Assembly: GCA_018436855.1 (NCBI GenBank)
Contig: JAHDKO010000029.1
Location: 13,157-77,156, forward strand
From: Deltaproteobacteria bacterium
Lineage (GTDB): Bacteria > Desulfobacterota > Desulfomonilia > UBA1062
Direction of reading: 5' to 3'
Length of the DNA: 64,000 nucleotides
The notes below the pieces were generated by a model. That model had not been told where the DNA came from. It did no database searches and worked only from the letters and a program-made list of their open reading frames with translations. Positions within the stretch are counted from its first letter, which is position 1, and each line of letters starts with the position of its first letter. Both the position numbers and the translations under genes were made by a program. This document shows positions 1 through 64,000 of the stretch, piece after piece.

Positions 1-1377
1 AGGGGGATTGTCAGTCAGGGGGCCTGCCGCCTTACCGGCAAAAACCGCCTGCGCGCGCCTCTTCGCGATCCTGCGGCCGATCTTTCGCTTCAGATACCAC
101 AAGCCCGGCCCCGGATCGCGCAGGTTGAAGGGCTCGATGATGGGGATGGTCGACATCACGGAGAGCACGTCTCTGAGCGAGTAGTCGCCTTGCTTCCATT
201 TCCGCTTCAGGTTGCCCAGGTCACGCTCGAGATCGATCCAGTATTTTTTGGCGTCCCGGGGCGCCTGCCGGTCCCCGCCGGATTCCGTTCCCGCGAGGTC
301 CCGGTATGCATGGTATGCCGCGTTCACGCCCATGCGTGTGGCGAGCATGATCTGTGACCAGCACCGGGGGTTGAGCTCAATGATCCGGTAGGTTCCATCG
401 CGCTCGTCTCTTCTGAACTCGATCTCGAATATGCCCCGGTAGTCCAGGTCTTTCAGGAGCCTGCGGCCCAGTGCGAGCAGCAGGGGAACATGGGCGCCGG
501 AAACAAAGGTCCCTGCGCCGAAATGGCTCTGCCTGAGCTTGTTGGTCATGACACAGCCCATGATCTCGCCTCCCCGCCCGCAGTATCCTGCCAGGGAGTA
601 CTGGTCTTGGTCCCTGCCCGGCACGATCTCCTGGATCACATATCTCATGCCCCTCTCCGACAGGTCGCGGCTGCAGCTTAGCAGCTCTTCGCGGCTGCCC
701 GCGACAAAGAGCTTTCTGCCCTCGGCCTGTTCGAGCAGAAAGGTCAGGGACGGCTTGACGATGCAGGGGAAGGAAATGCCTCCGATGTCCATGTCGCCGG
801 GCAACGTGCCGGCCGAGGGGAAAACAGTACTCGGGCACGGGAATCCGCGGTCGGTGAGCCGCCGGTAAAAGGCGGCCTTGTCGAGGGTGAGCGTCAGGGC
901 CTCGCGCGATGGGGAGACAATGTCAGCCAGCTCCTCGATCTCGTCGAACCGGCCGATGAGATAGCTCAGGACCGCGTCAGTGGTGGGAAAGATGATCGGA
1001 GGCCTGCCGGAATAGCGCCGGGCCAGAGAGCTCAGGGACCGCAGGATCTCGCACAGCCTGTCCGGGGCCGTGGATATGTCGGCCACCGTGATCCTGCTGC
1101 AGTAACGCGAAAAGTCGCGCGCGCTCACCGGCCCGTCGTCGATCACGATGCTTCGGACACCCTTTTCGCCGAGGCTCCGGATCAGGCCCAGGCCGTGGCC
1201 GCCCAGCACGACGGGAACGGATGCCTGCCGGGCGCAGAGCCCGGCGACCAGGCCATCCAGGCGATCGATGGCGCAGGTCACATGACCGGCCCCAAACCCG
1301 GCTCCGGCGTATACAGCCGGGAATGTGTCTCGACCTTCCAGGCCCCTTGAAGCGGATGCGAAAGAGGATCCAGGCAT
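1..1377 (-). CDS. ATP-grasp domain protein, 3' end truncated by the window edge
   Basis: I translated the minus frame continuously from the ATG at 1377 to position 1 with no stop. It contains the ATP-grasp hallmarks 'CIVKPS', 'YVIQEIVPG' and 'IFEIEF...ELNPR'. The next gene's stop at 1386 is tightly packed against its start. Confidence 0.8.
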   Translation of the reverse strand, partial: MPGSSFASASRGLEGRDTFPAVYAGAGFGAGHVTCAIDRLDGLVAGLCARQASVPVVLGGHGLGLIRSLGEKGVRSIVIDDGPVSARDFSRYCSRITVADISTAPDRLCEILRSLSSLARRYSGRPPIIFPTTDAVLSYLIGRFDEIEELADIVSPSREALTLTLDKAAFYRRLTDRGFPCPSTVFPSAGTLPGDMDIGGISFPCIVKPSLTFLLEQAEGRKLFVAGSREELLSCSRDLSERGMRYVIQEIVPGRDQDQYSLAGYCGRGGEIMGCVMTNKLRQSHFGAGTFVSGAHVPLLLALGRRLLKDLDYRGIFEIEFRRDERDGTYRIIELNPRCWSQIMLATRMGVNAAYHAYRDLAGTESGGDRQAPRDAKKYWIDLERDLGNLKRKWKQGDYSLRDVLSVMSTIPIIEPFNLRDPGPGLWYLKRKIGRRIAKRRAQAVFAGKAAGPLTDNPP

Positions 1378-1385
1378 CTGTGCCG

Positions 1386-2069
1386 TCATTGAACCGGTTC
1401 TTCCCTGACCAGCCTTTTGTGGAAGAACTCCTGCCACCGGTGCAAGGGGCTGGAGCAGAGCCTCACCCGTACACCCGCGCTTTGCCTGATCAAGGGCAGG
1501 AAGAAGTAACATCCCATCACGAAGCCGTAGAGCACGATCCCGAACGTCTGAAAGTGGTGCTTTGCAAGCGCGCGCTTCGACGGGAAATTCCGGTGGCGGA
1601 CGAATCCGTACACCCGGGTGTAGCCGAGCTTTGCCAGCTCGCGGAACGACTCGTTCATCAACAGGGGAAACACGTTTCTGCCGCGATGCTCGGGCGCTAC
1701 AAAGCCGTTGTAGATCATGACGCTCCTGTCTTCCATAGCGAACTCACAGTGCAGGTCGGGCGAGAAGATCGAGCAGGGGGCGAACCAGACAAACCCCGCC
1801 AGGTCCTCGCGGCACCACACGCAGAAGCACGGGTGACCCGAGGCGAGCCGGGTGCCGACCTCCTCACGGGTGAAGACGTTCGACCACCGGATGCACCGGC
1901 TGTCGTGGAACTCCATGAGTTCTGGAATCTCCGCCTCATCGAGCGTGCGCACCTCGTACCCGTCGATCCCCGGCATCCCGGGAGAGGAGGCGATTCCGGA
2001 TTTCCTGATGACATCGACCGCCTGCAGACTGAATGCATGCTTCACATACCATCGATAGTTCACGCTCAT
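1386..2069 (-). CDS. GNAT-fold acyltransferase, first of a tandem paralog pair
   Basis: The six-frame ORF track gives 1386..2114. I trimmed the start to the ATG at 2069, which has an AAGAGGT Shine-Dalgarno 8 nt upstream and aligns with the paralog start MNINLSWYRKH versus MSVNYRWYVKH. Conserved blocks FVWFAP, NGFV.P..RG and a C-terminal YG.V.G.YFFLP are present. Confidence 0.7.
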   Translation of the reverse strand: MSVNYRWYVKHAFSLQAVDVIRKSGIASSPGMPGIDGYEVRTLDEAEIPELMEFHDSRCIRWSNVFTREEVGTRLASGHPCFCVWCREDLAGFVWFAPCSIFSPDLHCEFAMEDRSVMIYNGFVAPEHRGRNVFPLLMNESFRELAKLGYTRVYGFVRHRNFPSKRALAKHHFQTFGIVLYGFVMGCYFFLPLIRQSAGVRVRLCSSPLHRWQEFFHKRLVREEPVQ

Positions 2070-2737
2070 GCAACAAGACCTCTTTTCCGGGCAAATGTCC
2101 GCCAGCGGTGCCATGGGCTGACCTCGAGCCGCAGGCGTATGCCCTGCTCTTTGTTCAGAAAGGGAAGAAAATAGTAATAGCCCAGCACATACCCGTAGAT
2201 GATGCTTCCGAAGGTGACGAACCCATAATGCCCCATGGCCTTCTTCGAGGTCCGGTTCGTGACCCGGGGATAGCCGTACACGGTTTTGTAGCCCGTCTCG
2301 GCCAGCCTCCGGAAGGATATCTCCATCATCTTAGGGCCCACCTTCATCCCGCGGTACGCGGGGTCGACAAAGCCGTTGTGGATGACCACGCTCGTGCTGT
2401 CGAGCTCGAAGGTGCAGCGCAGATCGGGCGAGTAGATGCTGCGGGGTGCGAACCAGACAAAGCCGGCCATGCGCCCCCCGACCCGGGCACAGGAGCATAT
2501 CTGCCCCGACGCGAGCCTCTCTTCGGCCTCTTGGGCGGTAAAGGCATGGTTCCATGCAATGCACTTTTTGTCGTGAAGATCCATGAGGGAGGGGATGTCA
2601 CCTTTGCTCAGGAGGGAAACCTCGATATCACCTGTCGATGTGATCTGCGGGCATATCCTCAAGTCGGGGAACTTGATCATATTCACCATGGAAAGGGAGA
2701 AAACATGCTTCCGGTACCAGCTGAGATTGATGTTCAT
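2066..2737 (-). CDS. GNAT-fold acyltransferase, paralog of the upstream gene
   Basis: The start at 2737 is preceded by AAAGGAGGTG with a 6-nt spacer. It is about 45% identical to 1386..2069 across the whole length and contains a YRGMKVG-type acyl-CoA binding motif. Confidence 0.75.
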   Translation of the reverse strand: MNINLSWYRKHVFSLSMVNMIKFPDLRICPQITSTGDIEVSLLSKGDIPSLMDLHDKKCIAWNHAFTAQEAEERLASGQICSCARVGGRMAGFVWFAPRSIYSPDLRCTFELDSTSVVIHNGFVDPAYRGMKVGPKMMEISFRRLAETGYKTVYGYPRVTNRTSKKAMGHYGFVTFGSIIYGYVLGYYYFLPFLNKEQGIRLRLEVSPWHRWRTFARKRGLVA

Positions 2738-2766
2738 CACGAGCACCTCCTTTTCTCTGTGGAAGA

Positions 2767-3873
2767 TCACGTCGAAGAGTAAAACGATTCGGCCGGGAAC
2801 ATGGCTCTGATGATCTCCCGGGCCACCGGGCGCACCTTGTGCCGGTTCTGCACCTCGTAGTGCACCAGGATGCCGGGCGAGGTGTTCACCTCGTTGATCA
2901 CATAGGTCCCGGGAAGGGCGGTGCGGATATCCCGGGCGATGAGGTCGATGCCTGCCAGCTTGATGCCGAGAAGGTCAACCACCTTTTTCCCCAGCGCGAT
3001 GAAGTCGGGCGACACCTCGTCGGTCACATCGTGATATGATCCGCCATAGAGCCAGTGGCAGATATCCTGAACGCTGACCTCCTCACCCTTGAGCGGGACC
3101 GAGTCCAGGGTGAGACCCTGCCTTTTCAACAGGCCGGCCAGTCCTTTGGTGACCGGGATCTTATAGAGGATGGGCCTGGTATTCGGGTCGTATTCCACCA
3201 GGCGCCCGTTTTCCATCCGGCCCGCATTGGCCAGGTCAATCAGGGCGCGCACGGTATGGGCCCCGTCGCCGATCACCCGGGCCGGGTCGCGTGAGCTTGC
3301 AGCCAGAAACGATCCCCGGCAGAAGAGCAACCGGTAGTTCGTGCCCTCGCAGAACTTTTCCACCAGGATCTCCCGGCCGAACATGCCGGCATGGTTGACC
3401 GCGCGCCACAGGGCAAAGGGCGTGGCCGGGTCGATGCACACGCCCCTGCTGTCGCCGGTGTTCTTTGCGGGCTTGATCACGACCGGAGCGCCGCACTTCC
3501 GCTGAAACTCCGCCGCCCCCCGGTAGTCGCCGCTCCTGAGGACCGCGTGATCAGGCACCGGGATGCCCTGCCTCCTGAGCAGGGAGTTGCAGAATATCTT
3601 GTCTCCCGCTATCATGAGCGAGGCCTCGCCGTCGAGGTCGGTGAAGGCATGGAAGATATTCTGCACCGAACCGTTCTTTCTGAGCTGGAGTATGTTGTTG
3701 TCGAGAATGCAGGTCTGAATGCCCAGGCCGGGGGCCTCGTGCAGGTAGTACGAGTATTCGAGCCCGGTCGTGCCGGGCTTGTTCCCGGACCGGACGACCG
3801 CGCTCAGCCTGTTCTTGAGCCTCCGGCCGTTCCGGAACAGCACGGGGCCCATTGAATCGAAGATGCGTGCCAT
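2767..3873 (-). CDS. ATP-grasp ligase, RimK or cyanophycin-synthetase-like
   Basis: Contains 'VVIKPAKNTGDSRGV' and 'ILVEKFCEGTNYRLL...VNEVNTSPGI'. The start is taken at MARIFDSM, with an AAGGAGGA RBS upstream; the R-rich N-terminal extension in the ORF track is rejected. Confidence 0.75.
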   Translation of the reverse strand: MARIFDSMGPVLFRNGRRLKNRLSAVVRSGNKPGTTGLEYSYYLHEAPGLGIQTCILDNNILQLRKNGSVQNIFHAFTDLDGEASLMIAGDKIFCNSLLRRQGIPVPDHAVLRSGDYRGAAEFQRKCGAPVVIKPAKNTGDSRGVCIDPATPFALWRAVNHAGMFGREILVEKFCEGTNYRLLFCRGSFLAASSRDPARVIGDGAHTVRALIDLANAGRMENGRLVEYDPNTRPILYKIPVTKGLAGLLKRQGLTLDSVPLKGEEVSVQDICHWLYGGSYHDVTDEVSPDFIALGKKVVDLLGIKLAGIDLIARDIRTALPGTYVINEVNTSPGILVHYEVQNRHKVRPVAREIIRAMFPAESFYSST

Positions 3874-4035
3874 TATCTTTTGAATCCTCCTTCGCCTACG
3901 CTTCCTAAAGGTCGGATGCGGGGCACATTCCCCGCTGCATGCAACAGGACCGGGTCCGGGTCTTGCCATGGGGTCCATACCGATGATCCGCCTTTCTTGA
4001 GAAAAAGACCGCAGCGGGTGCCCCGCGTATCCGGC

Positions 4036-5142
4036 CTATTCGTGAAACAACACCCCGTACTGGGCGAAGAGTCCCCGGTTTTTCGGCGTGAGCAGGCCCC
4101 CGTTCGCCGCCTGGAGGCCGGCGGTGCCCCACTCCTGGTTTGCCTCGATGATAACGGGTCCTTCAAGAGTGAACGCGATGTCCCAGCCGATGGACTTGAT
4201 GTAGTGAAACACCTGCTGGGCCTGCACCACGATCTTTGTCAGCTCGTCCCAGTGCGGCAGCTGAAACCCGGAAAACTCCGTGCCGGTCACGGGATGCCTG
4301 GTCAGCATCCTGCCCCGGGGGGTCGTGATCAGGCCCTCGCGCTTCAGCCTCCCGGTTTCCACGTCGATGCCCACTACCACGCCGCCGGCAGAGAAGTTGT
4401 CGATGGGGCTTGTCGACGAGCTCGTGCGCAGCATGGCCGCGACGATCTCCACCCGGTTGTCCCGGGTGAGAAAGGTGACGATTCTCACCGAGTTGACCGA
4501 ATGCGGGTTGATCCACCCAAGATCCGGGTGCTGGCGGATGACCTCCTGGATGAGGTAGTCGCTGTTTTCGTCATCCACATCGTCGTGCGCGACAATCCGT
4601 TCAAGGGCGTCCACGTCCTGTAAGGATATGAAGTGGATGCCCTTTCCCATCAGGCCCAGCACCGGCTTTATGACCACCCTTTCCAGGCCGTTCTCCTGCA
4701 TCAGCTCCTTGAGAAACACCCTGGCCTCGGGCAGGGCGTCGCGTTTCACCAGGCCGTAGCACCGCGGGCAGGGCAGCCCGTGGTGCTCGCACAGGCAGGA
4801 GAACAGATATTTGTCGTGCACCAGAATGTGGTGGGTCTTCTTCCACAGAGTATTCCTCAGCTTCGGACGTAAAAGGGGGGCGTGGGGATCGTCCATATAC
4901 TCCTTGAACCTCCTTCTCTCCATGGTATCGAACCTGAACAGGTGATAATGCGAAGGCAGGATCCCCAGCACGAAGAACAGGTAGAGATAGTCTATGACCC
5001 GGGTGAGGGCCGGCTTGGCATGGTTGCCGTCTCCACCCATGCCCGGGTCGCCAAACCCCCTGAACAGGTCATTGATCCTGCCGTAGTGGGCCGCATATTG
5101 CCTGATCACGTTTATGGCTTCGACAATACGCATATTCTTCAA
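4036..5142 (-). CDS. sugar-transfer-associated ATP-grasp protein
   Basis: 368 aa. 'VVIKPVLGLMGKGI', 'YLIQEVIRQH' and 'GPVIIEANQEWGTAGLQ' are typical of the ATP-grasp family found in EPS loci. Confidence 0.75.
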   Translation of the reverse strand: MKNMRIVEAINVIRQYAAHYGRINDLFRGFGDPGMGGDGNHAKPALTRVIDYLYLFFVLGILPSHYHLFRFDTMERRRFKEYMDDPHAPLLRPKLRNTLWKKTHHILVHDKYLFSCLCEHHGLPCPRCYGLVKRDALPEARVFLKELMQENGLERVVIKPVLGLMGKGIHFISLQDVDALERIVAHDDVDDENSDYLIQEVIRQHPDLGWINPHSVNSVRIVTFLTRDNRVEIVAAMLRTSSSTSPIDNFSAGGVVVGIDVETGRLKREGLITTPRGRMLTRHPVTGTEFSGFQLPHWDELTKIVVQAQQVFHYIKSIGWDIAFTLEGPVIIEANQEWGTAGLQAANGGLLTPKNRGLFAQYGVLFHE

Positions 5143-5305
5143 TTCTCATTCGCGCTCGCTTCTGAAGGACAAGGAGGCCAGGCCTGATTCCCGTTGAAAC
5201 TTGCTGCTTCGAAAGGGTCCAGGGCTTGCCTGAAAAAAGTCCATACGATTGATTCAGCGGCACCACCGCCTTGTTGCGGCGGTGCCGCTGAATAAATGTG
5301 CATGA

Positions 5306-8300
5306 TCAGCGCATGGACGGCGGTCTCTGATTGAAGTCGTAATACTCGTATGCCGGCTCGATGGCGTTGAGCAGCGCCAGAATCTGGTCGTCGGTGTAGC
5401 CCAGGAGATAGCGCCTCAGATATTCCGGCGCGAGGATCTCGTTGGTGTCTCTGCTCGCGAAGAAGAAGACGCCCCGGTTGAAGGCCCCTACATAGTAGTT
5501 CGACGAATTGCACCCGCCGTAGAACATCCGGGAATAGCGCATATCCTCGGACGGGATCTTGATCGTGCCCGTGTTGCAGATGACCTTGCCGAACTTGATG
5601 AGCGACCCAGAATAGAAGTGGGGCTTTTCATGGAAGGTGTTGTCCACGAACTCGATGGCCACCATGTTGCAGATATAGTTCTGCTCGGTCTCGCTGTCCT
5701 GCCCGTCCGGGCCCGAGACCGTGAGCCTCACCGTGAAGAGGCCGATGTCCGTGTATATATGGGTGGGGTTTCGCTCCGTGCTCGTGGTCCCGTCGCCGAA
5801 ATCCCAGAACCACGAGGTGATGTTCCCGGTGCTCCGGTCCTGGAAATGCACAATGGTTCTCTCCGCGCTGTTCCTCCGGGATGCAAAGAACTCGGCGCGA
5901 AGCGGTGCAGCGACGCCTGCCGCAATGAACCCATCCTTGACCTCGGTGTGCTGGTTCCCCATGACATCGGTGATGGTCAGGCTCACCGTGTAGACCCCGG
6001 GCTCTTCATAGACGTGCCCAGGGTTTTTCGCCGTGCTCGTGGTGCCGTCGCCGAAGTCCCAGAGTCGTGACCGTATCGAGGCCCCGTCGCCGAAGATATC
6101 CCAGAGACTCTCGTTGTACGTCATGCTTCTGTCTGAGAACTGCACGGCCAGAGGGGTGCCGCCGGATACGATGTCTGTATCGAACTCCGCCTGGAAAAGG
6201 GCGGGGTTGTCCATGCAGTTGAACACAATTGCGTCGGCGATCACCCTTCCATCCGCATCGTCGGTGATCTCGACCACGGCCGTCCCCGCATCGAAATAGA
6301 AGGTGCCGATAGATTTGACCAGTGAGAGCAGAGGCTCCTGCTGGTTTACCTCTACGGTGGTGGCACCCCCTGCATGGTGGACGATGTATCTGGTGTTGGT
6401 GGCATTGCCGGAAGACGGATACCACGAGGCCAATACGTTGTAGTTGCCGGGATGTCTCAGATAGATGGAATACGCCGCCTTGTTCTCGCCCGTGCCCGCC
6501 GGGCGGTACTGGTAGTTGTAGCCCAGGTACCCGGACTCTCCCAGGTAGCCGCCGCCCGGGATCTGGCCTATGGCCCAGGTCCCGGTGAAGTCGCAGTGGT
6601 TGAAGTCGGGATCGGAATTGGTGATGAAATATTCGGGGTTCCTCGCCGGATCGGGAGGGGTCCCGTCTGCCGAGAACCAGGCCGGCGTGTTGGCGTCGGG
6701 GAACCGCTCCAGGTAGCTCCCGTCAGAGAGCTCCACCTTGTATACAGCAGGATCTCCCGGGATGGTGTAGGTGAGATAGTAGTTGTACGGCGGGGTTCCC
6801 TGGCTGAATGTGTACGGCATCAGCGCGCTCCTCCCGTCCTTGAACACCGGGTTCCAGTTGGGGTAGGCCTGGCCGTAGCGCATGCCGTCGGGCTTCACGG
6901 ACACCATCTCGGTCGAGTAATTCGTGAATCGGTCGTCGTCCACGAAAAAGATGTTGTCGATCCGCTGGTTCTGGATCTCCCGGGAGTCGGCAAAGGTGGC
7001 GCCGAAGCCGAAATTGGAGTGGCCGTTGAACACGATGTGGGACCCCTCGTCCTTCAGGGCGAACTCCATGGCCTCCGGGGTGCGGACCGTAAAGATGTGA
7101 TAGGTCACGCCCTTGACCGGATTGGTGTATACCCACACGCCGCCCTGCTCGGTGGCTCCGATGCCTGCCAGGTACTCGTAGCACCGGGGCAGGAACAGGG
7201 CGTTCTTGGAGTAGCCGTCGACGAGATAGATCCTCTCCGCTGCCTCATACACCCGGATATAGGCGTCGCGCACCATGGTGTCGGAACCATAGGCATTGGT
7301 TACGGTGAGCGAGACCCGGAAGGTTCCGGCCCGGGTATACTGGTGCACCGGGTCCTTGAGCGTGCTGGTGAAGCCGTCTCCGAAATCCCAGAGCCGGCTG
7401 TCCACCTGCCCGGTGCTCTGGTCGTAGAACCTGACCGTGCACGGGATCCCGCCCGTGGTTTTGTCCGCGGTAAAGCTGGCCGCCGGCGGGTTGTTTCCCG
7501 GTTCATCGGCCGGAACGAACCGAACCGCGTCCGCGCAGGTGCTCACCGTGGAGCCGTACGAAGCGGTGATCGTCACCCTATAGGACTGTGAAGCTTCGAA
7601 GAAATACACACCCAGGCTGTTCCACCGGCTTCCGTTCTGCTGCTGGTTGATCGTGAGTGTGGTGGATGCCGGGCCGCCGTCATAGTGCTCGATCGCCACG
7701 GGCACGCTCGTGCTCCTGGAAGGCCACTCGGTCCACCACATGGACACCTCGTAGTAGCTCGAAACCACAGGGGTGAAGGTCCAGGTAAAGGTGTTGCCGT
7801 CGCGGCTCCACTGCGAATCCGGGCCGTACGATCCCGAGCCGCCGGAAACCGGCCAAAGCCCGGTGAACGACGCTGCGCTGCTGTTGTTGTCGATGATCAC
7901 CTCATCGGGTGCCCCGCCCACAACCAGGTTTGCGGAGGCGGGCTCGGACCACAGGCCTTCTTCGTCCCGGACAAAGAAGGATATGGTGTGGGCGCCTTCA
8001 CTCAGGAACGAGACCGTGCACGATGCCGAATCGCAGAACTCGCCGTCCAGGTCGGACTCCCACAGCCAGTCGACGATCGGGCCCTCATTGTCGGTCCCGT
8101 GGCCGGTGAACGTTACCGGCTGCCCGGGCTGAGCAGGGTTGGGCGCGATGGAGTCGATATAGGCCAAGGGCGGGCTGTTGCCGCCTACATACTCGAACAG
8201 GACCGCGTCCGCGCAGGTGCTCACCGTGGAGCCGTAGGCAGCGGTGATCGTCACCCTGCTTGACGAATCGAGGTAAAAGCTCCCCAGACTGTTCCACCTG

Positions 8301-8662
8301 GCCGCATTCTCCCGCTGGTTGATGCTGAGCGTGCTCACCCCGTCCGCGTGACGGACCTGGACCGGCACCGACGAGGCCCGGGAAGGCCACGACGACCACC
8401 ACATGAAGATCTCGTACACACCGGCCGGCTGGGAGCCCAGGGCCCAGGTGTAGGTGTTGCCGTCGCGCGACCACTGGCTGTCAGAGCCGTAATGGTCGTT
8501 TCCGCCCGAAACCGGCCAGGGCCCGGTGAACGATGTGCCGGGATCGCCGTTGTCCACCAGGACATCGGCACGGACACCCGCGGGCATGCATGTCAGGATC
8601 ATCAGCGCGACCACTGCAGCGAGGAGCCTGCGCCACTCGATACAGGACGGTTTCCCTGTCAT
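5306..8662 (-). CDS. large secreted multidomain protein with three golvesin-C-terminal-like domains, three PKD domains, and central and C-terminal domains of unknown function
   Basis: The signal peptide is MTGKPSCIEWRRLLAAVVALMILTCMPAGVRA, so the start is taken at 8662; the ORF track extends it to 8773. A roughly 130-aa domain occurs twice (ORF aa 70-196 and 292-421) with the motif SxWxxSRDGNTxTW...YEIxMWWxxWPSR..SVPV...H.DG......INQ..N..RWNSLG......VTI.A.YGSTVSTCADAV.F, and a third divergent copy ends ADAIVF. There are three WDFGDG(T/F)TST PKD domains. Confidence 0.8.
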   Translation of the reverse strand: MTGKPSCIEWRRLLAAVVALMILTCMPAGVRADVLVDNGDPGTSFTGPWPVSGGNDHYGSDSQWSRDGNTYTWALGSQPAGVYEIFMWWSSWPSRASSVPVQVRHADGVSTLSINQRENAARWNSLGSFYLDSSSRVTITAAYGSTVSTCADAVLFEYVGGNSPPLAYIDSIAPNPAQPGQPVTFTGHGTDNEGPIVDWLWESDLDGEFCDSASCTVSFLSEGAHTISFFVRDEEGLWSEPASANLVVGGAPDEVIIDNNSSAASFTGLWPVSGGSGSYGPDSQWSRDGNTFTWTFTPVVSSYYEVSMWWTEWPSRSTSVPVAIEHYDGGPASTTLTINQQQNGSRWNSLGVYFFEASQSYRVTITASYGSTVSTCADAVRFVPADEPGNNPPAASFTADKTTGGIPCTVRFYDQSTGQVDSRLWDFGDGFTSTLKDPVHQYTRAGTFRVSLTVTNAYGSDTMVRDAYIRVYEAAERIYLVDGYSKNALFLPRCYEYLAGIGATEQGGVWVYTNPVKGVTYHIFTVRTPEAMEFALKDEGSHIVFNGHSNFGFGATFADSREIQNQRIDNIFFVDDDRFTNYSTEMVSVKPDGMRYGQAYPNWNPVFKDGRSALMPYTFSQGTPPYNYYLTYTIPGDPAVYKVELSDGSYLERFPDANTPAWFSADGTPPDPARNPEYFITNSDPDFNHCDFTGTWAIGQIPGGGYLGESGYLGYNYQYRPAGTGENKAAYSIYLRHPGNYNVLASWYPSSGNATNTRYIVHHAGGATTVEVNQQEPLLSLVKSIGTFYFDAGTAVVEITDDADGRVIADAIVFNCMDNPALFQAEFDTDIVSGGTPLAVQFSDRSMTYNESLWDIFGDGASIRSRLWDFGDGTTSTAKNPGHVYEEPGVYTVSLTITDVMGNQHTEVKDGFIAAGVAAPLRAEFFASRRNSAERTIVHFQDRSTGNITSWFWDFGDGTTSTERNPTHIYTDIGLFTVRLTVSGPDGQDSETEQNYICNMVAIEFVDNTFHEKPHFYSGSLIKFGKVICNTGTIKIPSEDMRYSRMFYGGCNSSNYYVGAFNRGVFFFASRDTNEILAPEYLRRYLLGYTDDQILALLNAIEPAYEYYDFNQRPPSMR
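7511..7900. repeat. intragenic domain-duplication repeat, copy 2, about 666 bp from copy 1
   Basis: The DNA around 7537-7590 is near-identical to the DNA around 8209-8260 (gtccgcgcaggtgctcaccgtggagccgta...gcggtgatcgtcaccct). It encodes the second golvesin-like domain. Coordinates are approximate. Confidence 0.6.
8186..8566. repeat. intragenic domain-duplication repeat, copy 1
   Basis: Encodes the first golvesin-like domain and shares long near-identical nucleotide stretches with copy 2. Coordinates are approximate. Confidence 0.6.
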
Positions 8663-8949
8663 CAATCCGGGCTCCGGTTCCGGGCGCCCTTTCATAGGGG
8701 AGACGCTCAACCGGGGCCGCGGGATCTGATGAATCATCCTATTGTCAGTGTTTCTCTCCAACTTTTCTCTCATGCCTTCTTAGCCTCCTTCTCGACAAAT
8801 GGATTTCTTGGACCCCAGGGCAAGCCTTGGACCCGGTTGAAACCTGAAAACGGCAGTGAATGTGACCCCTGCCTTCAAGGTCCTCAAGAAATTGACCTTC
8901 GAAGGAGGCTTCTCGCAAGCTCTCCTGCCAACCGTATCTTCTCACTCCT

Positions 8950-10143
8950 TCAATCCGCATCCCCGGCCGCGCGCGCCGGGTGATTTCCGGCCATCCCGAA
9001 CCCTGCGAGCAGATGATCAACGATCCGCCCGGCAGCCTTGCCGTCACCGTAGGGGTTGTGGGCAAAGCTCATTCGCCCGTACAAAACCTTGTCCCGCAAA
9101 AGGCGGTCAACCTCGCGGAAGATCTTCTCCCTGTCGGTTCCTGCCAGCCTCACCGTGCCCGCCTCCACCGCCTCGGGCCGCTCGGTGACCTCGCGCATGA
9201 CAATGACCGGCTTGCCCAGACTCGGCGCCTCTTCCTGAATTCCCCCCGAATCCGTCAGGACGAGATATGCCCGGCTCATGAGCGCCACGAAAGGCTCGTA
9301 GTCCAGGGGGGGCAGGAGAAGGATGTTGCCCCTGTTCCCGATGATCCGGTGCACGGGCTCGAACACGCTGGGATTGAGGTGTACGGGGTAGACAAAGAAG
9401 ACATCGGGCCAATGCCGTGCAAGATCGGATACGGCCAGGCAGATATTCTCCAGGCCCTGCCCGAAGCTCTCCCTCCGGTGGCCCGTGACCAGCACGATCC
9501 TGTCCGTGTCTTTCAGCCCGTCCAGGGGCCCGAGCTCTGCGGCGTACCGGGAAAGCGGGCCCGCATGACCTTTTCCGATCCGGCGAGCGGTGTACCGGAG
9601 GGCATCGATCACCGTGTTGCCGGTGACCAGGATGTTTTCGGGCGGGATGTTCTCCCTGATCAGGTTCGCCCTTGCGGTTTCCGTGGGCGCGAAATGCAGG
9701 CCTGCCACGGCCCCGGCGAGGCGGCGGTTCATCTCCTCGGGGAACGGGCGGTATTTGTCATGGGTGCGGAGACCGGCCTCCACGTGCCCCACGGGTATGC
9801 GCCGGTAATATGCGGCCAGGGCCGCGGCAAAGGTGGTGGTGGTGTCACCGTGGACCAGGACCATGTCCGGACGGGCGCGATCCAGCACCTCGCCCGCGCG
9901 TTCCAGAATCCGCGCGGTCAGGGTGGAGAGGCTCTGACCGGGCAGCATGACGTTCAGGTCAAAGTCCGGAACGATGCCGAACAGGACGAGCACCTGGTCC
10001 AGCATCCGCCGGTGCTGGGCCGTGACGCACACCAGCGGCTCGACCGGACATCCTCCGGCCTTTCTCCTGTTGAGCTCCAGGACCACGGGCGCCATCTTCA
10101 CGGCCTCGGGCCTGGTTCCGAAAACAAGCATGATTCTGATCAT
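8950..10143 (-). CDS. wecB: UDP-N-acetylglucosamine 2-epimerase, non-hydrolysing
   Basis: Classic WecB/MnaA sequence: [20 protein letters not shown]..., [47 protein letters not shown]. Confidence 0.9.
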
Positions 10144-10184
10144 ACGGCACCCGCCTTTTCCCGGACTCGGGTCTTGCCCCGTCC

Positions 10185-11033
10185 CTATCCCGGTTCGGGA
10201 TCATCCCCCCGGACAACCCTGCACAGGGACAGCAGCAGGAAGAGCGACACGAGATAGATCATGAGTCCGGCATATTCATGGAAAAAACCCTCTGCGACCG
10301 CACTCCCGTAGAAGTGCGCCAGAACGCCCGTGGCCACCACTCTCACCGCGTTGGCGAACACGGTAATGGGAATCACCAGCAGGATGACCAGGGCCCTCTT
10401 CCAGTTCTTTTTGAGCATGATGCAGGCCACGACCGACCCGATGGCGAAAAGGGAGATCAGCGAGCGAATGCCGCTGCAGGCATCGGCCACCTCCAGGGTC
10501 GTGTTCGCCAGGTGCACGAGGTTTCCCTCGCGAAGGACCGGTATGTGGAGCAGGGTGAGGCTCATTGCGGCGCAGCAGGAGGTGAAGAGCTTCAGGGGAA
10601 AGGCGATGCTGTCGTAGAGCATGTAGGGTATGGGGATCATGAACATGAGAAAGGCCAGTGCCGGAGATACAGACTTGAGCATGCCCCTGCCGAAAAAGAG
10701 CAGCACCATGCCGGCCATTACCACGAGCAGTGAAAACCGCTGCAGAAAGAGCTCGGCGCCCGCGCGCCCGGCCACCAGCATGGCCAGGCCCGCCCCCATG
10801 AGCACCAGCCCCGGGAACGAGGGCCTTTTTATCCGGTTCAACCGGACCAGATGCGCCCTCTTGCGCCAGAGAAGGTAGAGGGAGACAACCGGCACCACGA
10901 AGCCGTGGGAGTAGTTGGGGTCCTTCCACCAGTCGAAGACGAGCTTGAGCAGAACTTCGTGGTATACGAGCACCACGAGCGCGATCAGGCCAAGGACTTT
11001 CAGATAGGGCATCACAATTGTCAGGGGAGACAC
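10185..11033 (-). CDS. exosortase, XrtA/EpsH-like, copy 1
   Basis: 282 aa polytopic membrane protein with the exosortase motifs [23 protein letters not shown] and NAVRV. It overlaps the downstream EpsI gene. The ORF-track start is a GTG, so the start is uncertain. Confidence 0.85.
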
Positions 11034-11662
11034 TGCATCATGTGGGGGTACAGGCGGGAGGCAAACGCCTGCAGGCGTTCCTCGGCCTCGGGCACGGACA
11101 GGGCTGCATCCGTGGAGATGCGCACCAGCGCGCCGTCGTTCCTCCCCAGGACTATGGTGTCAAGAATCAGATAGAGCTTTTCGCGGTATTCGCTGGTGAT
11201 CACCCTGCCCCTGGACTGAAACCAGTAGTACACCACCTGCATGCCATCGTCCTTGCGGATCAGGAGCCTGTTCACGGGGATTTCCCCGCCGGGCGCCGGG
11301 GCCAGTGGGATAACCCTTGTCTCGCAGGACGCCACCTCCCATCCGCTTCCCGTATAACAGCGGCGCGGCGAATGAATGGTGCGGCCCACGCCCTGGCGGC
11401 TGTAAAACCCGATGTACACCGATACCGGCGGACGATCGGGTGCTGCATACGCCCGCATGATGTACTGATCGACCCCGGCGTTCTCCAGGGTGCCGGCATC
11501 GAAGGTCATGGAGATTCCGCTCCATGTATCCAGCGTCAAGGGAATATCCTCCAGCGCCCTGACAAGCGGGGTCTGTCCGGCCCTGTCCATGGCCTGCAGG
11601 CACCCCATGGTGATCAGGAGCAGGATCACCGCCCCCGGGAAGTGAAGACTTATTTTCATCAT
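11021..11662 (-). CDS. EpsI-family exosortase-associated periplasmic protein, copy 1
   Basis: 213 aa with signal peptide MMKISLHFPGAVILLLITMGCLQA and a CYTGSGWEV block as in EpsI (the methanolan locus partner of EpsH). It sits directly upstream of the exosortase and overlaps it. Confidence 0.75.
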   Translation of the reverse strand: MMKISLHFPGAVILLLITMGCLQAMDRAGQTPLVRALEDIPLTLDTWSGISMTFDAGTLENAGVDQYIMRAYAAPDRPPVSVYIGFYSRQGVGRTIHSPRRCYTGSGWEVASCETRVIPLAPAPGGEIPVNRLLIRKDDGMQVVYYWFQSRGRVITSEYREKLYLILDTIVLGRNDGALVRISTDAALSVPEAEERLQAFASRLYPHMMQCLP

Positions 11663-12029
11663 TCGGCAATCACTCTCTCAACTGGGCACCGGCTGTTCAG
11701 TGGGCATCGGGCTGAAGTCTCTCTGGTGGCCGTCACCTTCAATCCGGGGCGAAGGCATCGGCCATTGCCCGCATTTTGCGCCTCGCCAGCCGTATCGCGC
11801 GGCCGGTCCGAAAGCGCTCTCAGGGCATTACATGGTGTTCTTCAGGAAGGGCGCCCCCTGGACCGGGGTGAAAGCTCCGCTACGGCAGGTGAAAAAACCC
11901 CCTTCAAGCTTACCAATACGACAGCATATTCGTTTCCAACGGTATCAAAATATATAGATAGAAAGATCGAGATCAATCACAAGTGGCAAGTGTCCTAAAA
12001 AACCGTCTTCACGCTCGCCTTCCGGCCCC

Positions 12030-12707
12030 TCATGCGCCCCCGGCGGCACGCAGCCCGGCTTCCTGGACCGCTACGGGGAGTGCCTTCTCCACCCCTTCGA
12101 GGATCGGCCTGTTTTTTTCACGGTTGAACCGGATGAAATCCCTGCTCGATTCGTAGTTGATGATCCGGGCGGGGACGCCCAGCACCACGGCGTTGTCCGG
12201 GATGGATTTCGACACCACGGAATTGGCGCCCACCACCACGTTGCTGCCTATGGTGATCTTCCCCACGATCTTTGCCCCGGGCGCGATGTACACGCAGTCG
12301 CCGATGCACCTCGGACGGCCCCAGTTCTGGCCTCTTCCGCCGTAGCCCACGGATACCTCCTGGCTGATGTTGACCAGCTTTCCGATGGTAACTCCGCCGC
12401 CGATGAAGATGTTGCCGTAGTGGCCGATGTACAGTCCCGGACCGATATCGGCCCCGGTCTCGATGGTGATTCCGGTGCTGAGCTCGACCAGCAGCTGGAG
12501 CACGCCCCCGACGATCTTCATGACCGCGCGCATCGCCTGTGATCCGCACTCGTATTCGGCCCACCTCCTGAGCCGGTACACGGCGGTCGCCCATACCCCC
12601 TGTGTGAGCAGCAGGATCTTGATCTTGCTCAGCATCGTCACCCGGGAAACCTCGTCGGTGGGATAGATATACCGGTAGAGATCATACCGCAGATAGGTAA
12701 ACTGCAT
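12030..12707 (-). CDS. serine O-acetyltransferase-like hexapeptide-repeat acetyltransferase, CysE/WcaB-like
   Basis: The N-terminus LRYDLYRY...WATAVYRLRRW matches the CysE N-terminal region, and left-handed beta-helix repeats IGPGLYIGHYGNIFIGGGVTIGK...IGANSVV are present. Confidence 0.8.
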   Translation of the reverse strand: MQFTYLRYDLYRYIYPTDEVSRVTMLSKIKILLLTQGVWATAVYRLRRWAEYECGSQAMRAVMKIVGGVLQLLVELSTGITIETGADIGPGLYIGHYGNIFIGGGVTIGKLVNISQEVSVGYGGRGQNWGRPRCIGDCVYIAPGAKIVGKITIGSNVVVGANSVVSKSIPDNAVVLGVPARIINYESSRDFIRFNREKNRPILEGVEKALPVAVQEAGLRAAGGA

Positions 12708-12941
12708 ACCTCCTCCCCGAGAACCATATTCCCTTCCCTGCCCGAGACTGTTTCTCCCGGGTGGAGAACGGTGCCCTTCACAAAGTGTATGGACAAGCCC
12801 CTTGGGTTTTCCTCATTCCAACGCCCTTTACCGGCAGTGTTGCTCAAGGGAGTGTACATGCCCCCGGCGGCAAACAGGCACGCGGCCCTTCCGCCGTATC
12901 CAGCCGGCGAACGCGACGTGAGCCGTCACGGACGGCGCCTA

Positions 12942-13721
12942 TCAGACCATCGTGCCTTCGAAGAGCGGCTTGACCGGGTTCGCGTCCCTTTGCAGCTTCA
13001 GGTCCGTGAATATATCCGCCGTATCCTGTTTTTCATGCTCGGGCCGGAGATCGATGCCGAACTCCCTGGATATGTCTTCCGAGGCCGAGATGAGAATGAA
13101 CTCGGCCCCTCGATAGTCGAGGAGATCCGGAGGCTCGGCGCTGCCGAAGTCTTGGCCGTGGAAGGCCTGCTGCAGGTCTGCGGGAAAATCCGCCCGCTCG
13201 CCTTCACCCAGGCCGGACTCGGCGCTGCGCCCTCCTTTCCGGGGGTTCTTGACGATGATGATATAGCTCGCCTCGTCCTCGACCTTCAGGATGTCCTGGG
13301 CCTGGCCCGGCTTCTTGGGGAGCTCGAGCGAATACACCAGGTGCGTGTGGTCCTTGTGCTTGAGTATCCGGTAGAGGCCCTCCCCCACCGGCCTGGCGGC
13401 GGGCGTTCTCCCCTCTTCAGGGGTGTCCGGCCCCGGACGGGGCGATTTGAGCTCGTCGCGGATGGGCTCGGGGGCTCCGGCAACCTGGTCGATGAATCCC
13501 CAGAACCTGCCCCGACCCCTTCTGGCGGGATCGGGCAGGCGCTTGCGCCCAATGACCGCGAGCCGGTACCGAGCCTTTTCGTCAGGGCTCAAGACCATGT
13601 ACATCCTCTGAACATCGCCGAGATCCTCCGGGTGGGTCTCTCCGGTCTTCGGCCGGTAGAAGAAATAGATGTTGCCACGCTCGAGTGTTCTCACGTCTTC
13701 ACTGGCCATGGGCGGCTCCAT
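12942..13721 (-). CDS. hypothetical protein, partly low-complexity, function unknown
   Basis: 259-aa ORF with non-biased composition blocks (ERGNIYFFYRPK, YRILKHKDHTHLVYSLELPKK). It is co-directional with its neighbours and the antisense frames look like R-rich artefacts. The start may instead be at M5. Confidence 0.5.
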   Translation of the reverse strand: MEPPMASEDVRTLERGNIYFFYRPKTGETHPEDLGDVQRMYMVLSPDEKARYRLAVIGRKRLPDPARRGRGRFWGFIDQVAGAPEPIRDELKSPRPGPDTPEEGRTPAARPVGEGLYRILKHKDHTHLVYSLELPKKPGQAQDILKVEDEASYIIIVKNPRKGGRSAESGLGEGERADFPADLQQAFHGQDFGSAEPPDLLDYRGAEFILISASEDISREFGIDLRPEHEKQDTADIFTDLKLQRDANPVKPLFEGTMV

Positions 13722-13828
13722 TTCGATCGTTTACCATTATTAGTATGCTGGCATGTACGATTCTCAAGCCGGTGATACTCCATCAAAACCAGAAATGAGC
13801 TCCACCCCTTGAGCGGAAATGCCCTGTC

Positions 13829-13860
13829 CAAAAAAAAAGCCCCCGGGGTCGCGGGGGCAG
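13829..13860 (-). terminator. rho-independent terminator downstream of the secreted-protein gene
   Basis: The plus strand reads AAAAAAAA-GCCCCCG-GGGTCG-CGGGGGC. On the minus-sense transcript this is a 7-bp GC stem-loop followed by U9, and it lies about 40 nt after the stop at 13899. Confidence 0.7.
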
Positions 13861-13898
13861 AGTGAGGCATTTTAAGGAGATATCTTGCTCGAAGACTT

Positions 13899-14993
13899 TT
13901 ATCCTTTCGGGTTGACGAGCTGGACCGAAACCCCGCGGGGCGGATCCGGCTTGACGTTCGGGGCTGCCATGGTGGTGAACGAATAGCTCACCGGGTCCAT
14001 GGTGTTTCCGGCCAGGTCCTTTGCGCTCACCGCGACCGTAACGGCCGTGCCGTGGATGAAGTTCAGGGCCGGGTCGTAGGTGACGGTATAGTCGGCCGCG
14101 GTCCCGGTGATCACCGGCGTGACCGTTGTCCCGTTCACTCTCAGGGAGATGGAGCTCTTGTCAACGCCGCTGCCCGAGTCCTTGACGTGGAAGGTGATGT
14201 TCGCATCCACGGGAACCGATGCAGCGCCCGAAAGGGGGCTCACGTCGGTCAGATAGGGAGAAACGGTGTCCTGGGGCTCGGTTGCCGTGGGCATGCCGTC
14301 CCAGACTTCCAGGTCGTCGATCTGGCGCGAGAACGATCCGGGCTCTTCGGCGTCGATGGAGGGCGTGGAGATGTAATACATGGCCCTGGTCCACTTGCCT
14401 GAGCCGAAGTTGTCGTTCACGGTCAGCTTGCCGTCGTACCAGAACTTGTGGATCCCTGCGGAGAACTTCACATAGAACTCATAGCGGTGCCACTTGCCGT
14501 CGGTCTGGTTCGGGCAGTTGAGCCACCTGCCCTGGGTGAGGAACTGGCCCCTGCCCTTTGCGGAATAATAGATTGTGTCGTCGTTGCACATGGCATAGTG
14601 GACATAGCTGTCCACCCCGTCCCAGTGGGGATAGAACAGCTTCAGGTTTTCGTGGCTGTCGGTCTGTTTGAAGGTGGGGTAGCGCATCCAGAACGAGACG
14701 TAGAACTCGTCGGTGGGCCAGGGATTGGGTACGTTCTTTCTCCAGCACAGGTGGGCCTCGCTGATGGTTCCGGATGAGAAGCAGTAGCCCTTCCCGTCTC
14801 TGCCCACCTGGTTGAGATTGTATTGCGGCGGGTTCAGGACCGCCCAGTTGTGGCCGTAGACGATGAACCTGCTCGTGTCTATGGACTGGTCGTCGAAGTT
14901 TTCGTACAGGAGACGGTTGGCTGCCAGGACGTCGATACCGGTCAAGGCGATGATGACAAAAACCATCGTGGTGATCTTTCCTATGGTGCTCAA
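13899..14993 (-). CDS. secreted protein with LamG or jelly-roll-like domain plus C-terminal bacterial Ig-like domains, a possible polysaccharide lyase or hydrolase
   Basis: I infer a TTG start at 14993 preceded by GAGGGGG with an 8-nt spacer, giving the signal peptide MSTIGKITTMVFVIIALTGIDVLAA. The ORF-track N-terminal extension is R-rich and rejected. The C-terminal third has Ig-like repeats (ITFHVKDSGSGVDKSSISLRVNGT...). The gene has its own terminator and a 480-bp upstream intergenic region. Confidence 0.65.
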   Translation of the reverse strand: MSTIGKITTMVFVIIALTGIDVLAANRLLYENFDDQSIDTSRFIVYGHNWAVLNPPQYNLNQVGRDGKGYCFSSGTISEAHLCWRKNVPNPWPTDEFYVSFWMRYPTFKQTDSHENLKLFYPHWDGVDSYVHYAMCNDDTIYYSAKGRGQFLTQGRWLNCPNQTDGKWHRYEFYVKFSAGIHKFWYDGKLTVNDNFGSGKWTRAMYYISTPSIDAEEPGSFSRQIDDLEVWDGMPTATEPQDTVSPYLTDVSPLSGAASVPVDANITFHVKDSGSGVDKSSISLRVNGTTVTPVITGTAADYTVTYDPALNFIHGTAVTVAVSAKDLAGNTMDPVSYSFTTMAAPNVKPDPPRGVSVQLVNPKG

Positions 14994-15601
14994 GGCTATA
15001 ACCCCCTCGTCGTTGTTTGGACTAAAGGGCAGCAACAAGCATACCAGGCGGCGCTGGCTCCAGGGCCGGAAACACCGGCCATGCCTCTTGCCTCGGGAAA
15101 AAGGCGGGGCCGTTTTGGCCATGGATTATCACCGGTTAGACCGGCGCCGCAGCTTACCCCGGACGTGTTCCGACTCCCGGCGGGAGAAGGTGGATACCCC
15201 TTTCCTTCGCTCATGAACGGGCATTTATGTGCATGCTTCGCACAGAGGTTCAGTGGTATCAGATCGTTCATTCCCTGCATGGAAAGATGATACGGAAAAG
15301 GCCCCGTGAAACCTTCCGGGGCCTCGTGAGACGCTATCGGAGGAGGACATCCTCCTTTTTTTCTTTCCGTACCGGCTCGAAGATTTATATCCTGTAGAGT
15401 GTACAGGCAGCGGGAGAATCCTTAAAAAAAGCTGCCGTATATTTCACACCGGCATCGATCCCGCATCCCGGACTCGGGCGTGATTTGTAACATTCCGGCC
15501 ACAATTGTAACAAATCATCCCTGCCGGGTGCACCCTCCGCGGTGGACGGGGGTATCGCCCCCTGAGACCGCCTCGGGGGAGCAAGCCCGAGCGCCGGCGG
15601 A

Positions 15602-17491
15602 TCATGCCCGCTTCCCCTCGGCAGGGCCTGTCTCCCTGATCTCCTGAAAGGAGAAGTGGGGCCGGATATTGTCCTTTCTCATCCTCATCTCCAGGGTCAT
15701 GATGTTGCCGAGCTGGCTGTAATAGGGAAAGCCCGCCTCCCCTGCCTCCTCATAAAACCGGCTGTATCTGCGGGGATCGTACAGGCCCTGGGTGAGCAGC
15801 GAGGAATAGGTGAAATCTTTGCGCACCTCCGGGTGGGAGAACAGGCAGGAGAAATACCACGACGGCTGGTAGTTCACCGAGGTGTCCAGCAGGATGGTGC
15901 GGTTCAGGGCCTTCTGCACGGCCTTGCGCACGCCCTTCTTGGCATAGTCGGCGAGCAGGGGGAAAAAGGTGTGGGCATTGCCGATCGTGATGTTCCGGCA
16001 TGGTGCGCCGTTGAGCATCCTCAAGCCGGCCAGGGGCTCGGAGAGCCGGGCGATCACGCTCTTGACCAGCCTGCCGCCCTTCTTGTATCCGGGCGACACG
16101 GCGAGGACCAGGTCCAGATTCCTTTTCAGGGTGAGCGGAGCCAGGGCGCTCACGATCTGGCTGGAGCTGCTCATGGTCCTGCCCGCCCATCTCCTGATCT
16201 TCTGCCGCAGATAGAGGTTGTCGATCTGCAGCGTGTTGTAGGAGCCGTGCAGGTCCATGTCGGCCAGCGTGTCCAGAAAGACCGACTTGAGCGTGTCCTT
16301 CACACCCAGCATTCTCCGGCGCCAGGGCTCGGAGAATATGGAATGGTCGTACTCGTACTGGAGCATCCGCATGCCGATCAGCCTGTCGAGATTTGCAGGT
16401 CTCTTCGAGCCATAGAACTCCTGGATCCACCAGAAGTCGCGATACAGTTCTCCGCCCAGCCCGTTTATGGAGCAGGAGCTCTCCCTGGCCTTGTGCTCCT
16501 GGGCCAGGAGGATGGGCGCGTAGACCATAAGGTTTTCTTCCCCGTCGGTCACCTGAAGGGATTGCTCGAAATAGTCCGGGAGGATATCGGGCCAGTCACG
16601 GGGAAGCTCCAGATGATGGTTCGGGAGGCCCAGACTCTCGCAGTAGCCCCTGACCAGGCTCACCTCCCGGGACGCTTTCGGTCCGAACACGAAGGTGGGC
16701 AGCTCTGGAAAGGCCCGGTGCCGGGAAAAGGCGGCGACGAGCAGGCGCGAGTCAAAGCCTGCGGTAAAGTCGCACACCATGTTCTCCCGCGACAGGGGCG
16801 CGGTGCTCTCGATCAGGTTTTCCACCAGCAGGTCCCTCGCCCGGTCGAACGACAGGTCCCGGCGTATCTCGACCGGGCTTCTCCAGTACGGCCGGCCCGA
16901 GAGCTCCGTGACCTCGCCCGAGCCCGGGATGCGGTAGATGCAGGCCGGCTCCAGCAGGGTGATCTCCTGATAGATGGTGCCGGAGCCGTAGGTGTTCGAG
17001 GTCCGGAGAAACTGCGCCACATTGTCCGGATCGGGCGTGACCGGGAAATGCGTGGAGAGTGCCATGGACGAGGAGCTGACAGCCCAGTTCCGCCCCGACC
17101 GGCAGGCATAGACGTTGACGATGCCCGCATGGTCGGTCGCGAGCGCGAGGCTGCCGTCGATATGATCCCTGATCGCCAGAAAGAACGGCCCGTCGCAGTT
17201 TTCCATCAGGCTTTCCAGAGGGCGTTCGTGAAGGTCATGCCAGAGATCCTCCAGCGCGTCCCTGCCCGCCCGGTTGCCGTATATCAGCGTGCCCATGATC
17301 CAGACGCTTATCTTCTCGTGGGTGATGAAGTTGAAATCAACAGCGGATTTCCGGGAGAACTTCGAGAGCAGAACCTGGCCCCAGCCTTCGTCGTGAGTGG
17401 GCTGGAGCCCTTTCTGCCGGACAAAGAACCGCCGCATAGCTTCGTGATCGTCGCCCATGCGCTCTCCTACGGTTATGAGAATGCCTGCCAT
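15602..17491 (-). CDS. asparagine synthetase B-family (AsnB-like) amidotransferase homolog with a degenerate active site
   Basis: 629 aa with a strong GGAGGAGGAAG RBS. AsnB blocks are present (VWIMGTLIYGN similar to IVFNGEIYN; GPFFLAIRD...DHAGIVNVY similar to GMFAFALWD...GIKPLYY). However, residue 2 is Ala (MAGILI versus the canonical MCGI nucleophile), and the PP-loop reads TAGFDS instead of SGGLDS. Confidence 0.8.
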   Translation of the reverse strand: MAGILITVGERMGDDHEAMRRFFVRQKGLQPTHDEGWGQVLLSKFSRKSAVDFNFITHEKISVWIMGTLIYGNRAGRDALEDLWHDLHERPLESLMENCDGPFFLAIRDHIDGSLALATDHAGIVNVYACRSGRNWAVSSSSMALSTHFPVTPDPDNVAQFLRTSNTYGSGTIYQEITLLEPACIYRIPGSGEVTELSGRPYWRSPVEIRRDLSFDRARDLLVENLIESTAPLSRENMVCDFTAGFDSRLLVAAFSRHRAFPELPTFVFGPKASREVSLVRGYCESLGLPNHHLELPRDWPDILPDYFEQSLQVTDGEENLMVYAPILLAQEHKARESSCSINGLGGELYRDFWWIQEFYGSKRPANLDRLIGMRMLQYEYDHSIFSEPWRRRMLGVKDTLKSVFLDTLADMDLHGSYNTLQIDNLYLRQKIRRWAGRTMSSSSQIVSALAPLTLKRNLDLVLAVSPGYKKGGRLVKSVIARLSEPLAGLRMLNGAPCRNITIGNAHTFFPLLADYAKKGVRKAVQKALNRTILLDTSVNYQPSWYFSCLFSHPEVRKDFTYSSLLTQGLYDPRRYSRFYEEAGEAGFPYYSQLGNIMTLEMRMRKDNIRPHFSFQEIRETGPAEGKRA

Positions 17492-17516
17492 GGTCTTCCT
17501 CCTCCGCCCTGAGCAG

Positions 17517-19607
17517 TCATGATACCATTCCCAGGTACCTCACCCATTCGCGGGTGTCAGCCAGACCCTGATCTATTCCCGTATCCGGGCAGCAGGAAAG
17601 CGTGCTCCTGGCACGGGCGTCCGAATACACCGCATCCTTTGCAAAGAGCCTGAGCTCATCCGGCGAGGGGGTGATCTTTACCCGGTGCTCGACCACGCGC
17701 ATCAGGGCATCGACGGCATCCACCCGCTCGGCGAGCAGCTTCACGGGCTTGATGAACCGCTTCTTTACCATTCCGCCCAGGGTGCGCACCGGTGTCATGG
17801 CCCAGGTGGCGGCGCCCGCCCTCTTCGCCCTGATCACCCTTAGGGGCGGCAGGCCCAGGGCCGCGTTGAACCTCATGAAATACTCGTTCCAGGTGAGGAC
17901 CTCCGGGCCGTTGATGTTGAACACCTTGCCCTTCGCGTCCGCGAAGTCCAGGGCACCCAGGATGGTCCTCGCCAGATCGTCCACATAAACGAGGTTGCAC
18001 CTGCCCTCGCCGTAGCCTTCGTAGACCCCTCCCTCACCGGCCAGAAACATGGCAGCGAAGCGCAGGCTCCAGCTCGCGCTGAAGGGCCCGTACACGATCG
18101 AAGGCCTGAAGATGGTGATGGGGAGCCCTTTTTCCCGGTATTCCCAGCAGACCTTTTCCGAATCGATCTTCATCCGGTTGTAGGGGTTTCCGGTGTAACG
18201 ATACGGGCTGTTCTCGTCCACGACACCGCCGGCATCGCCGTAGACATCCGCGGTGCTGAGATGGATGAAATGGGATATGCCCTTCTTCAGCGACGCGTCC
18301 AGCAGGTTCCTTGTGCCCTGGACCGTGACCTCGGGCGTGCCCTTGGCGCAGTGCACGACATGGGTGATGCCTTCCAGCGCGCGTTCGGTCCGGGCGGGGT
18401 CCGTGAGGTCCAGGACAGCGGTCTCCACCGGGAACCTCCCCAGCCGCGCCGCGCTCGACCACTGGTGCACACCAGCCCTGACCGGGTAGCGTGCCTCCGG
18501 GTCCAGGTGGGCCATCTCCACGATCCGCCCCCCGATAAATCCGGTGGCCCCGGTGACGAGGATCCTGCCCGGTTGCCGTGCCTGTGAACCTCTCGCTGAG
18601 GAGGGCCCTATCCAGACCTTTTTGTCCCAGGGAAGATCGAGCCGCGATCTTCGCCCGTAGCATTCGTGGATGAACTCGATCGAGTCGAGCACGTCGCTCC
18701 CGCTGACCAGGGGTTTCGCACTGCCCTGGAGCACCTGGAGAAAGTTTTCCACGATGGGTGCCACAAACCCCGGATAATTCCTGGAGACACTCGCGAGCTT
18801 GTGCTCGCTCATGGTTCCGCCGCTGTCCTCAAGGCAGACTCTCTTCCAGTCGAAGATGCGGCCCGAGACCCTGCCACGGTCTCCTGTCACCCGGTAGCGG
18901 TTGCCCAGATCGCTCAGCCGGCTCAGGGTGATATTGAGCGTGCACCCGTCCTTGTGCGCGCGGATCCTCACCATCGACTCCGGCCCGCCGTAGGAGTCGT
19001 CCCGCATCTCTTCGAGCACGGGCTTTGCCCCCAGCCACCAGCAAATGGTGTCGATGACGTGCGCGCCGAGGTCCATCAGGACCCCCCGGGATGAGACCTT
19101 CGGATCCACGGCGAATCCCGTGGCGCTCGGCCAGCCGAAGACGTTCCCCTCAACATATTCGATGCCTTTGAGCCTGCCCAGCCGGCCCGAGGCGATGATC
19201 TCCCGGACCTCCCTGAACGAGGGGAACATCCTGCGGGTATTGTTGACGCACAGGGCCGCCCCCTGTTCGCGGGCCTTCCGCACCATCTCCCTCGCGTGCT
19301 CGGGCAGCACGGCAAGGGGCTTCTCGCACAGCACGGAAACGCCTGCGCCGAGGCACTCCATGGCCACCGGGTGGTGGAGGTGATTGGGCAGGAGGATGAC
19401 CGCGCCCCGGATATCAGGGAGCACGTCATGGAAGTCGTCCCTGACCATGCCCCCCCCCAGCTCTGCACGGGTCTCTTCGGCGCCGTCCCTGTCGGTGTCC
19501 ACCAGATACAGATTGTCTTTCAGGCCCTGATATCTCCGCAGCGCGGGAACATAGTATCTCCGTGCCGCGGCGCCGCAACCGATGATCGCTATCTTTGGTA
19601 TGCGCAT
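17517..19607 (-). CDS. bifunctional fusion: N-terminal Gfo/Idh/MocA-family oxidoreductase plus C-terminal NAD-dependent epimerase/dehydratase (SDR)
   Basis: The start is taken at MRIPKIAIIGCGAAARRYYVPAL (AAAGGAG RBS); the ORF-track upstream extension is R-rich. The N-terminal half has a Rossmann fold plus the EKPLA motif. The second half has GRILVTGATGFIGGRIV, the YNRMK catalytic pair and an NAD-epimerase fold. Confidence 0.8.
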   Translation of the reverse strand: MRIPKIAIIGCGAAARRYYVPALRRYQGLKDNLYLVDTDRDGAEETRAELGGGMVRDDFHDVLPDIRGAVILLPNHLHHPVAMECLGAGVSVLCEKPLAVLPEHAREMVRKAREQGAALCVNNTRRMFPSFREVREIIASGRLGRLKGIEYVEGNVFGWPSATGFAVDPKVSSRGVLMDLGAHVIDTICWWLGAKPVLEEMRDDSYGGPESMVRIRAHKDGCTLNITLSRLSDLGNRYRVTGDRGRVSGRIFDWKRVCLEDSGGTMSEHKLASVSRNYPGFVAPIVENFLQVLQGSAKPLVSGSDVLDSIEFIHECYGRRSRLDLPWDKKVWIGPSSARGSQARQPGRILVTGATGFIGGRIVEMAHLDPEARYPVRAGVHQWSSAARLGRFPVETAVLDLTDPARTERALEGITHVVHCAKGTPEVTVQGTRNLLDASLKKGISHFIHLSTADVYGDAGGVVDENSPYRYTGNPYNRMKIDSEKVCWEYREKGLPITIFRPSIVYGPFSASWSLRFAAMFLAGEGGVYEGYGEGRCNLVYVDDLARTILGALDFADAKGKVFNINGPEVLTWNEYFMRFNAALGLPPLRVIRAKRAGAATWAMTPVRTLGGMVKKRFIKPVKLLAERVDAVDALMRVVEHRVKITPSPDELRLFAKDAVYSDARARSTLSCCPDTGIDQGLADTREWVRYLGMVS

Positions 19608-19621
19608 GGTTCTCCTTTTCT

Positions 19622-20767
19622 TCATCCCTGCCTGCCGGCCAGCGACAGATAGAGATCCTGTGTCTTTCCGACCATCGATGGTGCCGAGAAGCGTTCGTTC
19701 ACGAGATTCCTGCCCTCTTGCGCCATGGCCCGCGCTGTCTCGGGCATGGTGATGAGATCGCGCATCCTCCTGGTCAGACCGGTGGTGTCGCCGGGCCCCA
19801 CCAGGTACCCGGTCCGGCCGTCCCGGACCAGCAGGGGGATATCGCCGACCGCAGTGGCAAGCACGGGGATGCCGCACGCCATTGCCTCGAGCATCACATA
19901 GGGCAGCCCTTCGGTCAGCGAAGGGATGACGAGATAGTCGATGGAGTCGTACACGCGGCGCATGTTTTTCCTCACCCCGCAACAGCGGACCCGCTCTTCG
20001 ATGCCCAGAGCCCGGATGCCGCTCTGTATGCGCTCCCGCTCCGGTCCGTCCCCCACGATGAGGCCGGTGATGCCCGGAAACTCGTGGGCAAGGGTTTCAA
20101 AGGCATGGAGAAAGAACATGTGTCCCTTGTCCGGATACAATCTCCCGATCACGGCAAAGACCCGGTGATTCCCGTTGCTCGGGAGCGGAAGCGGAGATTC
20201 GTGATCGTCACCGCACAGGTCGAGGACGCCGATGTCGAGGCCGTTCTGGATGACCCGGATCTTTTCCGGCTTTAAGCAGCTGCCCTCGAGCCTGGGACGG
20301 AGATCCTCGGACACGGCGATGACCGTGTCGAACCGCGGGTAGACCAGGTTCTCGGTGAACGAGAGGTAGAGCCTCTTTACAAAAGAATCCCGCGTGGAGC
20401 CGTGAGCGGTGGCAACCCTCCTGACCCTTCCGTCCGGCGTGGCCAGGACACCATAGAAGTCGGACTTGAAGTCGTGGGTATGGATCAGGTCGATCTCCCG
20501 TTCCCGGATGAACCTGCCCAGATGCCGGATTGCGCGCCAGTCGAGCCTGCCCCGCACCCGCACGCTCTCCACATGCATGCCCGACCGTTCTGCAGCGGCC
20601 ATCAGATGACGGCTCCGGCCGTCACCCCGGTCCATGCACATGAGCGAGCAGTCAAAGACCTCCCGGTCCATATTCCTGCCCAGGGTCAGGATAACCCGCT
20701 CGCCCCCGAACATGCCTCCGCTGTCGCGGATATGCAGAACCCGCACCCTTTTCGGGGACGGGTTCAC
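19622..20767 (-). CDS. glycosyltransferase family 4
   Basis: 381 aa GT4 fold with GT4 N-terminal domain RVLHI...GGE and C-terminal EGLPYVMLEAMACGIPVLATAVGDIPLLVRDGRTGYLV. Confidence 0.85.
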   Translation of the reverse strand: MNPSPKRVRVLHIRDSGGMFGGERVILTLGRNMDREVFDCSLMCMDRGDGRSRHLMAAAERSGMHVESVRVRGRLDWRAIRHLGRFIREREIDLIHTHDFKSDFYGVLATPDGRVRRVATAHGSTRDSFVKRLYLSFTENLVYPRFDTVIAVSEDLRPRLEGSCLKPEKIRVIQNGLDIGVLDLCGDDHESPLPLPSNGNHRVFAVIGRLYPDKGHMFFLHAFETLAHEFPGITGLIVGDGPERERIQSGIRALGIEERVRCCGVRKNMRRVYDSIDYLVIPSLTEGLPYVMLEAMACGIPVLATAVGDIPLLVRDGRTGYLVGPGDTTGLTRRMRDLITMPETARAMAQEGRNLVNERFSAPSMVGKTQDLYLSLAGRQG

Positions 20768-20933
20768 ATTTCTCTCCTATTCGGGGACGGGTTCACATTT
20801 ACGTTGTTTCGGCCGGTCATGATCCTTCCGAGGCCTGCGCACGCTCGCTGGAAGATCAGCCGATCTCCCCGTTCTTGCGTGCATTCCGGTGAACGTTTCC
20901 CTTTCACTCCTTAGCCGGGATACGAAGCCCTGG

Positions 20934-21959
20934 TCATCGGACCGCGCTCCTTTTCAGATGCGCCTCCCGGTGCGCTGCCGATCCGCGCGCCATGTCCTCC
21001 AGGAGCCACGCGAGCGCTGATCGTTTGATCTCCCATTCCCTCGCGCGCTCCGCCTTGAGCTCCCTGACCTCCTGCACAAGCCGCTCGCGGTCTCGCAGCA
21101 GCGCCCGGATCGAATCACGGATGCCCTCTGCGGTGTGCGGCGTATACACTGCCCCCTTGTTGAAGTAACGCCTGAGCGCCCGGGTGTCGGAGAGGATCTG
21201 CGGCTTTTCCACGGACACCGTCTCGTAGGCCCCGCAGACCAGGCAGCCTTCGCGCTCGGTCAGGTCGATGGTCGCATCAACGGAGTTGAGCATCTCGACA
21301 TAGCGTGCCTCCGGGATATAGCCCGTCAGGGAAACATTGGCCGGCAAAAGGCCGGGGTCGATGTTTTTCTTGCAATAGTTGCCGGTCACATAGATGTGCA
21401 CATCCGAGTCGAGCATACGGGCCGCATCGAACACCAGGTGATACGGCTCATCTTCGGCATAGGAACAGATGAAGAGGATGTTGTGCCTGCCCTTGAGCGC
21501 TGCGGGGGGCGTGCGCGGGATATCGGGTATCCGGTCCTGGAGGATGAACGGTCTGCCCTGGTTTCTTTTCACCTGCTCGTGCAGTTCCCGGTTCGTGACC
21601 AGGGTGAGATCGGAGTGCTTCTGGATGTATGCGCTCAGCCTCATGAGATGCGGGGATCTTCCTTCCGCGGGGAAGAGCCCTGCGTTGTGGGCGTCCACAC
21701 AAACACTGAAACCGGCGGCCCTTTTTATGGTGACCAGAAAGAAAGAGAGCACGATCGAGGGGTTCTGGCAGCATACCAGACCGGGCCGTTCCTTCAGGAG
21801 CACGGCGCAGGTCCTCAGGAGGCCGGTTGCATACTTCCCGGCCGGGTTTTTCAGCTCATCGATCTCTTTGAATTCGTAGAGTCTGATCCCCAGGGCCCGG
21901 CTGATCTCCCGGTTTCTCCTCTGGTTTTCCCATGTGATCCATATCGCGTTCATAGTCAT
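20934..21959 (-). CDS. glycosyltransferase, GT4-like two-domain
   Basis: The start is taken at MTMNAIWITWENQRR (ATG at 21959). The C-terminal domain has sugar-nucleotide binding blocks. It overlaps the upstream gene by about 100 nt, so the start is uncertain. Confidence 0.65.
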   Translation of the reverse strand: MTMNAIWITWENQRRNREISRALGIRLYEFKEIDELKNPAGKYATGLLRTCAVLLKERPGLVCCQNPSIVLSFFLVTIKRAAGFSVCVDAHNAGLFPAEGRSPHLMRLSAYIQKHSDLTLVTNRELHEQVKRNQGRPFILQDRIPDIPRTPPAALKGRHNILFICSYAEDEPYHLVFDAARMLDSDVHIYVTGNYCKKNIDPGLLPANVSLTGYIPEARYVEMLNSVDATIDLTEREGCLVCGAYETVSVEKPQILSDTRALRRYFNKGAVYTPHTAEGIRDSIRALLRDRERLVQEVRELKAERAREWEIKRSALAWLLEDMARGSAAHREAHLKRSAVR

Positions 21960-23082
21960 ACCCCAAAATTTCGTGATAAAACGACTCGTAGCGATCAATG
22001 ACCCGGGGCCAGTCATAGCTCCGGGCAATGATCTGCCTTCCCTGCCCTCCCATGTCCTTTCTGAGGCGGTCGTCCTTGAGCAGGATGCAGAGCTTCTCCG
22101 CCAGGGCGCGGTGATCCCCAGCCGGCACGAGGAAACCGTTCACACCGTCTTGCACCAGCTCGGCGTTCCCTCCCACCGACGTTGCCACCACCGGGAGGCC
22201 CGAGGCCATGTACTCCAGGATGGAGTTGCAGAAGCCTTCCGAATCAGATGAGATGACCCCGATATCCCACGATCTGATGGTCCCGGGCACGTCGGTGACG
22301 GCGCCGAGAAAATTCACCTGCCTGCCGATACCCAGCTCTCGGCTCAAGGCCATCAGCTCGCCGCGCTGGTTTCCGTCTCCGGCAATGCAGAACCGCACGC
22401 CCGGGACAGCCTTGAGCACCTCGAAAGCAGCCCGGATAAAGATATCCACCCGTTTGACCCGCCGGTTGAAGTTTGCCAGGATTCCGACACAGGGGCGGCT
22501 CTGAGTCTCCTGAGACACCACCGGTGCGCTCCCGGGCGCCTCCCGGCCGTCAAAGAGGCAGAAGTCGATTCCGTTGTAGATCACGTGAATCCGGTCGGGG
22601 TCCACCAGCTCGTCGGACGCCACCTGGCGTTTGACCGCCTGCGAGTTCACCTGAAAATGGTCCACCAGCCGGTCAGCCTGCCGGAGCAGCAGGAGCAGGG
22701 CGCGGGAATGCCAGAATCCCAGGTCCCTTCTGCAGCACACAATTTTTTTCACACCAGCGAGCTTGCCGGCGAGGAGCCCCACGAACTGCGCGTCGACAAA
22801 GTAGGTCTGGACAATATCGATACGCCTCTGTCTCAAGAACCGGACGAGCTCGATGGTGCGGCCGATGCACTGTATGCTGAGAAGCGAAGGGATGCCGATC
22901 TGCCGATAGCTGAAGCAGTTGTCCCGTGGCTGGAAATAGGCGTTGGGCGGCCGGAGGCTGACGAGGTAGTTCTCGAACCTCTCCTGAGGCAACGACGCCA
23001 TAAGGCTCAGGAGCTGCTTTTCAGTGCCCCCGATGGAATTGATGGTATCAATGAGAAACGCTATACGTATTTTTCGATCCAT
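21856..23082 (-). CDS. glycosyltransferase family 4
   Basis: 408 aa: MDRKIRIAFLIDTINSIGGTEKQ..., EGFCNSILEYMASGLPVVATSVGGNAELVQDGVNGFLV. Confidence 0.85.
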   Translation of the reverse strand: MDRKIRIAFLIDTINSIGGTEKQLLSLMASLPQERFENYLVSLRPPNAYFQPRDNCFSYRQIGIPSLLSIQCIGRTIELVRFLRQRRIDIVQTYFVDAQFVGLLAGKLAGVKKIVCCRRDLGFWHSRALLLLLRQADRLVDHFQVNSQAVKRQVASDELVDPDRIHVIYNGIDFCLFDGREAPGSAPVVSQETQSRPCVGILANFNRRVKRVDIFIRAAFEVLKAVPGVRFCIAGDGNQRGELMALSRELGIGRQVNFLGAVTDVPGTIRSWDIGVISSDSEGFCNSILEYMASGLPVVATSVGGNAELVQDGVNGFLVPAGDHRALAEKLCILLKDDRLRKDMGGQGRQIIARSYDWPRVIDRYESFYHEILGYDYERDMDHMGKPEEKPGDQPGPGDQTLRIQRDR

Positions 23083-23124
23083 GATTCCCCTTACACACAG
23101 ATCCGTTGGATTTTTTCGATGGGG

Positions 23125-24243
23125 TCACACATCCCAGAAAACCTTGTCACCGTCTCCAAAGGTATAAAACCAGTTTTCGCCCTTCCCGATCCCTGCAGGC
23201 CGGCCTGCGGCCCCGGAATGGATGTACTTGAGCGCTCCGGGGTTTTCCCTTGCGTGCACAAACCCCATCGTCTTGAGCACGCGGGCAAACCTCCTGTCCG
23301 TGCACAGCACTTCCAGCGTGTCGGGGCCGGTCTTCTCGATCTCGAGCACGGCCCGCCTCATCAGGGCCCTGAACAGATCTGCATCCCGGGGAGAGCAGAG
23401 AAAATCAAAGATGGTGGAGATCCTCCTGCCGTCCTGCGCGCGCCTGGTCCTGAAGACCAGGTATGCCTGCACATTATCCCCCTTTACGCAGATCAGCCTG
23501 ACGAAACGGGCGCTTGGGCTGTCTGCAAACTTCCAGTTCAGGATGGCGCCGTTGCGATGCGCGATAAAGGCGAACTCGTGCTTCACGGCGTGAAACAATT
23601 CATCTATCCGCTCATCGAAACCATCCGTGAGCTCGATGCGATATCCCCGGCCGGAGAAATCAAACGCCTTTTTCTCCAGCCGGTAGAGCAGCGAGAGGAC
23701 CTTTCCGGCCGACTGCTCGACAGCGGCGTTGATGAGGCGATATCGGGTTTTCACCATGTTCCTCAGGCTATACCCCCGCACATAGGTGGGGAGATTCTCC
23801 ACGGGGAGCCACCCGCACTTTCCGAAGACATGGCTGTTGGCGGCGTTCATCCACACCGCAAGGGAAAACTCGGGCCTGTTCTGAAGAATTGCCTGCACAA
23901 ACGCCCTGCCCACGCCTTTGCCTCTCATCTCCGGGGCGACCATGGTATCGTGGTAGATGAACCCGTCCACATCGCGGCCTGAGACACTGAATCGAAACGG
24001 CATCAGACCCTCGTAGGCAACCACCCTGCCGTCCAGCACGAGCACCAGGTAATCGTCGCGGGTGCTGCTGAACGGGTTTCCGCTCAGCAGCCGGTGAAAC
24101 GCGCGCGCCCTTTCCGAGGCAAACGCCTCTCCGGCCTGGGCATTCCAGAAACGCTCAAAGACGCGCAGGTCGCCCTGCCGGAACCGCCGCATGCATTGGG
24201 CGCAGCCATCGGCGCCCTGATCGGGATATCCGGTGGTATCCAT
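23125..24243 (-). CDS. two-domain GNAT or FemAB-related acyltransferase, resembling PEP-CTERM-locus-associated FemAB-like proteins
   Basis: 372 aa. The N-terminal half has the acyl-CoA motif VAPEMRGKGVGRAFV; the second half is a FemAB-like helper domain. Confidence 0.65.
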   Translation of the reverse strand: MDTTGYPDQGADGCAQCMRRFRQGDLRVFERFWNAQAGEAFASERARAFHRLLSGNPFSSTRDDYLVLVLDGRVVAYEGLMPFRFSVSGRDVDGFIYHDTMVAPEMRGKGVGRAFVQAILQNRPEFSLAVWMNAANSHVFGKCGWLPVENLPTYVRGYSLRNMVKTRYRLINAAVEQSAGKVLSLLYRLEKKAFDFSGRGYRIELTDGFDERIDELFHAVKHEFAFIAHRNGAILNWKFADSPSARFVRLICVKGDNVQAYLVFRTRRAQDGRRISTIFDFLCSPRDADLFRALMRRAVLEIEKTGPDTLEVLCTDRRFARVLKTMGFVHARENPGALKYIHSGAAGRPAGIGKGENWFYTFGDGDKVFWDV

Positions 24244-24344
24244 GGGTTTTATCCGTGAAACCTTATCCGTGAAATGATTCTTTTTCTAAGGACCATGTGC
24301 GGGCACATCCGGGCCCGCACGTGCAAGAAAATGCCTTTACCCGC

Positions 24345-25436
24345 CTATTCAAGGGCGGAACCATGTCCCGGGCACGCCCTGTTCGCGCGGCTTATGGACC
24401 GTTTCACCCATACCATGTGATGGACGTTCATCACGAATCGATGGTCGCTCATGGCACTTTCGATTCCATAGCGGTGGTAGCAAAAGCGATCGGTATCCGG
24501 GTAGTTCGGTCCTCTCATCATGGTTACCGAGCAGTATATGTTGTTGCGGATCAGAAGATCCCGGGTCATCTCCCCGAAATCCCCTGCTTCGCCGTTGGGA
24601 TAGCTGAACAGGGTGCACGGCCTTCCCGTGATTGCGCACACGCGGTCGATGGAAGACCGGATCTCGTGCTCCTGGGCATCTTCGGTCAGCAGACTGAGGA
24701 TCGAGTGGGTATGGGTGTGAGCGCCGAACTCGATGAGCCCGCTCTTGTGCATCTCCTGTATGTCACGGCTGTTCAGAATACGGAAGGGACTGTTCTTAGG
24801 GAGCCCGCTGCCGGGGTCGAATCCGAGTGCGGCAATGATGTCCCCGACCTCCTGCACCAGAACATCCTGCGGCATCTCCTTGAGAATTCCCTGAAGCGTC
24901 AGGCAGGCATGAACCCGGTTTCCGGGGTTTGTCAGATCGAAGCGCCGGTCACGCCACACAATGCTTCTTTTGTTTGTCTCGGAGAATGCGCGGTTCAGGG
25001 CACAGTACCAGATGGTGTCGTCGGTGTCGGTCAGACTCGTGACGAGAAACACCGTGGCCGGAAGCCCCAGTTCCTTCAAGACGGGAAAGGCGTTGTCGTA
25101 TACGTTCTGAAAACCGTCGTCAAAGGTGATGGACAAGAGCGGCAGCACCGGTTTTTTTCGTGAGACCGCAAGATCGAGCGCCTGAGAGAGCGGCACCACG
25201 GTGAAGTGCCGCTTTACATAGAGCATCTGGCTGATGAACCTGTCCCTGGCGATGAAGCACTCATCCGGGATCGGCAGGTCTGCATTCCTGACACCGTGGT
25301 ACGTGATAACGGTATGTGCCTTCCTGAAGAGTGTTCTGTTCAGAAACCGTGGTAACCGGGTTATGGCAAGTCCTTGGTATATTCTCTCTTTTGTTTCACG
25401 AGATAAGAGTTTGATTCTTCTGTCCGTGTTTTCCAA
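24345..25436 (-). CDS. polysaccharide deacetylase, CE4/NodB-type
   Basis: ITFDDGFQNVYDNAFPVLKELGLPATVFLVT and HTHTHSIL histidine motifs are present. Confidence 0.85.
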   Translation of the reverse strand: MENTDRRIKLLSRETKERIYQGLAITRLPRFLNRTLFRKAHTVITYHGVRNADLPIPDECFIARDRFISQMLYVKRHFTVVPLSQALDLAVSRKKPVLPLLSITFDDGFQNVYDNAFPVLKELGLPATVFLVTSLTDTDDTIWYCALNRAFSETNKRSIVWRDRRFDLTNPGNRVHACLTLQGILKEMPQDVLVQEVGDIIAALGFDPGSGLPKNSPFRILNSRDIQEMHKSGLIEFGAHTHTHSILSLLTEDAQEHEIRSSIDRVCAITGRPCTLFSYPNGEAGDFGEMTRDLLIRNNIYCSVTMMRGPNYPDTDRFCYHRYGIESAMSDHRFVMNVHHMVWVKRSISRANRACPGHGSALE

Positions 25437-26715
25437 GGGTATCGGAATTCCTGTTTATTTCGCCGGGCAGCTGCTGTTTCTGCTCCCGGCTTCCTGCCCG
25501 TCCTTCACCGTTCTGAGATGCCGGCACCGTCCGAGCCGGCATGGTTCCGGATCGGGCCCTGTGATTGCTCTGCGGCCGGTTCTCCTGTTTCGGTGAACCG
25601 GCCCCTGCCCGGGCGTGCATCCGGACCGTAATTCCGTCACGGATCCGCCGGGCGATATAGGGGCCTATCTTGTGCACCTTTCGCGCCCTTTTCATCTGAT
25701 ACATCATCTGAATCCACCGGGTATGGAACTCATCGTACATCGTCCAGAAAGCGGCATACCGGCTCATGGCGATGGGGGCGGACAAGATCCGCATCCGGGC
25801 CTCGAAACGCCCGGGATCGTCCACAACGGCTACGCGCAGGTCTTTTGCGGTCCTGCACCCGGTCAGACTCACCCGGTGGATGCCTGTCTCCGAGATATCG
25901 GCCGATAAAACAGCGGATTCTCTCCTGGCACGATTGAGCTTCATGAAAGAATGCACCACCTCGCCCTCGCCGTTCACCCACCGCCAGTCGAGATCGGAGA
26001 ACAGGAAGTTGCCGAGGCTGTAGGCGATATAGCCCTGACGATAGCGTTCGATGCCCTGCAGCACGTGGGGATGATGCCCGATGACAAGGCCGGCCCCCAT
26101 GTCGATGATAGCGCGGGCGGTCCGAACCTGATCGGGGGCCGGGTAGCGCCAGTCTTCCTTTCCCCAGTGCAGACAGACCGCGACGGCATGGACCCTGCCC
26201 TCGAGCGATGCGATGGCATGCGCGAGCTCCTCGAGGTCGAGCGGGGCGATGCCCCTCTCCGGACCGGAGGCATAAAACGGCGAGTCGATCGTCACCTCTG
26301 ATCGCGACAGAACGCCCAGAGAGATGCCCTTCCGTTCGATGATCGCAGGCCGGTTCGCCTCTTCGAGGCAGGCGCCCGCTCCGAACCATCCTATGCCCTG
26401 CGCGTCCAGGCAGGCCATGGTTTCGTACATGGCCTGCTCTCGGTAATCCAGGATATGGTTGTTGGCGAGCGACAGGGCGGTGAACCCGGCATCCTTCATG
26501 CCGGCGGCATATCCCGGATGAGCCTTCAGGCTCACCTTGCCGGGATACGGTTCACCTCCGAGGCACAGGGGGGCTTCGAGATTCCCGATCAGGATGTCGT
26601 GTCCCGCGAGCGTCTCCCGGATGCACCCGAACGGGTAATGGGGGCCCTTTGCCTCGTACAGTGCGTCGTAACCGTGTGTCAGGGCGATGTCGCCTACGAA
26701 ACCGATCTTGATCAT
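25396..26715 (-). CDS. CapA-family (PGA_cap) metallophosphatase-like capsule biosynthesis protein
   Basis: The start is taken at MIKIGFVGDIALTHGYDA (AAGGA RBS); the ORF-track N-terminal 271 aa are R/H-rich artefact. It contains GHDILIGNLE, NNHILDY and GHHPHVLQG. Confidence 0.75.
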   Translation of the reverse strand: MIKIGFVGDIALTHGYDALYEAKGPHYPFGCIRETLAGHDILIGNLEAPLCLGGEPYPGKVSLKAHPGYAAGMKDAGFTALSLANNHILDYREQAMYETMACLDAQGIGWFGAGACLEEANRPAIIERKGISLGVLSRSEVTIDSPFYASGPERGIAPLDLEELAHAIASLEGRVHAVAVCLHWGKEDWRYPAPDQVRTARAIIDMGAGLVIGHHPHVLQGIERYRQGYIAYSLGNFLFSDLDWRWVNGEGEVVHSFMKLNRARRESAVLSADISETGIHRVSLTGCRTAKDLRVAVVDDPGRFEARMRILSAPIAMSRYAAFWTMYDEFHTRWIQMMYQMKRARKVHKIGPYIARRIRDGITVRMHARAGAGSPKQENRPQSNHRARSGTMPARTVPASQNGEGRAGSREQKQQLPGEINRNSDTLGKHGQKNQTLIS

Positions 26716-26744
26716 GGCTTTGTCCTTATGTCTTTGTATTTGAA

Positions 26745-28112
26745 TCACTGAGGCAGCGGGATCAGCCTCTTGGCAAAGAGATACTTGCCGGATTTTTCGC
26801 GGGGTATCTCGTCCACGAACTCGTAGGTGATCCGCATCTTCGCGCCAAAGAGCTTTTCCACGATTCTGGCCTGGTGATCCATGACCTCTTTGCCTGGAAT
26901 CAGATCGCGCGTCATCTTCAGGGTGATGTGATCCGCGGCATCTTGGATGGCCTGCATCTGGCCGAAAAACCCGGGGGCCGCATTCACCATGTACATCACC
27001 ATGGCAATGGTCGATACCAGCCTGCCCTCGGGCGTGACGAACACATCGAGCGCGCGGCCCACGATCTCTTTCATCAGGGGCAGGCCCCTGCCGCAGGGAC
27101 AGGTCCTGTCGCTCAGGACCGCGGTGTCGCCCATGTAGTAGCGGATCAGGGGCATGCCGTAGTTCAGCAGGTCGGTGACGAGCACGTTGCCCGCCTGCTC
27201 CCCGGACGAGGCCATGGGCCGGGGATCGTCCAACTCCAGGTAGAGGCACTCGGCATTGATGTGCATGCCCGAGCGGGCACCGCATTCCTGGGCCATGGGA
27301 CCTGCCTCGCGCGAGCGGTACGAGTCCTGGATATCGCAGTGGAACATATCGGCCACCAGACGGCGCTGATGGTCGTAGAGCGGCTCGCCGGTGGTGATGA
27401 GGCCCTTGAGCCGGTATCCGTCGATTCCTTTTCTTGCCATGTATTTCGCGAGCTCGTGGATGGGGCTGCTGAACGCCAGGATGGTGGTGGGTTTTTTCAG
27501 CTTCAGCACGTTCAGGTATTCGCTGCACGCCCGGTCATCGATCACGGCTGACGCAAAGAGCACGATCCGTTTGTAGAGCTCGTTTCGCATCCTCGACTTG
27601 AGCGTGCCGTAGCCCATGAAGTCCTGGTGGGCCGGCCAGACCAGCCCCATATAGTCGCCGAAGTCCCATCCCGCCCACCGGCCGAACCGGTAGATGGCCG
27701 CCTCTTTCATGGACAGGCATTTGTTGTCGCGGTAAAACCGCATCTTCACCTCCGAGGTCCCGCCGGTCTCGGCGTAGTGGATGTCTTCCGGGCGATAATT
27801 GCGCGCGATGAGACGGGGCATGTTGTCCCGTATCTGCTCCTTGGTGAGCACGGGTATCTTGAGCAGCTGGTCCGGATGCCGGAAGGTATAGGGGTTGAAG
27901 CCGGCGTCGTCGAACCTCTTCCGGTAGAATTCCGTGTTCTCGTAGGCGTGCACCAGGAGATTTTTCAAGCGATCCCGCTGCAGCTCGGCGATCCGGTGGT
28001 AGGGCCAGAACTGGCTCTCTTCGAGTGAGCGCAGGTTACCCATGATCCCGCCGAGACCCTCCCGGCGTGCGATGAGAGGAAAGGTGACGTTCTTGATCAC
28101 GTTTTTGAGCAT
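26745..28112 (-). CDS. phenylacetate-CoA ligase-like adenylate-forming enzyme, CapK/PaaK family
   Basis: 455 aa: RNYRPEDIHYAETGGTSEVKMRFY, TTGEPL, LVTDLLNYGMPLIRYYMGD, CPCGRGLP. Confidence 0.8.
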   Translation of the reverse strand: MLKNVIKNVTFPLIARREGLGGIMGNLRSLEESQFWPYHRIAELQRDRLKNLLVHAYENTEFYRKRFDDAGFNPYTFRHPDQLLKIPVLTKEQIRDNMPRLIARNYRPEDIHYAETGGTSEVKMRFYRDNKCLSMKEAAIYRFGRWAGWDFGDYMGLVWPAHQDFMGYGTLKSRMRNELYKRIVLFASAVIDDRACSEYLNVLKLKKPTTILAFSSPIHELAKYMARKGIDGYRLKGLITTGEPLYDHQRRLVADMFHCDIQDSYRSREAGPMAQECGARSGMHINAECLYLELDDPRPMASSGEQAGNVLVTDLLNYGMPLIRYYMGDTAVLSDRTCPCGRGLPLMKEIVGRALDVFVTPEGRLVSTIAMVMYMVNAAPGFFGQMQAIQDAADHITLKMTRDLIPGKEVMDHQARIVEKLFGAKMRITYEFVDEIPREKSGKYLFAKRLIPLPQ

Positions 28113-28133
28113 GAAGACTGACTCCTGTTTTCT

Positions 28134-29420
28134 TTAGATATTCTGCAGGGAAACGCGCCTCTCCTGCAGCAGGATGTTCTGAACGGCCACGGTCAGGGCT
28201 GCCATCAGGAACCAGAACCAGATAAAAGACCCGTGGGTGAAATTGCCCACGAACAGCCTGACGAAGAGCCCGAGCTGTATGGCGGTGATGATGTTGAAAT
28301 AGAACGCATCCCGGGGGCTGCCGCGGACGAGGTTCCGCTTGATGGCGCCCGTTCGCCTGAAGACCAGGTAGATGAGGTAGAACCAGGCAATGCTCGCAAG
28401 ACCGAGCTCGCCGAACAGCTCGCCGTAGAGGTTGTGGGCATAGAAATAATAATGGAAGAATTGCCTGCGTGCCTCTGCATAGCAGCCGATGCCCACGCCG
28501 AGCACGGGCCGCTTGATCATCATGGAGATCCCGTTGAGCAGTCCCAGATACCTATCCGAGGTGGTCCTGCTTGCGTGGACTCCCTCCTGGATGGTGGACA
28601 TGTGGGAGAGATAGTCCGACGCGGCCAGGGTGAGGAAAAAGACGATGAAGACCCCTGCGATGAGACCGGCCTTGAGCCGGTCTCGGGAAAAATAGACCAC
28701 GCCCATGGCGGTCACCATAAGCCCCAGGAAGCCACCCCTGGATTTCGAGGCATACACCCCGAACACCAGCAGGGCGAGAATCATGAGCGAGGTGACCCTG
28801 ACGAATCTCTTTGTGTTCGTCATGGCGAAGTAAAGGAGCACGGGAATGACCTGGTTGAGGGTGTTGGCAAGGGCCACATGGCCGGATGCGGCCCCGAATC
28901 TCCCGTACGCGACGGCGCCGTACATCTGCTCGCTTACGTCACCCGAAAGATAGTTCACCACGGGCTCATAGGCGATCCACGCGGTGACCAGGATAAAGGC
29001 CCAGAGAATCCTGGCAAGGTCTGCGGTTGAGCGCACCGTGGACACGATCATGATATAGAAGACCGTGATCTTCAGGAGAAAATATCCTCCCTCGTTCCAG
29101 GAAACGACAGGGTTCACGGAAAAGGCCACGGAGAACATTCCCACGGCGAAGAGCACCCAGAAGGCCTTGTTGATGGGGTTGAACCCGGGCAGGAAATTGC
29201 CGAGACCTTTGCCGGAAACAAGGATCCTGAAGAGCACATAGGCAGCGACGAGCAGCTCGAACCGGATGGCCCCGAGCAGGGGATACATCTCGCCCAGCTT
29301 TGCGTTGAGGACAAAGAAGTACGCGATCACCCCATACACCGGGTTCTTGAGCGACATGACCAGGAGCAGGACACACACGATGGGCAGGATGATCTGAACG
29401 GATTCGGCGGAAGGCAGCAT
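28134..29420 (-). CDS. O-antigen ligase/polymerase-like (Wzy/WaaL family) polytopic membrane protein
   Basis: 428 aa with about 10 TM helices and the periplasmic loop GGFLGL...H..Y typical of the O-antigen ligase domain. Confidence 0.75.
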   Translation of the reverse strand: MLPSAESVQIILPIVCVLLLVMSLKNPVYGVIAYFFVLNAKLGEMYPLLGAIRFELLVAAYVLFRILVSGKGLGNFLPGFNPINKAFWVLFAVGMFSVAFSVNPVVSWNEGGYFLLKITVFYIMIVSTVRSTADLARILWAFILVTAWIAYEPVVNYLSGDVSEQMYGAVAYGRFGAASGHVALANTLNQVIPVLLYFAMTNTKRFVRVTSLMILALLVFGVYASKSRGGFLGLMVTAMGVVYFSRDRLKAGLIAGVFIVFFLTLAASDYLSHMSTIQEGVHASRTTSDRYLGLLNGISMMIKRPVLGVGIGCYAEARRQFFHYYFYAHNLYGELFGELGLASIAWFYLIYLVFRRTGAIKRNLVRGSPRDAFYFNIITAIQLGLFVRLFVGNFTHGSFIWFWFLMAALTVAVQNILLQERRVSLQNI

Positions 29421-29605
29421 GATGGTTGAAACAGACTCCTTTTTTTCAGCCTTTTACGTGCTCTGCCCCTGAAGCCCGGCAGTCACCGGCGAGAACACCG
29501 GGACAGCTCCTGGCCCCCATTTTAGCGGCAGGCGGCGAAGAAGTGCACGCGAAAGGCTCGCAAGGGGAGGCAGGAGACCTGCATGGGGGCTTGGGGCCGA
29601 GCCGG

Positions 29606-31090
29606 TCATTCCCACGGCCTCACTACGCCCTCGGCGGGCCGGAAGATCGATCCGATCCGGCTCTTTTCCTCGGGAGTGAAGAAATTCACGAGCAGGAGCA
29701 CGAGCGGGAACATGAAAACCAGCAGCGTCTTGACGGCGACATCGGCATAGACCGAGGCCGTGTTCACCTGCAGCGAGAGAAAATAGATGACCGAAGCCGC
29801 CAGAAAGATCTTTCCCATCCGGATGAACTCGAAGTGGATCTTGAAGAACCGGTTGCTGAAGAAATAGGTGGAGGCGGCCTTGTAGATGTAGGCGACGAGC
29901 GTTGCGTACGCTGCGCCGTACATCCCGTATCTCGGGATGAGCAGAAAGTTCAGGATCAGCACGAGTGCCGCGTTCGAGACATTGATATAGGCCAGATATT
30001 TGGTTTTTTTCTCGATGATGATGCCCATGTTGAAGTGATAATGGAAGGTGAAGATCACGTTTGCCAGCACGATGATCGGGACGATCCTGTACGCCGGCCA
30101 GAACGCCCGGTCCGCGATGACGACCAGGATCTCCTCGGTGAGCACGGCCACGCCCAGGGCAACGAACGAGATAAACAGAAGGAAGTAGGTGAATATCCTG
30201 CCGAATATCTCCTCGGCGTTCTCCTGGTTGTAGACCTCGAGCCTCCGGGGCTGCCAGACCTGGTTGAAGGGCTCGGACACGAAGGTGCCGGGCAGGATGC
30301 CAAAACGGTATCCGAGCGAGTAGATCCCGGCCTCGGCAATGGAGCAGTAACCCTTGATGAAGAACCGGTCCGAGAGGTTCACGATGAGCGTGCCGAACTG
30401 CGACGGGATCATGGGGAGACCGAACTTGAGCATGTCTTTGATGATCCTCGGCGAATACCCGAGCCCGGCCTTCACCAGCTGCGGCACGTTGAGGACCAGG
30501 GACATGACGATGGAGGTGATGAGCGTGCTCAGAAGAATGCCCAGGACCCCCATGCGCAGCACGATGATGAAATAGATGTTCAGGGCAATGGCCAGGACGA
30601 GCCTGAAGAGCGAGAGCACAACGAACTGGACGGACTTCAGGGTCACCCTGAGGTAGTTGAGCCCGATGGTGTTGATGGTCTGGAACCACAGGGACGCAAA
30701 TGCAATCAGGAAATAGACATAGAGCCCTGAGGAGTCGAGAATGTAGCGGGCCATGACCGGCGAGCCCAGGGAAAGGATGCACACGAAGATCAGCCCGAAT
30801 ATGCCCAGGAATATGTAGGATGAGCTCAGCACCATGTTCCGGTCGCTCTCCTCGGTATAATCGAAATAGAACCGGTAAAAGGCGGATGAAATGGCGGTAG
30901 CCAGGAGGATCCCCAGGATGTCCGTGCTCAGGCCCACGAGCTCCTTGATGCCGTATTCACGGGTGGAGAGGTACTGGGTGTAGATGGGCAGGAGGAGGAA
31001 TCCCACGATCTTGTTGGCACTCGTCCCGATCCCGTAGATGATCGAGTGCCTGGCCAGCAGTTTTGACTCATTCCCGACGCTTATTGCCAC
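29606..31090 (-). CDS. Wzx-type oligosaccharide/polysaccharide flippase, MOP superfamily
   Basis: 494 aa with about 12-14 TM helices. The N-terminus ARHSIIYGIGTSANKIVGFLLLPIYTQYLSTREYG is typical of the polysaccharide biosynthesis protein family. Confidence 0.8.
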   Translation of the reverse strand: MAISVGNESKLLARHSIIYGIGTSANKIVGFLLLPIYTQYLSTREYGIKELVGLSTDILGILLATAISSAFYRFYFDYTEESDRNMVLSSSYIFLGIFGLIFVCILSLGSPVMARYILDSSGLYVYFLIAFASLWFQTINTIGLNYLRVTLKSVQFVVLSLFRLVLAIALNIYFIIVLRMGVLGILLSTLITSIVMSLVLNVPQLVKAGLGYSPRIIKDMLKFGLPMIPSQFGTLIVNLSDRFFIKGYCSIAEAGIYSLGYRFGILPGTFVSEPFNQVWQPRRLEVYNQENAEEIFGRIFTYFLLFISFVALGVAVLTEEILVVIADRAFWPAYRIVPIIVLANVIFTFHYHFNMGIIIEKKTKYLAYINVSNAALVLILNFLLIPRYGMYGAAYATLVAYIYKAASTYFFSNRFFKIHFEFIRMGKIFLAASVIYFLSLQVNTASVYADVAVKTLLVFMFPLVLLLVNFFTPEEKSRIGSIFRPAEGVVRPWE

Positions 31091-31157
31091 ATGTATGGTC
31101 TCGGAAAGACAGGCTTATGAAAAAACAGGGGCAACCATCCCCGATGGATGGGGCCGC

Positions 31158-32579
31158 TTACGGGAGCGGGTGTTCACCGGGGACCCCCGCCCTCCGGATA
31201 TTCGACTCGTTGAAGATGTGTATGAGGTCCTTCACCTGGACCGTGACGTCATATCGGGAATTGTCGAAGCCGGGCGCGAGTTTCTCATTTTCTTGTTCCC
31301 GGTTTTGTTCTTCCCGGGCCCGGCCTTTTCGGAGATATTCTTCATATGCATTGTCGAGTGCCTTGAGAAGGGACGGATAGTCGTCGTGCGGGGCGTGGTA
31401 GAAGTTGCCGTAGTCCCGGATGATATCGAGGGCCTCGCTCTCCTGCATGATTGCGAGGATCGGACGTTTCACCGCCATGTACTCGTAGAGCTTGGAGGTG
31501 ATGACCCCGGCGCTCTTGCTGTCGTGTCCGATGATGAGGAGGAGAAGATCGGCGCCCTTCTGTTTGCGGATGATCTCGTCGTGCGGGATCAGCCCGCTCG
31601 TCCTGACCACATGCTCCAGCCCCAGCTCATGCGCCAGGGCTCCCGCCTTCTCGCATCCCATGCCGTAGAAGAGGGCCTGGACGTTGTCCCGCACCGAGGG
31701 ATCCTTGGTCTCCAGCCACCTGGCCAGGCCGTGGATGAAAAAGTCCGGGCTGATGGTCCCGTAGAGTGTCCCGCCGAACAGGATGGTGAACCTGTCGAAG
31801 CTGTCCGGCTGTATGTTTTTGAAAAGGGCCGGGTCAAAGCCGTTTCTGACCACCACGAACTTGCCGCCCATGGCGGGATAGCGATTTTTCAGAGATTGCC
31901 TGTGAGACTCGGTGACCAGAATCACGGTGTCCGCGAACCTGGCAATGATCCTCTCCAGCAGGCCGTGCAGCCACAGCTCTATGCGGAACAGCTCCTCGGT
32001 ATGAAAATTGTCCACAATGGGGTCGCGGAAGTCGGCCACCCAGGGCTTGCGGAAGATCTTTGCCAGGATGAGCCCCGCGAGATGCTCTGAATGAGGGGGC
32101 GAGGTCGTGAATATCACATCGAAGTCTTCCTTGCGCATGAGCCTGATGCCCCTGATCACGGCAAAAGGGATCCAGAACACCATGTGATCGGGGATGGAAA
32201 AGATCTTGAGCAGCGCCGACAGGAAAAACCTCTCGACCCTCTTCACCGCTCCGGCCACCCCGGCCCGGGAGCCGGGATCGCTCAGTGCCGCACGGGCGGC
32301 TTCTCTCCGGGCATCCCTTGCCCGATATCGCTGGATCATTCTCCAGATGTCGAGAATATAGGTCCTGTGTATCCGGACCTCCGGCGGTATACGTTTCATG
32401 AGACTATGGTCACTGTGGATATCCTTTGATTCATTGATCGTGATGACCGTGGGCCTCCAGCCGTTAGCCGGGAGATACCGGCAGAAACGCATGGTCCGAT
32501 AGACCCCTGCGTGCGCGATGGGAGGAAATCCATATGCAATGACCAGCACCTTTTTTTGTTCGAGATCCGCTGTATCCAT
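31158..32579 (-). CDS. glycosyltransferase family 4
   Basis: 473 aa with a GT4-like N-terminal domain (KVLVIAYGFPPIAHAGVYR) and a C-terminal GT1/4 domain. Confidence 0.8.
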   Translation of the reverse strand: MDTADLEQKKVLVIAYGFPPIAHAGVYRTMRFCRYLPANGWRPTVITINESKDIHSDHSLMKRIPPEVRIHRTYILDIWRMIQRYRARDARREAARAALSDPGSRAGVAGAVKRVERFFLSALLKIFSIPDHMVFWIPFAVIRGIRLMRKEDFDVIFTTSPPHSEHLAGLILAKIFRKPWVADFRDPIVDNFHTEELFRIELWLHGLLERIIARFADTVILVTESHRQSLKNRYPAMGGKFVVVRNGFDPALFKNIQPDSFDRFTILFGGTLYGTISPDFFIHGLARWLETKDPSVRDNVQALFYGMGCEKAGALAHELGLEHVVRTSGLIPHDEIIRKQKGADLLLLIIGHDSKSAGVITSKLYEYMAVKRPILAIMQESEALDIIRDYGNFYHAPHDDYPSLLKALDNAYEEYLRKGRAREEQNREQENEKLAPGFDNSRYDVTVQVKDLIHIFNESNIRRAGVPGEHPLP

Positions 32580-32580
32580 G

Positions 32581-33120
32581 TCACCTCGCTCCTATCTTCC
32601 GTGCAGGGTACCCCGCCAGAACGGTACCGGGCGGGTATTCCTTGCGCCCCACCACGGAGTTTGCCGAAACGACGCACCTGCTGCCCAACACGACACCCGG
32701 CATGACAAATACGTTTGCACCCATCCAGACATCGTCGCCGATGATCACCGGCCTGAAGGTATAGCCCTGATCGTGAACCGGGATGTCAGGATTCTTGTAG
32801 TTATGGTTCTGGGTCCATATCCTCGTATAAGGCCCCAGAAGCACGTTATTGCCCATGATGACGCCGCCGCCCGCCTGAATATAGTTGAAGAGTCCGATGT
32901 CGACGCGGTCCCCGCATTTGATGCACCCGGGATTCAGGATGGTGGTCCCCGGGTGAATGCTCAGGCCCCTGCCCGCCTTCCCGAACCTTCTGGTGTACCA
33001 CTCACGCCTGAGGACAACGCCGAAGTCGCCCGGGATGTTTCGCAGCAGCAGTGCAATGTACTGGTCCCTTCCCGTGCGGGACGCCAGGTCCCAGTACAGG
33101 TATTTAAGGATCTCGATCAC
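32581..33120 (-). CDS. hexapeptide-repeat O-acetyltransferase, WcaF/WbbJ/maltose acetyltransferase-like
   Basis: 179 aa with left-handed beta-helix repeats (IGDDVWMGANVFVMPGVVLGSRCVVSANSVV). The ORF-track start is a GTG. Confidence 0.75.
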   Translation of the reverse strand: MIEILKYLYWDLASRTGRDQYIALLLRNIPGDFGVVLRREWYTRRFGKAGRGLSIHPGTTILNPGCIKCGDRVDIGLFNYIQAGGGVIMGNNVLLGPYTRIWTQNHNYKNPDIPVHDQGYTFRPVIIGDDVWMGANVFVMPGVVLGSRCVVSANSVVGRKEYPPGTVLAGYPARKIGAR

Positions 33121-34154
33121 AACGTTTCACGGCGGGGTGACCCGCCCGCCGCATCCAGCCTGTTTACCAGGGATTCGACAATGATCCGCTCGAGGTCCAG
33201 CGAGACGCTCAGGGGCGGGTCGATGTTGTAATCGTTTTTATAGACAAAGGTGGGTTTTTCCTGAAAGGCATAGTGGTGCCATACCGGCGAAAACTCGGAG
33301 ATAAGAAAGCCCTTGTCCGCGGGCATGAGATCGAGATTGACCCAGCTCGCCGGGAGCTCGCGGGCGAGCCTCTCCGAGAGCTCCAGGGCCTCGGGCGGGA
33401 CATAGCTCCACTGGCCGATCCCTCCCCCGTCGATGTTCACCTTCCACTGATCGCTGGAGGCCTGGAAGCGCCAGTGCCCTTCCACCACCTTTCCGTCTCC
33501 CACCACGGTCTTCAGGTCCCGGTCCGTGGTGATGTATTTCTGGGCGAGAAGCGGCGGCGACAGGAAGGGATAGGTCATCTTCCGCTCCTTGAGCAGATTG
33601 TAGTAAAATATGCGCTGCCTCAGCATCCGGAACAGATAGCTCAATGCCCCGGGGTGCACGAAATCGAGCTGCGAGAGCCGGTAGTACGACTCGAGCTCGG
33701 CCCTGTCGCGGACGAGGAACACGGCCCCGCCTCCCGCGCCGTAACGGTTCTTCACCACCATGGGATATCCCAGCCGCTGGTGGGCGATCTCCACCGCTTT
33801 CCACGAGAGCAGGGGAACGGTCTCCGGTATGGGGAACCCGTGCGACCTGAGAAAGAGATGCTGGCGGTACTTGTCGTTGTAGAAATAGATCAGGCCCGGG
33901 TCCGGATATATCACCAGGCCGGGAAAGTCGCGGTGGATATGCGCCAGGTTGTCGTACACCCGGTAGAGCGCCAGGGGATGGTGCGAAGAGAACTCGAAGC
34001 TCGAATAAAAGATGAGAAAATCCACGCTCGTGTAGTCGAAATCGATCCATTCCTGGTTGTCGAACGACAGGATCACCGGTTCGATGCCGTATCGCTGAAG
34101 CGTGTTCCGAAACGACCCGAACCGTTCCTCTGAATGTATCAGAACCGCCTTCAT
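33117..34154 (-). CDS. ATP-grasp domain protein
   Basis: The start is taken at MKAVLIHSEERFG (in frame, 45th codon of the ORF). It contains YPMVVKNRYGAGGGAVFLV and WVNLDL. Confidence 0.7.
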   Translation of the reverse strand: MKAVLIHSEERFGSFRNTLQRYGIEPVILSFDNQEWIDFDYTSVDFLIFYSSFEFSSHHPLALYRVYDNLAHIHRDFPGLVIYPDPGLIYFYNDKYRQHLFLRSHGFPIPETVPLLSWKAVEIAHQRLGYPMVVKNRYGAGGGAVFLVRDRAELESYYRLSQLDFVHPGALSYLFRMLRQRIFYYNLLKERKMTYPFLSPPLLAQKYITTDRDLKTVVGDGKVVEGHWRFQASSDQWKVNIDGGGIGQWSYVPPEALELSERLARELPASWVNLDLMPADKGFLISEFSPVWHHYAFQEKPTFVYKNDYNIDPPLSVSLDLERIIVESLVNRLDAAGGSPRRETL

Positions 34155-34162
34155 GCTCGTGC

Positions 34163-35329
34163 TCAGGCCTCCTTTCCCTGCCGGACAGGTTTCCAGGATA
34201 TCACTCTCCTGCCCCGGAGATAGTCGATGACGCCAAACATGGCCGCCAGGTTCACCAGGATGAAGTAGTAGGGGATGGCGTACCACTTACCGCCCGATCC
34301 GCCCCGGGACCCCATGCCGTAGAACGACAGGCCCAGGACGGCTGCCAGACCGCAGAACGCCAGCAGGAAAAACCTCCGGCCCGCGAGGAACAGGGAGGAG
34401 ACCAGCATCCCCGCATAATAGAACCCCACCAGCCATCTGAGGATTTTGTGAGACAGGATCTGCCACGCAAGCAGCGGCTTTCTGGCTGGGTTGAGGAGTT
34501 GAGGATACCGGGAGATGCCGGTGAACCCGCGGGTCACGATCCTGCGCCTGGTGTTGAACTCGTCTCCGGTGCTGGTGGTCGCCTCCTCATAGGTGACGGC
34601 ACCGGGCTCGTACACTACGCTGGAGCCGTTGCTGATGACCAGCAGCGGCGAGATGAAGTCGCTCATCATGTCCTGGTCGAGGTTGGTGTAGAGTGACTTG
34701 CGGATCGCGTACAGCGGACCGTCCACCCCCACGAGCGAGCCCAGGGAGCTCTCGGCTTGTTTGAGGATCTGCTCGTACTTCCAGTATACTCCCTGGCTTT
34801 CGGTGGTGAGGTTTTTGCTCTCCCGGGTGAAGACCACCCTGCCGGCCACCGCCCCCACCCGGCTGTCGGCGAAGTTCGCGACCAGCCTCTTCAGCGAGCA
34901 CTTTTCGCACATCGACGCCGCATCCATGAAGACCACGATCTCGTGGGAGGCCTGACAGACACAATCGTTCTGCACCATGGTCTTGCCGCGGTTCTCGGGA
35001 AACGCCAGCAGGCGCACCCCTTTGCCCGCATACGACCTCACGATCTCGTCGGTCCGGTCGGTCGAGCCGTCAGAGCCCACGATGATCTCGACGAGCTCCC
35101 GGGGATAGTCGAGGGAAAGGGTGTTCTCGATCTTCTCGGCGATGGTTTGTTCCTCGTTATAGGCCGAGATAATGATCGATACGGGGGGGATGATCTCGTT
35201 TCGGATATAGTTCCTGCCGATGAACCGGGACAGTCTGGTGAGGAGAATCGGGTAGATGAAATAGACATACCCGGTCAGCAGAAAACAGGTCCAGAAGATT
35301 GCCGGCAGATAACTGGTGTGTATGATCAT
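34163..35329 (-). CDS. glycosyltransferase family 2, membrane-anchored processive-type
   Basis: 388 aa with N-terminal TM helices, the GT2 catalytic domain VSIIISAYNEE...VGSDGSTD...D.AS, and C-terminal TM helices. Confidence 0.85.
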   Translation of the reverse strand: MIIHTSYLPAIFWTCFLLTGYVYFIYPILLTRLSRFIGRNYIRNEIIPPVSIIISAYNEEQTIAEKIENTLSLDYPRELVEIIVGSDGSTDRTDEIVRSYAGKGVRLLAFPENRGKTMVQNDCVCQASHEIVVFMDAASMCEKCSLKRLVANFADSRVGAVAGRVVFTRESKNLTTESQGVYWKYEQILKQAESSLGSLVGVDGPLYAIRKSLYTNLDQDMMSDFISPLLVISNGSSVVYEPGAVTYEEATTSTGDEFNTRRRIVTRGFTGISRYPQLLNPARKPLLAWQILSHKILRWLVGFYYAGMLVSSLFLAGRRFFLLAFCGLAAVLGLSFYGMGSRGGSGGKWYAIPYYFILVNLAAMFGVIDYLRGRRVISWKPVRQGKEA

Positions 35330-35406
35330 GTTCAGGAGCTGGAGAGTGCGGTTGTGCTTGGGGTCGGTCAGAGAGCGCTGTTTACGGATTCATGGATACT
35401 GCTTTA

Positions 35407-36042
35407 TCACAAGCCGGTAAAATAATTGCCGAGAAGGGGCATGAGCTGGCCTCCGAACATCGTGAGCCTGTCTTCGTCGCCCGTGGTATCATCGCCGAGC
35501 GCCACCGATATTCTCACCCACACGGTTGAGGGGTGTTTGCCGGTAATGCTGCGAATCACCTGGTAGAACCGGTTGACGCTGTTGCGCGGGATGGTCTTGT
35601 CGCCGGTCTGCCACCAGGCATAGACCAGCTCCTGCCTTTCGAGCTTTTCGATCACCATCCGGTTGACCATGGCGTGCCGCGGGCCAAGTTTTCTCGACAC
35701 GATATTGTTTTCCTTCATGGACCATCCCTGCCCCGTGTAGCATACCTCCGGGGCATGAACCATGTCGGCGGAGTTTACATTCTGATAATATGCAAGATAC
35801 ACACTGACCTCATCTTGCTCACAACGGTATGTCCTGAACACGACCCTCTGAGCCCCGATCGCCTCTTTGAGGCCCTCGATGTCGGCATCGACGTCCGAGC
35901 CGATCCACTGCCCGATGGTGGGAGGGATTGCGTATGTGCAGGTTTGTTCTGAATACAGGGCCTTTTTCAGGCCGTGGGAAGAGCCGTACACACTCAGCGC
36001 AAAAACCAGGACATATATTGCATTCTTTTTCGTTCTATCCAT
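35407..36042 (-). CDS. EpsI-family exosortase-associated protein, copy 2
   Basis: 211 aa from MDRTKKNAIYVLVFALSVYGSS (signal peptide). It contains CYTGQGWSM and VYAWWQTGDKT blocks paralogous to 11021..11662. The upstream 323 aa of the ORF-track ORF are rejected as an R-rich out-of-frame artefact. Confidence 0.75.
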   Translation of the reverse strand: MDRTKKNAIYVLVFALSVYGSSHGLKKALYSEQTCTYAIPPTIGQWIGSDVDADIEGLKEAIGAQRVVFRTYRCEQDEVSVYLAYYQNVNSADMVHAPEVCYTGQGWSMKENNIVSRKLGPRHAMVNRMVIEKLERQELVYAWWQTGDKTIPRNSVNRFYQVIRSITGKHPSTVWVRISVALGDDTTGDEDRLTMFGGQLMPLLGNYFTGL

Positions 36043-36872
36043 CTGACAAGGAACACACCGCCCAGCAAGAGGACAAACGAGAGAATAAAGGTCACCAGGC
36101 CTGCCATGGTATGGGGAAACCCTTCGGCCATGCCGGGGGAGAAACGGTAGACAATGAATCCGGCAGCGGTGATCCTGAGGATGTTCCCGATCATGGCCAC
36201 GGGAACGGACAGCGAGAGGAGGAGCGCTCTCTCGACATTCGAGGTGAAGAGCAGGTATCCCATGAGAAGAGACAGCGCGACAATGGAAAGCAGAGAACGG
36301 ATGCCAGAGCACGCCACCACCACCTGCATGGAGTAGTTCGGAAGGTGGATGAGATTCCCCTCCCGCAACACGGGAATGTCGATCAGGTTCAGGATATGGG
36401 CCGACAGGCCGGTGGTGACGGCCTGAAGCGGTGCAGTGAGCAGGGTATACACCTCTGCCGGTATGGGGACCATGAGGACCAGGAACACGACGGGGAAGAG
36501 CACGACCCGGGTGAAACGCACCCCTGCGGTGAAAAGCAGGGCGCCCAGCAGAAACATGATCAGGGAACAGCACTCGAACATCAGTATCTGCGCGCCGACC
36601 CCCAGCAGATAGAACACCGCCCACAGGGAAAGAACCATGAGCCCCAGCGGGCTCGAGTGCAGCGGCTGCCTCATGAGCTGCCGCCTCCTTTGCCACACGA
36701 GGTACGCCGATACCGGAATGATCAGAAAGCCGTGATTGTAGTCCTCGTTTCTTGCCCACAGGGCGGCGAGCTCGATGAGGGTTGACGAGTAGAGGAGCAC
36801 GGCCAGTATCCCGAACAGGACAAGATACCAGAGAGGCCGCAGGGTATATGATGACTCGACAGTGGATATCAT
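35994..36872 (-). CDS. exosortase, XrtA/EpsH-like, copy 2
   Basis: 292 aa with [27 protein letters not shown] and NILRI. It is about 50-60% identical to copy 1 in the conserved core. Confidence 0.85.
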   Translation of the reverse strand: MISTVESSYTLRPLWYLVLFGILAVLLYSSTLIELAALWARNEDYNHGFLIIPVSAYLVWQRRRQLMRQPLHSSPLGLMVLSLWAVFYLLGVGAQILMFECCSLIMFLLGALLFTAGVRFTRVVLFPVVFLVLMVPIPAEVYTLLTAPLQAVTTGLSAHILNLIDIPVLREGNLIHLPNYSMQVVVACSGIRSLLSIVALSLLMGYLLFTSNVERALLLSLSVPVAMIGNILRITAAGFIVYRFSPGMAEGFPHTMAGLVTFILSFVLLLGGVFLVRWIERKRMQYMSWFLR

Positions 36873-37307
36873 GAAATCGAAGCTCCGCTACTGCGGGTGA
36901 ATCAGCCCTTCCTCGATGGCACAGCGCAAGGGCGCATCCCCACATCTCGTAATCTAAGAAGTTAAATAGAGGGGCACTGGCGATTCTCAAGCAGCGGCAA
37001 ACCGGTGCCAATCAGGGACGGGTACGCATTCCCGTTTCCGCCTGCTTCTCCGGAGCGTTTTTCGCCTGGGAAAACCGGGCCATGCTTGTAACCCGGCTTA
37101 TCTCGATCAGAGCGGGAGCCGGCGGAATCCTGTGTGTACAGCTTTTGGTTGGCAGCCGAGATACATTGAAAAGCGGCGAGGCCGCCCGGGACTCATCCCT
37201 GCGAGACGTGCAGGACACCCTGCAAATACAGCGCTTGGAGCGGTCGGAGTAATGCAACGGCAATGAATATCAGGTCCGGGAATCCGGACACGGGGCTTTC
37301 CTGCGCG

Positions 37308-38015
37308 TTAGAGGCCCAGGTAGGCCTGCTTGACCTTCTCGCTGTTCAGGAGGTTTGCAGCGGTGTCTTCCAAGGTGATGACGCCGCTCTCCATGACATA
37401 GCCCCGGTGGGCTATGCGCAGGGCCATGTTGGCGTTCTGCTCGACAAGGAAGATGGTGGTCTTGTTTTCACGGTTGATCTTCTCGATGGTGGCGAAGATG
37501 AGCTGAACGAGCACGGGCGCGAGCCCCAGCGATGGCTCGTCCAGGAGCAGGAGCTTGGGCCTGCTCATGAGCCCCCGGGATATGGCGAGCATCTGCTGCT
37601 CTCCGCCGCTCAGGGTCCCGCCCATCTGATGGCGCCGCTCGGCCAGCCTCGGGAAGAGGCTGAAGATGTAGTCGATGTCCTGCGCGATACCCTTCCGGTC
37701 ATTTCTCAGGTATGCGCCCATGTCGAGGTTTTCCGTGACCGTAAGCAGGGGGAAGATCCTCCTGCCCTCAGGCACCTGCACGATGCCCAGGGCGAAGATT
37801 CTGTCGGGCGACATCTGGTGGATGGGCCTGCCGAGGAAGGTTATCTCCCCGTAGCGGGGCGGGACGATCCCGGATATGGACATGAGCGCCGTAGACTTGC
37901 CCGCGCCGTTGGCGCCGATGAGGGTGACGATCTCCCCTTCGGGAAGATCGAACGAGACGCTCTTGAGCGCGTGAATCCCGCCGTAATAGGTGTGGAGGTT
38001 CTTGACCTTAAGCAT
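37308..38015 (-). CDS. livF: branched-chain amino acid ABC transporter ATP-binding protein
   Basis: Walker A GANGAGKST, signature LSGGEQQ, LLDEPS. Confidence 0.9.
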   Translation of the reverse strand: MLKVKNLHTYYGGIHALKSVSFDLPEGEIVTLIGANGAGKSTALMSISGIVPPRYGEITFLGRPIHQMSPDRIFALGIVQVPEGRRIFPLLTVTENLDMGAYLRNDRKGIAQDIDYIFSLFPRLAERRHQMGGTLSGGEQQMLAISRGLMSRPKLLLLDEPSLGLAPVLVQLIFATIEKINRENKTTIFLVEQNANMALRIAHRGYVMESGVITLEDTAANLLNSEKVKQAYLGL

Positions 38016-38808
38016 CGAAGGTCTCTCCGAGATATGCCTTGATCACATTGGGATTCTCAGCAATCTCTTTCGGCGTGCCCTGGGCGATCAGCCTGCCGTA
38101 GTCCATCACGTAGATCCGCTGGGAGATGCTCATGACGAGCTTCATGTCGTGCTCGATGAGCAGGATCGATACGCCTTCGTCGTCCCTGATCCGGGTGATC
38201 AGGGCATCGAGCTCGCTGGTCTCGCGGGGGTTCATCCCGGCGGCAGGCTCGTCAAGGAGCAGCAGAAAGGGTTCGGTGGCAAGGGCCCTGGCGATCTCGA
38301 GCCTCCGCTGGGCCCCGTAGGGAAGCTCCCTGGCCAGATCGTTCACATGCATCTGAAGGCCCACCTTCTCGAGCAGACCATAGGAGAAATCCACAATCTC
38401 CTGCTCCTCCCTGCGGTTCCCGGCGTTCTTGAAAATTGCGCCCAGGATCCCGGAGCGGGTCCTGCAGTGCCTGGCGACCATGACGTTCTCAAGGACGGTC
38501 ATGTTCTGGAAGAGCCGGATGTTCTGGAAGGTGCGGGCCAGGCCGTGCTCGGTGATGATGTTGGGCTTGAGCCTGTTGAGCCTGACGGCAACGTTCTTTC
38601 CCGGGGGACGGACCGTCATCCGGCCTCCGGTCGGTTCATACACCCCGGTGACGCAGTTGAAGAAGGTGGTCTTGCCGGCGCCGTTCGGCCCGATAAGGGC
38701 CACGATCTCTCCCTGGCGCACCTCCAGATCGACACCGTCGATGGCGCGCAGCCCCCCGAAGTCCATGGTGAGCTGCTGTATGTCAAGCACTTGCAGCATC
38801 TCTCTCAC
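38008..38808 (-). CDS. livG: branched-chain amino acid ABC transporter ATP-binding protein
   Basis: GPNGAGKTT, LPYGAQRRLEIARAL, LLLDEPAAG. Confidence 0.9.
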   Translation of the reverse strand: MREMLQVLDIQQLTMDFGGLRAIDGVDLEVRQGEIVALIGPNGAGKTTFFNCVTGVYEPTGGRMTVRPPGKNVAVRLNRLKPNIITEHGLARTFQNIRLFQNMTVLENVMVARHCRTRSGILGAIFKNAGNRREEQEIVDFSYGLLEKVGLQMHVNDLARELPYGAQRRLEIARALATEPFLLLLDEPAAGMNPRETSELDALITRIRDDEGVSILLIEHDMKLVMSISQRIYVMDYGRLIAQGTPKEIAENPNVIKAYLGETFDA

Positions 38809-40054
38809 CTTGCTCCTCCGTGCTTTCCTTCCGCCCGAACCGGTAGTGCTGCCTGACCCCGACGATGATGCCCTGCGGCCTGAACACCATGATGAGCACC
38901 ATGCTGGCGCCGAAGACGAGCATCCGGTACTCCGAGAACGCCCTCAAATACTCCGGCAACAGGATGAGCACCATGGCTCCCACGATCACCCCGATAATGG
39001 ACCCCATGCCTCCCAGGACCACAATGGACAGGATGATGGCCGATTCCATGAAGGTGAAGCTCGCCGGATTGATAAAGGTGGTCTTGGCCGCGAAGACACA
39101 GCCCACGAATCCCGCCCAGGTGGCGCCCAGGGCAAAGGCGGTGAGCTTGGTCCTGGTCTTGTCGATGCCCATGGCCTGACAGGCGACCTCGTCCTCACGC
39201 AGGGCGATCCAGGCCCTGCCGATCCGCGAGTTTCTGAGCCGGTTCACGACCAGTATGGTGAAACCCACCAGGATCAGCACGATGAAATAGAGAAAGACCG
39301 TATGCTGGCCCAGGCTGAGATCGGCCCCGAAAAACCAGGGCCTGGATATGCCGGCGATGCCGCTCGGTCCGAAGGAAAACGCGTTCCAGTTCTCCAGGAC
39401 GAGCCGGATGATCTCTCCGAAGCCCAGGGTCACGATGGCGAGATAGTCGCCGCGGAGCCTCAGGACCGGAAATCCCAGCAGGATGCCGCACACGGCTGCC
39501 AGGCCGGCGCCGAGGGGAAGCGCGGGCCAGAAGCCCAGTCCGAAATGATGGTTGAGCAGTGCATAGCTGTAGGCGCCCACGGCGTAGAACGCCACGTAGC
39601 CCAGATCCAGCAGGCCCGCAAGGCCCACCACGATGTTGAGCCCCAGGCCGAGCATGACATACATAAGCGCGGATATCATGATCTGCGTCTGATAGCTGGA
39701 AAACATGAAGGGAAAGGCGGCCACGAAGACTGCGAGGATGGCCAGGAGCGCAGTGTAGATCTTGCGGTCGGCCCGTATCTTTTCCCCCAGCCTTTTCTGC
39801 CAGCTGTCCTCGCCATCCTGCCCGCCCCCATGTTCCTTGCGTTTCATGAGCCAGCGCCAGACAAAGGAGAGCGGGAACACGGCCAGGCCTATCCAGACGA
39901 GCCTCATCCACTGCCAGTCGATGGTTCTCTCCAGAGGATTGACCTTGATGACCATGATCGGGAAGGTGAGGAACATGAACCAGCAGGAAACCAGCAACGA
40001 CTGGAAGATTTCCGAGGCGGCTCTGCGGATGAATGGCAGGCTCTGCGCTTTCAT
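38783..40054 (-). CDS. livM: branched-chain amino acid ABC transporter permease
   Basis: 423 aa long-form LivM: GLAGLLDLGYVAFYAVGAY..., the final TM block. Confidence 0.85.
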   Translation of the reverse strand: MKAQSLPFIRRAASEIFQSLLVSCWFMFLTFPIMVIKVNPLERTIDWQWMRLVWIGLAVFPLSFVWRWLMKRKEHGGGQDGEDSWQKRLGEKIRADRKIYTALLAILAVFVAAFPFMFSSYQTQIMISALMYVMLGLGLNIVVGLAGLLDLGYVAFYAVGAYSYALLNHHFGLGFWPALPLGAGLAAVCGILLGFPVLRLRGDYLAIVTLGFGEIIRLVLENWNAFSFGPSGIAGISRPWFFGADLSLGQHTVFLYFIVLILVGFTILVVNRLRNSRIGRAWIALREDEVACQAMGIDKTRTKLTAFALGATWAGFVGCVFAAKTTFINPASFTFMESAIILSIVVLGGMGSIIGVIVGAMVLILLPEYLRAFSEYRMLVFGASMVLIMVFRPQGIIVGVRQHYRFGRKESTEEQGERDAASA

Positions 40055-40063
40055 GGCGTCTCT

Positions 40064-40966
40064 CTACACCTTGTCCTTCGTGGAGCGCCCGAGAATGCCG
40101 GCAGGCCGGAAGATGAGGATGAACACCAGCAGTCCGAAGGCGAACACGTCTTCATAATCGCTCGATACATAACCCGTGGCAAAGCTCTCGGTCCAGCCCA
40201 GGATCAGGCCGCCCAGCACGGCCCCGGGGACGCTGCCGATCCCTCCGAGCACGGCCGCGGTGAACGCCTTGATGCCTGCGATGAAACCGATATAGAAGTT
40301 GATCTGGCCGATGTGGTTCGAGATGAGCACCCCGCCGATGGCGGCCAGGCCGGAACCGATGATGAAGGTTACGGAGATGACCCTGTTGATGTTGATGCCT
40401 AAGAGCATGGCCATGGTCTTGTCCTGGGCCGTGGCCCGCATGGCCTTGCCCATCCGGGAGAACTTGATGAACAGGGTCAGCAGCACGGTGGAAACCAGGG
40501 TGGTGGCGACGATGAGGAGCTCGGAGGAACGCATGATGTGGGACACCGGCTCCATGAACGCAAACTCGTCGACCAGGGTGGGAAACGAGAGGAAATCCGA
40601 GGTCTGGGCGAGGAGCACGTAGTTCTGGAGAAAGATGGACATGCCGATCGCGCTGATGAGGGGAGAAAGCCGCTGAGCCTTGCGAAGCGGCTTGTACGCG
40701 ACCTTTTCGATGGTGTATCCGTACGCCGCCGAGTAGATCACGGCGATAAGGCCGGCGAGAATGAGAAGCGCGGGCCCGTTCAGCCCCAGCAGCGAGAGCG
40801 CGCTCGCAGCGATGAGGGCCGTGAATGCGCCGATCATGTAGATCTCGCCGTGGGCGAAGTTGATCAGCTCGATGATGCCGTAGACCATGGTATAACCGAG
40901 GGCAATGAGCGCGTAGATGCTACCCCTGGTGAGCCCGCCGAAGAATAGTTCGAGAAAATAGTCCAT
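40064..40966 (-). CDS. livH: branched-chain amino acid ABC transporter permease
   Basis: 300 aa: MDYFLELFFGGLTRGSIYALIALGYTMVYG. Confidence 0.9.
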   Translation of the reverse strand: MDYFLELFFGGLTRGSIYALIALGYTMVYGIIELINFAHGEIYMIGAFTALIAASALSLLGLNGPALLILAGLIAVIYSAAYGYTIEKVAYKPLRKAQRLSPLISAIGMSIFLQNYVLLAQTSDFLSFPTLVDEFAFMEPVSHIMRSSELLIVATTLVSTVLLTLFIKFSRMGKAMRATAQDKTMAMLLGININRVISVTFIIGSGLAAIGGVLISNHIGQINFYIGFIAGIKAFTAAVLGGIGSVPGAVLGGLILGWTESFATGYVSSDYEDVFAFGLLVFILIFRPAGILGRSTKDKV

Positions 40967-41064
40967 GAATGTCTACAGGTGCTCTCGTCTCTTTAGAAGA
41001 AAAGGAAAGGGAACGAATGCCCTGTTCCCTTTCCGGACTCGTTTTTAATCAAAGATAAAAAGCC

Positions 41065-42177
41065 CTATTGCCCAACTTCTACATACTGGCCGTTCTGCAC
41101 CTGGTATACGGCGAAGCCGATGCCCTTTGCATCGCCCTTCTCATCGAAGCTGATACTCCCCAGCGGGGTTTCGAACCAGTTGGTGCGCAGGGCTTCTGCA
41201 ATGGCGTCAAACTCGGTGGAGCCGGCCTTGTCGACGGCCTGAAGGAGGCACAGGGCCGCGGCATAGGCATTCAGATAGAAGGCTCCCGGCTCGGCGCCGT
41301 ACACCTTCTTGTGCTGCTCGATGGCGGCGACGGCCATGGGGCTCTTGGTGGTGTCGATGGGCCCGGTGGCGTACACGCCTTCGGCATACTTGCCCGCGAC
41401 CTTGATAAAGGTCTCGTCGCGCACGCCGTCATCAGAGATGAAGATCGTGTCCATCTTCTTCTTTTTCATGCCCGATACGATCTTGGCTGCCTCGGGATGG
41501 TACCCTCCGTAGATCACCGCTTCCGCGCCGGAGCGTTTGATCTTCTGGACCACGGCGGAATAGTCCACGGCACCGGGGGTAATCCCCTCGAACAGGACAG
41601 GCTTGGCCCCCCGCTCTTCGATGAAGCCGTATGCGAATTCCGCAATCCCTTTGCCGTAGTCGCCCTTGTCGTGGATGACGGCAATCTTCTCGACCTTGAG
41701 GGTGTTGAGGGCAAAGTCCACCTGAAGCAGGGCCTGTGCATCATCCGGGGATATGGTCCGGAAGAAATTGGGGTAGTCTCCGCTCTTGGTGAGCTCCACG
41801 TTCGTGGCCGAGGGGGACATGGTGATGATGCCTGAGTCCTTGTAGATGTTCATTGCAGCCTTGGTGGCGCCGCTGCAGATATGGCCCAGGACCACGTCGA
41901 CCTTTTCCGACACGAGCTTGGTGCCCACGTTTGCCGCCACCTCGGGCTTGCACTGGTCGTCTTCCTGAAGGATGACCACCTTTTTGCCCATCACGCCGCC
42001 CCGTGCGTTGATGTCGTCCACCACGAGCTTGGCCGCGTGTGCCGAGGGCAGACCGTAGGAGGCCAGGTCCCCGCTATGCGCCCCGGGCACCCCGAGCTTG
42101 ACGGCATCTTCCGCCATTGCTGCGCCTGAAAACAGGACAAAGCATGCTCCAGTCAATATACAGATAATCCTTTTCAT
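41065..42177 (-). CDS. livK: branched-chain amino acid ABC transporter periplasmic substrate-binding protein
   Basis: 370 aa with signal peptide and a type-I PBP fold (LGHICSGATKAAMNIYKDSGIITMSPSATN). Confidence 0.85.
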   Translation of the reverse strand: MKRIICILTGACFVLFSGAAMAEDAVKLGVPGAHSGDLASYGLPSAHAAKLVVDDINARGGVMGKKVVILQEDDQCKPEVAANVGTKLVSEKVDVVLGHICSGATKAAMNIYKDSGIITMSPSATNVELTKSGDYPNFFRTISPDDAQALLQVDFALNTLKVEKIAVIHDKGDYGKGIAEFAYGFIEERGAKPVLFEGITPGAVDYSAVVQKIKRSGAEAVIYGGYHPEAAKIVSGMKKKKMDTIFISDDGVRDETFIKVAGKYAEGVYATGPIDTTKSPMAVAAIEQHKKVYGAEPGAFYLNAYAAALCLLQAVDKAGSTEFDAIAEALRTNWFETPLGSISFDEKGDAKGIGFAVYQVQNGQYVEVGQ

Positions 42178-42354
42178 CTTCTCCCCCTGTTAAGATATAG
42201 AGTGTGCCTGGTGTAGAGAAAAGAGCGTGTCAGGCCACATACGCGTTTGGTAAAATATCACTGCAGGTGGTTATCTGTCAAACTGTAATGCCTTTGTATG
42301 ACAAATCTGTCTCTTCAGATGAAACAGGAAAAGGTGATGCAAACCTTTAAGGGT

Positions 42355-43311
42355 TTAGCGCCACGGTCCGTACCAGTGCCATCTCGGGGGGCGCAGCACC
42401 TCGGGAAAACGATCGGGCAGAACGACCCTCTCCCGCGATTCGAGGATGTCCTGCTCTCTCGCCTCCGCCAGGTGCATGAGCCGTTCGATGCGTTTCCGGG
42501 TATGAGGGTGGGTTCTCAGGATGGAGGGATGGGGATCCTTTTTCCCCGAGGTTACCAGGATATCCCAGATGCTGCGATCGTAGCTTTCCATCTTCTGCAG
42601 CGCCGAGGCGAGTCCCCTGGGGTCGTTTGTCAGGCGCACGGCGGAGAGGTCTGCATCGAACTCCCTGGTTCTGGACAGCGCAAGCTGCAGGATGATGCTG
42701 ATCATGGGTGCAAATATGAGTATCAGGATGAATATGAGCGGCAGATGGGCATCTGCGAAGAAGATCATGGGAAGGTAGAAGATGATGAGAATCTGGCCGA
42801 AAAAAGAGAGCATGGACGTCACCCGGGTCATCATGTCCGCAAGGGCGTGCAGTCGAAGATCGTTGCTGCTGATATGGCTGATCTCGTGCGCCAGAACACC
42901 CGAAAGCTCGCGTTCGTTCAGGATCCTGATGAGCCCGTCGGAGAGCGCGATGGCGGAGTTGCTTTTCGAGCCCACGCTGAAGGCGTTCATCATCCTGCTC
43001 GGGATATAGTGCAGCCGAGGAACGTGCCGGAGATCGGCCCGGCGGGAAAGCTCGGACACGATCTCGTACAGTCTGCCTGCATCCTCCCGAAACAGGGCCT
43101 TGGCATCGTACATGCGCAGGACCAGCAGGGGCGAGAGCTTCGGGGTTGACACGAGGATGAAGCCGGCGATCATCAGCGCCCAGAAGATGCCGAATGCACC
43201 GAAGATCATCCAGCCGAGCAGGCCGAACAGCGAGACCATGGCGGCGAGTATGACCAGGGTCTGGAACGTGTTCTGAAATTTTCCGGAAACATAGCGGGTG
43301 GAGCTCTGCAT
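42355..43311 (-). CDS. htpX: M48-family zinc metalloprotease, HtpX-like
   Basis: N-terminal TM helices and the HExxH motif LAHEISHI. Confidence 0.85.
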   Translation of the reverse strand: MQSSTRYVSGKFQNTFQTLVILAAMVSLFGLLGWMIFGAFGIFWALMIAGFILVSTPKLSPLLVLRMYDAKALFREDAGRLYEIVSELSRRADLRHVPRLHYIPSRMMNAFSVGSKSNSAIALSDGLIRILNERELSGVLAHEISHISSNDLRLHALADMMTRVTSMLSFFGQILIIFYLPMIFFADAHLPLIFILILIFAPMISIILQLALSRTREFDADLSAVRLTNDPRGLASALQKMESYDRSIWDILVTSGKKDPHPSILRTHPHTRKRIERLMHLAEAREQDILESRERVVLPDRFPEVLRPPRWHWYGPWR

Positions 43312-43650
43312 CGCTGCCCTCGGTTCGTAGTCGTATATATTTTAGGGTGCGGGACGGCGAATGGCAACGATGATCCGAACAGCCGGCCGCCGTTTGCTCC
43401 GATGAAAGCCGCCTCTCTTTCCCGCTCCTCCGCCATATGATATGAGAATCATCCCCTTCTTCAACTGATCTTGAGAAGGCACTCATGGCCCTGCCGGCAC
43501 TCGCGCCGCGTCCTGCCTTCTCCGGGGGTGGGGAAAACATCGCATTCCTTCTTGGTTGGCGCGTGAATCAATCAACGGTGCGAACCTTTCATTACAAAAC
43601 CCCTTCATCCCTCTTCCCCGGCAAGCTGAAGGGAAACCGGACCCGCCACA

Positions 43651-44148
43651 TCAACCCAGCAGCCGGGGATTGAGCTGCCAGATGGTGTAGTTGAGAACCG
43701 ATGCAAAACTCACCCATAGCAGGTAGGGAACGAGCAGTATTCCGGCCAGAGACCGGATGCGAAGGAAGGTGATGAGCGTAGCAGCGATCAGAACCCACAG
43801 CAAGAGGATGAAGGCGAAAGACAGCGCGCCCAGATGCCAACCGAAGAAGAGCCAGCTCCAAAGCGCATTGACAGCCAGCTGCAGGAGAAACAATGTGAGT
43901 GCGGTACGCGCCGCGCCGAAACCTCCCTCACGCCAGACCAGCCATGCAGCAATTCCCATGAAGGCATAGAGCACCGTCCATACCGGCCCGAACACGGCAG
44001 ACGGCGGCGCCCATGAAGGGAGCACGAGCCGGGCGTAGAACGTCTCTGCTTGCATGGTTGCCAGGCTGCCGATACCGGCCGCAAGAAAGGTGATCACCAG
44101 CCATGCAACGAGGCCTGCAAACTGTGTGCGTTTTGAAATCGCCGTCAT
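43651..44148 (-). CDS. tspO: TspO/MBR family tryptophan-rich sensory protein
   Basis: 165 aa with 5 TM helices and the W-rich consensus (PSWAPPSAVFGPVWTVLY...WSWLFF). An AGGAG RBS is present. Confidence 0.85.
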   Translation of the reverse strand: MTAISKRTQFAGLVAWLVITFLAAGIGSLATMQAETFYARLVLPSWAPPSAVFGPVWTVLYAFMGIAAWLVWREGGFGAARTALTLFLLQLAVNALWSWLFFGWHLGALSFAFILLLWVLIAATLITFLRIRSLAGILLVPYLLWVSFASVLNYTIWQLNPRLLG

Positions 44149-44335
44149 CGAGGACTCCTTTTTTTAAGCCCGACACCGGGACTCAGCCGGCCGGACTGTG
44201 TGTTTTGGCCACGCTAAACGACGGGAAAGCCATCCTGCTGGAATATCGAGGGCACACGGGCAGCCGGCAGGTTGAACAGGGCAAAGTTTTTAGACATCGC
44301 CTGATACTTCCGGCAGTGTGAAACGAAGGACCCTC

Positions 44336-44659
44336 TCAGGCGCTGCTCGAATTGTTCCCCTTCAGATGGGTGAGCATGAGGCTCACTACCTCGTCGAGCC
44401 TGGTGCCTGCAGTTTTCCGGTGGGCTTCGGCCTGCCGCCGGGCGTTTTCTATCATGGTCTCCGCCTGTGTCCGGGCGGTCTGAACGATCTTCTCCTGCTC
44501 TTTTTTCACCTCGTCCAGGGGAAGGCTGCGGGAAAGGATATCACCGGCCTGTTTTCTGGCTTCTTCGAGTATGGTCCTGGCCTCTGAACGCGCCTCTTCC
44601 ATCAGCGCTTCAGCCTCCTGTTCGATTTCCTTTACCGATCCGATGAAATCTTCTGCCAT
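44336..44659 (-). CDS. small coiled-coil protein, probable V/A-type ATPase peripheral-stalk subunit (G/H-like)
   Basis: 107 aa E/A/R/Q-rich helical protein at the distal end of the V-ATPase operon. Confidence 0.5.
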   Translation of the reverse strand: MAEDFIGSVKEIEQEAEALMEEARSEARTILEEARKQAGDILSRSLPLDEVKKEQEKIVQTARTQAETMIENARRQAEAHRKTAGTRLDEVVSLMLTHLKGNNSSSA

Positions 44660-44689
44660 GGAATTCCTCCCTCAGTACGTGTGCTCTCG

Positions 44690-45130
44690 TCAGAGAGTGA
44701 ATACATATTGTGTCGTGGTCTTCAGCGCCCTGCGCATGGCACCGAGCTGGGACCGATAAATCCTGACGCCTGTTTTTTCCACGCTCACCGGCATGTCCAG
44801 GACCTCGGCAAAAACCTTAGCCTCCACCGCCCCTTCCTCGTCGCCCCGGCTGCACCGGACCATCATATCGCTCCGGCCCGAGTGCACCTCGATGATCATG
44901 GGCAGAAGAAGATCGTCACGTTCACGATCCTCCAGGATGGAGGCCAGATATCGCAGCTCGTCGATTCTGAAAAAATGTTCCGACCCGTCGAGGCAGGAGA
45001 CCCGGGGATGTTCTTCGTGCAGGAGATGGGAAAGCGTCTTGCGTTTTTTCGGCAGCTGGGCGTTCACCGAGCTGAGCTCGCTGCCCAGATAACGGGCGAT
45101 CACATCGTCCTTTTCCTGCTCAATAGGCAT
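44690..45130 (-). CDS. hypothetical protein within the V-ATPase operon
   Basis: 146-aa ORF, co-directional, overlapping the atpD stop. No recognisable motif. Confidence 0.45.
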   Translation of the reverse strand: MPIEQEKDDVIARYLGSELSSVNAQLPKKRKTLSHLLHEEHPRVSCLDGSEHFFRIDELRYLASILEDRERDDLLLPMIIEVHSGRSDMMVRCSRGDEEGAVEAKVFAEVLDMPVSVEKTGVRIYRSQLGAMRRALKTTTQYVFTL

Positions 45131-45767
45131 AGGCCTCCCTCTTCTCGATCAGGAGCTTCACGTATTTCAACCGGGCCACCTCTTCGCGGTCGCGCTCCTC
45201 GAACTTCATGGAGAGGTACTTGATGGTGACGTCCAGCCCGGGTATCACCACATACTCCAAGGCGTTGTTGATGCGCTTGACCTTGTTGATCTCGTCGCCG
45301 AGCAATTCCAGGGCGCTCTGGAGCTCGGCGAGCTCTACGGTGGTGGACAGGCACTTCCGCGCCGTGTCGGAGGTATATTCCAGGAGCGAGGAGTTCTCGG
45401 CTGGATAAACCGCCTGGGGCGCCTCCCGATTCTCCTCCATCTGGAAGGTGGGAAGACGCACCCCCGCCACGTTGCGGGTCGCGGCATGCAGGCTGAAGGG
45501 CATCTCGGAGATCATGAGCGTCTGTTCCACCAATGCATACCCGTGATATCCCAGGGAGAGAGACAGGGCCTTGTAGGCGTCGTGATACTCCTTCTGGAGC
45601 CGCTCCTTCACGTCCGCGCTCTCTTTGACGGTCTGGAGAAACTCCATGACCAGGATGGAGAGCCGGTCCTTGATGATCTTCTGGATCCGCGTGGCGAGCC
45701 TCAGGCGCCGTTTGAGCCTGGCGAGCTCGATCTTGGTGGGTCTGGCGATACGTATTTTCGCGGCCAT
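45120..45767 (-). CDS. atpD: V/A-type ATPase subunit D
   Basis: MAAKIRIARPTKIELARLKRRLRLATR... Confidence 0.85.
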   Translation of the reverse strand: MAAKIRIARPTKIELARLKRRLRLATRIQKIIKDRLSILVMEFLQTVKESADVKERLQKEYHDAYKALSLSLGYHGYALVEQTLMISEMPFSLHAATRNVAGVRLPTFQMEENREAPQAVYPAENSSLLEYTSDTARKCLSTTVELAELQSALELLGDEINKVKRINNALEYVVIPGLDVTIKYLSMKFEERDREEVARLKYVKLLIEKREAYAY

Positions 45768-45772
45768 GGTCT

Positions 45773-47179
45773 CTACTCGCTCTTAGATGGTTCGGGCAGG
45801 TACTTCTTGATGTATTTCTCGTTGATGAGCTTCAAGTCTTCCTCCGGGAGCATGGAGAAGATATCCCACGCAACGCTCAGGGTGTCTTCCACGGTACGCC
45901 GGCTGTGCTCTGCCTGGGCGATGAAATCCCGCTCGAACCGGTCCGCCGCCTCGAGATAGACCTTGTCGCGATCGGTGAGCGCCTCCGAGCCGATGACCGT
46001 GGTGATCTCGCGCAGGTAGTTCCCCTCTGCATACATGGCATAGGACTGCATGAAGACGTTGTTGTGATCCTCCCGGGTCTTGCCCTCCCCTATTCCCTCC
46101 TTCATCATCCGCGAAAGCGAGAGAAACACGTCGATGGGCGGGTAGATCCGCTTGCGGTCGAGCGGCCTGGAGAGCACGATCTGTCCCTCGGTGATGTAGC
46201 CCGTCAGGTCCGGGATGGGGTGCGTGATGTCGTCGTCGGGCATGGTGAGGATGGGAAGAATGGTCACCGAGCCCTCACGTCCGGAGATCCGCCCGGCGCG
46301 CTCGTAGAGAGAGGCCAAGTCCGTGTACATATACCCGGGGTAGCCCCGGCGGCTCGGTATCTCGCCCCGCATGGCGGCAAGCTCGCGCAGCGCGTCGGCA
46401 TAGTTGGTGATGTCGGTGAGGATGACGAGCACGTGCATGTCCATCTCCCAGGCCAGGTATTCGGCTGCCGTGAGCGCCAGCCTCGGGGTGGAAAGGCGCT
46501 CGATGACCGGGGACGAGGCGGTGTTGATGAACCCCACGGCCCGGCTCAGCGCGCCCGTTTCTTCCAGGTTGTTGATGAAGTATGCGGCGTCGTCGTAACT
46601 GACCCCGATGGCGCCGAACACGATGGCGAAGTCGTCGGACTTGCCCTTGAGCGATGCCTGGCGGATGATCTGGGCCGCGATCTTGTTGTGCGGCAGGCCC
46701 GAGCCGCTGAATATGGGCAGCTTCTGGCCTCTCACCAGCACGTTGAGCCCGTCGATGGCCGAGATGCCGGTCTCGATGAACTCGGCCGGGGGCATGCGGG
46801 AGGCCGGATTTGCAGGCACGCCGTTGATGTCCTGGTATTTCTGAGAGATAATGGGAGGCCCGCCGTCGATGGGTTTGCCGCTCCCGTCGAAAATGCGCCC
46901 GAGAATGTCCGGGGAGAGCGGGAGCTTCAAGGTTTCGCCCTTGTACCTCACCTTGCTGTCGAGGAGATCGACCTCGCTCACCCCGCCGAACACCTGGACC
47001 ACGGTGGTGCCTTTGCCGACCTCGATGACCTGGCCGCTGCGAACCTCACCCGTGCCCAGCTCCACGTCGACGATCTCGCTGAACTGGATGCCCGGGATGC
47101 TCTCGATGATGAGCAGGGACCTGCGGGCCGTGCTGATGGCCTTGGTCTGTCTGGTAAAGAGCTGCATGGAATCCATCAT
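45773..47179 (-). CDS. atpB: V/A-type ATPase subunit B
   Basis: 468 aa; the non-catalytic B subunit blocks are present. Confidence 0.9.
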   Translation of the reverse strand: MMDSMQLFTRQTKAISTARRSLLIIESIPGIQFSEIVDVELGTGEVRSGQVIEVGKGTTVVQVFGGVSEVDLLDSKVRYKGETLKLPLSPDILGRIFDGSGKPIDGGPPIISQKYQDINGVPANPASRMPPAEFIETGISAIDGLNVLVRGQKLPIFSGSGLPHNKIAAQIIRQASLKGKSDDFAIVFGAIGVSYDDAAYFINNLEETGALSRAVGFINTASSPVIERLSTPRLALTAAEYLAWEMDMHVLVILTDITNYADALRELAAMRGEIPSRRGYPGYMYTDLASLYERAGRISGREGSVTILPILTMPDDDITHPIPDLTGYITEGQIVLSRPLDRKRIYPPIDVFLSLSRMMKEGIGEGKTREDHNNVFMQSYAMYAEGNYLREITTVIGSEALTDRDKVYLEAADRFERDFIAQAEHSRRTVEDTLSVAWDIFSMLPEEDLKLINEKYIKKYLPEPSKSE

Positions 47180-48930
47180 ACCCCTCCTTGTTCAAGGGAG
47201 GCCGCCCCCCCTGCCATGTCCTGCCGGATGGAATCGATATACTGATCGATCTCGTTGTCGGGCACGTCCTTCATGCGGGAGATCCTCTGCTTGATCCTCG
47301 ACGCGGAGATCTCGCTCACCATCATCCCCGTCTCTGCCATGCCTCTGGCGAAGTCGTTGAATTTCATGATAATGCTGAGCATCAGGTGCGACCGCTTGGG
47401 GTCCGAGTAGGTGTCGACGGGATGATAGGCGCTCTGCATCAGGAAATCCTCCCTGATCATGCGTGAGATGAGGAGCAGCAGCTTGTCGTTCTCCGGCAGG
47501 GCCTCCGGGCCCACCAGCCGGACGATCTCCTCCAGCTCCGCCTCCTTCTGCAGGGTGATGAGCGCCTGGTTGCGGACCTCGGTGTAGTCCGGGCTCACCT
47601 TTTCCCACCAGGTGTCCACGGAGTCGGCATACTTGCTGTAGCTCTGGAGCCAGTTGATCGTGGGGAAATGCCTCCGGTTCGCCAGGGCCACGTCAAGCGA
47701 ATAGAGGGCGTCCACGATCCTGAGCGTGTTCTGGGTCACCGGCTCGCTGAAGTCCGCGCCCGGGGGGCTCACCGCCCCGATGACCGTGGCCGACCCGACG
47801 CGGTCGGGGCTTCCGAGGCACTCCACCTTGCCCGAACGCTCATAGAAGGCCGACAGGCGCGAGCCCAGATAGGTGGGGAACCCCTCCTCGCCCGGGGTCT
47901 CCTCGAGCCTGGCCCCGATCTCGCGCATGGCCTCGGCCCAGCGCGAGGTTGAGTCGGCCACCAGGAGGATGTCGTAGCCCATGTCGCGGTAGTACTCCGC
48001 CATGGTGATCCCGATGAAGATGCTGATCTCGCGTGCCACCACGGGCATGTTGGAGGTGTTGGCGATGAAGATCTCCTTTTCCTGCAGGTAGCGTCCCGAG
48101 CCCGGATCCTTGAGCTCCTTGAAACTGTGGAGCACGTCCGCCATTTCGTTACCCCGCTCTCCGCACCCCACATAGATGTTCAACTGGGTCTGGGACCAGC
48201 GGGCCATCTGCTGGAGGTTCACGGTCTTTCCCGTGCCGAACCCGCCGGGAATGGCGGCCTTTCCTCCCAGGGCCAGGGGGAAGAGATAGTCGATGATCCG
48301 GGTGCCGGTCACCAGCAGGTCCACGGGGTCGAACCGCCTCTTATAGGGCCTGGGCTTTCTCGCCGGCCACCGCTGCATGAGGGTGAGAGGCCTGGTCTTG
48401 CCGTTCGATTCGAGCATGGCCACGGTTTCTTCCACCGTGTAGTCGCCCTCCTCGATGGAGTCGATGACGCCGCTCATCCCGGGCGGGACCATGATTCTGT
48501 GCTCGATGAGGCCGGTCTCCTGCACGGTGCCGATAATATCTCCGCCCTCCACTCGTGTGCCCGCCTTTACCCCGGGCATGAAGCGCCATTTCTTTTCCCG
48601 GTCGAGGGCATGGGTCCGTACGCCCCGGTGCAGGAAGTCGCCGACCTCGTCCTTCATGGTCACCAGCGAGCGCTGCACGCCGTCGTAGATGTTCCCCACG
48701 AGCCCCGGCCCCAGCTCGGCCATCAGGATCTCGCCCGTCCGGGTGACCTTCTCGCCCACGGTCAACCCCACGGTGTCTTCGTAGACCTGGATCACCGCTT
48801 TGTCCTGCTCCAGACCGATGATCTCGCCGTTGAGCCGTTCGTCGCCGATCTCCACCACCTCGTACACCTGGGAACCGCGCATGTCTTCCGCGATGATCAC
48901 AGGTCCTGAAATCCTCCAGATTTTTCCCAT
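47176..48930 (-). CDS. atpA: V/A-type ATPase catalytic subunit A
   Basis: 584 aa with Walker A GPFGSGKT-type GGFGTGKT. Confidence 0.9.
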   Translation of the reverse strand: MGKIWRISGPVIIAEDMRGSQVYEVVEIGDERLNGEIIGLEQDKAVIQVYEDTVGLTVGEKVTRTGEILMAELGPGLVGNIYDGVQRSLVTMKDEVGDFLHRGVRTHALDREKKWRFMPGVKAGTRVEGGDIIGTVQETGLIEHRIMVPPGMSGVIDSIEEGDYTVEETVAMLESNGKTRPLTLMQRWPARKPRPYKRRFDPVDLLVTGTRIIDYLFPLALGGKAAIPGGFGTGKTVNLQQMARWSQTQLNIYVGCGERGNEMADVLHSFKELKDPGSGRYLQEKEIFIANTSNMPVVAREISIFIGITMAEYYRDMGYDILLVADSTSRWAEAMREIGARLEETPGEEGFPTYLGSRLSAFYERSGKVECLGSPDRVGSATVIGAVSPPGADFSEPVTQNTLRIVDALYSLDVALANRRHFPTINWLQSYSKYADSVDTWWEKVSPDYTEVRNQALITLQKEAELEEIVRLVGPEALPENDKLLLLISRMIREDFLMQSAYHPVDTYSDPKRSHLMLSIIMKFNDFARGMAETGMMVSEISASRIKQRISRMKDVPDNEIDQYIDSIRQDMAGGAASLEQGGV

Positions 48931-48949
48931 AGGTTTAAGCCCTCACATA

Positions 48950-49303
48950 CTATATTTCGATATTGAACCCGACGAGTTGCTTGGTATATGCCTTGTAGAA
49001 GGCCTTCACGTCCATCGCGGCGGCCTGGTACCCCGAAGGCACGGTGATGATGACCGGGGAGTACTGCTTTTTCTCCCTCCGGGAACGGATGATGTCCTGA
49101 ACATGCTCCGCCCACACCTCGGGCAGCACGATGACGGCTACCGAGCCGTCCCCCAGAAAGGTTTCCAGCGCCTGGAGCACCGATTCCGCCGTATTCTGTC
49201 CCTCATCGATCACCCGGTACTTCTGTACCCCGGCCAGGCGCAGGAGCGCCGCCTGATCCCTGGTGCCGATGACCGCCATGGTCAGATTCTCACGCCTCTT
49301 CAT
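48950..49303 (-). CDS. atpF: V/A-type ATPase subunit F
   Basis: MAVIGTRDQAALLRLAGV... The start is taken at MKRRENLTM, overlapping the atpC stop; the ORF-track start 49426 is R/G-rich extension. Alternative start at 49279. Confidence 0.7.
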   Translation of the reverse strand: MKRRENLTMAVIGTRDQAALLRLAGVQKYRVIDEGQNTAESVLQALETFLGDGSVAVIVLPEVWAEHVQDIIRSRREKKQYSPVIITVPSGYQAAAMDVKAFYKAYTKQLVGFNIEI

Positions 49304-50343
49304 AGGCTCACCGCCAGATAATCCCTCACCTCGGCCGGGGGCAGCCTGTCTTCTACGGCCTTCAGGGCGACCCGCACATTGCGCAGCTCGTGCTCCTTGA
49401 AGGTGAGGTGCCACAAAACCGCGCACAGAGACAGCGATCGAGGGGAAAGAAGCTCGCGGACCCGCATGATCCGCTCTGGTTCCATGATCCGGTCGATGAC
49501 ATAGGCGCCCTGCTGTTCGACCTGCCGTGCTACCTCCTGGATCATGGCATGGTACGGGGTATCCTCGAGCCGGGCTGCGATCTCCTGGGCCTTGAGGCCC
49601 GCGAGTTCGCGCACCAGGTCCGGGGTGAGCAGATACCCTCCCGACACAACACCCCCCCCGTCGATTCCGCCGGGCATCCCCGATGCAGCCGCCCTTAGGA
49701 CCCTCCCCAGGATCAGGTAGTCGATGAGTATGCCGTGGGCCCGCAGGAGGATTTCGTGATCGTCCATGCCCTCAAGCGTTTCCCGGAGCATCTGCAGATA
49801 CAGCTGGTCGAGCCCCCTCTCCACCTGCCGGAGCGTCCTGCGGTCGATATCGGTCATCCTGCGGATGGGTCCGGCGTATTCGGCCATGCCGCCCGTGACG
49901 AGTACGGAGACAATCTCGCCCGGAGACTGCGCCCGGGACAGGTCGTTCAGCAGCCCCTGATTAAAGAGCGTCCCTGCAGGGATCATGTTTGCCGGTCTCT
50001 GAAAGACTACCTCTCTGAGGGCGCTTATGATGTTGGCAACATCATACTTGTGCAGGTAGCGGTCCATGAGCCTGGCCGCAGATGGATCGGGCCTGAGCCT
50101 TCTGATCCGGTCAAAGTACCTGTCGAGATATTTCCAGAGCAGCTCATCCATCTCGTCGAACCTCGCCGCTCCATACTCGGAGAGAAACCCGCCCAGGTCC
50201 GTGCCCTTCATGAAATCCACTGCCTCGGCCATGGACGCGGCGCGCAGGAGGATTTCTTCGAGCATCTCATGCTCCACGCCCTTTGCCTCCCGGGCCTTCA
50301 GGACAGCCACGAGGAACGCGAGTCGGTTGCTGGCAAGCCTCAT
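49300..50343 (-). CDS. atpC: V/A-type ATPase subunit C
   Basis: 347 aa helical protein of the subunit C (d) family. Confidence 0.8.
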   Translation of the reverse strand: MRLASNRLAFLVAVLKAREAKGVEHEMLEEILLRAASMAEAVDFMKGTDLGGFLSEYGAARFDEMDELLWKYLDRYFDRIRRLRPDPSAARLMDRYLHKYDVANIISALREVVFQRPANMIPAGTLFNQGLLNDLSRAQSPGEIVSVLVTGGMAEYAGPIRRMTDIDRRTLRQVERGLDQLYLQMLRETLEGMDDHEILLRAHGILIDYLILGRVLRAAASGMPGGIDGGGVVSGGYLLTPDLVRELAGLKAQEIAARLEDTPYHAMIQEVARQVEQQGAYVIDRIMEPERIMRVRELLSPRSLSLCAVLWHLTFKEHELRNVRVALKAVEDRLPPAEVRDYLAVSL

Positions 50344-50936
50344 GATCTGCCGTCTCCGAACAGGATATCGCCCACCCGGGGCATGAGCTTGGGTATGAGC
50401 ATTTCGAGCCGGGTGTCGAAGGTGTTGTCCACGCTCACCTTGCCATCGATGCTCTCGGTGATGACCCCGCCCATGCAGACGGTCACCTGCACGCTGGTGA
50501 TGCGGTCCTTGAGCTTCGGGGAGCGGGAAACGATATCCTTTACCTTTGCGACATCCTGGCCCGCGGTTTTGATCATCAGCGGCTGGTCGGACTGGAACGC
50601 ATCCACGGCCTCACCGATGAGATGCGACAGGGTGCCCGCCTCCGGGGTGTTGCCGGTCAGCTTCTGTTTTACCCGGCTGATCATCTCTTTGATGATGCCG
50701 TCCTTTTCCTTCAGGAGCTCCTGCCGGGCCCGCAGATCGGCCTGAGCGATGATCCGGGCCGCTTCGCGCCTCGAATCGGAGAGGAGCCTCTGCTTCTCGG
50801 TTTCGAAACGCTGCCGCCACTGCTCCTCGGCCCTGAGGACCATCTCCCCGGCCCTGGATCGCGCCTCGTCAACGAGCACCTGCGCCTCCTGCCTGGCCTT
50901 GGAGAGAATGGCCTCCCGCATTTTTGGGGTTTCCAT
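50340..50936 (-). CDS. atpE: V/A-type ATPase subunit E
   Basis: 198 aa with an N-terminal coiled coil and a C-terminal globular domain. Confidence 0.8.
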   Translation of the reverse strand: METPKMREAILSKARQEAQVLVDEARSRAGEMVLRAEEQWRQRFETEKQRLLSDSRREAARIIAQADLRARQELLKEKDGIIKEMISRVKQKLTGNTPEAGTLSHLIGEAVDAFQSDQPLMIKTAGQDVAKVKDIVSRSPKLKDRITSVQVTVCMGGVITESIDGKVSVDNTFDTRLEMLIPKLMPRVGDILFGDGRS

Positions 50937-50957
50937 GACGATTGTCCTCCCGCCGGC

Positions 50958-51434
50958 CTACATGAGCTCAAGGATGCTCAGGGCCATGATCGTGAAGACC
51001 AGCCCCAGAACACCGATCAGCTCCACGAAGACGGCCAGCATCATCGACGAAGTGAGTATCTGTCCTCTGGTCTTGGGCAGCAGGGCGATGCCCGATGCGC
51101 ACACCGAACCCTGGAATATGGCGGAGAACAGCTCGGCAAAGGCAGCCATAGTCCCGATGGCGAGCACGGCAATCCCGCCTGCAATGCCCACGGTGAGATT
51201 CGGGAGCACCACGGTAAGAATGATGATCAGGATGATCAGCCCGTAGAAGCTCTGGGTCATGGGAAGAGAAGCCAGCACAATGACATTCCGAAGCTGTCCG
51301 GGCTCTTCCGAGAGAGTTCCCACGCCCGAGGATGCGGCATTGGCGATCCCGATGGCCGATCCGGCAAGCCCGCCGGCCAATGCAAGTGCTCCACCTATTA
51401 GTGCCAGGGCCTGAATAAGGGTCATACTTTTCAC
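50958..51434 (-). CDS. atpK: V/A-type ATPase proteolipid subunit K, 4-TM duplicated hairpin, with a Na+-binding signature
   Basis: 158 aa. TM2 has L-P-M-T-Q-S-F-Y, TM3 has IFQG and TM4 has VELIG. These give the L, T, Q, Y, Q and E set known for Na+ coordination in Enterococcus hirae NtpK. Confidence 0.85.
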   Translation of the reverse strand: MKSMTLIQALALIGGALALAGGLAGSAIGIANAASSGVGTLSEEPGQLRNVIVLASLPMTQSFYGLIILIIILTVVLPNLTVGIAGGIAVLAIGTMAAFAELFSAIFQGSVCASGIALLPKTRGQILTSSMMLAVFVELIGVLGLVFTIMALSILELM

Positions 51435-51444
51435 CTCTCCTTTG

Positions 51445-53448
51445 TTATGATTTTCTCCCCACCAGGACGGTACGCTGCTGGGGTATTTGAAATGGCGAAT
51501 AATCTCTCCCCCCTCCTTCGTAGAACTTGAGCAGGAACTCCACGAAGCAGAGCCTCAAGGAATGGATGAAGGCCGCCAGGGCGCCGAGCAGCAGGTTGAA
51601 TACATGGAAGATCGTGAGCAGGACCACCCCGATCAGGAAACTCAAGCCTGCCCCGATCACCCCGGGAACGGCATTCCCCAGGCCCGTTGACACCCAGTTG
51701 GAGAGAAGGTTGAACGACGATGCCAGATAGTAGGTGGCAAGCCCAACGCCGGCCAGCCGCGAATAGGACATGACATCGCCGAGAATGCCCGTGAGGTCGA
51801 AAATCCAGAAGATGGAGCCCAGCCCGCCCATCTGAAGGAATGATCCGATGATGACGCCCAGAACCCCCAGTGCGAGGAGATAGCCGAACACCGTGTAGGC
51901 GGCAGCACTTAAAGGGAGGAGATCCATGCCCAGCATCACGTGAAAGAGATAGGGAATCCCGAAGATCTGGACCGCGAAGAGCCCGATCTTGTTGATCACG
52001 ATGCCTTTGCTCCGCGCTTTGACGCCCCTGATGAAGCTCAGCATGTGGGCGATGTTCAGGTGTACCAGGCCGATGATCAGGGATAATACGATAAAGGAGA
52101 TGGGCTGCGAGAACACGGACTGGACGGCCCCTGCAAGGGCGAGCCTTTCCGGCGGGATCCCTGCATAGCGGTCGAGGAAATCCCCCAGGAACGAGCCCGA
52201 GAGAATGCCGATCACGAGCGATGCTGCGCCGCAGATGATGAGCACCCTCCGGAAGAGCCTGGTGCCCTCGGCGTGAGGATCGTCCACCAGCTTGTTCAGC
52301 AGGAACACCGCAACCAGGAGCAGCCCCACGGCATAGATCACGTCATTGAGCATGAGCCCGAAGAAGAAGGCGAAGAAATAGGCGATGGAAGGCGTCGGAT
52401 CCCAGTCGCCGTACCGGGGGGTGCTGAAGAGCTTGACGATGACCTGGAAAGGCCTGATCCCTCCGGGATTCTTCAGCTTGGTGGGCGGAATGTCGTGCAG
52501 ATCGGGGGGGCGCGAGTCGATGAAAACCTGCTTGCCGTTCTGGGAAAACTCCGATGAAACCCTGTCGATGCTGCCCCTGGGCACCCAGCCCTCGAACACG
52601 GTGAGATACCGGGCGGTTGCCGCCATCTCCAGGATATCGAGCCGGGAGTACTCCCCCTGGAGAATATCCCGATAGAGCACGATCTTCTGCAACTGTTCTT
52701 CGATAATGGCCTGTATGTCGTTCTCCAGGACCCCCAGGCTTGTGACCAGTTCTTCCTTGATGGTCCTCCGGTGGGCATTGAAATTGCGCAGGGTCATGTC
52801 TTCTTCCATGAAGGGAAGCTGGGTGCCGCCCAGATTCGCGGCCGCCTTTTCGATGCGGTCCCGGTCATGCACCCTGGCGAGAAGATAGATCACGTCTTCA
52901 CCGCCTGACTGCGCCTCCACTCGGTGCAGCAGGAGGTCCTCCATGTCATCCAGGAACGGTCCGGTGGCCTCGCGGGGGAAAATAACCACCCGTGAAAAGA
53001 GGTAGGGGCCGGTATAGTGGAGATCCGCCAGCGGCACATCGACAGCCTGAGCCAGGGCCTCAAGGAACCTGGCCGAGGTGTCCAGGGCATTGATCCTGGT
53101 TCTGAAGCCTTCCCTGCGCTCCAGCAGAGACGAAAGCCGGTCTTTGAGGGCATCAACCCGGCTGAGGACCTCCCCGGGCTCCATGGGCGCGATCTGGGGC
53201 GGAATGGTTACCTCGCGGACACCCCTGAGGCTGTCCAGAATTTCGTTTATCTCCTGTACGGCCCTTCGCGTGCGCTGTTTCCTGGAGGTGATCTCTTCCA
53301 CCTCCGGGGGTGAAAGCTCCTTGGCCTCTTCCACATGGAGCACGCCCAGTTTCTGCAGATCGGCGAGAGCTGCTGACGAGCTGTCTTTCAAGGCTGCTAC
53401 TCTGACCCGCAACATCTCTTCAGGGTAATTGATGAATATCGGGACCAT
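51445..53448 (-). CDS. atpI: V/A-type ATPase subunit I (a-subunit)
   Basis: 667 aa with an N-terminal cytoplasmic domain and a C-terminal 7-8 TM domain. Confidence 0.85.
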   Translation of the reverse strand: MVPIFINYPEEMLRVRVAALKDSSSAALADLQKLGVLHVEEAKELSPPEVEEITSRKQRTRRAVQEINEILDSLRGVREVTIPPQIAPMEPGEVLSRVDALKDRLSSLLERREGFRTRINALDTSARFLEALAQAVDVPLADLHYTGPYLFSRVVIFPREATGPFLDDMEDLLLHRVEAQSGGEDVIYLLARVHDRDRIEKAAANLGGTQLPFMEEDMTLRNFNAHRRTIKEELVTSLGVLENDIQAIIEEQLQKIVLYRDILQGEYSRLDILEMAATARYLTVFEGWVPRGSIDRVSSEFSQNGKQVFIDSRPPDLHDIPPTKLKNPGGIRPFQVIVKLFSTPRYGDWDPTPSIAYFFAFFFGLMLNDVIYAVGLLLVAVFLLNKLVDDPHAEGTRLFRRVLIICGAASLVIGILSGSFLGDFLDRYAGIPPERLALAGAVQSVFSQPISFIVLSLIIGLVHLNIAHMLSFIRGVKARSKGIVINKIGLFAVQIFGIPYLFHVMLGMDLLPLSAAAYTVFGYLLALGVLGVIIGSFLQMGGLGSIFWIFDLTGILGDVMSYSRLAGVGLATYYLASSFNLLSNWVSTGLGNAVPGVIGAGLSFLIGVVLLTIFHVFNLLLGALAAFIHSLRLCFVEFLLKFYEGGGRDYSPFQIPQQRTVLVGRKS

Positions 53449-53591
53449 GTGCGCTAGAACCTCCCTTTCCGGTCGTCATCCCCTCGCCTGGGGTGGAAAC
53501 TCACTTTCTTAAAAGGTGTGGTTTATTCCACTGTGATCTTCCTGCTCCTTAAAAACCCTCCACCACGAACAAGGCATTCTTTTCCGCCCCG

Positions 53592-54056
53592 TTAGTCCGC
53601 CCTTTTCAGGGCCTTGCGCATTTCCTCCTCATAGCCCAGGACGGCAAAATAGATTACCCGGTCGAAAAACAGGACCACCTTGTTGTTCAGCTCCAATGCC
53701 TGGGAGAGCTCGAACGAGGAGGAAAAGAACTGGTTTTCCATGACAAAGATCCAGAGGTGCCGCTTGATGAGCATCAGTGTCATGACCAGATCGCTCAAGG
53801 GGATGTTTTCGTTGTAACGCTGCGCCCCGAGCTCGGTGTAGTGCTGCTTGATCTCGCCCTTTTTCTTATCCTTGCTGAGCCACGAATCGAGCCTGCTGTA
53901 CACATCGAATACACGCCAGTACACCTCTTTTTCGGGCAGAGTTTTATAGCTCCTGGTTTCATCCCTGCTGAGAATGTCCCGCATCAGACGCTTGGTCAGA
54001 TGGTCTGCGTTTTCCTGAATCAGTTCAACGATCTTCTGATAAATCATTTCACCCAT
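53592..54056 (-). CDS. hypothetical protein, first gene of the V-ATPase gene string, with lower GC than its neighbours
   Basis: 154-aa K/E/N/F-rich protein. Its DNA is about 50% GC against about 62% for the flanks, and it is followed upstream by a 690-bp AT-rich intergenic region. Confidence 0.5.
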   Translation of the reverse strand: MGEMIYQKIVELIQENADHLTKRLMRDILSRDETRSYKTLPEKEVYWRVFDVYSRLDSWLSKDKKKGEIKQHYTELGAQRYNENIPLSDLVMTLMLIKRHLWIFVMENQFFSSSFELSQALELNNKVVLFFDRVIYFAVLGYEEEMRKALKRAD

Positions 54057-54745
54057 GTCTCTCTCCCCTTTAAGTGTTGTGGTTCATTGTCCCTGAGCTG
54101 CCGCCCGAGGAGTCCCTTTCAGGCACAGACTAAGCCGTCAGGAGTTCCGCAGGCAGTGAAAATGAAAAATATCTTCCAAGCTTATGTCGCCCCGGCATGA
54201 TGCAGGGCGCGCATGGGCCTATTTCTGTTCGTTCCCCGAGAGCTTTGATAACCACGCACACGAAACCGGTCATGAAAAGAAACCCCCATATTCATTCACA
54301 TTCATGAAAATCAAACAAAGCCGATCGAAAAACGGCAATCATTTATATTAAAAACGAAAAGCCTTTGAATCCCTGGAATTAAAAAATAATCAGGGTTTCA
54401 TGAAAGTCAAGAGCGGCACGAAAAATATCTTTTATCATAATAAAGCATTACATGCTGTATGTCGTGCAGACTCGCCTGCCCTGCGGATTCACGCGTAAGG
54501 ATCGGCACATCTCGAACATGCTCCCGGAGACGGATGGAAAAAAGGCCTTAAGGTAGTGCTTTCCAGCCGGTGCACGTCCTTCGCATGACGGTAAGCCGGT
54601 GGAACTGCAGGAACGGGCGTGTGGGAGCGTATGGGACAGTACGGAACCGGGATGTGCCGTCTGTCGAAAATCGACGGTTTGGGTGGGAGAATGTGGATTG
54701 AACAAGGGGGGGAGAACGATCCCTCCCCCCTGTTGTCTGACGGAT
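54057..54745. promoter_or_regulatory. AT-rich intergenic region, a probable promoter or regulatory region for the V-ATPase gene string
   Basis: 690 bp with markedly lower GC (long A/T runs such as ttatattaaaaacgaaaagc and aattaaaaaataatc). It lies between the hppA stop and the start of the 154-aa ORF. Confidence 0.4.
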
Positions 54746-56740
54746 TTAGACGAGCAGCGGTGCGATAACCAGCGCGATAACGCTCATGAGCTTGATGAGG
54801 ATGTTCATGGATGGACCCGAGGTATCCTTGAACGGATCGCCCACAGTGTCACCCACGACCGCAGCCTTGTGCGCATCGCTGTGCTTGCCGCCATAGTGAC
54901 CGGCCTCGATGAACTTCTTTGCATTGTCCCAGGCGCCGCCTGCATTGGCCATGAACAGGGCCATGAGCACCCCTGCCAGGGTTGCGCCTGCGAGCATGCC
55001 GCCCAGGGCCTCGGGGCCGAGAATGAACCCGACCGCGATCGGGGCTATGATCGCCAGGAAACCCGGCTTGAGCATCTCGACCAGGGCGCCCTTGGTGGCG
55101 ATGTCAACACACTTGGCCGTATCGGGCTTGCCCTTGCCTTCCATGATGCCGGGGATCTCGCGGAACTGCCGCCTGATCTCTTCGACCATCTTGTATGCCG
55201 CCTTGCCCACTGAGGTCATGGTCATGGCCGCCACGAGGAACGGGATGATGCCGCCGATGAACAGACCCATGACGACCCACGGATCCGTGATGTTGATGAA
55301 CTCCAGCCCCACCGCCTGTCCGAACGCGGAGAACAGGGCCAGGGCCGTCAGGGCCGCGGAGCCGATGGCAAAGCCTTTGCCGATGGCCGCAGTGGTGTTG
55401 CCCAGGGAGTCGAGCTCGTCGGTGATCTTCCGGATCTCCGGGCCAAGGCCCGCCATCTCGGAGATGCCGCCTGCGTTGTCCGCGACCGGGCCGTACGCGT
55501 CGACCGCCATGGTGGCGCCCACGGTGGCGAGCATGCCCACAGCCGCGATACCGATGCCGTAGAGGCCGGCGAAGTAGGCCGAGAAGCCGATGGCCACCAC
55601 GATGATGAAGAGCGGGATGGCGGTGGACTCAAGACCCACGGCAAGGCCGGTGATGATGTTGGTGGCAGGACCGGTCTGCGATGCCTCCGCGATCTTCCGG
55701 ACCGGGCTGGCCGAGCAGTACCACTCGGTTACCCATCCGATGAGCACGCCGGCGACCATGCCCCAGAACACCGCCCAGAACACGCCGTTGTGCACGTCCA
55801 TGCTCCGGACAATGATGTAGGCAAGGATCAGGAAGAGAACGGCAGAGGTAAGGCTCGAATATCTCAGAGCCGCTGCAGGACCTGCCTTGCCCCATACCTT
55901 CACGGACCACACGCCCACCAGGGAGGTGATGAAACCGACCATGGCAAGCACGAGCGGCAGTGTGATGTAGGATGTCTGCGCGCCTTCCCATCCGAGGGCC
56001 CCGAGGCTCATGGTGGCGGCAATGGCGATGGTCGCGATCACCGAGTTCACGTACGACTCGAAGATGTCTGCGCCCATGCCCGCGATGTCGCCCACGTTGT
56101 CGCCCACGTTGTCCGCTATGACGCCGGGGTTTCTGGGGTCGTCTTCAGGAATGCCTGCCTCGACCTTTCCCACGAGGTCGGCCCCGACATCCGCTGTCTT
56201 CGTATAGATGCCGCCGCCCACACGAGCGAACAGCGCAACGGAAGAAGCGCCCATGCCGAAACCGCTCAGGTACTGCAGAGTCCCCATGCTATTGAAGTAA
56301 TAGAAAAATATTCCAACACCTATGAGACCAAGGGAGGCAACCGATATGCCCATGACCGCGCCGCCGCCGAAATAGGAGACATTCAGCGCTGCCTCGAGCC
56401 CGCCGGTCTTTGCGGCCTGGCTCGTCCGGACATTCGCCATGGTGGCGGAGTTCATGCCCGTGAACCCTGCAGCGATGGAGCAGATTGCGCCGCCAATATA
56501 GGCGAGACCTGTCTGCCACCCGAGCCCCCATACAAGCAGCAGGGCCACGATGACGATGAAGACCGCGAGGATGCTGTACTCCCTCCTGAGGAATACCATG
56601 GCCCCCTCGTGAATCTGCTTCGCCAGGTCCTGCATGACCTCGTTGCCTGGATCCTTCTTCTTGAGGTTGAGATACATCAAGAAGGCGATGATGAACCCGA
56701 CTACCCCTACAACCCACGCCCAATTTGCCCATTGTTCCAT
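54746..56740 (-). CDS. hppA: membrane-bound ion-translocating pyrophosphatase, K+-dependent subfamily
   Basis: 664 aa with about 16 TM helices, [18 protein letters not shown], and [10 protein letters not shown] (Ala at the K+-dependence position). Confidence 0.9.
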
Positions 56741-56757
56741 ACGACGTTAACCTCCCT

Positions 56758-57330
56758 TCACGTACTTGGTATATCTCTATCCCGTCTGTTGTAGACGTTC
56801 ATTGCTCTGTCAACGCCATCACGCAAGCATATTTCCACCGCGGATACCGCATCTTCAATCTGTGAGCGGATAACCGGCAGATCTTCTTTGGTGAAATGCC
56901 CTAACACATAATCCCTTGGGTCGCAACCGTTTACCGGCCTTCCTATCCCGCAGCGTATCCTGATGAATTCATTGCCGGAAAGGGCCTCAACTATGGAGAC
57001 GAGCCCCTTGTGACCCCCTGTTCCACCGCCGGACTTCACGCGAACCTGCCCGAAAGGGATGTCCATGTCATCGTGGATGACGATGAGGTCTGCAGGGTCC
57101 ACATCCATGGTTCTTAAGGGTTCTCCGCTCAGGTTCATGTATGTGTAGGGTTTGGCGAGCATAACGGGGGTCCTATCGACCCGGCCTTTTCCACTGACCA
57201 GCCGGTTCTTCTGCCTTTTCAGGGAGATGTTCCACTTCTCCGCGAGGAAATCCGCCACGAGAAAGCCGATATTGTGCCGGGTATATTTGTATTGATCGCC
57301 CGGATTTCCCAGCCCGTATATCAATTTCAT
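56758..57330 (-). CDS. pth: peptidyl-tRNA hydrolase
   Basis: MKLIYGLGNPG...YTRHNIGF...catalytic His/Asp. The start is taken at M10 of the ORF-track ORF. Confidence 0.9.
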   Translation of the reverse strand: MKLIYGLGNPGDQYKYTRHNIGFLVADFLAEKWNISLKRQKNRLVSGKGRVDRTPVMLAKPYTYMNLSGEPLRTMDVDPADLIVIHDDMDIPFGQVRVKSGGGTGGHKGLVSIVEALSGNEFIRIRCGIGRPVNGCDPRDYVLGHFTKEDLPVIRSQIEDAVSAVEICLRDGVDRAMNVYNRRDRDIPST

Positions 57331-57504
57331 CCACGCACCCAAAAAATGAATACTCATTCATCACCCGGATGTATATACCTTATCCCACCCTGGTGTCAAG
57401 TGTACTTTCAGTCGGTTTGACATGATTATTCTTGGTTTTTCTGTCACTTACTCCCCTTCTTTTCAGCACCTTGACTGTGGCCGTATTCGTGGTATGGAGA
57501 AATT

Positions 57505-59271
57505 ATGGCATTGACACCGGACCTCATCAAGAACCTGCCCCGCTCCACCGGCGTATACCTCATGAGAAGCTCGGCCGGAGAGATCCTCTACATCGGCAAG
57601 GCCAAGGACCTCAAGAACAGGGTGCACGCATACCTCGGCCAGGACACCCGCCCGAACGTGCCCTTTATCGCCGAGCAGACCGTCAAGGTCGACTTCATCA
57701 TCACCGGCAACGAGAAAGAGGCCCTGTTCCTGGAAAACCAGCTCATCAAGACCCACAAGCCGCGCTTCAACATCGACCTCAAGGACGGCAAGTCGTACGT
57801 GCGCTTCCGGATCAGCACGCAGGAGCAGTGGCCCCGGATTTCCATCACCCGGAAGGTGGTCAAGGACGGGGCCCGCTATTTCGGCCCTTACTCGTCCGCC
57901 CAGGCCACCAGGCAGACCCTGAGCGCCATCGGCCGGATCTTTCCCTTGCGGAGGTGCAAGGACACCGTGTTCAGAAACCGGATGAGGCCGTGCATGTATT
58001 TCCAGATCGGTCTGTGCACCGGCCCTTGCGCGAACCGGATCTCCAAGGAGATGTACGATCAGCTCGTGGACGATCTCATCGCCTTTCTGGACGGCAGGAA
58101 CATGGTCCTCGAGCAGCGGCTCACCGAGCGCATGCAGAGGGCCGCTGCCCGGCAGAACTATGAAAAGGCGGCAAAGATCCGCGACCAGATTTCCGCCATA
58201 CAAACCACCCTCGTCCCCCAGGTCGTGGTGGGGAACACCCGCACCGACACGGACATCTTCGCAACCTACCGTCACACCGAGCAGGTCCAGATCGCGGTGC
58301 TGCACGTGACCCAGGGGCTCATGACCGACAGCCAGTCGTTCGTGGTGAAGAACACCCAGGAGGACGAGTTCATGAGCAACTGCATCCTCCAGTTCTATCT
58401 CAAGGACAACGAGATCCCCCCGGTCATCTACGCCGACACCATGCCCGAGGACGTGGAAGATCTCCAGCAGATCCTCTCGGACCTGAAAGGGTCGAAGGTT
58501 TCCATCCGGCGGGCCGTGCGGGGCAAGCCCAGGCAGTGGATGAACATGGCCCGGGAGAACGCCCTCTCCCACGGGAAAAAGACAGAGACCTCGGCCCTGG
58601 ACGATATCGCCCGGCATTTTCATCTCCCCGCGATCCCCTACCGGATGGAGTGCTTCGACATCTCCTCTTTCCAGGGGAGCCACCCCGTGGCATCACGGGC
58701 CGTATTCACGGGCGGGGAGCAAGACAAGCCGCTCTACCGGCATTACCGCATCCGGGATATCGAGGGGCAGGACGATTTCGCCATGATGGAGCAGGTCCTG
58801 ACCCGAAGGCTCACCGGCGACGAGTCGCGGCCCGATCTCCTGGTGATCGACGGAGGCAAGGGCCAGCTCAGTGCCTGCTGCAAGGTGCTCGACAGGCTGG
58901 GCATGACCCACATCCCGGTGGTGGCCATGGCAAAGCCCAGGGGATCGAAGCAGGACCGCTTCTTCCTTCCCGGCAGAAAGGACGCCGTCATGCTGCCGCC
59001 CCGGAGCCAGGCCCTGAAGATGATGCAGCGGATCAGGGACGAGGCCCACCGCTTTGCAGTGACCTACCACAAGCACCTCCGCTCGAAGTCGGCCACCACC
59101 TTCCTTCAGGGCATACCCGGGATCGGCCCGAAAAAGGCCCGCTCGATCCTCATGCACACCGCACGTCTTCCCGAGCCCTCGTCATGGAAGCCCGAGGACC
59201 TCGCAGGGTGTCCTTCCCTGACCCGGGAAGACATCGACCGGGTGCTCGCCTTTTTCCACGAGACGAGCTGA
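57505..59271 (+). CDS. uvrC: excinuclease ABC subunit C
   Basis: N-terminal GIY-YIG domain (GVYLMRSSAGEILYIGKAKDLKNRV), UvrBC-interaction and RNaseH-like domains, and a C-terminal HhH. Confidence 0.9.
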   Translation: MALTPDLIKNLPRSTGVYLMRSSAGEILYIGKAKDLKNRVHAYLGQDTRPNVPFIAEQTVKVDFIITGNEKEALFLENQLIKTHKPRFNIDLKDGKSYVRFRISTQEQWPRISITRKVVKDGARYFGPYSSAQATRQTLSAIGRIFPLRRCKDTVFRNRMRPCMYFQIGLCTGPCANRISKEMYDQLVDDLIAFLDGRNMVLEQRLTERMQRAAARQNYEKAAKIRDQISAIQTTLVPQVVVGNTRTDTDIFATYRHTEQVQIAVLHVTQGLMTDSQSFVVKNTQEDEFMSNCILQFYLKDNEIPPVIYADTMPEDVEDLQQILSDLKGSKVSIRRAVRGKPRQWMNMARENALSHGKKTETSALDDIARHFHLPAIPYRMECFDISSFQGSHPVASRAVFTGGEQDKPLYRHYRIRDIEGQDDFAMMEQVLTRRLTGDESRPDLLVIDGGKGQLSACCKVLDRLGMTHIPVVAMAKPRGSKQDRFFLPGRKDAVMLPPRSQALKMMQRIRDEAHRFAVTYHKHLRSKSATTFLQGIPGIGPKKARSILMHTARLPEPSSWKPEDLAGCPSLTREDIDRVLAFFHETS

Positions 59272-59534
59272 GCCTTCTTTGCGTCCGATCCGCATGTGAC
59301 CCGTCATTCTTTAAAATGCATGGCCTCCTGCACATTTTCCGCGAGACCTAGATGGGATCATATGATGGGATTGGTATAAATGTTTCCATAGGTCTTGTTT
59401 GGTACGAGACCTGCTTGATTCAAGGGCGTCGCTGTTGGGGCGTTCTAAAGATGGGGGTGGGAACAGGGATCGGGGAGTGTGGGTCCGAAAGAGTTTATAC
59501 CACCGAAGAAGAGTGAGAAAAGAATGGCCTTCCC

Positions 59535-62048
59535 TTGGCTGGGGCCTTGGTCTATAATGCGCGGCTCATGGGCACCAGAAAAAAAGGGTATGGGTTCATC
59601 CTCGAAGGCGACTATGGGTTTCTCCTGGGACCGGTCGTGCGGCGGCTCTTCAGCCAGATCACGATCCCCGACCTGTACAGGAAATCCGTGTCCGGGCTTG
59701 CCGAGAAGGGGCATATCGTCTTTGTGCACAGCATTTCCAGCACCATCGACGGCATGCTCATGAACTACCGGTTCTCCCGGGAAGGGCTTCCCTCGCCCAG
59801 AATCATCTTCGGCAGGAAGTTCATCCTCCTGCAGCCCATGCGCAGGCTCGCTTCGTTCCTCGCCTCGCCCTTCGGATCGCCCTCTTCGCCGTTCGACAAT
59901 GAATTCTACAAGGAATTTCTCCAGGACGAAAGCAATGCCTCCCTGATCTCCCTTGATATGGTGCCGGCAAAGCACGGCACGGACCCCGTCATGGAGCTCC
60001 TGAAAATACAGCGCGACACCGACCGGCCCATCTATCTCCTCCCCCAGCGCATCGTCTACAAGCGGACACCGCTCAAGATAAAGGATGCCACCAAAGAGGA
60101 AAAGGCGTCCATCAAGGGCGGGCGGAAGCTCATGACCCTGATGAGGGCCCAGGAGCACGGCTTTCTGGAGCACGGAGAGCCCATCAATCTCAAGGACGTG
60201 ATCAGAAAGGCCCAGGGAAGCTCGAAATTCTTCGAGGAGGTAGCCACCGAGGTCCGAAACGAGCTCATGCAACAGCTCGCCTCGCTGGGGAGGAACATCT
60301 CCGGGGCTCCTATCCGGGAGCGGGGGTTCCTGATCAGAAAGACCATGAAGGATCCGGTGCTCCAGACCTTCCTGCGGTCGCACTCGGCGGAGACGGGCCA
60401 GAGCATCGAGAAGCTCGAGGGAGCCACGTTCCGGTATCTCGACCAGATCGCGTCCGACTTGAGCCCCTCGGTCATCGGCTTCCTCAACCGGGCTCTGGGC
60501 TGGGTGTTCAACAATATCTACGAAGGCCTCGACGTGGACGAGGCAGGCATCCAGGCGGTCAGGGAGACGGCCAGGAACGGGTCCCTGGTGTATGTCCCCT
60601 GCCACAAGAGCCACATCGACTACCTCATCCTCTCCTACTGCCTGTTCCAGAACTGGATGAGCGTGCCGGTGATCGCTGCCGGGATCAACCTCTCGTTCTT
60701 CCCCATAGGCACGCTCTTGAGGAAGGGCGGGGCCTTTTTCATGAAACGCACGTTCAAGGACAACCCCGTGTACGCCCAGACCTTTGCCGCCTATGTGCGC
60801 ACCATCCTCCAGGAACGGATCCCCATGGAGTTTTTCATCGAAGGCGCCAGGAGCAGATCGGGCAAGCTCATGCTGCCCAAGAAGGGGCTGCTCTCCATGA
60901 TCATCCAGGGATGGGAGTCCGGGGTGAGCAGGGACGTCATTTTCGTGCCGGTCTACGTGGGATACGATATCGTGGTCGAGGAGGGCTCCTATATCCGCGA
61001 GATGAAGGGAGAGACCAAGAAAAAAGAAAGCTTCTGGCAGCTCCTCAAGGCGGGTTCCATCCTGAAGAACCGGTATGGGAAGGTCTATATCCGCTTTGCC
61101 AGGCCCATGTCCTTAAACGAGTTCATGAAGGGCAGGACATCGTATTCCCGGATGGACAGAGGCCAGAAGGACGACCTCTACGACGCGGTGGCGAGCGAGA
61201 TCGTCTCCGCCATCTATCAGGAGACCGTGGCAACGCCGATTTCCATCCTCTCATGCGTGGTCACCAGCAACGTTTCGGCCATCGAAGAGGACGTGCTGCG
61301 CAGAGGGTTTCACACCTTTCTGGATTATCTCTCTCACCTCGGATGCAACCTGTCCGCCACGCTCTCCGACGAGCAGGCGGCCTTTGAAGAGGCCTATGCA
61401 CTCATCAAGGGCAAGAAGCTCGTAAACCTCGACACGCCCGATAATGAAGAAGACCCAACCCTGCTGACGGCGGAGGGAGAGAACCGGATACACCTGGAAT
61501 ACTACAAAAACACCATCCTCAACTTCTTCGTACCCGCCTCGCTGATCAGCAACGTGCTCCTCAAATACACCGGCGGGCTCGACGAAAAGGCCTTCAGAGA
61601 ACAGGTGCAGGGGCTTGCCGAGCTTTTGGAGAACGAGTTCATCCTGGGTGTTGAGAGCCGCGAAAACGCGCTCGCATACATGCTGGAGAGAGGTATTGTC
61701 GTCAAAACCAAGTCCGTGTATGCCATACATCCGGAAAAACGTGACATGGCCCTCATGTTCGACGGCCTGCTGGAGAACTACCTCGAGTCGTACCTGTGCG
61801 CGGCCCGCTACCTCCAGAAGGTGAAAGACCTGGGAAAGAAAGATCCATTGAAGGCGATCAACAAATTCGCCTCGCGCATCTACAAGAAGGGTGAGATCCA
61901 CCGGTACGAGGCCCTGTGCCTGCCCGTGTACAAAGGGGCGCTCGACACCTTCCGGAAGAAGGGGCTCGTCAACGAGAAGAACAGGCTCACCGATGAAAAA
62001 GCGCTTCAGAAGCTCATCGCCGATGTGGAAACCTTCCTGGAGAATTAG
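59535..62048 (+). CDS. plsB: glycerol-3-phosphate acyltransferase, PlsB-like
   Basis: 837 aa with the HX4D motif VPCHKSHIDYLILSY, FFMKRTF and FIEGARSRSGKL blocks. The ORF-track start is a TTG; an in-frame ATG lies at 59568, so the start is uncertain. Confidence 0.8.
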   Translation: MAGALVYNARLMGTRKKGYGFILEGDYGFLLGPVVRRLFSQITIPDLYRKSVSGLAEKGHIVFVHSISSTIDGMLMNYRFSREGLPSPRIIFGRKFILLQPMRRLASFLASPFGSPSSPFDNEFYKEFLQDESNASLISLDMVPAKHGTDPVMELLKIQRDTDRPIYLLPQRIVYKRTPLKIKDATKEEKASIKGGRKLMTLMRAQEHGFLEHGEPINLKDVIRKAQGSSKFFEEVATEVRNELMQQLASLGRNISGAPIRERGFLIRKTMKDPVLQTFLRSHSAETGQSIEKLEGATFRYLDQIASDLSPSVIGFLNRALGWVFNNIYEGLDVDEAGIQAVRETARNGSLVYVPCHKSHIDYLILSYCLFQNWMSVPVIAAGINLSFFPIGTLLRKGGAFFMKRTFKDNPVYAQTFAAYVRTILQERIPMEFFIEGARSRSGKLMLPKKGLLSMIIQGWESGVSRDVIFVPVYVGYDIVVEEGSYIREMKGETKKKESFWQLLKAGSILKNRYGKVYIRFARPMSLNEFMKGRTSYSRMDRGQKDDLYDAVASEIVSAIYQETVATPISILSCVVTSNVSAIEEDVLRRGFHTFLDYLSHLGCNLSATLSDEQAAFEEAYALIKGKKLVNLDTPDNEEDPTLLTAEGENRIHLEYYKNTILNFFVPASLISNVLLKYTGGLDEKAFREQVQGLAELLENEFILGVESRENALAYMLERGIVVKTKSVYAIHPEKRDMALMFDGLLENYLESYLCAARYLQKVKDLGKKDPLKAINKFASRIYKKGEIHRYEALCLPVYKGALDTFRKKGLVNEKNRLTDEKALQKLIADVETFLEN

Positions 62049-62661
62049 CCGCCCCGGTCTTGTCCCCGTACTGCTGTTCATCCTGATGGCCTCGGGGTGC
62101 GCCTCGTTGCAGCCGGGCAGGAACATCTCCCAGGAGACGGGAATGGCGTCCTGGTATGGCAAGGACTTTCACGGCAGGCCCACCGCCTCGGGCGAGATCT
62201 ACGACATGTACGGGTACAGCGCGGCCCACAAGACCATCCCGCTCGGCAGCACGGTGAGGGTTACCCATCTGGGCAACGGCCGCAGCATCGTGGTCCCGAT
62301 CAACGACCGCGGTCCCTTTGTGGGGAAACGCATCATCGACCTGTCATACGGGGCCGCCAGACACCTCGGAATGGTGAAAGAAGGTATTGCAAAGGTGCGG
62401 GTGGAAGTGCTACAGGTTTCACGCACATCCGCAGCCAGATACACCTTGCAGTTCGGTGCGTTTACGGAAAGGCGAAATGCCGTGACAGTGGCACAAAGAC
62501 TCCAGACTCTCGGTTACTCACCCAGCATTGAGGAGGCAACCGCCCAGGGACGACGTTTCTACCGGGTACGGCACGGAGCGTTCGATTCTCTCGATCAGGC
62601 ACGCAAGCTCGCGGATTCGCTGAACGGCCGCGGTGTGGTCTGCGTGGTCATCGGGCTTTAA
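62026..62661 (+). CDS. rlpA: septal ring lytic transglycosylase RlpA, a lipoprotein with DPBB and SPOR domains
   Basis: The start is taken at MWKPSWRISRPGLVPVLLFILMASGC (lipoprotein signal), overlapping the plsB stop. It has a DPBB domain (MASWYGKDFHGRPTASGEIYD) and a C-terminal SPOR domain (YTLQFGAFTERRNAVTVAQRL). Confidence 0.8.
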   Translation, partial: WKPSWRISRPGLVPVLLFILMASGCASLQPGRNISQETGMASWYGKDFHGRPTASGEIYDMYGYSAAHKTIPLGSTVRVTHLGNGRSIVVPINDRGPFVGKRIIDLSYGAARHLGMVKEGIAKVRVEVLQVSRTSAARYTLQFGAFTERRNAVTVAQRLQTLGYSPSIEEATAQGRRFYRVRHGAFDSLDQARKLADSLNGRGVVCVVIGL

Positions 62662-62701
62662 AAAAACTTGCGGGAAATAAAGACGAAGGAGGAATATCCA
62701 T

Positions 62702-63988
62702 ATGAGTGAAATTCTTGATGTCATTGCAAGGGAAATTCTGGATTCACGAGGGAACCCCACGGTGGAAGTGGATGTATACCTCTCCACCGGGGACATGGGA
62801 AGGGCGTCCGTTCCTTCAGGGGCCTCCACCGGTCAGAACGAAGCGATAGAGCTGCGCGACGGCGACGCGAAAAGATACCGGGGCAAGGGCGTTCTCAAGG
62901 CGGTGGAAAACGTGAACGCCACGATCACACCCCAGCTCGTGGGCATGGACGTATTCGACCAGGTGGGGATCGATAACCTGCTGCTCGAGATCGACGGGAC
63001 CGAGATCAAATCCAAGCTCGGGGCCAATGCCACCACGGGCGTGTCGGTGGCCGTTGCCCGCGCGGCATCCGTGTTTCTGGGCATGCCCCTGTACCGCTAT
63101 GTCGGAGGCGCCTTTGCACGGGAGATTCCGGTGCCTCAACTGAACATTATTAATGGAGGCAAGCACGCCGACAACAACGTTGACCTCCAGGAGTTCATGA
63201 TCATGCCCATCGGCGCCCCCAACTTCCGCGAGGCCCTGCGGTACGCCGCCGAGACCTTCCACGCGCTGCGCGACATCCTCATCAAGCACGACTACGCCAC
63301 GGGCGTGGGCGACGAGGGAGGGTTCGCGCCGAACCTGAAATCCAATGCCGAGCCCTTCGAGCTCATCGTGCAGGCCATCGAAAAGGCCGGGTACAAGCCC
63401 GGGGTGGACGTGGGCATCGCGATCGACGCGGCGGCGAGCTCGTTCTTCAAGGACGGCAAGTACATCCTGGCGTCCGAGACCGACCCGGAGCGCACCACCG
63501 AGGAGATGATCGACTTCTATGAAGAGTTGATCAAGAAATACCCCATCGTGTCTATCGAAGACGGGCTCGACGAGAATGACTGGAGCGGATGGAAGCTCAT
63601 GATGCAGCGCCTGGGCTCCAGGATCCAGATCGTGGGCGACGACCTGTTCGTCACCAACTCCAAGTTCCTCAAGCGGGGCATCGAGGAGAAATCAGCCAAC
63701 TCCATCCTCATCAAGGTCAACCAGATCGGGACCCTGACCGAGACCGTCAAGACCATCGAGATGGCCCGGCGCGCCGGATACACCTATGTGTTCTCCCACC
63801 GCTCGGGCGAGACGGAAGACAACTGGCTCGCCGATGTGGCGGTCGGCTGCGGCGCAGGCCAGCTCAAGACCGGCTCCGCCTCCAGGGGCGAGCGCCTGGC
63901 AAAGTACAACCAGCTCATCCGCATCGAGGAAGAGCTCGGGACCGACTCGGTATTCAGAGGCAAGGACGTGCTGTACAGCATCAAGTAG
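62702..63988 (+). CDS. eno: enolase (phosphopyruvate hydratase)
   Basis: [25 protein letters not shown]..., 428 aa. Confidence 0.95.
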
Positions 63989-64000
63989 CAAGAGATATAA

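Follow-up and report, generated by a model that had tools for sequence, protein, structure and literature searches.

An ATP-grasp and GNAT gene module in an exosortase polysaccharide locus of Desulfomonilia-like bacteria and its possible role in amino acid decoration of a surface glycan

Introduction

What would three ATP-grasp ligases and two GNAT acyltransferases, encoded side by side, do in an exosortase-associated exopolysaccharide (EPS) locus? This question is raised by the first 5142 positions of a 64,000-nucleotide stretch of DNA (the window) from contig JAHDKO010000029.1 of a Deltaproteobacteria bacterium (assembly GCA_018436855.1), an organism known from MAGs only. The original prediction proposed an amino acid or peptide decoration of the polysaccharide and held that no such pathway had been characterised. 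The latter statement is too strong. Although the chemistry of amino-acid-decorated polysaccharides is well known, the enzymology has been solved in very few cases. In the capsule of C. jejuni the ATP-grasp domain Cj1438C amidates GlcA, using phosphorylated amines as donors, after which the phosphate is taken off by a phosphatase (PMC11800379). Furthermore, a role in the addition of amino acids was predicted in 2009 for ATP-grasp proteins of polysaccharide loci, as cited in PMC13419641. The general chemistry is thus already precedented, and it is the enzyme set in which the module described here differs. A literature search on ATPgrasp_ST/PF14397, on ATP-grasp proteins together with exosortases and on the M. 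maripaludis threonine-transfer gene revealed nothing informative.

Results

The cassette (1-5142) consists of five co-directional genes, all on the minus strand. From the window edge inward these encode ATP-grasp A (1..1389, 463 aa inside the window), GNAT1 (1386..2069, 227 aa), GNAT2 (2066..2737, 223 aa), a stand-alone ATP-grasp similar to the CphA G domain (2767..3873, 368 aa, or 361 aa as called by NCBI) and the sugar-transfer-associated ATPgrasp_ST (4036..5133, 365 aa). Gene starts were refined via orthologues and exact matches to called genes on record. The tight packing described earlier, with gaps of 0-160 bp, was confirmed; after start refinement the junctions are -4, -4, 29 and 162 bp. 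Both 4-bp overlaps read ATGA and join the GNAT2 stop to the GNAT1 start and the GNAT1 stop to the ATP-grasp A start; as read from these junctions, they show GNAT2, GNAT1 and ATP-grasp A to be translationally coupled. A strong Shine-Dalgarno sequence (AAGGAGG) lies upstream of GNAT2, and ATPgrasp_ST is flanked by gaps of 162 bp and 172 bp. The reality of the five genes and their fold assignments stand up to profile and structure tests.

The cassette had been placed at the distal end of the EPS operon. This is an artefact of the window edge, since the window stops three codons before the ATP-grasp A stop. In contig L020, which is 99.5% identical, full-length ATP-grasp A has 466 aa, so that the window lacks only three codons and the stop at its left edge. 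On this contig the genes for an APH-like kinase and for a CE4 deacetylase come next before the contig ends; in five further lineages the operon goes on not only with these two but also with Wzx, one or two glycosyltransferases of the GT4 family, a PHP phosphoesterase and a further ATP-grasp. The full module of about 13 genes comprises ATPgrasp_ST, the CphA-G-like ATP-grasp, the two GNATs, ATP-grasp A, the APH-like kinase (motifs HGDFKLEN and DWD), the CE4 deacetylase (motifs TFDD and HTRSH, without a signal or TM segment), Wzx, one or two GT4s, the PHP phosphoesterase and an ATP-grasp_3 protein.

Comparison across genomes showed that the cassette is kept as a block in six lineages and is not scattered, with protein identities of 22-95% and a permuted gene order in some. 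The host lineages are uncultured Desulfomonilia-like bacteria. One lineage (L003-L008) has no exosortase genes within 10 kb of the module, lacks the Golvesin gene described below and has no intact ATPgrasp_ST, which is reduced to a remnant of 51-68 aa. ATPgrasp_ST is for this reason regarded as accessory, and both its role and the link of the module to the exosortase must be considered loose. Sister loci contain FemAB-like genes, one of them fused to a CysS_C domain, and two of these loci contain a C39-like peptidase gene; these genes fit with aminoacyl or peptide chemistry. The contexts of L015, a relative with 31% identity in ATP-grasp A, and of P0058, which lies on a short contig, were uninformative.

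The three ATP-grasp proteins of the cassette are indeed different, as there is no significant BLASTP similarity among them, and all three have kept the ATP/Mg-binding motifs. ATPgrasp_ST matched PF14397 with 202.1 bits (1.3e-59; gathering cutoff 31.4) over profile positions 10-272 of 278, and its 365-aa product is an exact database entry. The gene sits among WecB, GT4, Wzx, Wzy and exosortase genes, the sugar-transferase context expected for this family. ATP-grasp A belongs to the PRK12767/2pn1/PylC-like group of carboxylate-amine ligases and has the fold, the ATP-binding Lys and the Mg-binding acidic/Asn residues of the ATP-grasp superfamily. Its score for ATPgrasp_Ter (PF15632) lies under the gathering threshold (22.9 vs 29.1 bits); some of its orthologues have a precomputed match to this family. 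In single-sequence searches no PDB relative was found for ATPgrasp_ST or ATP-grasp A.

The 2767-3873 protein carries VIKP and EVNTSP motifs and matched NF010623 with 191 bits (positions 180-475 of 871; cutoff 877), TIGR03103 with 126 bits and PDB entry 7lgn at 4.1e-35. In sequence it is similar to the G domain of cyanophycin synthetase, Ngg and GshAB, all of which extend carboxylates of peptides or amino acids. It cannot be a cyanophycin synthetase (TIGR02068/NF010623) itself, since the three-domain N-G-M enzyme needs about 870 aa and only the G-domain region is present in 368 aa, far under the cutoff. Likewise, identities as Ddl (48.1 vs 245.65), RimK (34.6 vs 143.4), PurK (23.2 vs 327) or CPS-like enzymes (50 vs 218) were rejected. 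With the GshAB, Ngg and CphA models also far below their cutoffs, the ligases are not ordinary nucleotide-sugar or primary-metabolism enzymes, which agrees with the original prediction. A fourth ATP-grasp is encoded upstream in the window (33117-34286).

GNAT1 and GNAT2 proved to be tandem paralogues as described, 46% identical over 225 aa without gaps (BLASTP 2e-76). Both belong to the GNAT superfamily by fold and by profile, with scores of 26.5 and 26.8 bits for Acetyltransf_1 (PF00583; cutoff 20.7). They form part of a rare family: an exhaustive profile search of 1.84 billion representatives found 22 clusters at E<=1e-30, superseding a scan of GTDB genomes with the GNAT alignment that gave at least one locus and is an undercount. 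Membership in FemAB/MurM was rejected, as these proteins have two GNAT-like domains in about 330-420 aa and the cassette proteins are single-domain; the Fem, Acetyltransf_6 and FemAB_like profiles (PF02388, PF13480, PF04339) gave no match to either protein at E<=0.01. Neither protein had any NCBIfam match at E<=0.01, including the exosortase-associated acyltransferase TIGR03694. Fem-like genes were confined to sister loci and to fusion partners in distant relatives. Several distant relatives of GNAT1 and GNAT2 are fused GNAT-GNAT tandems, and GNAT2 and GNAT1 probably pair up as a split tandem GNAT. A third GNAT is encoded upstream in the window (23125-24243).

Fusions in distant relatives extend further than the GNAT pair. 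P0059 is a single polypeptide of CE4, GNAT, GNAT and ATP-grasp. Over 395 aa its ATP-grasp part shares 28% identity with ATP-grasp A (5e-38), and its CE4 part matches the module deacetylase at 1.5e-24. The gene adjoining P0059 encodes an ATP-grasp fused to a GT4 glycosyltransferase, and P0058 is a GNAT-GNAT-ATP-grasp fusion. The CE4-GNAT-GNAT-ATP-grasp and ATP-grasp-GT4 fusions thus tie these activities to one cytoplasmic glycan substrate.

The surrounding genes confirm an exosortase EPS locus with EpsH, EpsI, WecB, Wzx, Wzy and glycosyltransferases. The immediate upstream context (8950..11662, minus strand) is formed by the UDP-GlcNAc 2-epimerase WecB (8950-10143; TIGR00236, 483 bits vs cutoff 210), the exosortase EpsH (10185-11033; TIGR02602, 198.8 bits vs 105.55; just under the XrtA model with 207.4 vs 208) and EpsI (11021-11662; TIGR02914, 139.9 bits vs 42.8). 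Genes for AsnB-like, RimK-like and PGA_cap proteins are found upstream in the locus, and HfsH and HfsF gave weak NCBIfam matches. A PEP-CTERM tail was not seen on the neighbouring proteins. Next to the cassette lies a gene for a secreted protein of 1155 aa (5306..8773, minus strand) with a hydrophobic segment at the N-terminus and three Golvesin_C and four PKD domains (Pfam); its central region has no PDB relative. This gene adjoins the module in five of the six lineages. It is a context gene, and any catalytic part in the cassette would be putative. The intergenic gap (5134..5305) contains a long GC-rich hairpin after the Golvesin_C/PKD gene, read directly from the sequence (TTCAGCGGCACCGCC...GGCGGTGGTGCCGCTGAA), which is a possible terminator or attenuator between this gene and the cassette. 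Consensus terminator and promoter scans of the region did not rise above chance.

Discussion

We consider it moderately probable, on the basis of sequence, that the five genes form the promoter-proximal portion of a cytoplasmic module whose products attach one or more N-acylated amino acids or a short peptide, through amide bonds, to the repeat unit of a surface polysaccharide of the Wzx/Wzy type. WecB and the GT4s would produce a lipid-linked oligosaccharide with GlcNAc/ManNAc-type sugars, from which the signal-less CE4 enzyme would strip an N-acetyl group to expose a sugar amine. ATP-grasp A, similar to PylC and L-amino-acid ligases, would convert a carboxylate via an acyl-phosphate to an amide with this amine. 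Alternatively, a uronate carboxylate might be activated and an amino acid added, as by Cj1438C; such an acceptor is unproven because the window ORFs scanned include neither a UDP-sugar 6-dehydrogenase nor DegT. The CphA-G-like ligase could then lengthen the free alpha-carboxylate by another residue, and ATPgrasp_ST together with the downstream ATP-grasp_3 may add or vary further residues. GNAT1 and GNAT2, probably acting as a heterodimer in the manner of tandem GNATs like MshD, would N-acylate a free amine. By analogy, the APH-like kinase and the PHP phosphoesterase might deal with a phosphorylated donor or intermediate. After capping by the GNATs, Wzx would flip the finished unit.

Could the product instead be free? 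An N-acyl di- or tripeptide serving as osmolyte or signal, such as N-acetylglutaminylglutamine amide, would leave the EPS genes as mere neighbours. GNAT plus ATP-grasp is exactly the architecture of Ngg, the ATP-grasp part of which is matched by the CphA-like protein at 1e-36, and an AsnB-like gene lies upstream. However, the score of 126 falls far short of the Ngg cutoff of 569, in six lineages the cassette is embedded among GT, Wzx and CE4 genes, its relatives are fused to a polysaccharide deacetylase beside an ATP-grasp-GT4 fusion, and ATPgrasp_ST is by definition sugar-transferase-associated. A free product is hence unlikely. We give similarly little credence to a post-translational modification of a protein, as by RimK, tubulin-tyrosine-ligase or CfmP, for which the Golvesin_C/PKD protein or a PEP-CTERM protein would be the candidate target. 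In Klebsiella a TupA-like ATP-grasp is required for modification of the fimbrial protein FimA, and not via a surface polysaccharide (PMC13419641); adjacency of the Golvesin_C/PKD gene in five of six lineages and the C39-like peptidase genes in two sister loci point in the same direction. Against this, the enzymes are predicted as soluble proteins of the cytoplasm, whereas the candidate targets are secreted, and the L003-L008 lineage retains the module without the Golvesin gene. Moreover, the fusion partners are CE4 and GT4 domains rather than protein-binding domains, and no PEP-CTERM tail is visible on neighbouring proteins.

Polymerisation is a further consideration, because the closest characterised relative of one ligase, the CphA G domain, polymerises, and the locus also has RimK-like and PGA_cap genes upstream. 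Bacillus halodurans makes teichuronopeptide, a precedent for a glycan-anchored poly-amino-acid chain of the cyanophycin, poly-glutamate or teichuronopeptide kind in place of a short, defined side chain. Against this speak the missing M and N domains of the CphA-like protein and the failure to find a CapB/PgsB-type ligase; four dissimilar ligases rather suggest stepwise, residue-specific additions, and capping by GNATs suits a short chain, so that a long polymer appears improbable. Cyanophycin and poly-gamma-glutamate synthesis, which had been named as parallels together with graspetides, did not hold up for the same domain and CapB reasons. A graspetide (RiPP) system, which pairs a precursor-peptide gene with an MdnB/MdnC-type ATP-grasp, was rejected as no precursor ORF was seen. 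That housekeeping enzymes (Ddl, PurK/PurT, carbamoyl-phosphate synthase, RimI-type acetylases) came together by chance is hardly credible: the Ddl, PurK and CPS-like models match weakly and partially, but every score is far under its curated cutoff, the GNAT family counts merely 22 clusters among the 1.84 billion representatives, and synteny with the EPS genes is strict.

The decoration of a polysaccharide repeat unit might go further than single residues. The four ATP-grasps could build a multi-residue, N-capped peptide stem on the EPS repeat unit, giving a peptidoglycan-like 'glycopeptide EPS', and this decoration could serve as the nucleophile for substrate proteins of the adjacent exosortase. 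We regard this as quite doubtful; the nucleophile part is drawn by analogy with sortase and the Fem-built lipid II cross-bridge. If true, the decoration would be the acceptor for exosortase-sorted proteins, and the old question of PEP-CTERM sorting would become experimentally testable. As a compact, conserved and evolutionarily coupled enzyme set, comprising a deacetylase, as many as four ligases, a split tandem GNAT, a kinase and a phosphatase, the module could be rebuilt in vitro and might reveal new glycan-peptide linkage chemistry. Since the hosts are Desulfomonilia-like anaerobic-digester bacteria, such a polymer could influence sludge granulation and biofilm properties.

Several known systems share parts of the proposed logic. 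The C-terminal domain of Cj1438 (C. jejuni HS:2 capsule) is likewise an ATP-grasp in a polysaccharide locus, physically linked to a GT and forming an amide on a growing glycan, and its phosphorylated amine donors and later Cj1435 phosphatase step parallel the APH and PHP genes. Family assignment sets it apart, as it is TupA-like (PF14305) and the module ligases are ATPgrasp_ST, CphA-G-like and PRK12767-like; HS:2 uses one ligase and has no GNAT pair, CE4 or kinase, whereas the module has four ligases. Mycothiol synthesis follows the same order of deacetylase (MshB), ligase (MshC) and tandem GNAT (MshD), but MshB is of the LmbE type instead of CE4, and MshC is a relative of aminoacyl-tRNA synthetases instead of an ATP-grasp; the pathway yields a small thiol rather than a polymer, and identity to MshD is only 17%. 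The closest relative by sequence of the 2767-3873 protein is the G domain of CphA1, which joins an amino acid to a C-terminal carboxylate that it has activated; the 2767-3873 protein itself has neither the N domain nor the Mur-like M domain. In Ngg a GNAT and an ATP-grasp cooperate to form an N-acylated peptide, but the cassette GNATs do not match this model and lie in an EPS context instead of osmolyte synthesis. The Caulobacter holdfast is a Wzx/Wzy adhesin polysaccharide tailored by a CE4 deacetylase (HfsH) and a GNAT-type N-acyltransferase (HfsK), yet without ATP-grasp ligases, and the matches of our locus to HfsH/HfsF are far below cutoffs. Finally, the peptidoglycan stem and cross-bridge (Mur ligases, Ddl, FemXAB) differ in the Mur ligase fold, no MurNAc/lactyl chemistry is evident in the locus and the two GNATs are not Fem-like; however, the stepwise, ATP-dependent, non-ribosomal addition of amino acids in the cytoplasm, to the carboxylate of a lipid-linked sugar that is flipped afterwards, is alike, and FemAB-like genes are present in the sister loci of the module.

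Organization and family assignment of the cassette

The cassette consists of five co-directional minus-strand genes within window positions 1-5142, namely ATP-grasp A (1-1389), GNAT1 (1386-2069, 227 aa), GNAT2 (2066-2737, 223 aa), a CphA-G-like ATP-grasp (2767-3873, 368 aa) and ATPgrasp_ST (4036-5133, 365 aa). Gene starts were refined using orthologues and ribosome-binding sites, and the last four proteins were then confirmed as exact database entries; the CphA-like gene is called with 361 aa on the window's own NCBI contig. Read from ATP-grasp A, the first two junctions are ATGA overlaps of 4 bp and the next two are gaps of 29 bp and 162 bp, in agreement with the 0-160 bp described in the original prediction. 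The interval between ATPgrasp_ST and the adjacent Golvesin/PKD gene (5134-5305) contains a long hairpin rich in GC, TTCAGCGGCACCGCC-GCAACAA-GGCGGTGGTGCCGCTGAA, and a T-run follows slightly downstream. This element may act as a terminator or attenuator, in which case the cassette would be transcribed as a unit of its own.

ATPgrasp_ST was unambiguously assigned to PF14397 (202 bits, 1.3e-59). The protein encoded at 2767-3873 matched NF010623 with 191 bits (profile positions 180-475 of 871) and PDB 7lgn (4e-35); the matched part of cyanophycin synthetase is its G (ATP-grasp) domain alone, and matches to Ngg and GshAB were weaker. Pairwise comparison of the three cassette ligases revealed no significant similarity, and hence they had correctly been described as three different ATP-grasps. 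A TIGR03694-type or FemAB identity, also considered originally, did not hold for the acyltransferases: GNAT1 and GNAT2 matched no Fem-type Pfam model and no NCBIfam model, and the latter result separates them from TIGR03694. Their top three structural matches were MshD, GlmA and MAB_4324, and the pair looks like a split tandem GNAT with the architecture of these enzymes. The families are rare. A word-indexed search of 5.8 billion clusters returned only 14 members of the GNAT family, and an exhaustive HMMER search of 1.84 billion representatives yielded 22 clusters at E<=1e-30, only two of them close. ATP-grasp A has 22 detectable relatives.

The cassette is the front of a larger, conserved module

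The window ends 3 codons before the ATP-grasp A stop. Contig L020 (GCA_018435705.1), 99.5% identical to the window over 12 kb, shows what comes next: an ATP-grasp A of 466 aa, then an APH-like kinase (600 aa) and a CE4 deacetylase (339 aa), the last gene before the contig end. In relatives at 94%, 88%, ~74% and lower nucleotide identity, Wzx, one or two GT4 glycosyltransferases, a PHP phosphoesterase and an ATP-grasp_3/Ter-type ligase come next, and one related locus also carries Wzy downstream. Since genes continue past ATP-grasp A in L020 and in the relatives, the cassette does not lie at the distal end of the EPS operon, as had been proposed; it forms the leading part of a larger module. 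TFDD and HTRSH motifs are intact in the module's CE4, which showed no signal or transmembrane segment. The kinase carries HGDFKLEN and DWD motifs. Its gene (L020:12158-13960) is orthologous to the one immediately beyond the left window edge, and only the C-terminal half of the protein is kinase-like, with a weak match to the ACAD11 kinase domain (2.7e-6). Its N-terminal ~300 aa gave no match and might form a degenerate Rossmann or methyltransferase-like domain.

Conservation was analyzed by tblastn in six lineages (L011, L001, L003/L007, L010, L014 and L017). The CphA-like ligase (52-94% identity), GNAT homologues (22-95%) and ATP-grasp A (48-91%) were found in all six, as were APH, CE4, Wzx and GT4. 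The PHP phosphoesterase was present in five, the L017 locus stopping before its position. An orthologous ATP-grasp_3-type ligase occurs in L003, L007, L010 and L014, and according to precomputed Pfam matches begins at the end of L001. L010 shows a permuted order, ST-GNAT-CphA-GNAT-A. With the core genes kept in six lineages, the concern raised with the original prediction, that the cassette might be scattered or absent in relatives, falls away: the cassette is real and conserved. In the L003-L008 lineage (~74% identity) ATPgrasp_ST has shrunk to a remnant of 51-68 aa (68 aa around L003:7812-8018). No EpsH, EpsI, WecB or Golvesin genes were found within 10 kb of the module in this lineage, and consequently the module moves independently of exosortase genes.

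Extra C39-like peptidase and FemAB-like Acetyltransf_6 genes are inserted in L014 and L017. These Acetyltransf_6 and Peptidase_C39_2 insertions lie among the ATP-grasp genes (L017:2439-3881 and 8229-8933; L014:5993-6679 and 8687-9844). In L017 the FemAB-like protein carries, as a fusion, the C-terminal domain of cysteinyl-tRNA synthetase (CysS_C), a hint that aminoacyl-tRNA may be used.

Gene fusions point to a probable common glycan substrate

Fusions to cassette-type activities occur among distant members of the GNAT family (P0059, P0058, P0057, P0063, P0080, P0110 and P0060). P0059 joins CE4, two GNATs and an ATP-grasp in a single chain of 1111 aa; its ATP-grasp part shares 28% identity with ATP-grasp A over 395 aa (5e-38) and its CE4 part matches the module's CE4 (1.5e-24). 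P0058 combines two GNATs with an ATP-grasp, several distant members contain GNAT-GNAT tandems, and others join FemAB_like to GNATs or have an Acetyltransf_6, GNAT, radical SAM/SPASM and GNAT arrangement. The gene neighboring P0059 (L019:3-5596) encodes an ATP-grasp fused to a GT4 glycosyltransferase. From these fusions and the neighboring ATP-grasp-GT4 protein we infer that the deacetylase, both GNATs and ATP-grasp A likely act on one common substrate, that they would do so in the cytoplasm, the compartment with ATP and acyl-CoA, in keeping with a CE4 free of signal and transmembrane segments, and that this substrate is probably a glycan intermediate.

The proposed route would begin with de-N-acetylation of an amino sugar in a lipid-linked repeat unit, after which ATP-grasps would link one or several amino acids through amide bonds; each of the three ligase types has relatives that couple a carboxylate to the amine of an amino acid. 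The CphA-G-like enzyme could extend the product, the GNAT pair would N-acylate, the APH kinase and PHP phosphoesterase might handle a phosphorylated donor or intermediate, and Wzx would export the finished unit. We lean slightly towards the general statement, that the module decorates a glycan repeat unit with N-acylated amino acids or a short peptide through amide bonds, and hold any single step with far less confidence. The amino-acid or peptide decoration of the polysaccharide suggested originally is plausible and strengthened by the fusions, if unproven. That the cassette makes a free N-acyl peptide appears improbable to us, modification of a protein equally so, and we give just as little credence to an anchored poly-amino acid. 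The profile scores all but exclude a housekeeping role.

Decoration of a glycan by the module would be a known kind of chemistry. The idea that polysaccharide-locus ATP-grasps add amino acids is attributed to Iyer et al. (2009), as cited in PMC13419641, and has biochemical proof in one case, a TupA-like enzyme (PMC11800379). The module departs from this precedent in its families (ATPgrasp_ST, CphA-G-like and PRK12767-like), its number of ligases, its rare split-tandem GNAT and its linkage to a kinase, a PHP enzyme and a CE4 that is probably cytoplasmic. The kinase and phosphoesterase can be set beside the Campylobacter jejuni capsule system, where Cj1438C uses ethanolamine-P or serinol-P and the phosphate is then removed by Cj1435 (PMC11800379).

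The surrounding EPS locus

The EPS locus spans 1 to ~37011, entirely on the minus strand. It encodes WecB, EpsI and the exosortase EpsH (207.4 on the XrtA model, cutoff 208), another protein with an EpsI-type domain at its C-terminus, GT2 and GT4 transferases, Wzx, Wzy, two hexapeptide acetyltransferases, a GFO/epimerase fusion and an AsnB-like protein. A second set of amide/acyl enzymes, located upstream in this locus (23125-28112 and 33117-34286), comprises a PaaK-like ligase, a CE4 deacetylase, a PGA_cap protein, a RimK-like ATP-grasp and a GNAT of 372 aa. The 710-aa ORF of the PGA_cap (CapA-like) protein overlaps the gene of the PaaK-like AMP-ligase, and a true start near 26740 is therefore probable.

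Next to the cassette, 5306-8773 encodes a secreted 1155-aa protein with three Golvesin_C and four PKD domains, and five of the six lineages keep it in synteny with the module. A comparison of its central region with PDB sequences found no relative; HIVFNGHSN and FYGGCNSSN motifs in its central and C-terminal parts could mark a split His/Cys (clan-CD-like) peptidase. In the 534-aa protein at 35407-37011 the EpsI-type domain is confined to residues 334-529, and the N-terminal 330 residues matched no exosortase model at 1e-4 or 1e-5. This protein may be a divergent exosortase-EpsI fusion, in which case the locus would have a second exosortase alongside at least two Wzx genes.

Past 37.3 kb follow a Liv-type ABC transporter, a V-type ATPase, pyrophosphatase, UvrC, PlsB and enolase. 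Proteins that share the 90%-identity cluster of the pyrophosphatase come from anaerobic digesters and carry the names Desulfomonilia or Deltaproteobacteria bacterium. The transporter (37308-42177), of the branched-chain amino-acid type and a conceivable source of amino acids for the decoration, is complete, with two ATPases, two permeases and a binding protein; it shares the strand of the EPS locus and lies immediately upstream of it.

Follow-up and report, generated by a model that had tools for sequence, protein, structure and literature searches.

Two exosortase/EpsI pairs and the genes around them

We detected two gene pairs, each encoding an exosortase and an EpsI protein, in a 64,000-nucleotide stretch of contig JAHDKO010000029.1 (the window). 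An earlier note on this DNA had described a complete exosortase with EpsI twice and in the same orientation, and the coordinates, minus strand, family models and motifs of all four genes agree with that description. The internal order of the pairs is opposite, EpsI1 preceding Xrt1 (non-canonical) whereas Xrt2 precedes EpsI2 (canonical), and in the latter pair the two genes share a 49-nt overlap at the 3' end of Xrt2. Between the pairs lie ~23.7 kb of glycosyltransferase, flippase, Wzy-like and ligase genes. Gene identities in the two sets that we call blocks A and B were taken from NCBIfam and Pfam matches, and are listed here in the direction of the minus strand.

35994-36872, minus strand: Xrt2, exosortase, 292 aa, first gene of block A
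35407-36042, minus strand: EpsI2, cognate partner of Xrt2 and downstream of it, 211 aa
34163-35329, minus strand: GT2 glycosyltransferase
33117-34286, minus strand: RimK-like ATP-grasp protein
32581-33120, minus strand: hexapeptide acetyltransferase
31158-32579, minus strand: GT4 glycosyltransferase
29606-31090, minus strand: Wzx flippase
28134-29420, minus strand: Wzy_C / O-antigen-ligase-like protein
26745-28112, minus strand: CapK-like adenylate-forming ligase
25396-~26721, minus strand: PGA_cap protein
24345-25436, minus strand: polysaccharide deacetylase
23125-24243, minus strand: GNAT-like protein
21856-23082, 20934-~21800 and 19622-20767, minus strand: three GT4 glycosyltransferases
17517-~19607, minus strand: GFO/IDH/MocA-SDR fusion
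15602-17491, minus strand: AsnB-like amidotransferase
13899-15122, minus strand: membrane-anchored Big_5 protein
13839-13858, minus strand: intrinsic-terminator-like hairpin, GCCCCCG...CGGGGGC then T9 (7 G-C pairs, 6-nt loop)
12942-13721, minus strand: 259-aa hypothetical protein, between hairpin and EpsI1
12030-12707, minus strand: serine-acetyltransferase-like hexapeptide protein, between hairpin and EpsI1
11021-11662, minus strand: EpsI1, partner of Xrt1 and upstream of it, 213 aa
10185-11033, minus strand: Xrt1, XrtA-like exosortase, 282 aa from a GTG start (275 aa from the alternative NCBI start, ATG at 11012)
8950-10143, minus strand: WecB UDP-GlcNAc 2-epimerase, downstream of Xrt1
5306-8773, minus strand: 1155-aa secreted Golvesin_C/PKD protein
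4036-5142, minus strand: ATPgrasp_ST protein
2767-3978, minus strand: cyanophycin-synthetase-like ATP-grasp protein
2066-2770 and 1386-2114, minus strand: two GNAT-like proteins
1-1389, minus strand: 466-aa ATP-grasp protein, cut by the window edge

Block A is a ~23-kb Wzx/Wzy block whose first gene pair is Xrt2–EpsI2, and its 3' end is proposed to be the terminator-like hairpin, which lies 41 nt past the Big_5 gene; this operon boundary was placed by scanning for consensus terminators and by promoter matches, which were weak. Several intergenic gaps measure 180–480 bp. Downstream of Xrt1 the cluster extends for at least 13 kb, and an APH-domain protein and a polysaccharide deacetylase are encoded beyond the window edge before the contig ends. 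The idea that the two pairs bracket one EPS block therefore fails, because the cluster continues past Xrt1: Xrt2–EpsI2 heads block A, and EpsI1–Xrt1–WecB starts a second set, block B, that runs past the window edge.

Intactness and divergence of the pairs

All four proteins passed the generic models for their families. Xrt1 and Xrt2 scored 239 and 227 bits against Pfam Exosortase_EpsH (PF09721; cutoff 25.7) and 198.8 and 208.7 bits against TIGR02602 (cutoff 105.55), while EpsI1 and EpsI2 scored 139.9 and 103.4 bits against TIGR02914 (cutoff 42.8) and 183 and 128 bits against PF11984. In a search with the curated exosortase subtype models, neither exosortase reached a cutoff, the XrtA model (TIGR03109) giving 207.4 bits for Xrt1 and 198.4 for Xrt2 against a cutoff of 208. 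Both exosortases keep the motifs Cys-x-Gly, Asn-x-x-Arg and His-x-x-x-Gly (C186/N228/R231/H252 in Xrt1, C188/N230/R233/H254 in Xrt2), and EpsI2 carries the H-x-P-x-x-C-x-x-G-x-G-W motif. Among orthologues down to ~50% identity we found no internal stops, and dN/dS was 0.21–0.27 for Xrt1, 0.17–0.29 for Xrt2 and 0.26–0.31 for EpsI2, so with a range of 0.17–0.31 over both pairs neither is a pseudogene. All four proteins are thus intact, keep the invariant residues of their families and are under purifying selection.

Xrt1 and Xrt2 are 35% identical overall and EpsI1 and EpsI2 29%, and no DNA-level similarity was found between the pairs. An identity as high as the 50–60% previously ascribed to the exosortase core is reached only in the best-matching 40 residues, which surround the active-site Cys (62%). 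In a neighbor-joining tree, built without support values, the exosortases fell in separate clades that are not sisters: Xrt1 was nested among proteins named exosortase A, and Xrt2 in a deep, sparsely populated clade. The label "XrtA-like" consequently fits Xrt1 by grouping but not Xrt2, and both score below the XrtA cutoff. At E<=1e-20, ~6070 relatives were found for Xrt1, and those nearest to it beyond its own clade carry the name exosortase A (~50% identity). For Xrt2 the number was 243, with identity of at most 44% beyond a ~20-member clade and 55–56% in the more distant genomes of its clade (L012–L015); this clade consists of unclassified, lineage-restricted exosortases. The best-scoring match of EpsI proteins across loci points to EpsI2 as the cognate of Xrt2, since EpsI2 was favoured only by the EpsI of Xrt2-clade loci and EpsI1 by that of all others.

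These comparisons support the view, already taken in the earlier note, that the pairs are diverged paralogs and no recent duplication; they are ancient and non-sister, Xrt1 and Xrt2 not being each other's closest relatives. One pair could instead be a redundant or decaying duplicate, either recent or on its way to becoming a pseudogene, as the same two-gene module occurs twice in one cluster, much as a duplication would leave it, with similar XrtA-model scores. That reading is contradicted by the divergence, the kept motifs and the purifying selection, and both pairs are moreover retained in four assemblies; we regard it as highly improbable.

Conservation and apparent rarity of the layout

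Four assemblies have both pairs on the same contig: the one that holds the window, JAHDQN010000007, probably JAHDRW010000038, and Logan SRR26038644_71729, in which Xrt1 is 64% and Xrt2 73% identical. An assembly chimera was therefore rejected. The four closest assemblies agree in their entire gene order from Xrt2 as far as the ATP-grasp genes. Elsewhere the layout appears to be unusual. At all 160 other loci, from genomes and metagenomes, one pair and no second exosortase (0/160) lay within ±10 kb, a span too narrow for a 25-kb spacing, in keeping with the notion that a single pair per locus is normal. EpsI was upstream of the exosortase at none of these 160 loci, the EpsI-first order being confined to the Xrt1 clade, and every one of the 130+ orderable loci elsewhere had Xrt then EpsI.

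The two gene sets also recur in other settings. The order Xrt2–EpsI2–GT2–RimK–hexapeptide–GT4–Wzx–Wzy_C–CapK–PGA_cap adjoins HtpX and LivKHMGF on one JGI contig and in the majority of the eight genomes that represent species. Block B gene order is common to L003, L092, L094 and L096, JGI contigs included, and the 259-aa and serine-acetyltransferase-like proteins keep their position in L003, L006, L093 and L096. In L088 and L089 an EpsI–Xrt–WecB trio, with an Xrt1 58–60% identical, is followed by genes of a different set, which has a Wzx of its own. On the contig of L007, an Xrt2-clade exosortase is divergently oriented to an exosortase of yet another, third type.

We considered whether both exosortases belong to one integrated system, acting in sequence or jointly on the same substrates and polymer from a single operon that brackets one block. 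Such a system would fit the shared orientation of all genes, the conserved gene order described above and the presence of just a single Wzx gene and a single Wzy-like gene in the window. Against these stand the terminator-like hairpin and wide gaps between genes, the continuation of the cluster beyond Xrt1, the different set with its own flippase headed by the Xrt1 trio in relatives, and the divergent partner of the Xrt2-clade exosortase in L007, so that we give a single integrated system only a slim chance.

The host genome is that of a Desulfomonilia-type, sediment-type bacterium that is kin of the phosphite oxidiser Candidatus Phosphitivorax.

Known systems, substrates and proposed function

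The locus resembles the PEP-CTERM/XrtA (EpsH) system (PMC1569441; TIGR03109/TIGR02914) in its eight-TM-type exosortases with three shared motifs, the adjacent EpsI, the clustering of Xrt1 with proteins named exosortase A, and a polysaccharide locus with stp-type GT4s, an O-antigen-ligase-like protein (TIGR03097-like), an asparagine-synthase-like protein, a deacetylase and a CapK-like ligase, though accessory matches in the window were all below family cutoffs. It differs in having two pairs rather than one, both below the XrtA cutoff, and in the position of EpsI1 upstream of Xrt1. The PrsK/PrsR regulators, PrsT, a Wza/Wzc-type exporter, an initiating sugar transferase and chain-length genes are absent from the window. 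The XrtA of Geoalkalibacter subterraneus (CP010311, L091) is 49% identical to Xrt1 and likewise has an adjacent EpsI and a nearby CapK_C ligase, but its locus has a single pair in the order Xrt then EpsI; behind the pair lie genes for a PrsK-like histidine kinase and for a sigma-54 response regulator, both missing from the window. Xrt1 matched best the N-terminal halves of the XrtD (VPLPA-CTERM, TIGR04152) and XrtW (NF038142) models (220–229 bits) and EpsI1 their C-terminal halves (156 or 94 bits), but the summed scores are below the cutoffs of 400 and 425, and those systems have a single fused ~490-aa protein where we find separate genes, in reversed order in the Xrt1 pair. The two-pair layout is thus conserved and unusual, a variation on a known system and not a new one.

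The predicted fold suggests that EpsI1 combines an N-terminal membrane anchor with a periplasmic Mog1/PsbP-like domain. EpsI shares no sequence similarity (7–14% identity) with Mog1/PsbP-like proteins (TM1622, PsbP, PA0094, DcrB and the Eag chaperone SciW), and is set apart from them by an invariant His-x-Pro-x-x-Cys...Gly-x-Gly-Trp motif and by the membrane anchor.

As the earlier note had stated, no PEP-CTERM gene was found in the window, either by two regex scans or by an NCBIfam search that covered 95 C-terminal tails (positions 1–38 kb) and recognised both positive controls; no VPLPA-type signal was seen. Nor did ~25 Xrt1-clade or Xrt2-clade loci yield a gene with a C-terminal sorting signal. 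Of 173 fetched loci, 35 (22/91 and 13/82) gave canonical tails with the same regex, none of them of the Xrt1 or Xrt2 clade. These results, with the missing PrsK/R/T regulators of PEP-CTERM regulons, would also be expected if both pairs served polysaccharide assembly itself without PEP-CTERM-type substrates, for example in attachment or transfer of a polymer or lipid-linked intermediate, one per module. The Xrt–EpsI–GT2–ATP-grasp adjacency recurs in other Desulfobacterota (L019, L036, L059), and XrtG of Gram-positive bacteria, which is not known to have a recognised signal, likewise comes paired with a GT2. The conserved Cys/Arg/His set, however, fits the peptidase/transpeptidase chemistry proposed for the family, and PEP-CTERM genes are typically scattered as single-gene operons (PMC1569441), so their absence from ~90 kb of one contig says little. 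We therefore judge a role in polysaccharide assembly alone unlikely, with a small but real chance of being right.

We suggest, with a probability of roughly 0.7, that the locus is a surface-polysaccharide supercluster in which two modules lie in tandem and each has an exosortase/EpsI pair of its own at its head. This conserved supercluster would exceed 40 kb. Module A would run from Xrt2–EpsI2 through a Wzx/Wzy-type gene set to the terminator-like hairpin at ~13.85 kb, and module B would start near EpsI1–Xrt1–WecB, with the EpsI-first order peculiar to the Xrt1 clade, and run past the window edge. Following the family model (Haft et al. 2006, PMC1569441), each exosortase may be a polytopic inner-membrane Cys/Arg/His transpeptidase that cleaves the C-terminal sorting signal of exported proteins (a PEP-like motif, a transmembrane helix and a basic tail) and passes them on towards the polysaccharide layer, while each EpsI, judging by its fold, may provide a membrane-anchored periplasmic Mog1/PsbP-like binding domain serving its own exosortase. 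The substrates of both systems would be encoded elsewhere in the genome.

The earlier note had offered two distinct sorting specificities or two fused EPS loci, and the fused loci are the better supported of the two because each pair sits upstream in its own gene set, a strong terminator-like hairpin separates the sets, and EpsI–Xrt–WecB heads a different set with its own flippase in relatives. Since no substrate with a C-terminal signal was found in the window or at loci of either clade, sorting function and two specificities are drawn by analogy with the family. By that analogy the systems may be non-redundant and sort two sets of proteins, or each may serve the products of its own module, and two distinct specificities are plausible: XrtD and XrtW offer a precedent for different exosortase clades in one genome recognising different signals.

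Two intact, anciently diverged exosortase/EpsI pairs

Two intact exosortase/EpsI pairs, both under selection and anciently diverged from each other, were detected in the window, which has ~60% G+C overall (GC3 ~0.8) and carries nearly all of its genes from 1 to 57 kb on the minus strand. The four genes are as follows.

Genes of the two exosortase/EpsI pairs
35994–36872, minus strand: exosortase Xrt2, 292 aa, followed by EpsI2
35407–36042, minus strand: EpsI2, 211 aa, starting 49 nt before the Xrt2 stop
11021–11662, minus strand: EpsI1, 213 aa, upstream of Xrt1
10185–11033, minus strand: exosortase Xrt1, 282 aa from a GTG start (the NCBI call is 275 aa from an ATG at 11012)

Both exosortases matched the family model TIGR02602 over its full length (Xrt1 198.8 and Xrt2 208.7 bits, cutoff 105.55), which places them in the exosortase family, and both matched PF09721 (239 and 227 bits, cutoff 25.7). 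The three invariant motifs of the family, Cys-x-Gly, Asn-x-x-Arg and His-x-x-x-Gly (Haft et al. 2006; PMC1569441), occur as C186-S-G, N228-A-V-R231 and H252-E-Y-A-G256 in Xrt1 and as C188-S-G, N230-I-L-R233 and H254-T-M-A-G258 in Xrt2, in columns that are invariant or near-invariant across 110 aligned exosortases. A crude Kyte–Doolittle scan found 7–8 hydrophobic segments in each protein, against a family expectation of about eight transmembrane helices. EpsI1 and EpsI2 scored 139.9 and 103.4 bits against the TIGR02914 cutoff of 42.8 (PF11984: 183 and 128 bits), and each adjoins an exosortase, which places both in the EpsI family. The earlier note had allowed that one copy might miss the family models, lack catalytic residues or be a pseudogene in related genomes; no exosortase or EpsI family model failed for either copy, all motifs are kept in both exosortases, and neither copy is a pseudogene in relatives.

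Xrt1 and Xrt2 are 35% identical over 266–274 aligned residues and EpsI1 and EpsI2 are 29% identical, and blastn found no DNA similarity between the two modules, all of which bears out the earlier description of diverged paralogs rather than a recent duplication. The accompanying figure of about 50–60% identity in the core applies to the 40 best-matching residues, which surround the catalytic Cys (62%), and is too high beyond them, with 46% in the best 80 residues. Compared with orthologues, each of the four genes gave a dN/dS within 0.17–0.31 and showed no internal stop; together with the absent DNA similarity, dN/dS rules out both a recent duplication and a pseudogene.

The two exosortases also differ in their kin. 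At E<=1e-20, Xrt1 has ~6070 relatives, including a tight clade reaching down to 56% identity (the Xrt1 clade), outside which lie many ~50% identical proteins named exosortase A at their source; Xrt2 has 243, of which ~20 form a clade down to 49% (the Xrt2 clade), followed by identities of 44% or less. A neighbor-joining tree, drawn with no support values, put Xrt1 within the exosortase-A-named group and gave the Xrt2 clade a deep branch of its own. EpsI2 was the best-scoring EpsI reference for Xrt2-clade loci only and EpsI1 for all other loci, so each EpsI has co-diverged with its neighboring exosortase.

Both copies had been described as XrtA-like, a label that suits Xrt1, which clusters with exosortase A, and not Xrt2, which falls outside that group. 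Neither reached the 208-bit cutoff of the XrtA model TIGR03109, with Xrt1 at 207.4 bits, a shortfall of 0.6 bit that depends on the chosen start codon, and Xrt2 at 198.4; nor did either reach any curated exosortase subtype cutoff among the models scored. XrtD (TIGR04152) and XrtW (NF038142) are single fused proteins of ~490 aa with model cutoffs of 400 and 425 bits, respectively, whereas the corresponding parts in the window are separate genes, and these gave half-model matches only (Xrt1 220 and 229 bits; EpsI1 156 and 94 bits).

Several smaller features attend the two pairs. The overlap of Xrt2 and EpsI2 is exactly 49 nt (35994–36042) and recurs in the Xrt2 clade, at three fetched loci (L005, L013 and L014) and in the JGI contig of P0137, and conservation of the C-terminal tail of Xrt2, RWIERKRMQYxSWxLR, is unusually strong; tail and fixed overlap may reflect a dual-coding constraint or translational coupling. 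A 534-aa open reading frame at 35407–37011 in a mechanical ORF list proved to be EpsI2 plus a spurious upstream extension, in another frame, over Xrt2. Distant Xrt2-clade loci carry an extra ~290-aa gene directly upstream of the exosortase (9086–9946 in L015, 9123–10004 in the P0137 contig), which had no family match in either; the equivalent position in the window holds only a 435-bp gap (36873–37307). Xrt1 itself ends in ...RGDDPEPG (window 10185–10220), and the PEP tripeptide there is probably a coincidence.

Cluster layout and conservation in relatives

The genes around the two pairs form a polysaccharide cluster that begins beside housekeeping genes and runs to the end of the source contig.

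Gene order from upstream of Xrt2 to the contig end (coordinates on the minus strand)
Upstream of Xrt2, housekeeping: LivFGMHK, HtpX, TspO, V-type ATPase, pyrophosphatase, UvrC, PlsB, enolase
Module A (the set headed by Xrt2–EpsI2), first genes 3' of the pair, in order: GT2, RimK-like ATP-grasp, hexapeptide acetyltransferase, GT4
Module A, next: Wzx flippase (29606–31090, Polysacc_synt/Polysacc_synt_3), Wzy_C/O-antigen-ligase-like protein (28134–29420, weak TIGR03097 match)
Module A, next: CapK-like ligase, PGA_cap protein, polysaccharide deacetylase, GNAT-like protein
Module A, last: three GT4-type genes, GFO/IDH/MocA–SDR fusion, AsnB-like protein, membrane-anchored Big_5 protein
13839–13858: terminator-like hairpin, 41 nt 3' of the Big_5 gene
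Between hairpin and EpsI1–Xrt1: 259-aa hypothetical protein, then hexapeptide acetyltransferase
3' of Xrt1: WecB, 1155-aa secreted Golvesin_C/PKD protein, three ATP-grasp proteins, two GNAT-like proteins
Past the window edge, on the source contig: APH-domain protein, another deacetylase, then the contig end

With a Wzx flippase, a Wzy_C protein, one GT2 and five GT4-type genes, the cluster has the makings of a Wzx/Wzy-dependent locus. No initiating phosphoglycosyl transferase and no Wza/Wzc-type export or chain-length apparatus was found among the window genes; the initiating transferase and exporter may be encoded past the end of the contig or in another part of the genome.

The genes flanking each exosortase place Xrt2 at a true end of the cluster and Xrt1 in its interior. 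The earlier picture of two pairs bracketing one biosynthesis block therefore does not hold, as the cluster continues past Xrt1 and beyond the window edge, and the hairpin lies between the two gene sets. This hairpin (GCCCCCG-loop-CGGGGGC, seven G–C pairs followed by T9) was the strongest reported in the two stretches scanned (8.7–16.0 kb and 35.0–37.5 kb), sits inside a seemingly continuous cluster, and is the only promoter or terminator signal on which we rely, cautiously. In relatives, the EpsI–Xrt–WecB trio is kept at 58–60% identity and is then followed by a different gene set with its own Wzx flippase. Hairpin and trio together favor two tandem modules, each headed by a pair of its own, over a single bracketed block: each pair stands at the upstream end of its own gene set within a conserved supercluster.

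Among the relatives are metagenome-assembled genomes labelled Deltaproteobacteria bacterium SM3-B3m and SV3-B1.1, Desulfomonilia bacterium, Syntrophaceae UBA6087 and Phox-21, the last of which is the type of Candidatus Phosphitivorax anaerolimi. In four assemblies a single contig carries both pairs, counting the window contig, assigned to JAHDNB010000025.1 of MAG GCA_018435705.1: JAHDQN010000007 has Xrt2 at 22.9 kb and Xrt1 at 48.8 kb with 94–96% DNA identity to the window, JAHDRW010000038 has matches to Xrt1, EpsI1 and Xrt2 that appear to share one contig, and a 28.4-kb Logan contig carries both exosortases (Xrt1 64% and Xrt2 73% identical). Because these four assemblies are independent, an assembly artefact or chimera is excluded. 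In most of the eight genomes taken as species representatives (Xrt2 identity down to 55%), and in one JGI contig at 49% identity, HtpX and the Liv transporter adjoin the Xrt2-headed block, and the Xrt1 half is kept in JGI contigs at 70–79% identity. No mosaic or recombination boundary was seen between the modules against the 94–96% identical sister genome, and GC content is uniform over the locus. Exosortase–EpsI–GT2 adjacency with a RimK-like ATP-grasp nearby was also observed in other Desulfobacterota (L019, L036 and L059, from Desulfatitalea, Geopsychrobacteraceae and Syntrophales MAGs), with exosortases merely ~36–38% identical to Xrt2, a recurrence that hints at a wider conserved module.

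Amide-bond-forming enzymes are abundant in the cluster (1–5142, 33117–34286 and 25396–28112), with four ATP-grasp proteins, one of them cyanophycin-synthetase-like, the CapK-like ligase, the PGA_cap protein, the AsnB-like protein and several GNATs, which suggests an amino-acid-decorated or peptide-linked polymer. The 1155-aa protein (5306–8773, minus strand) combines three Golvesin_C domains with four PKD domains and is directly downstream of Xrt1–WecB in relatives too; its stretches HIVFNGHSNFG ... FYGGCNSSNYY resemble a caspase/gingipain-type His...Cys dyad, and it matched no peptidase model.

Sorting substrates and regulatory signals

The earlier finding that the window has no visible PEP-CTERM gene stood up to every search applied: two regex scans and an inspection of all gene C-termini found no C-terminal sorting tail in the window, and NCBIfam PEP-CTERM models matched none of 95 C-terminal tails from window 1–38 kb while matching both of two positive controls. 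Canonical PEP-CTERM tails were picked up by the same regex at 22 of 91 fetched loci and at 13 of another 82, and at no Xrt1-clade or Xrt2-clade locus. As PEP-CTERM genes usually occur as dispersed units of one gene each (PMC1569441), these empty scans of window and loci do not show a genome devoid of them. The Big_5 and Golvesin_C/PKD proteins were considered as in-cluster substrates and rejected, since neither protein ends in a hydrophobic or basic tail.

Proteobacterial XrtA systems are associated with PrsK/PrsR/PrsT regulators and a sigma-54 motif (PMC1569441). In the canonical XrtA locus of Geoalkalibacter, EpsI follows XrtA and is itself followed by a PrsK-like kinase, and a sigma-54 regulator lies further along; unlike that locus, the 64-kb window encodes neither a histidine kinase nor a sigma-54 activator nor a TPR lipoprotein, though such genes could lie elsewhere in the genome. 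Promoter scans gave sigma-70 counts near the shuffled expectation and 22 matches to the sigma-54 pattern versus 26 expected by chance. A TGGCAC...TTGC-like site upstream of Xrt2 was rejected as a sigma-54 promoter because its spacing is wrong. We claim no PEP-CTERM-type regulon signal. Across the whole window, neither Rfam nor tRNA scans gave a match.

Gene order, rarity and possible roles

In Methylobacillus, EpsI lies immediately 3' of the exosortase EpsH (PMC1569441), an order found in Xrt2–EpsI2 and reversed in EpsI1–Xrt1. The EpsI-first order occurred in the Xrt1 clade only (13 loci), versus 130+ loci with the exosortase first, and outside that clade every orderable locus ran exosortase then EpsI. 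Our survey covered 80 genome and 80 metagenome loci fetched with the exosortase alignments, with flanks of <=10 kb on each side. No second exosortase was present within these flanks at any of the 160 loci, consistent with the earlier statement that a single pair is the norm; a second copy ~25 kb away, as in the window, would fall outside this range. One other dual locus, L007 (Logan SRR19071532_15330), has pairs at 3680–5267 and 10001–11547, an Xrt2-clade pair and, 5 kb off on the other strand and divergently transcribed, a third, deeply divergent exosortase/EpsI pair, in a polysaccharide cluster. A literature search for loci with more than one exosortase found nothing.

We regard the locus as a real variant of a known system, distinguished by the Xrt2 exosortase clade, as yet uncurated, and by a clade-specific inversion of gene order. 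Several exosortases per genome are already known, so the arrangement is a mild surprise for specialists and not a striking one. Judging by the family model, each exosortase would act as a Cys/Arg/His transpeptidase that takes the C-terminal anchor off exported proteins, and, by analogy, the two pairs might differ in their clients or in the polymers they serve. A bolder reading makes Xrt2/EpsI2 an unrecognised subfamily that is always the first pair of its own Wzx/Wzy operon and habitually stands beside a second, different exosortase of the same supercluster (XrtA-like here, a third type in L007), giving two parallel sorting channels, each loading its own proteins onto its own polymer, or an Xrt2 that works on a non-PEP-CTERM acceptor; we consider this unlikely, at roughly one chance in five.

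Exosortases are widespread, and few are known to have been studied genetically or biochemically. Practical impact is modest, because the host lineage is uncultured or enrichment-only and no substrates were found. Two divergent pairs side by side in a conserved locus offer a natural experiment on what sets each exosortase's proteins and polymers, and the Xrt2 clade and the EpsI-first order are as yet uncaptured by annotation models.

A search by sequence found no solved structure for an exosortase or EpsI. An AlphaFold2 model of EpsI1 from a 66-sequence alignment (mean pLDDT 94) has an N-terminal helix, which we read as a putative membrane anchor, followed by an alpha/beta sandwich with a predicted Mog1/PsbP-like fold. 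Across the 66 sequences of this alignment (A4), both window copies included, a His-x-Pro-x-x-Cys...Gly...Trp set is invariant (His97, Pro99, Cys102, Gly107 and Trp147 in EpsI1), which may form a metal-binding, redox or catalytic site. On this model EpsI would be a periplasmic binding partner of its own exosortase, and the Mog1/PsbP-like fold gives a testable form to the idea, with EpsI as a periplasmic binding adaptor.
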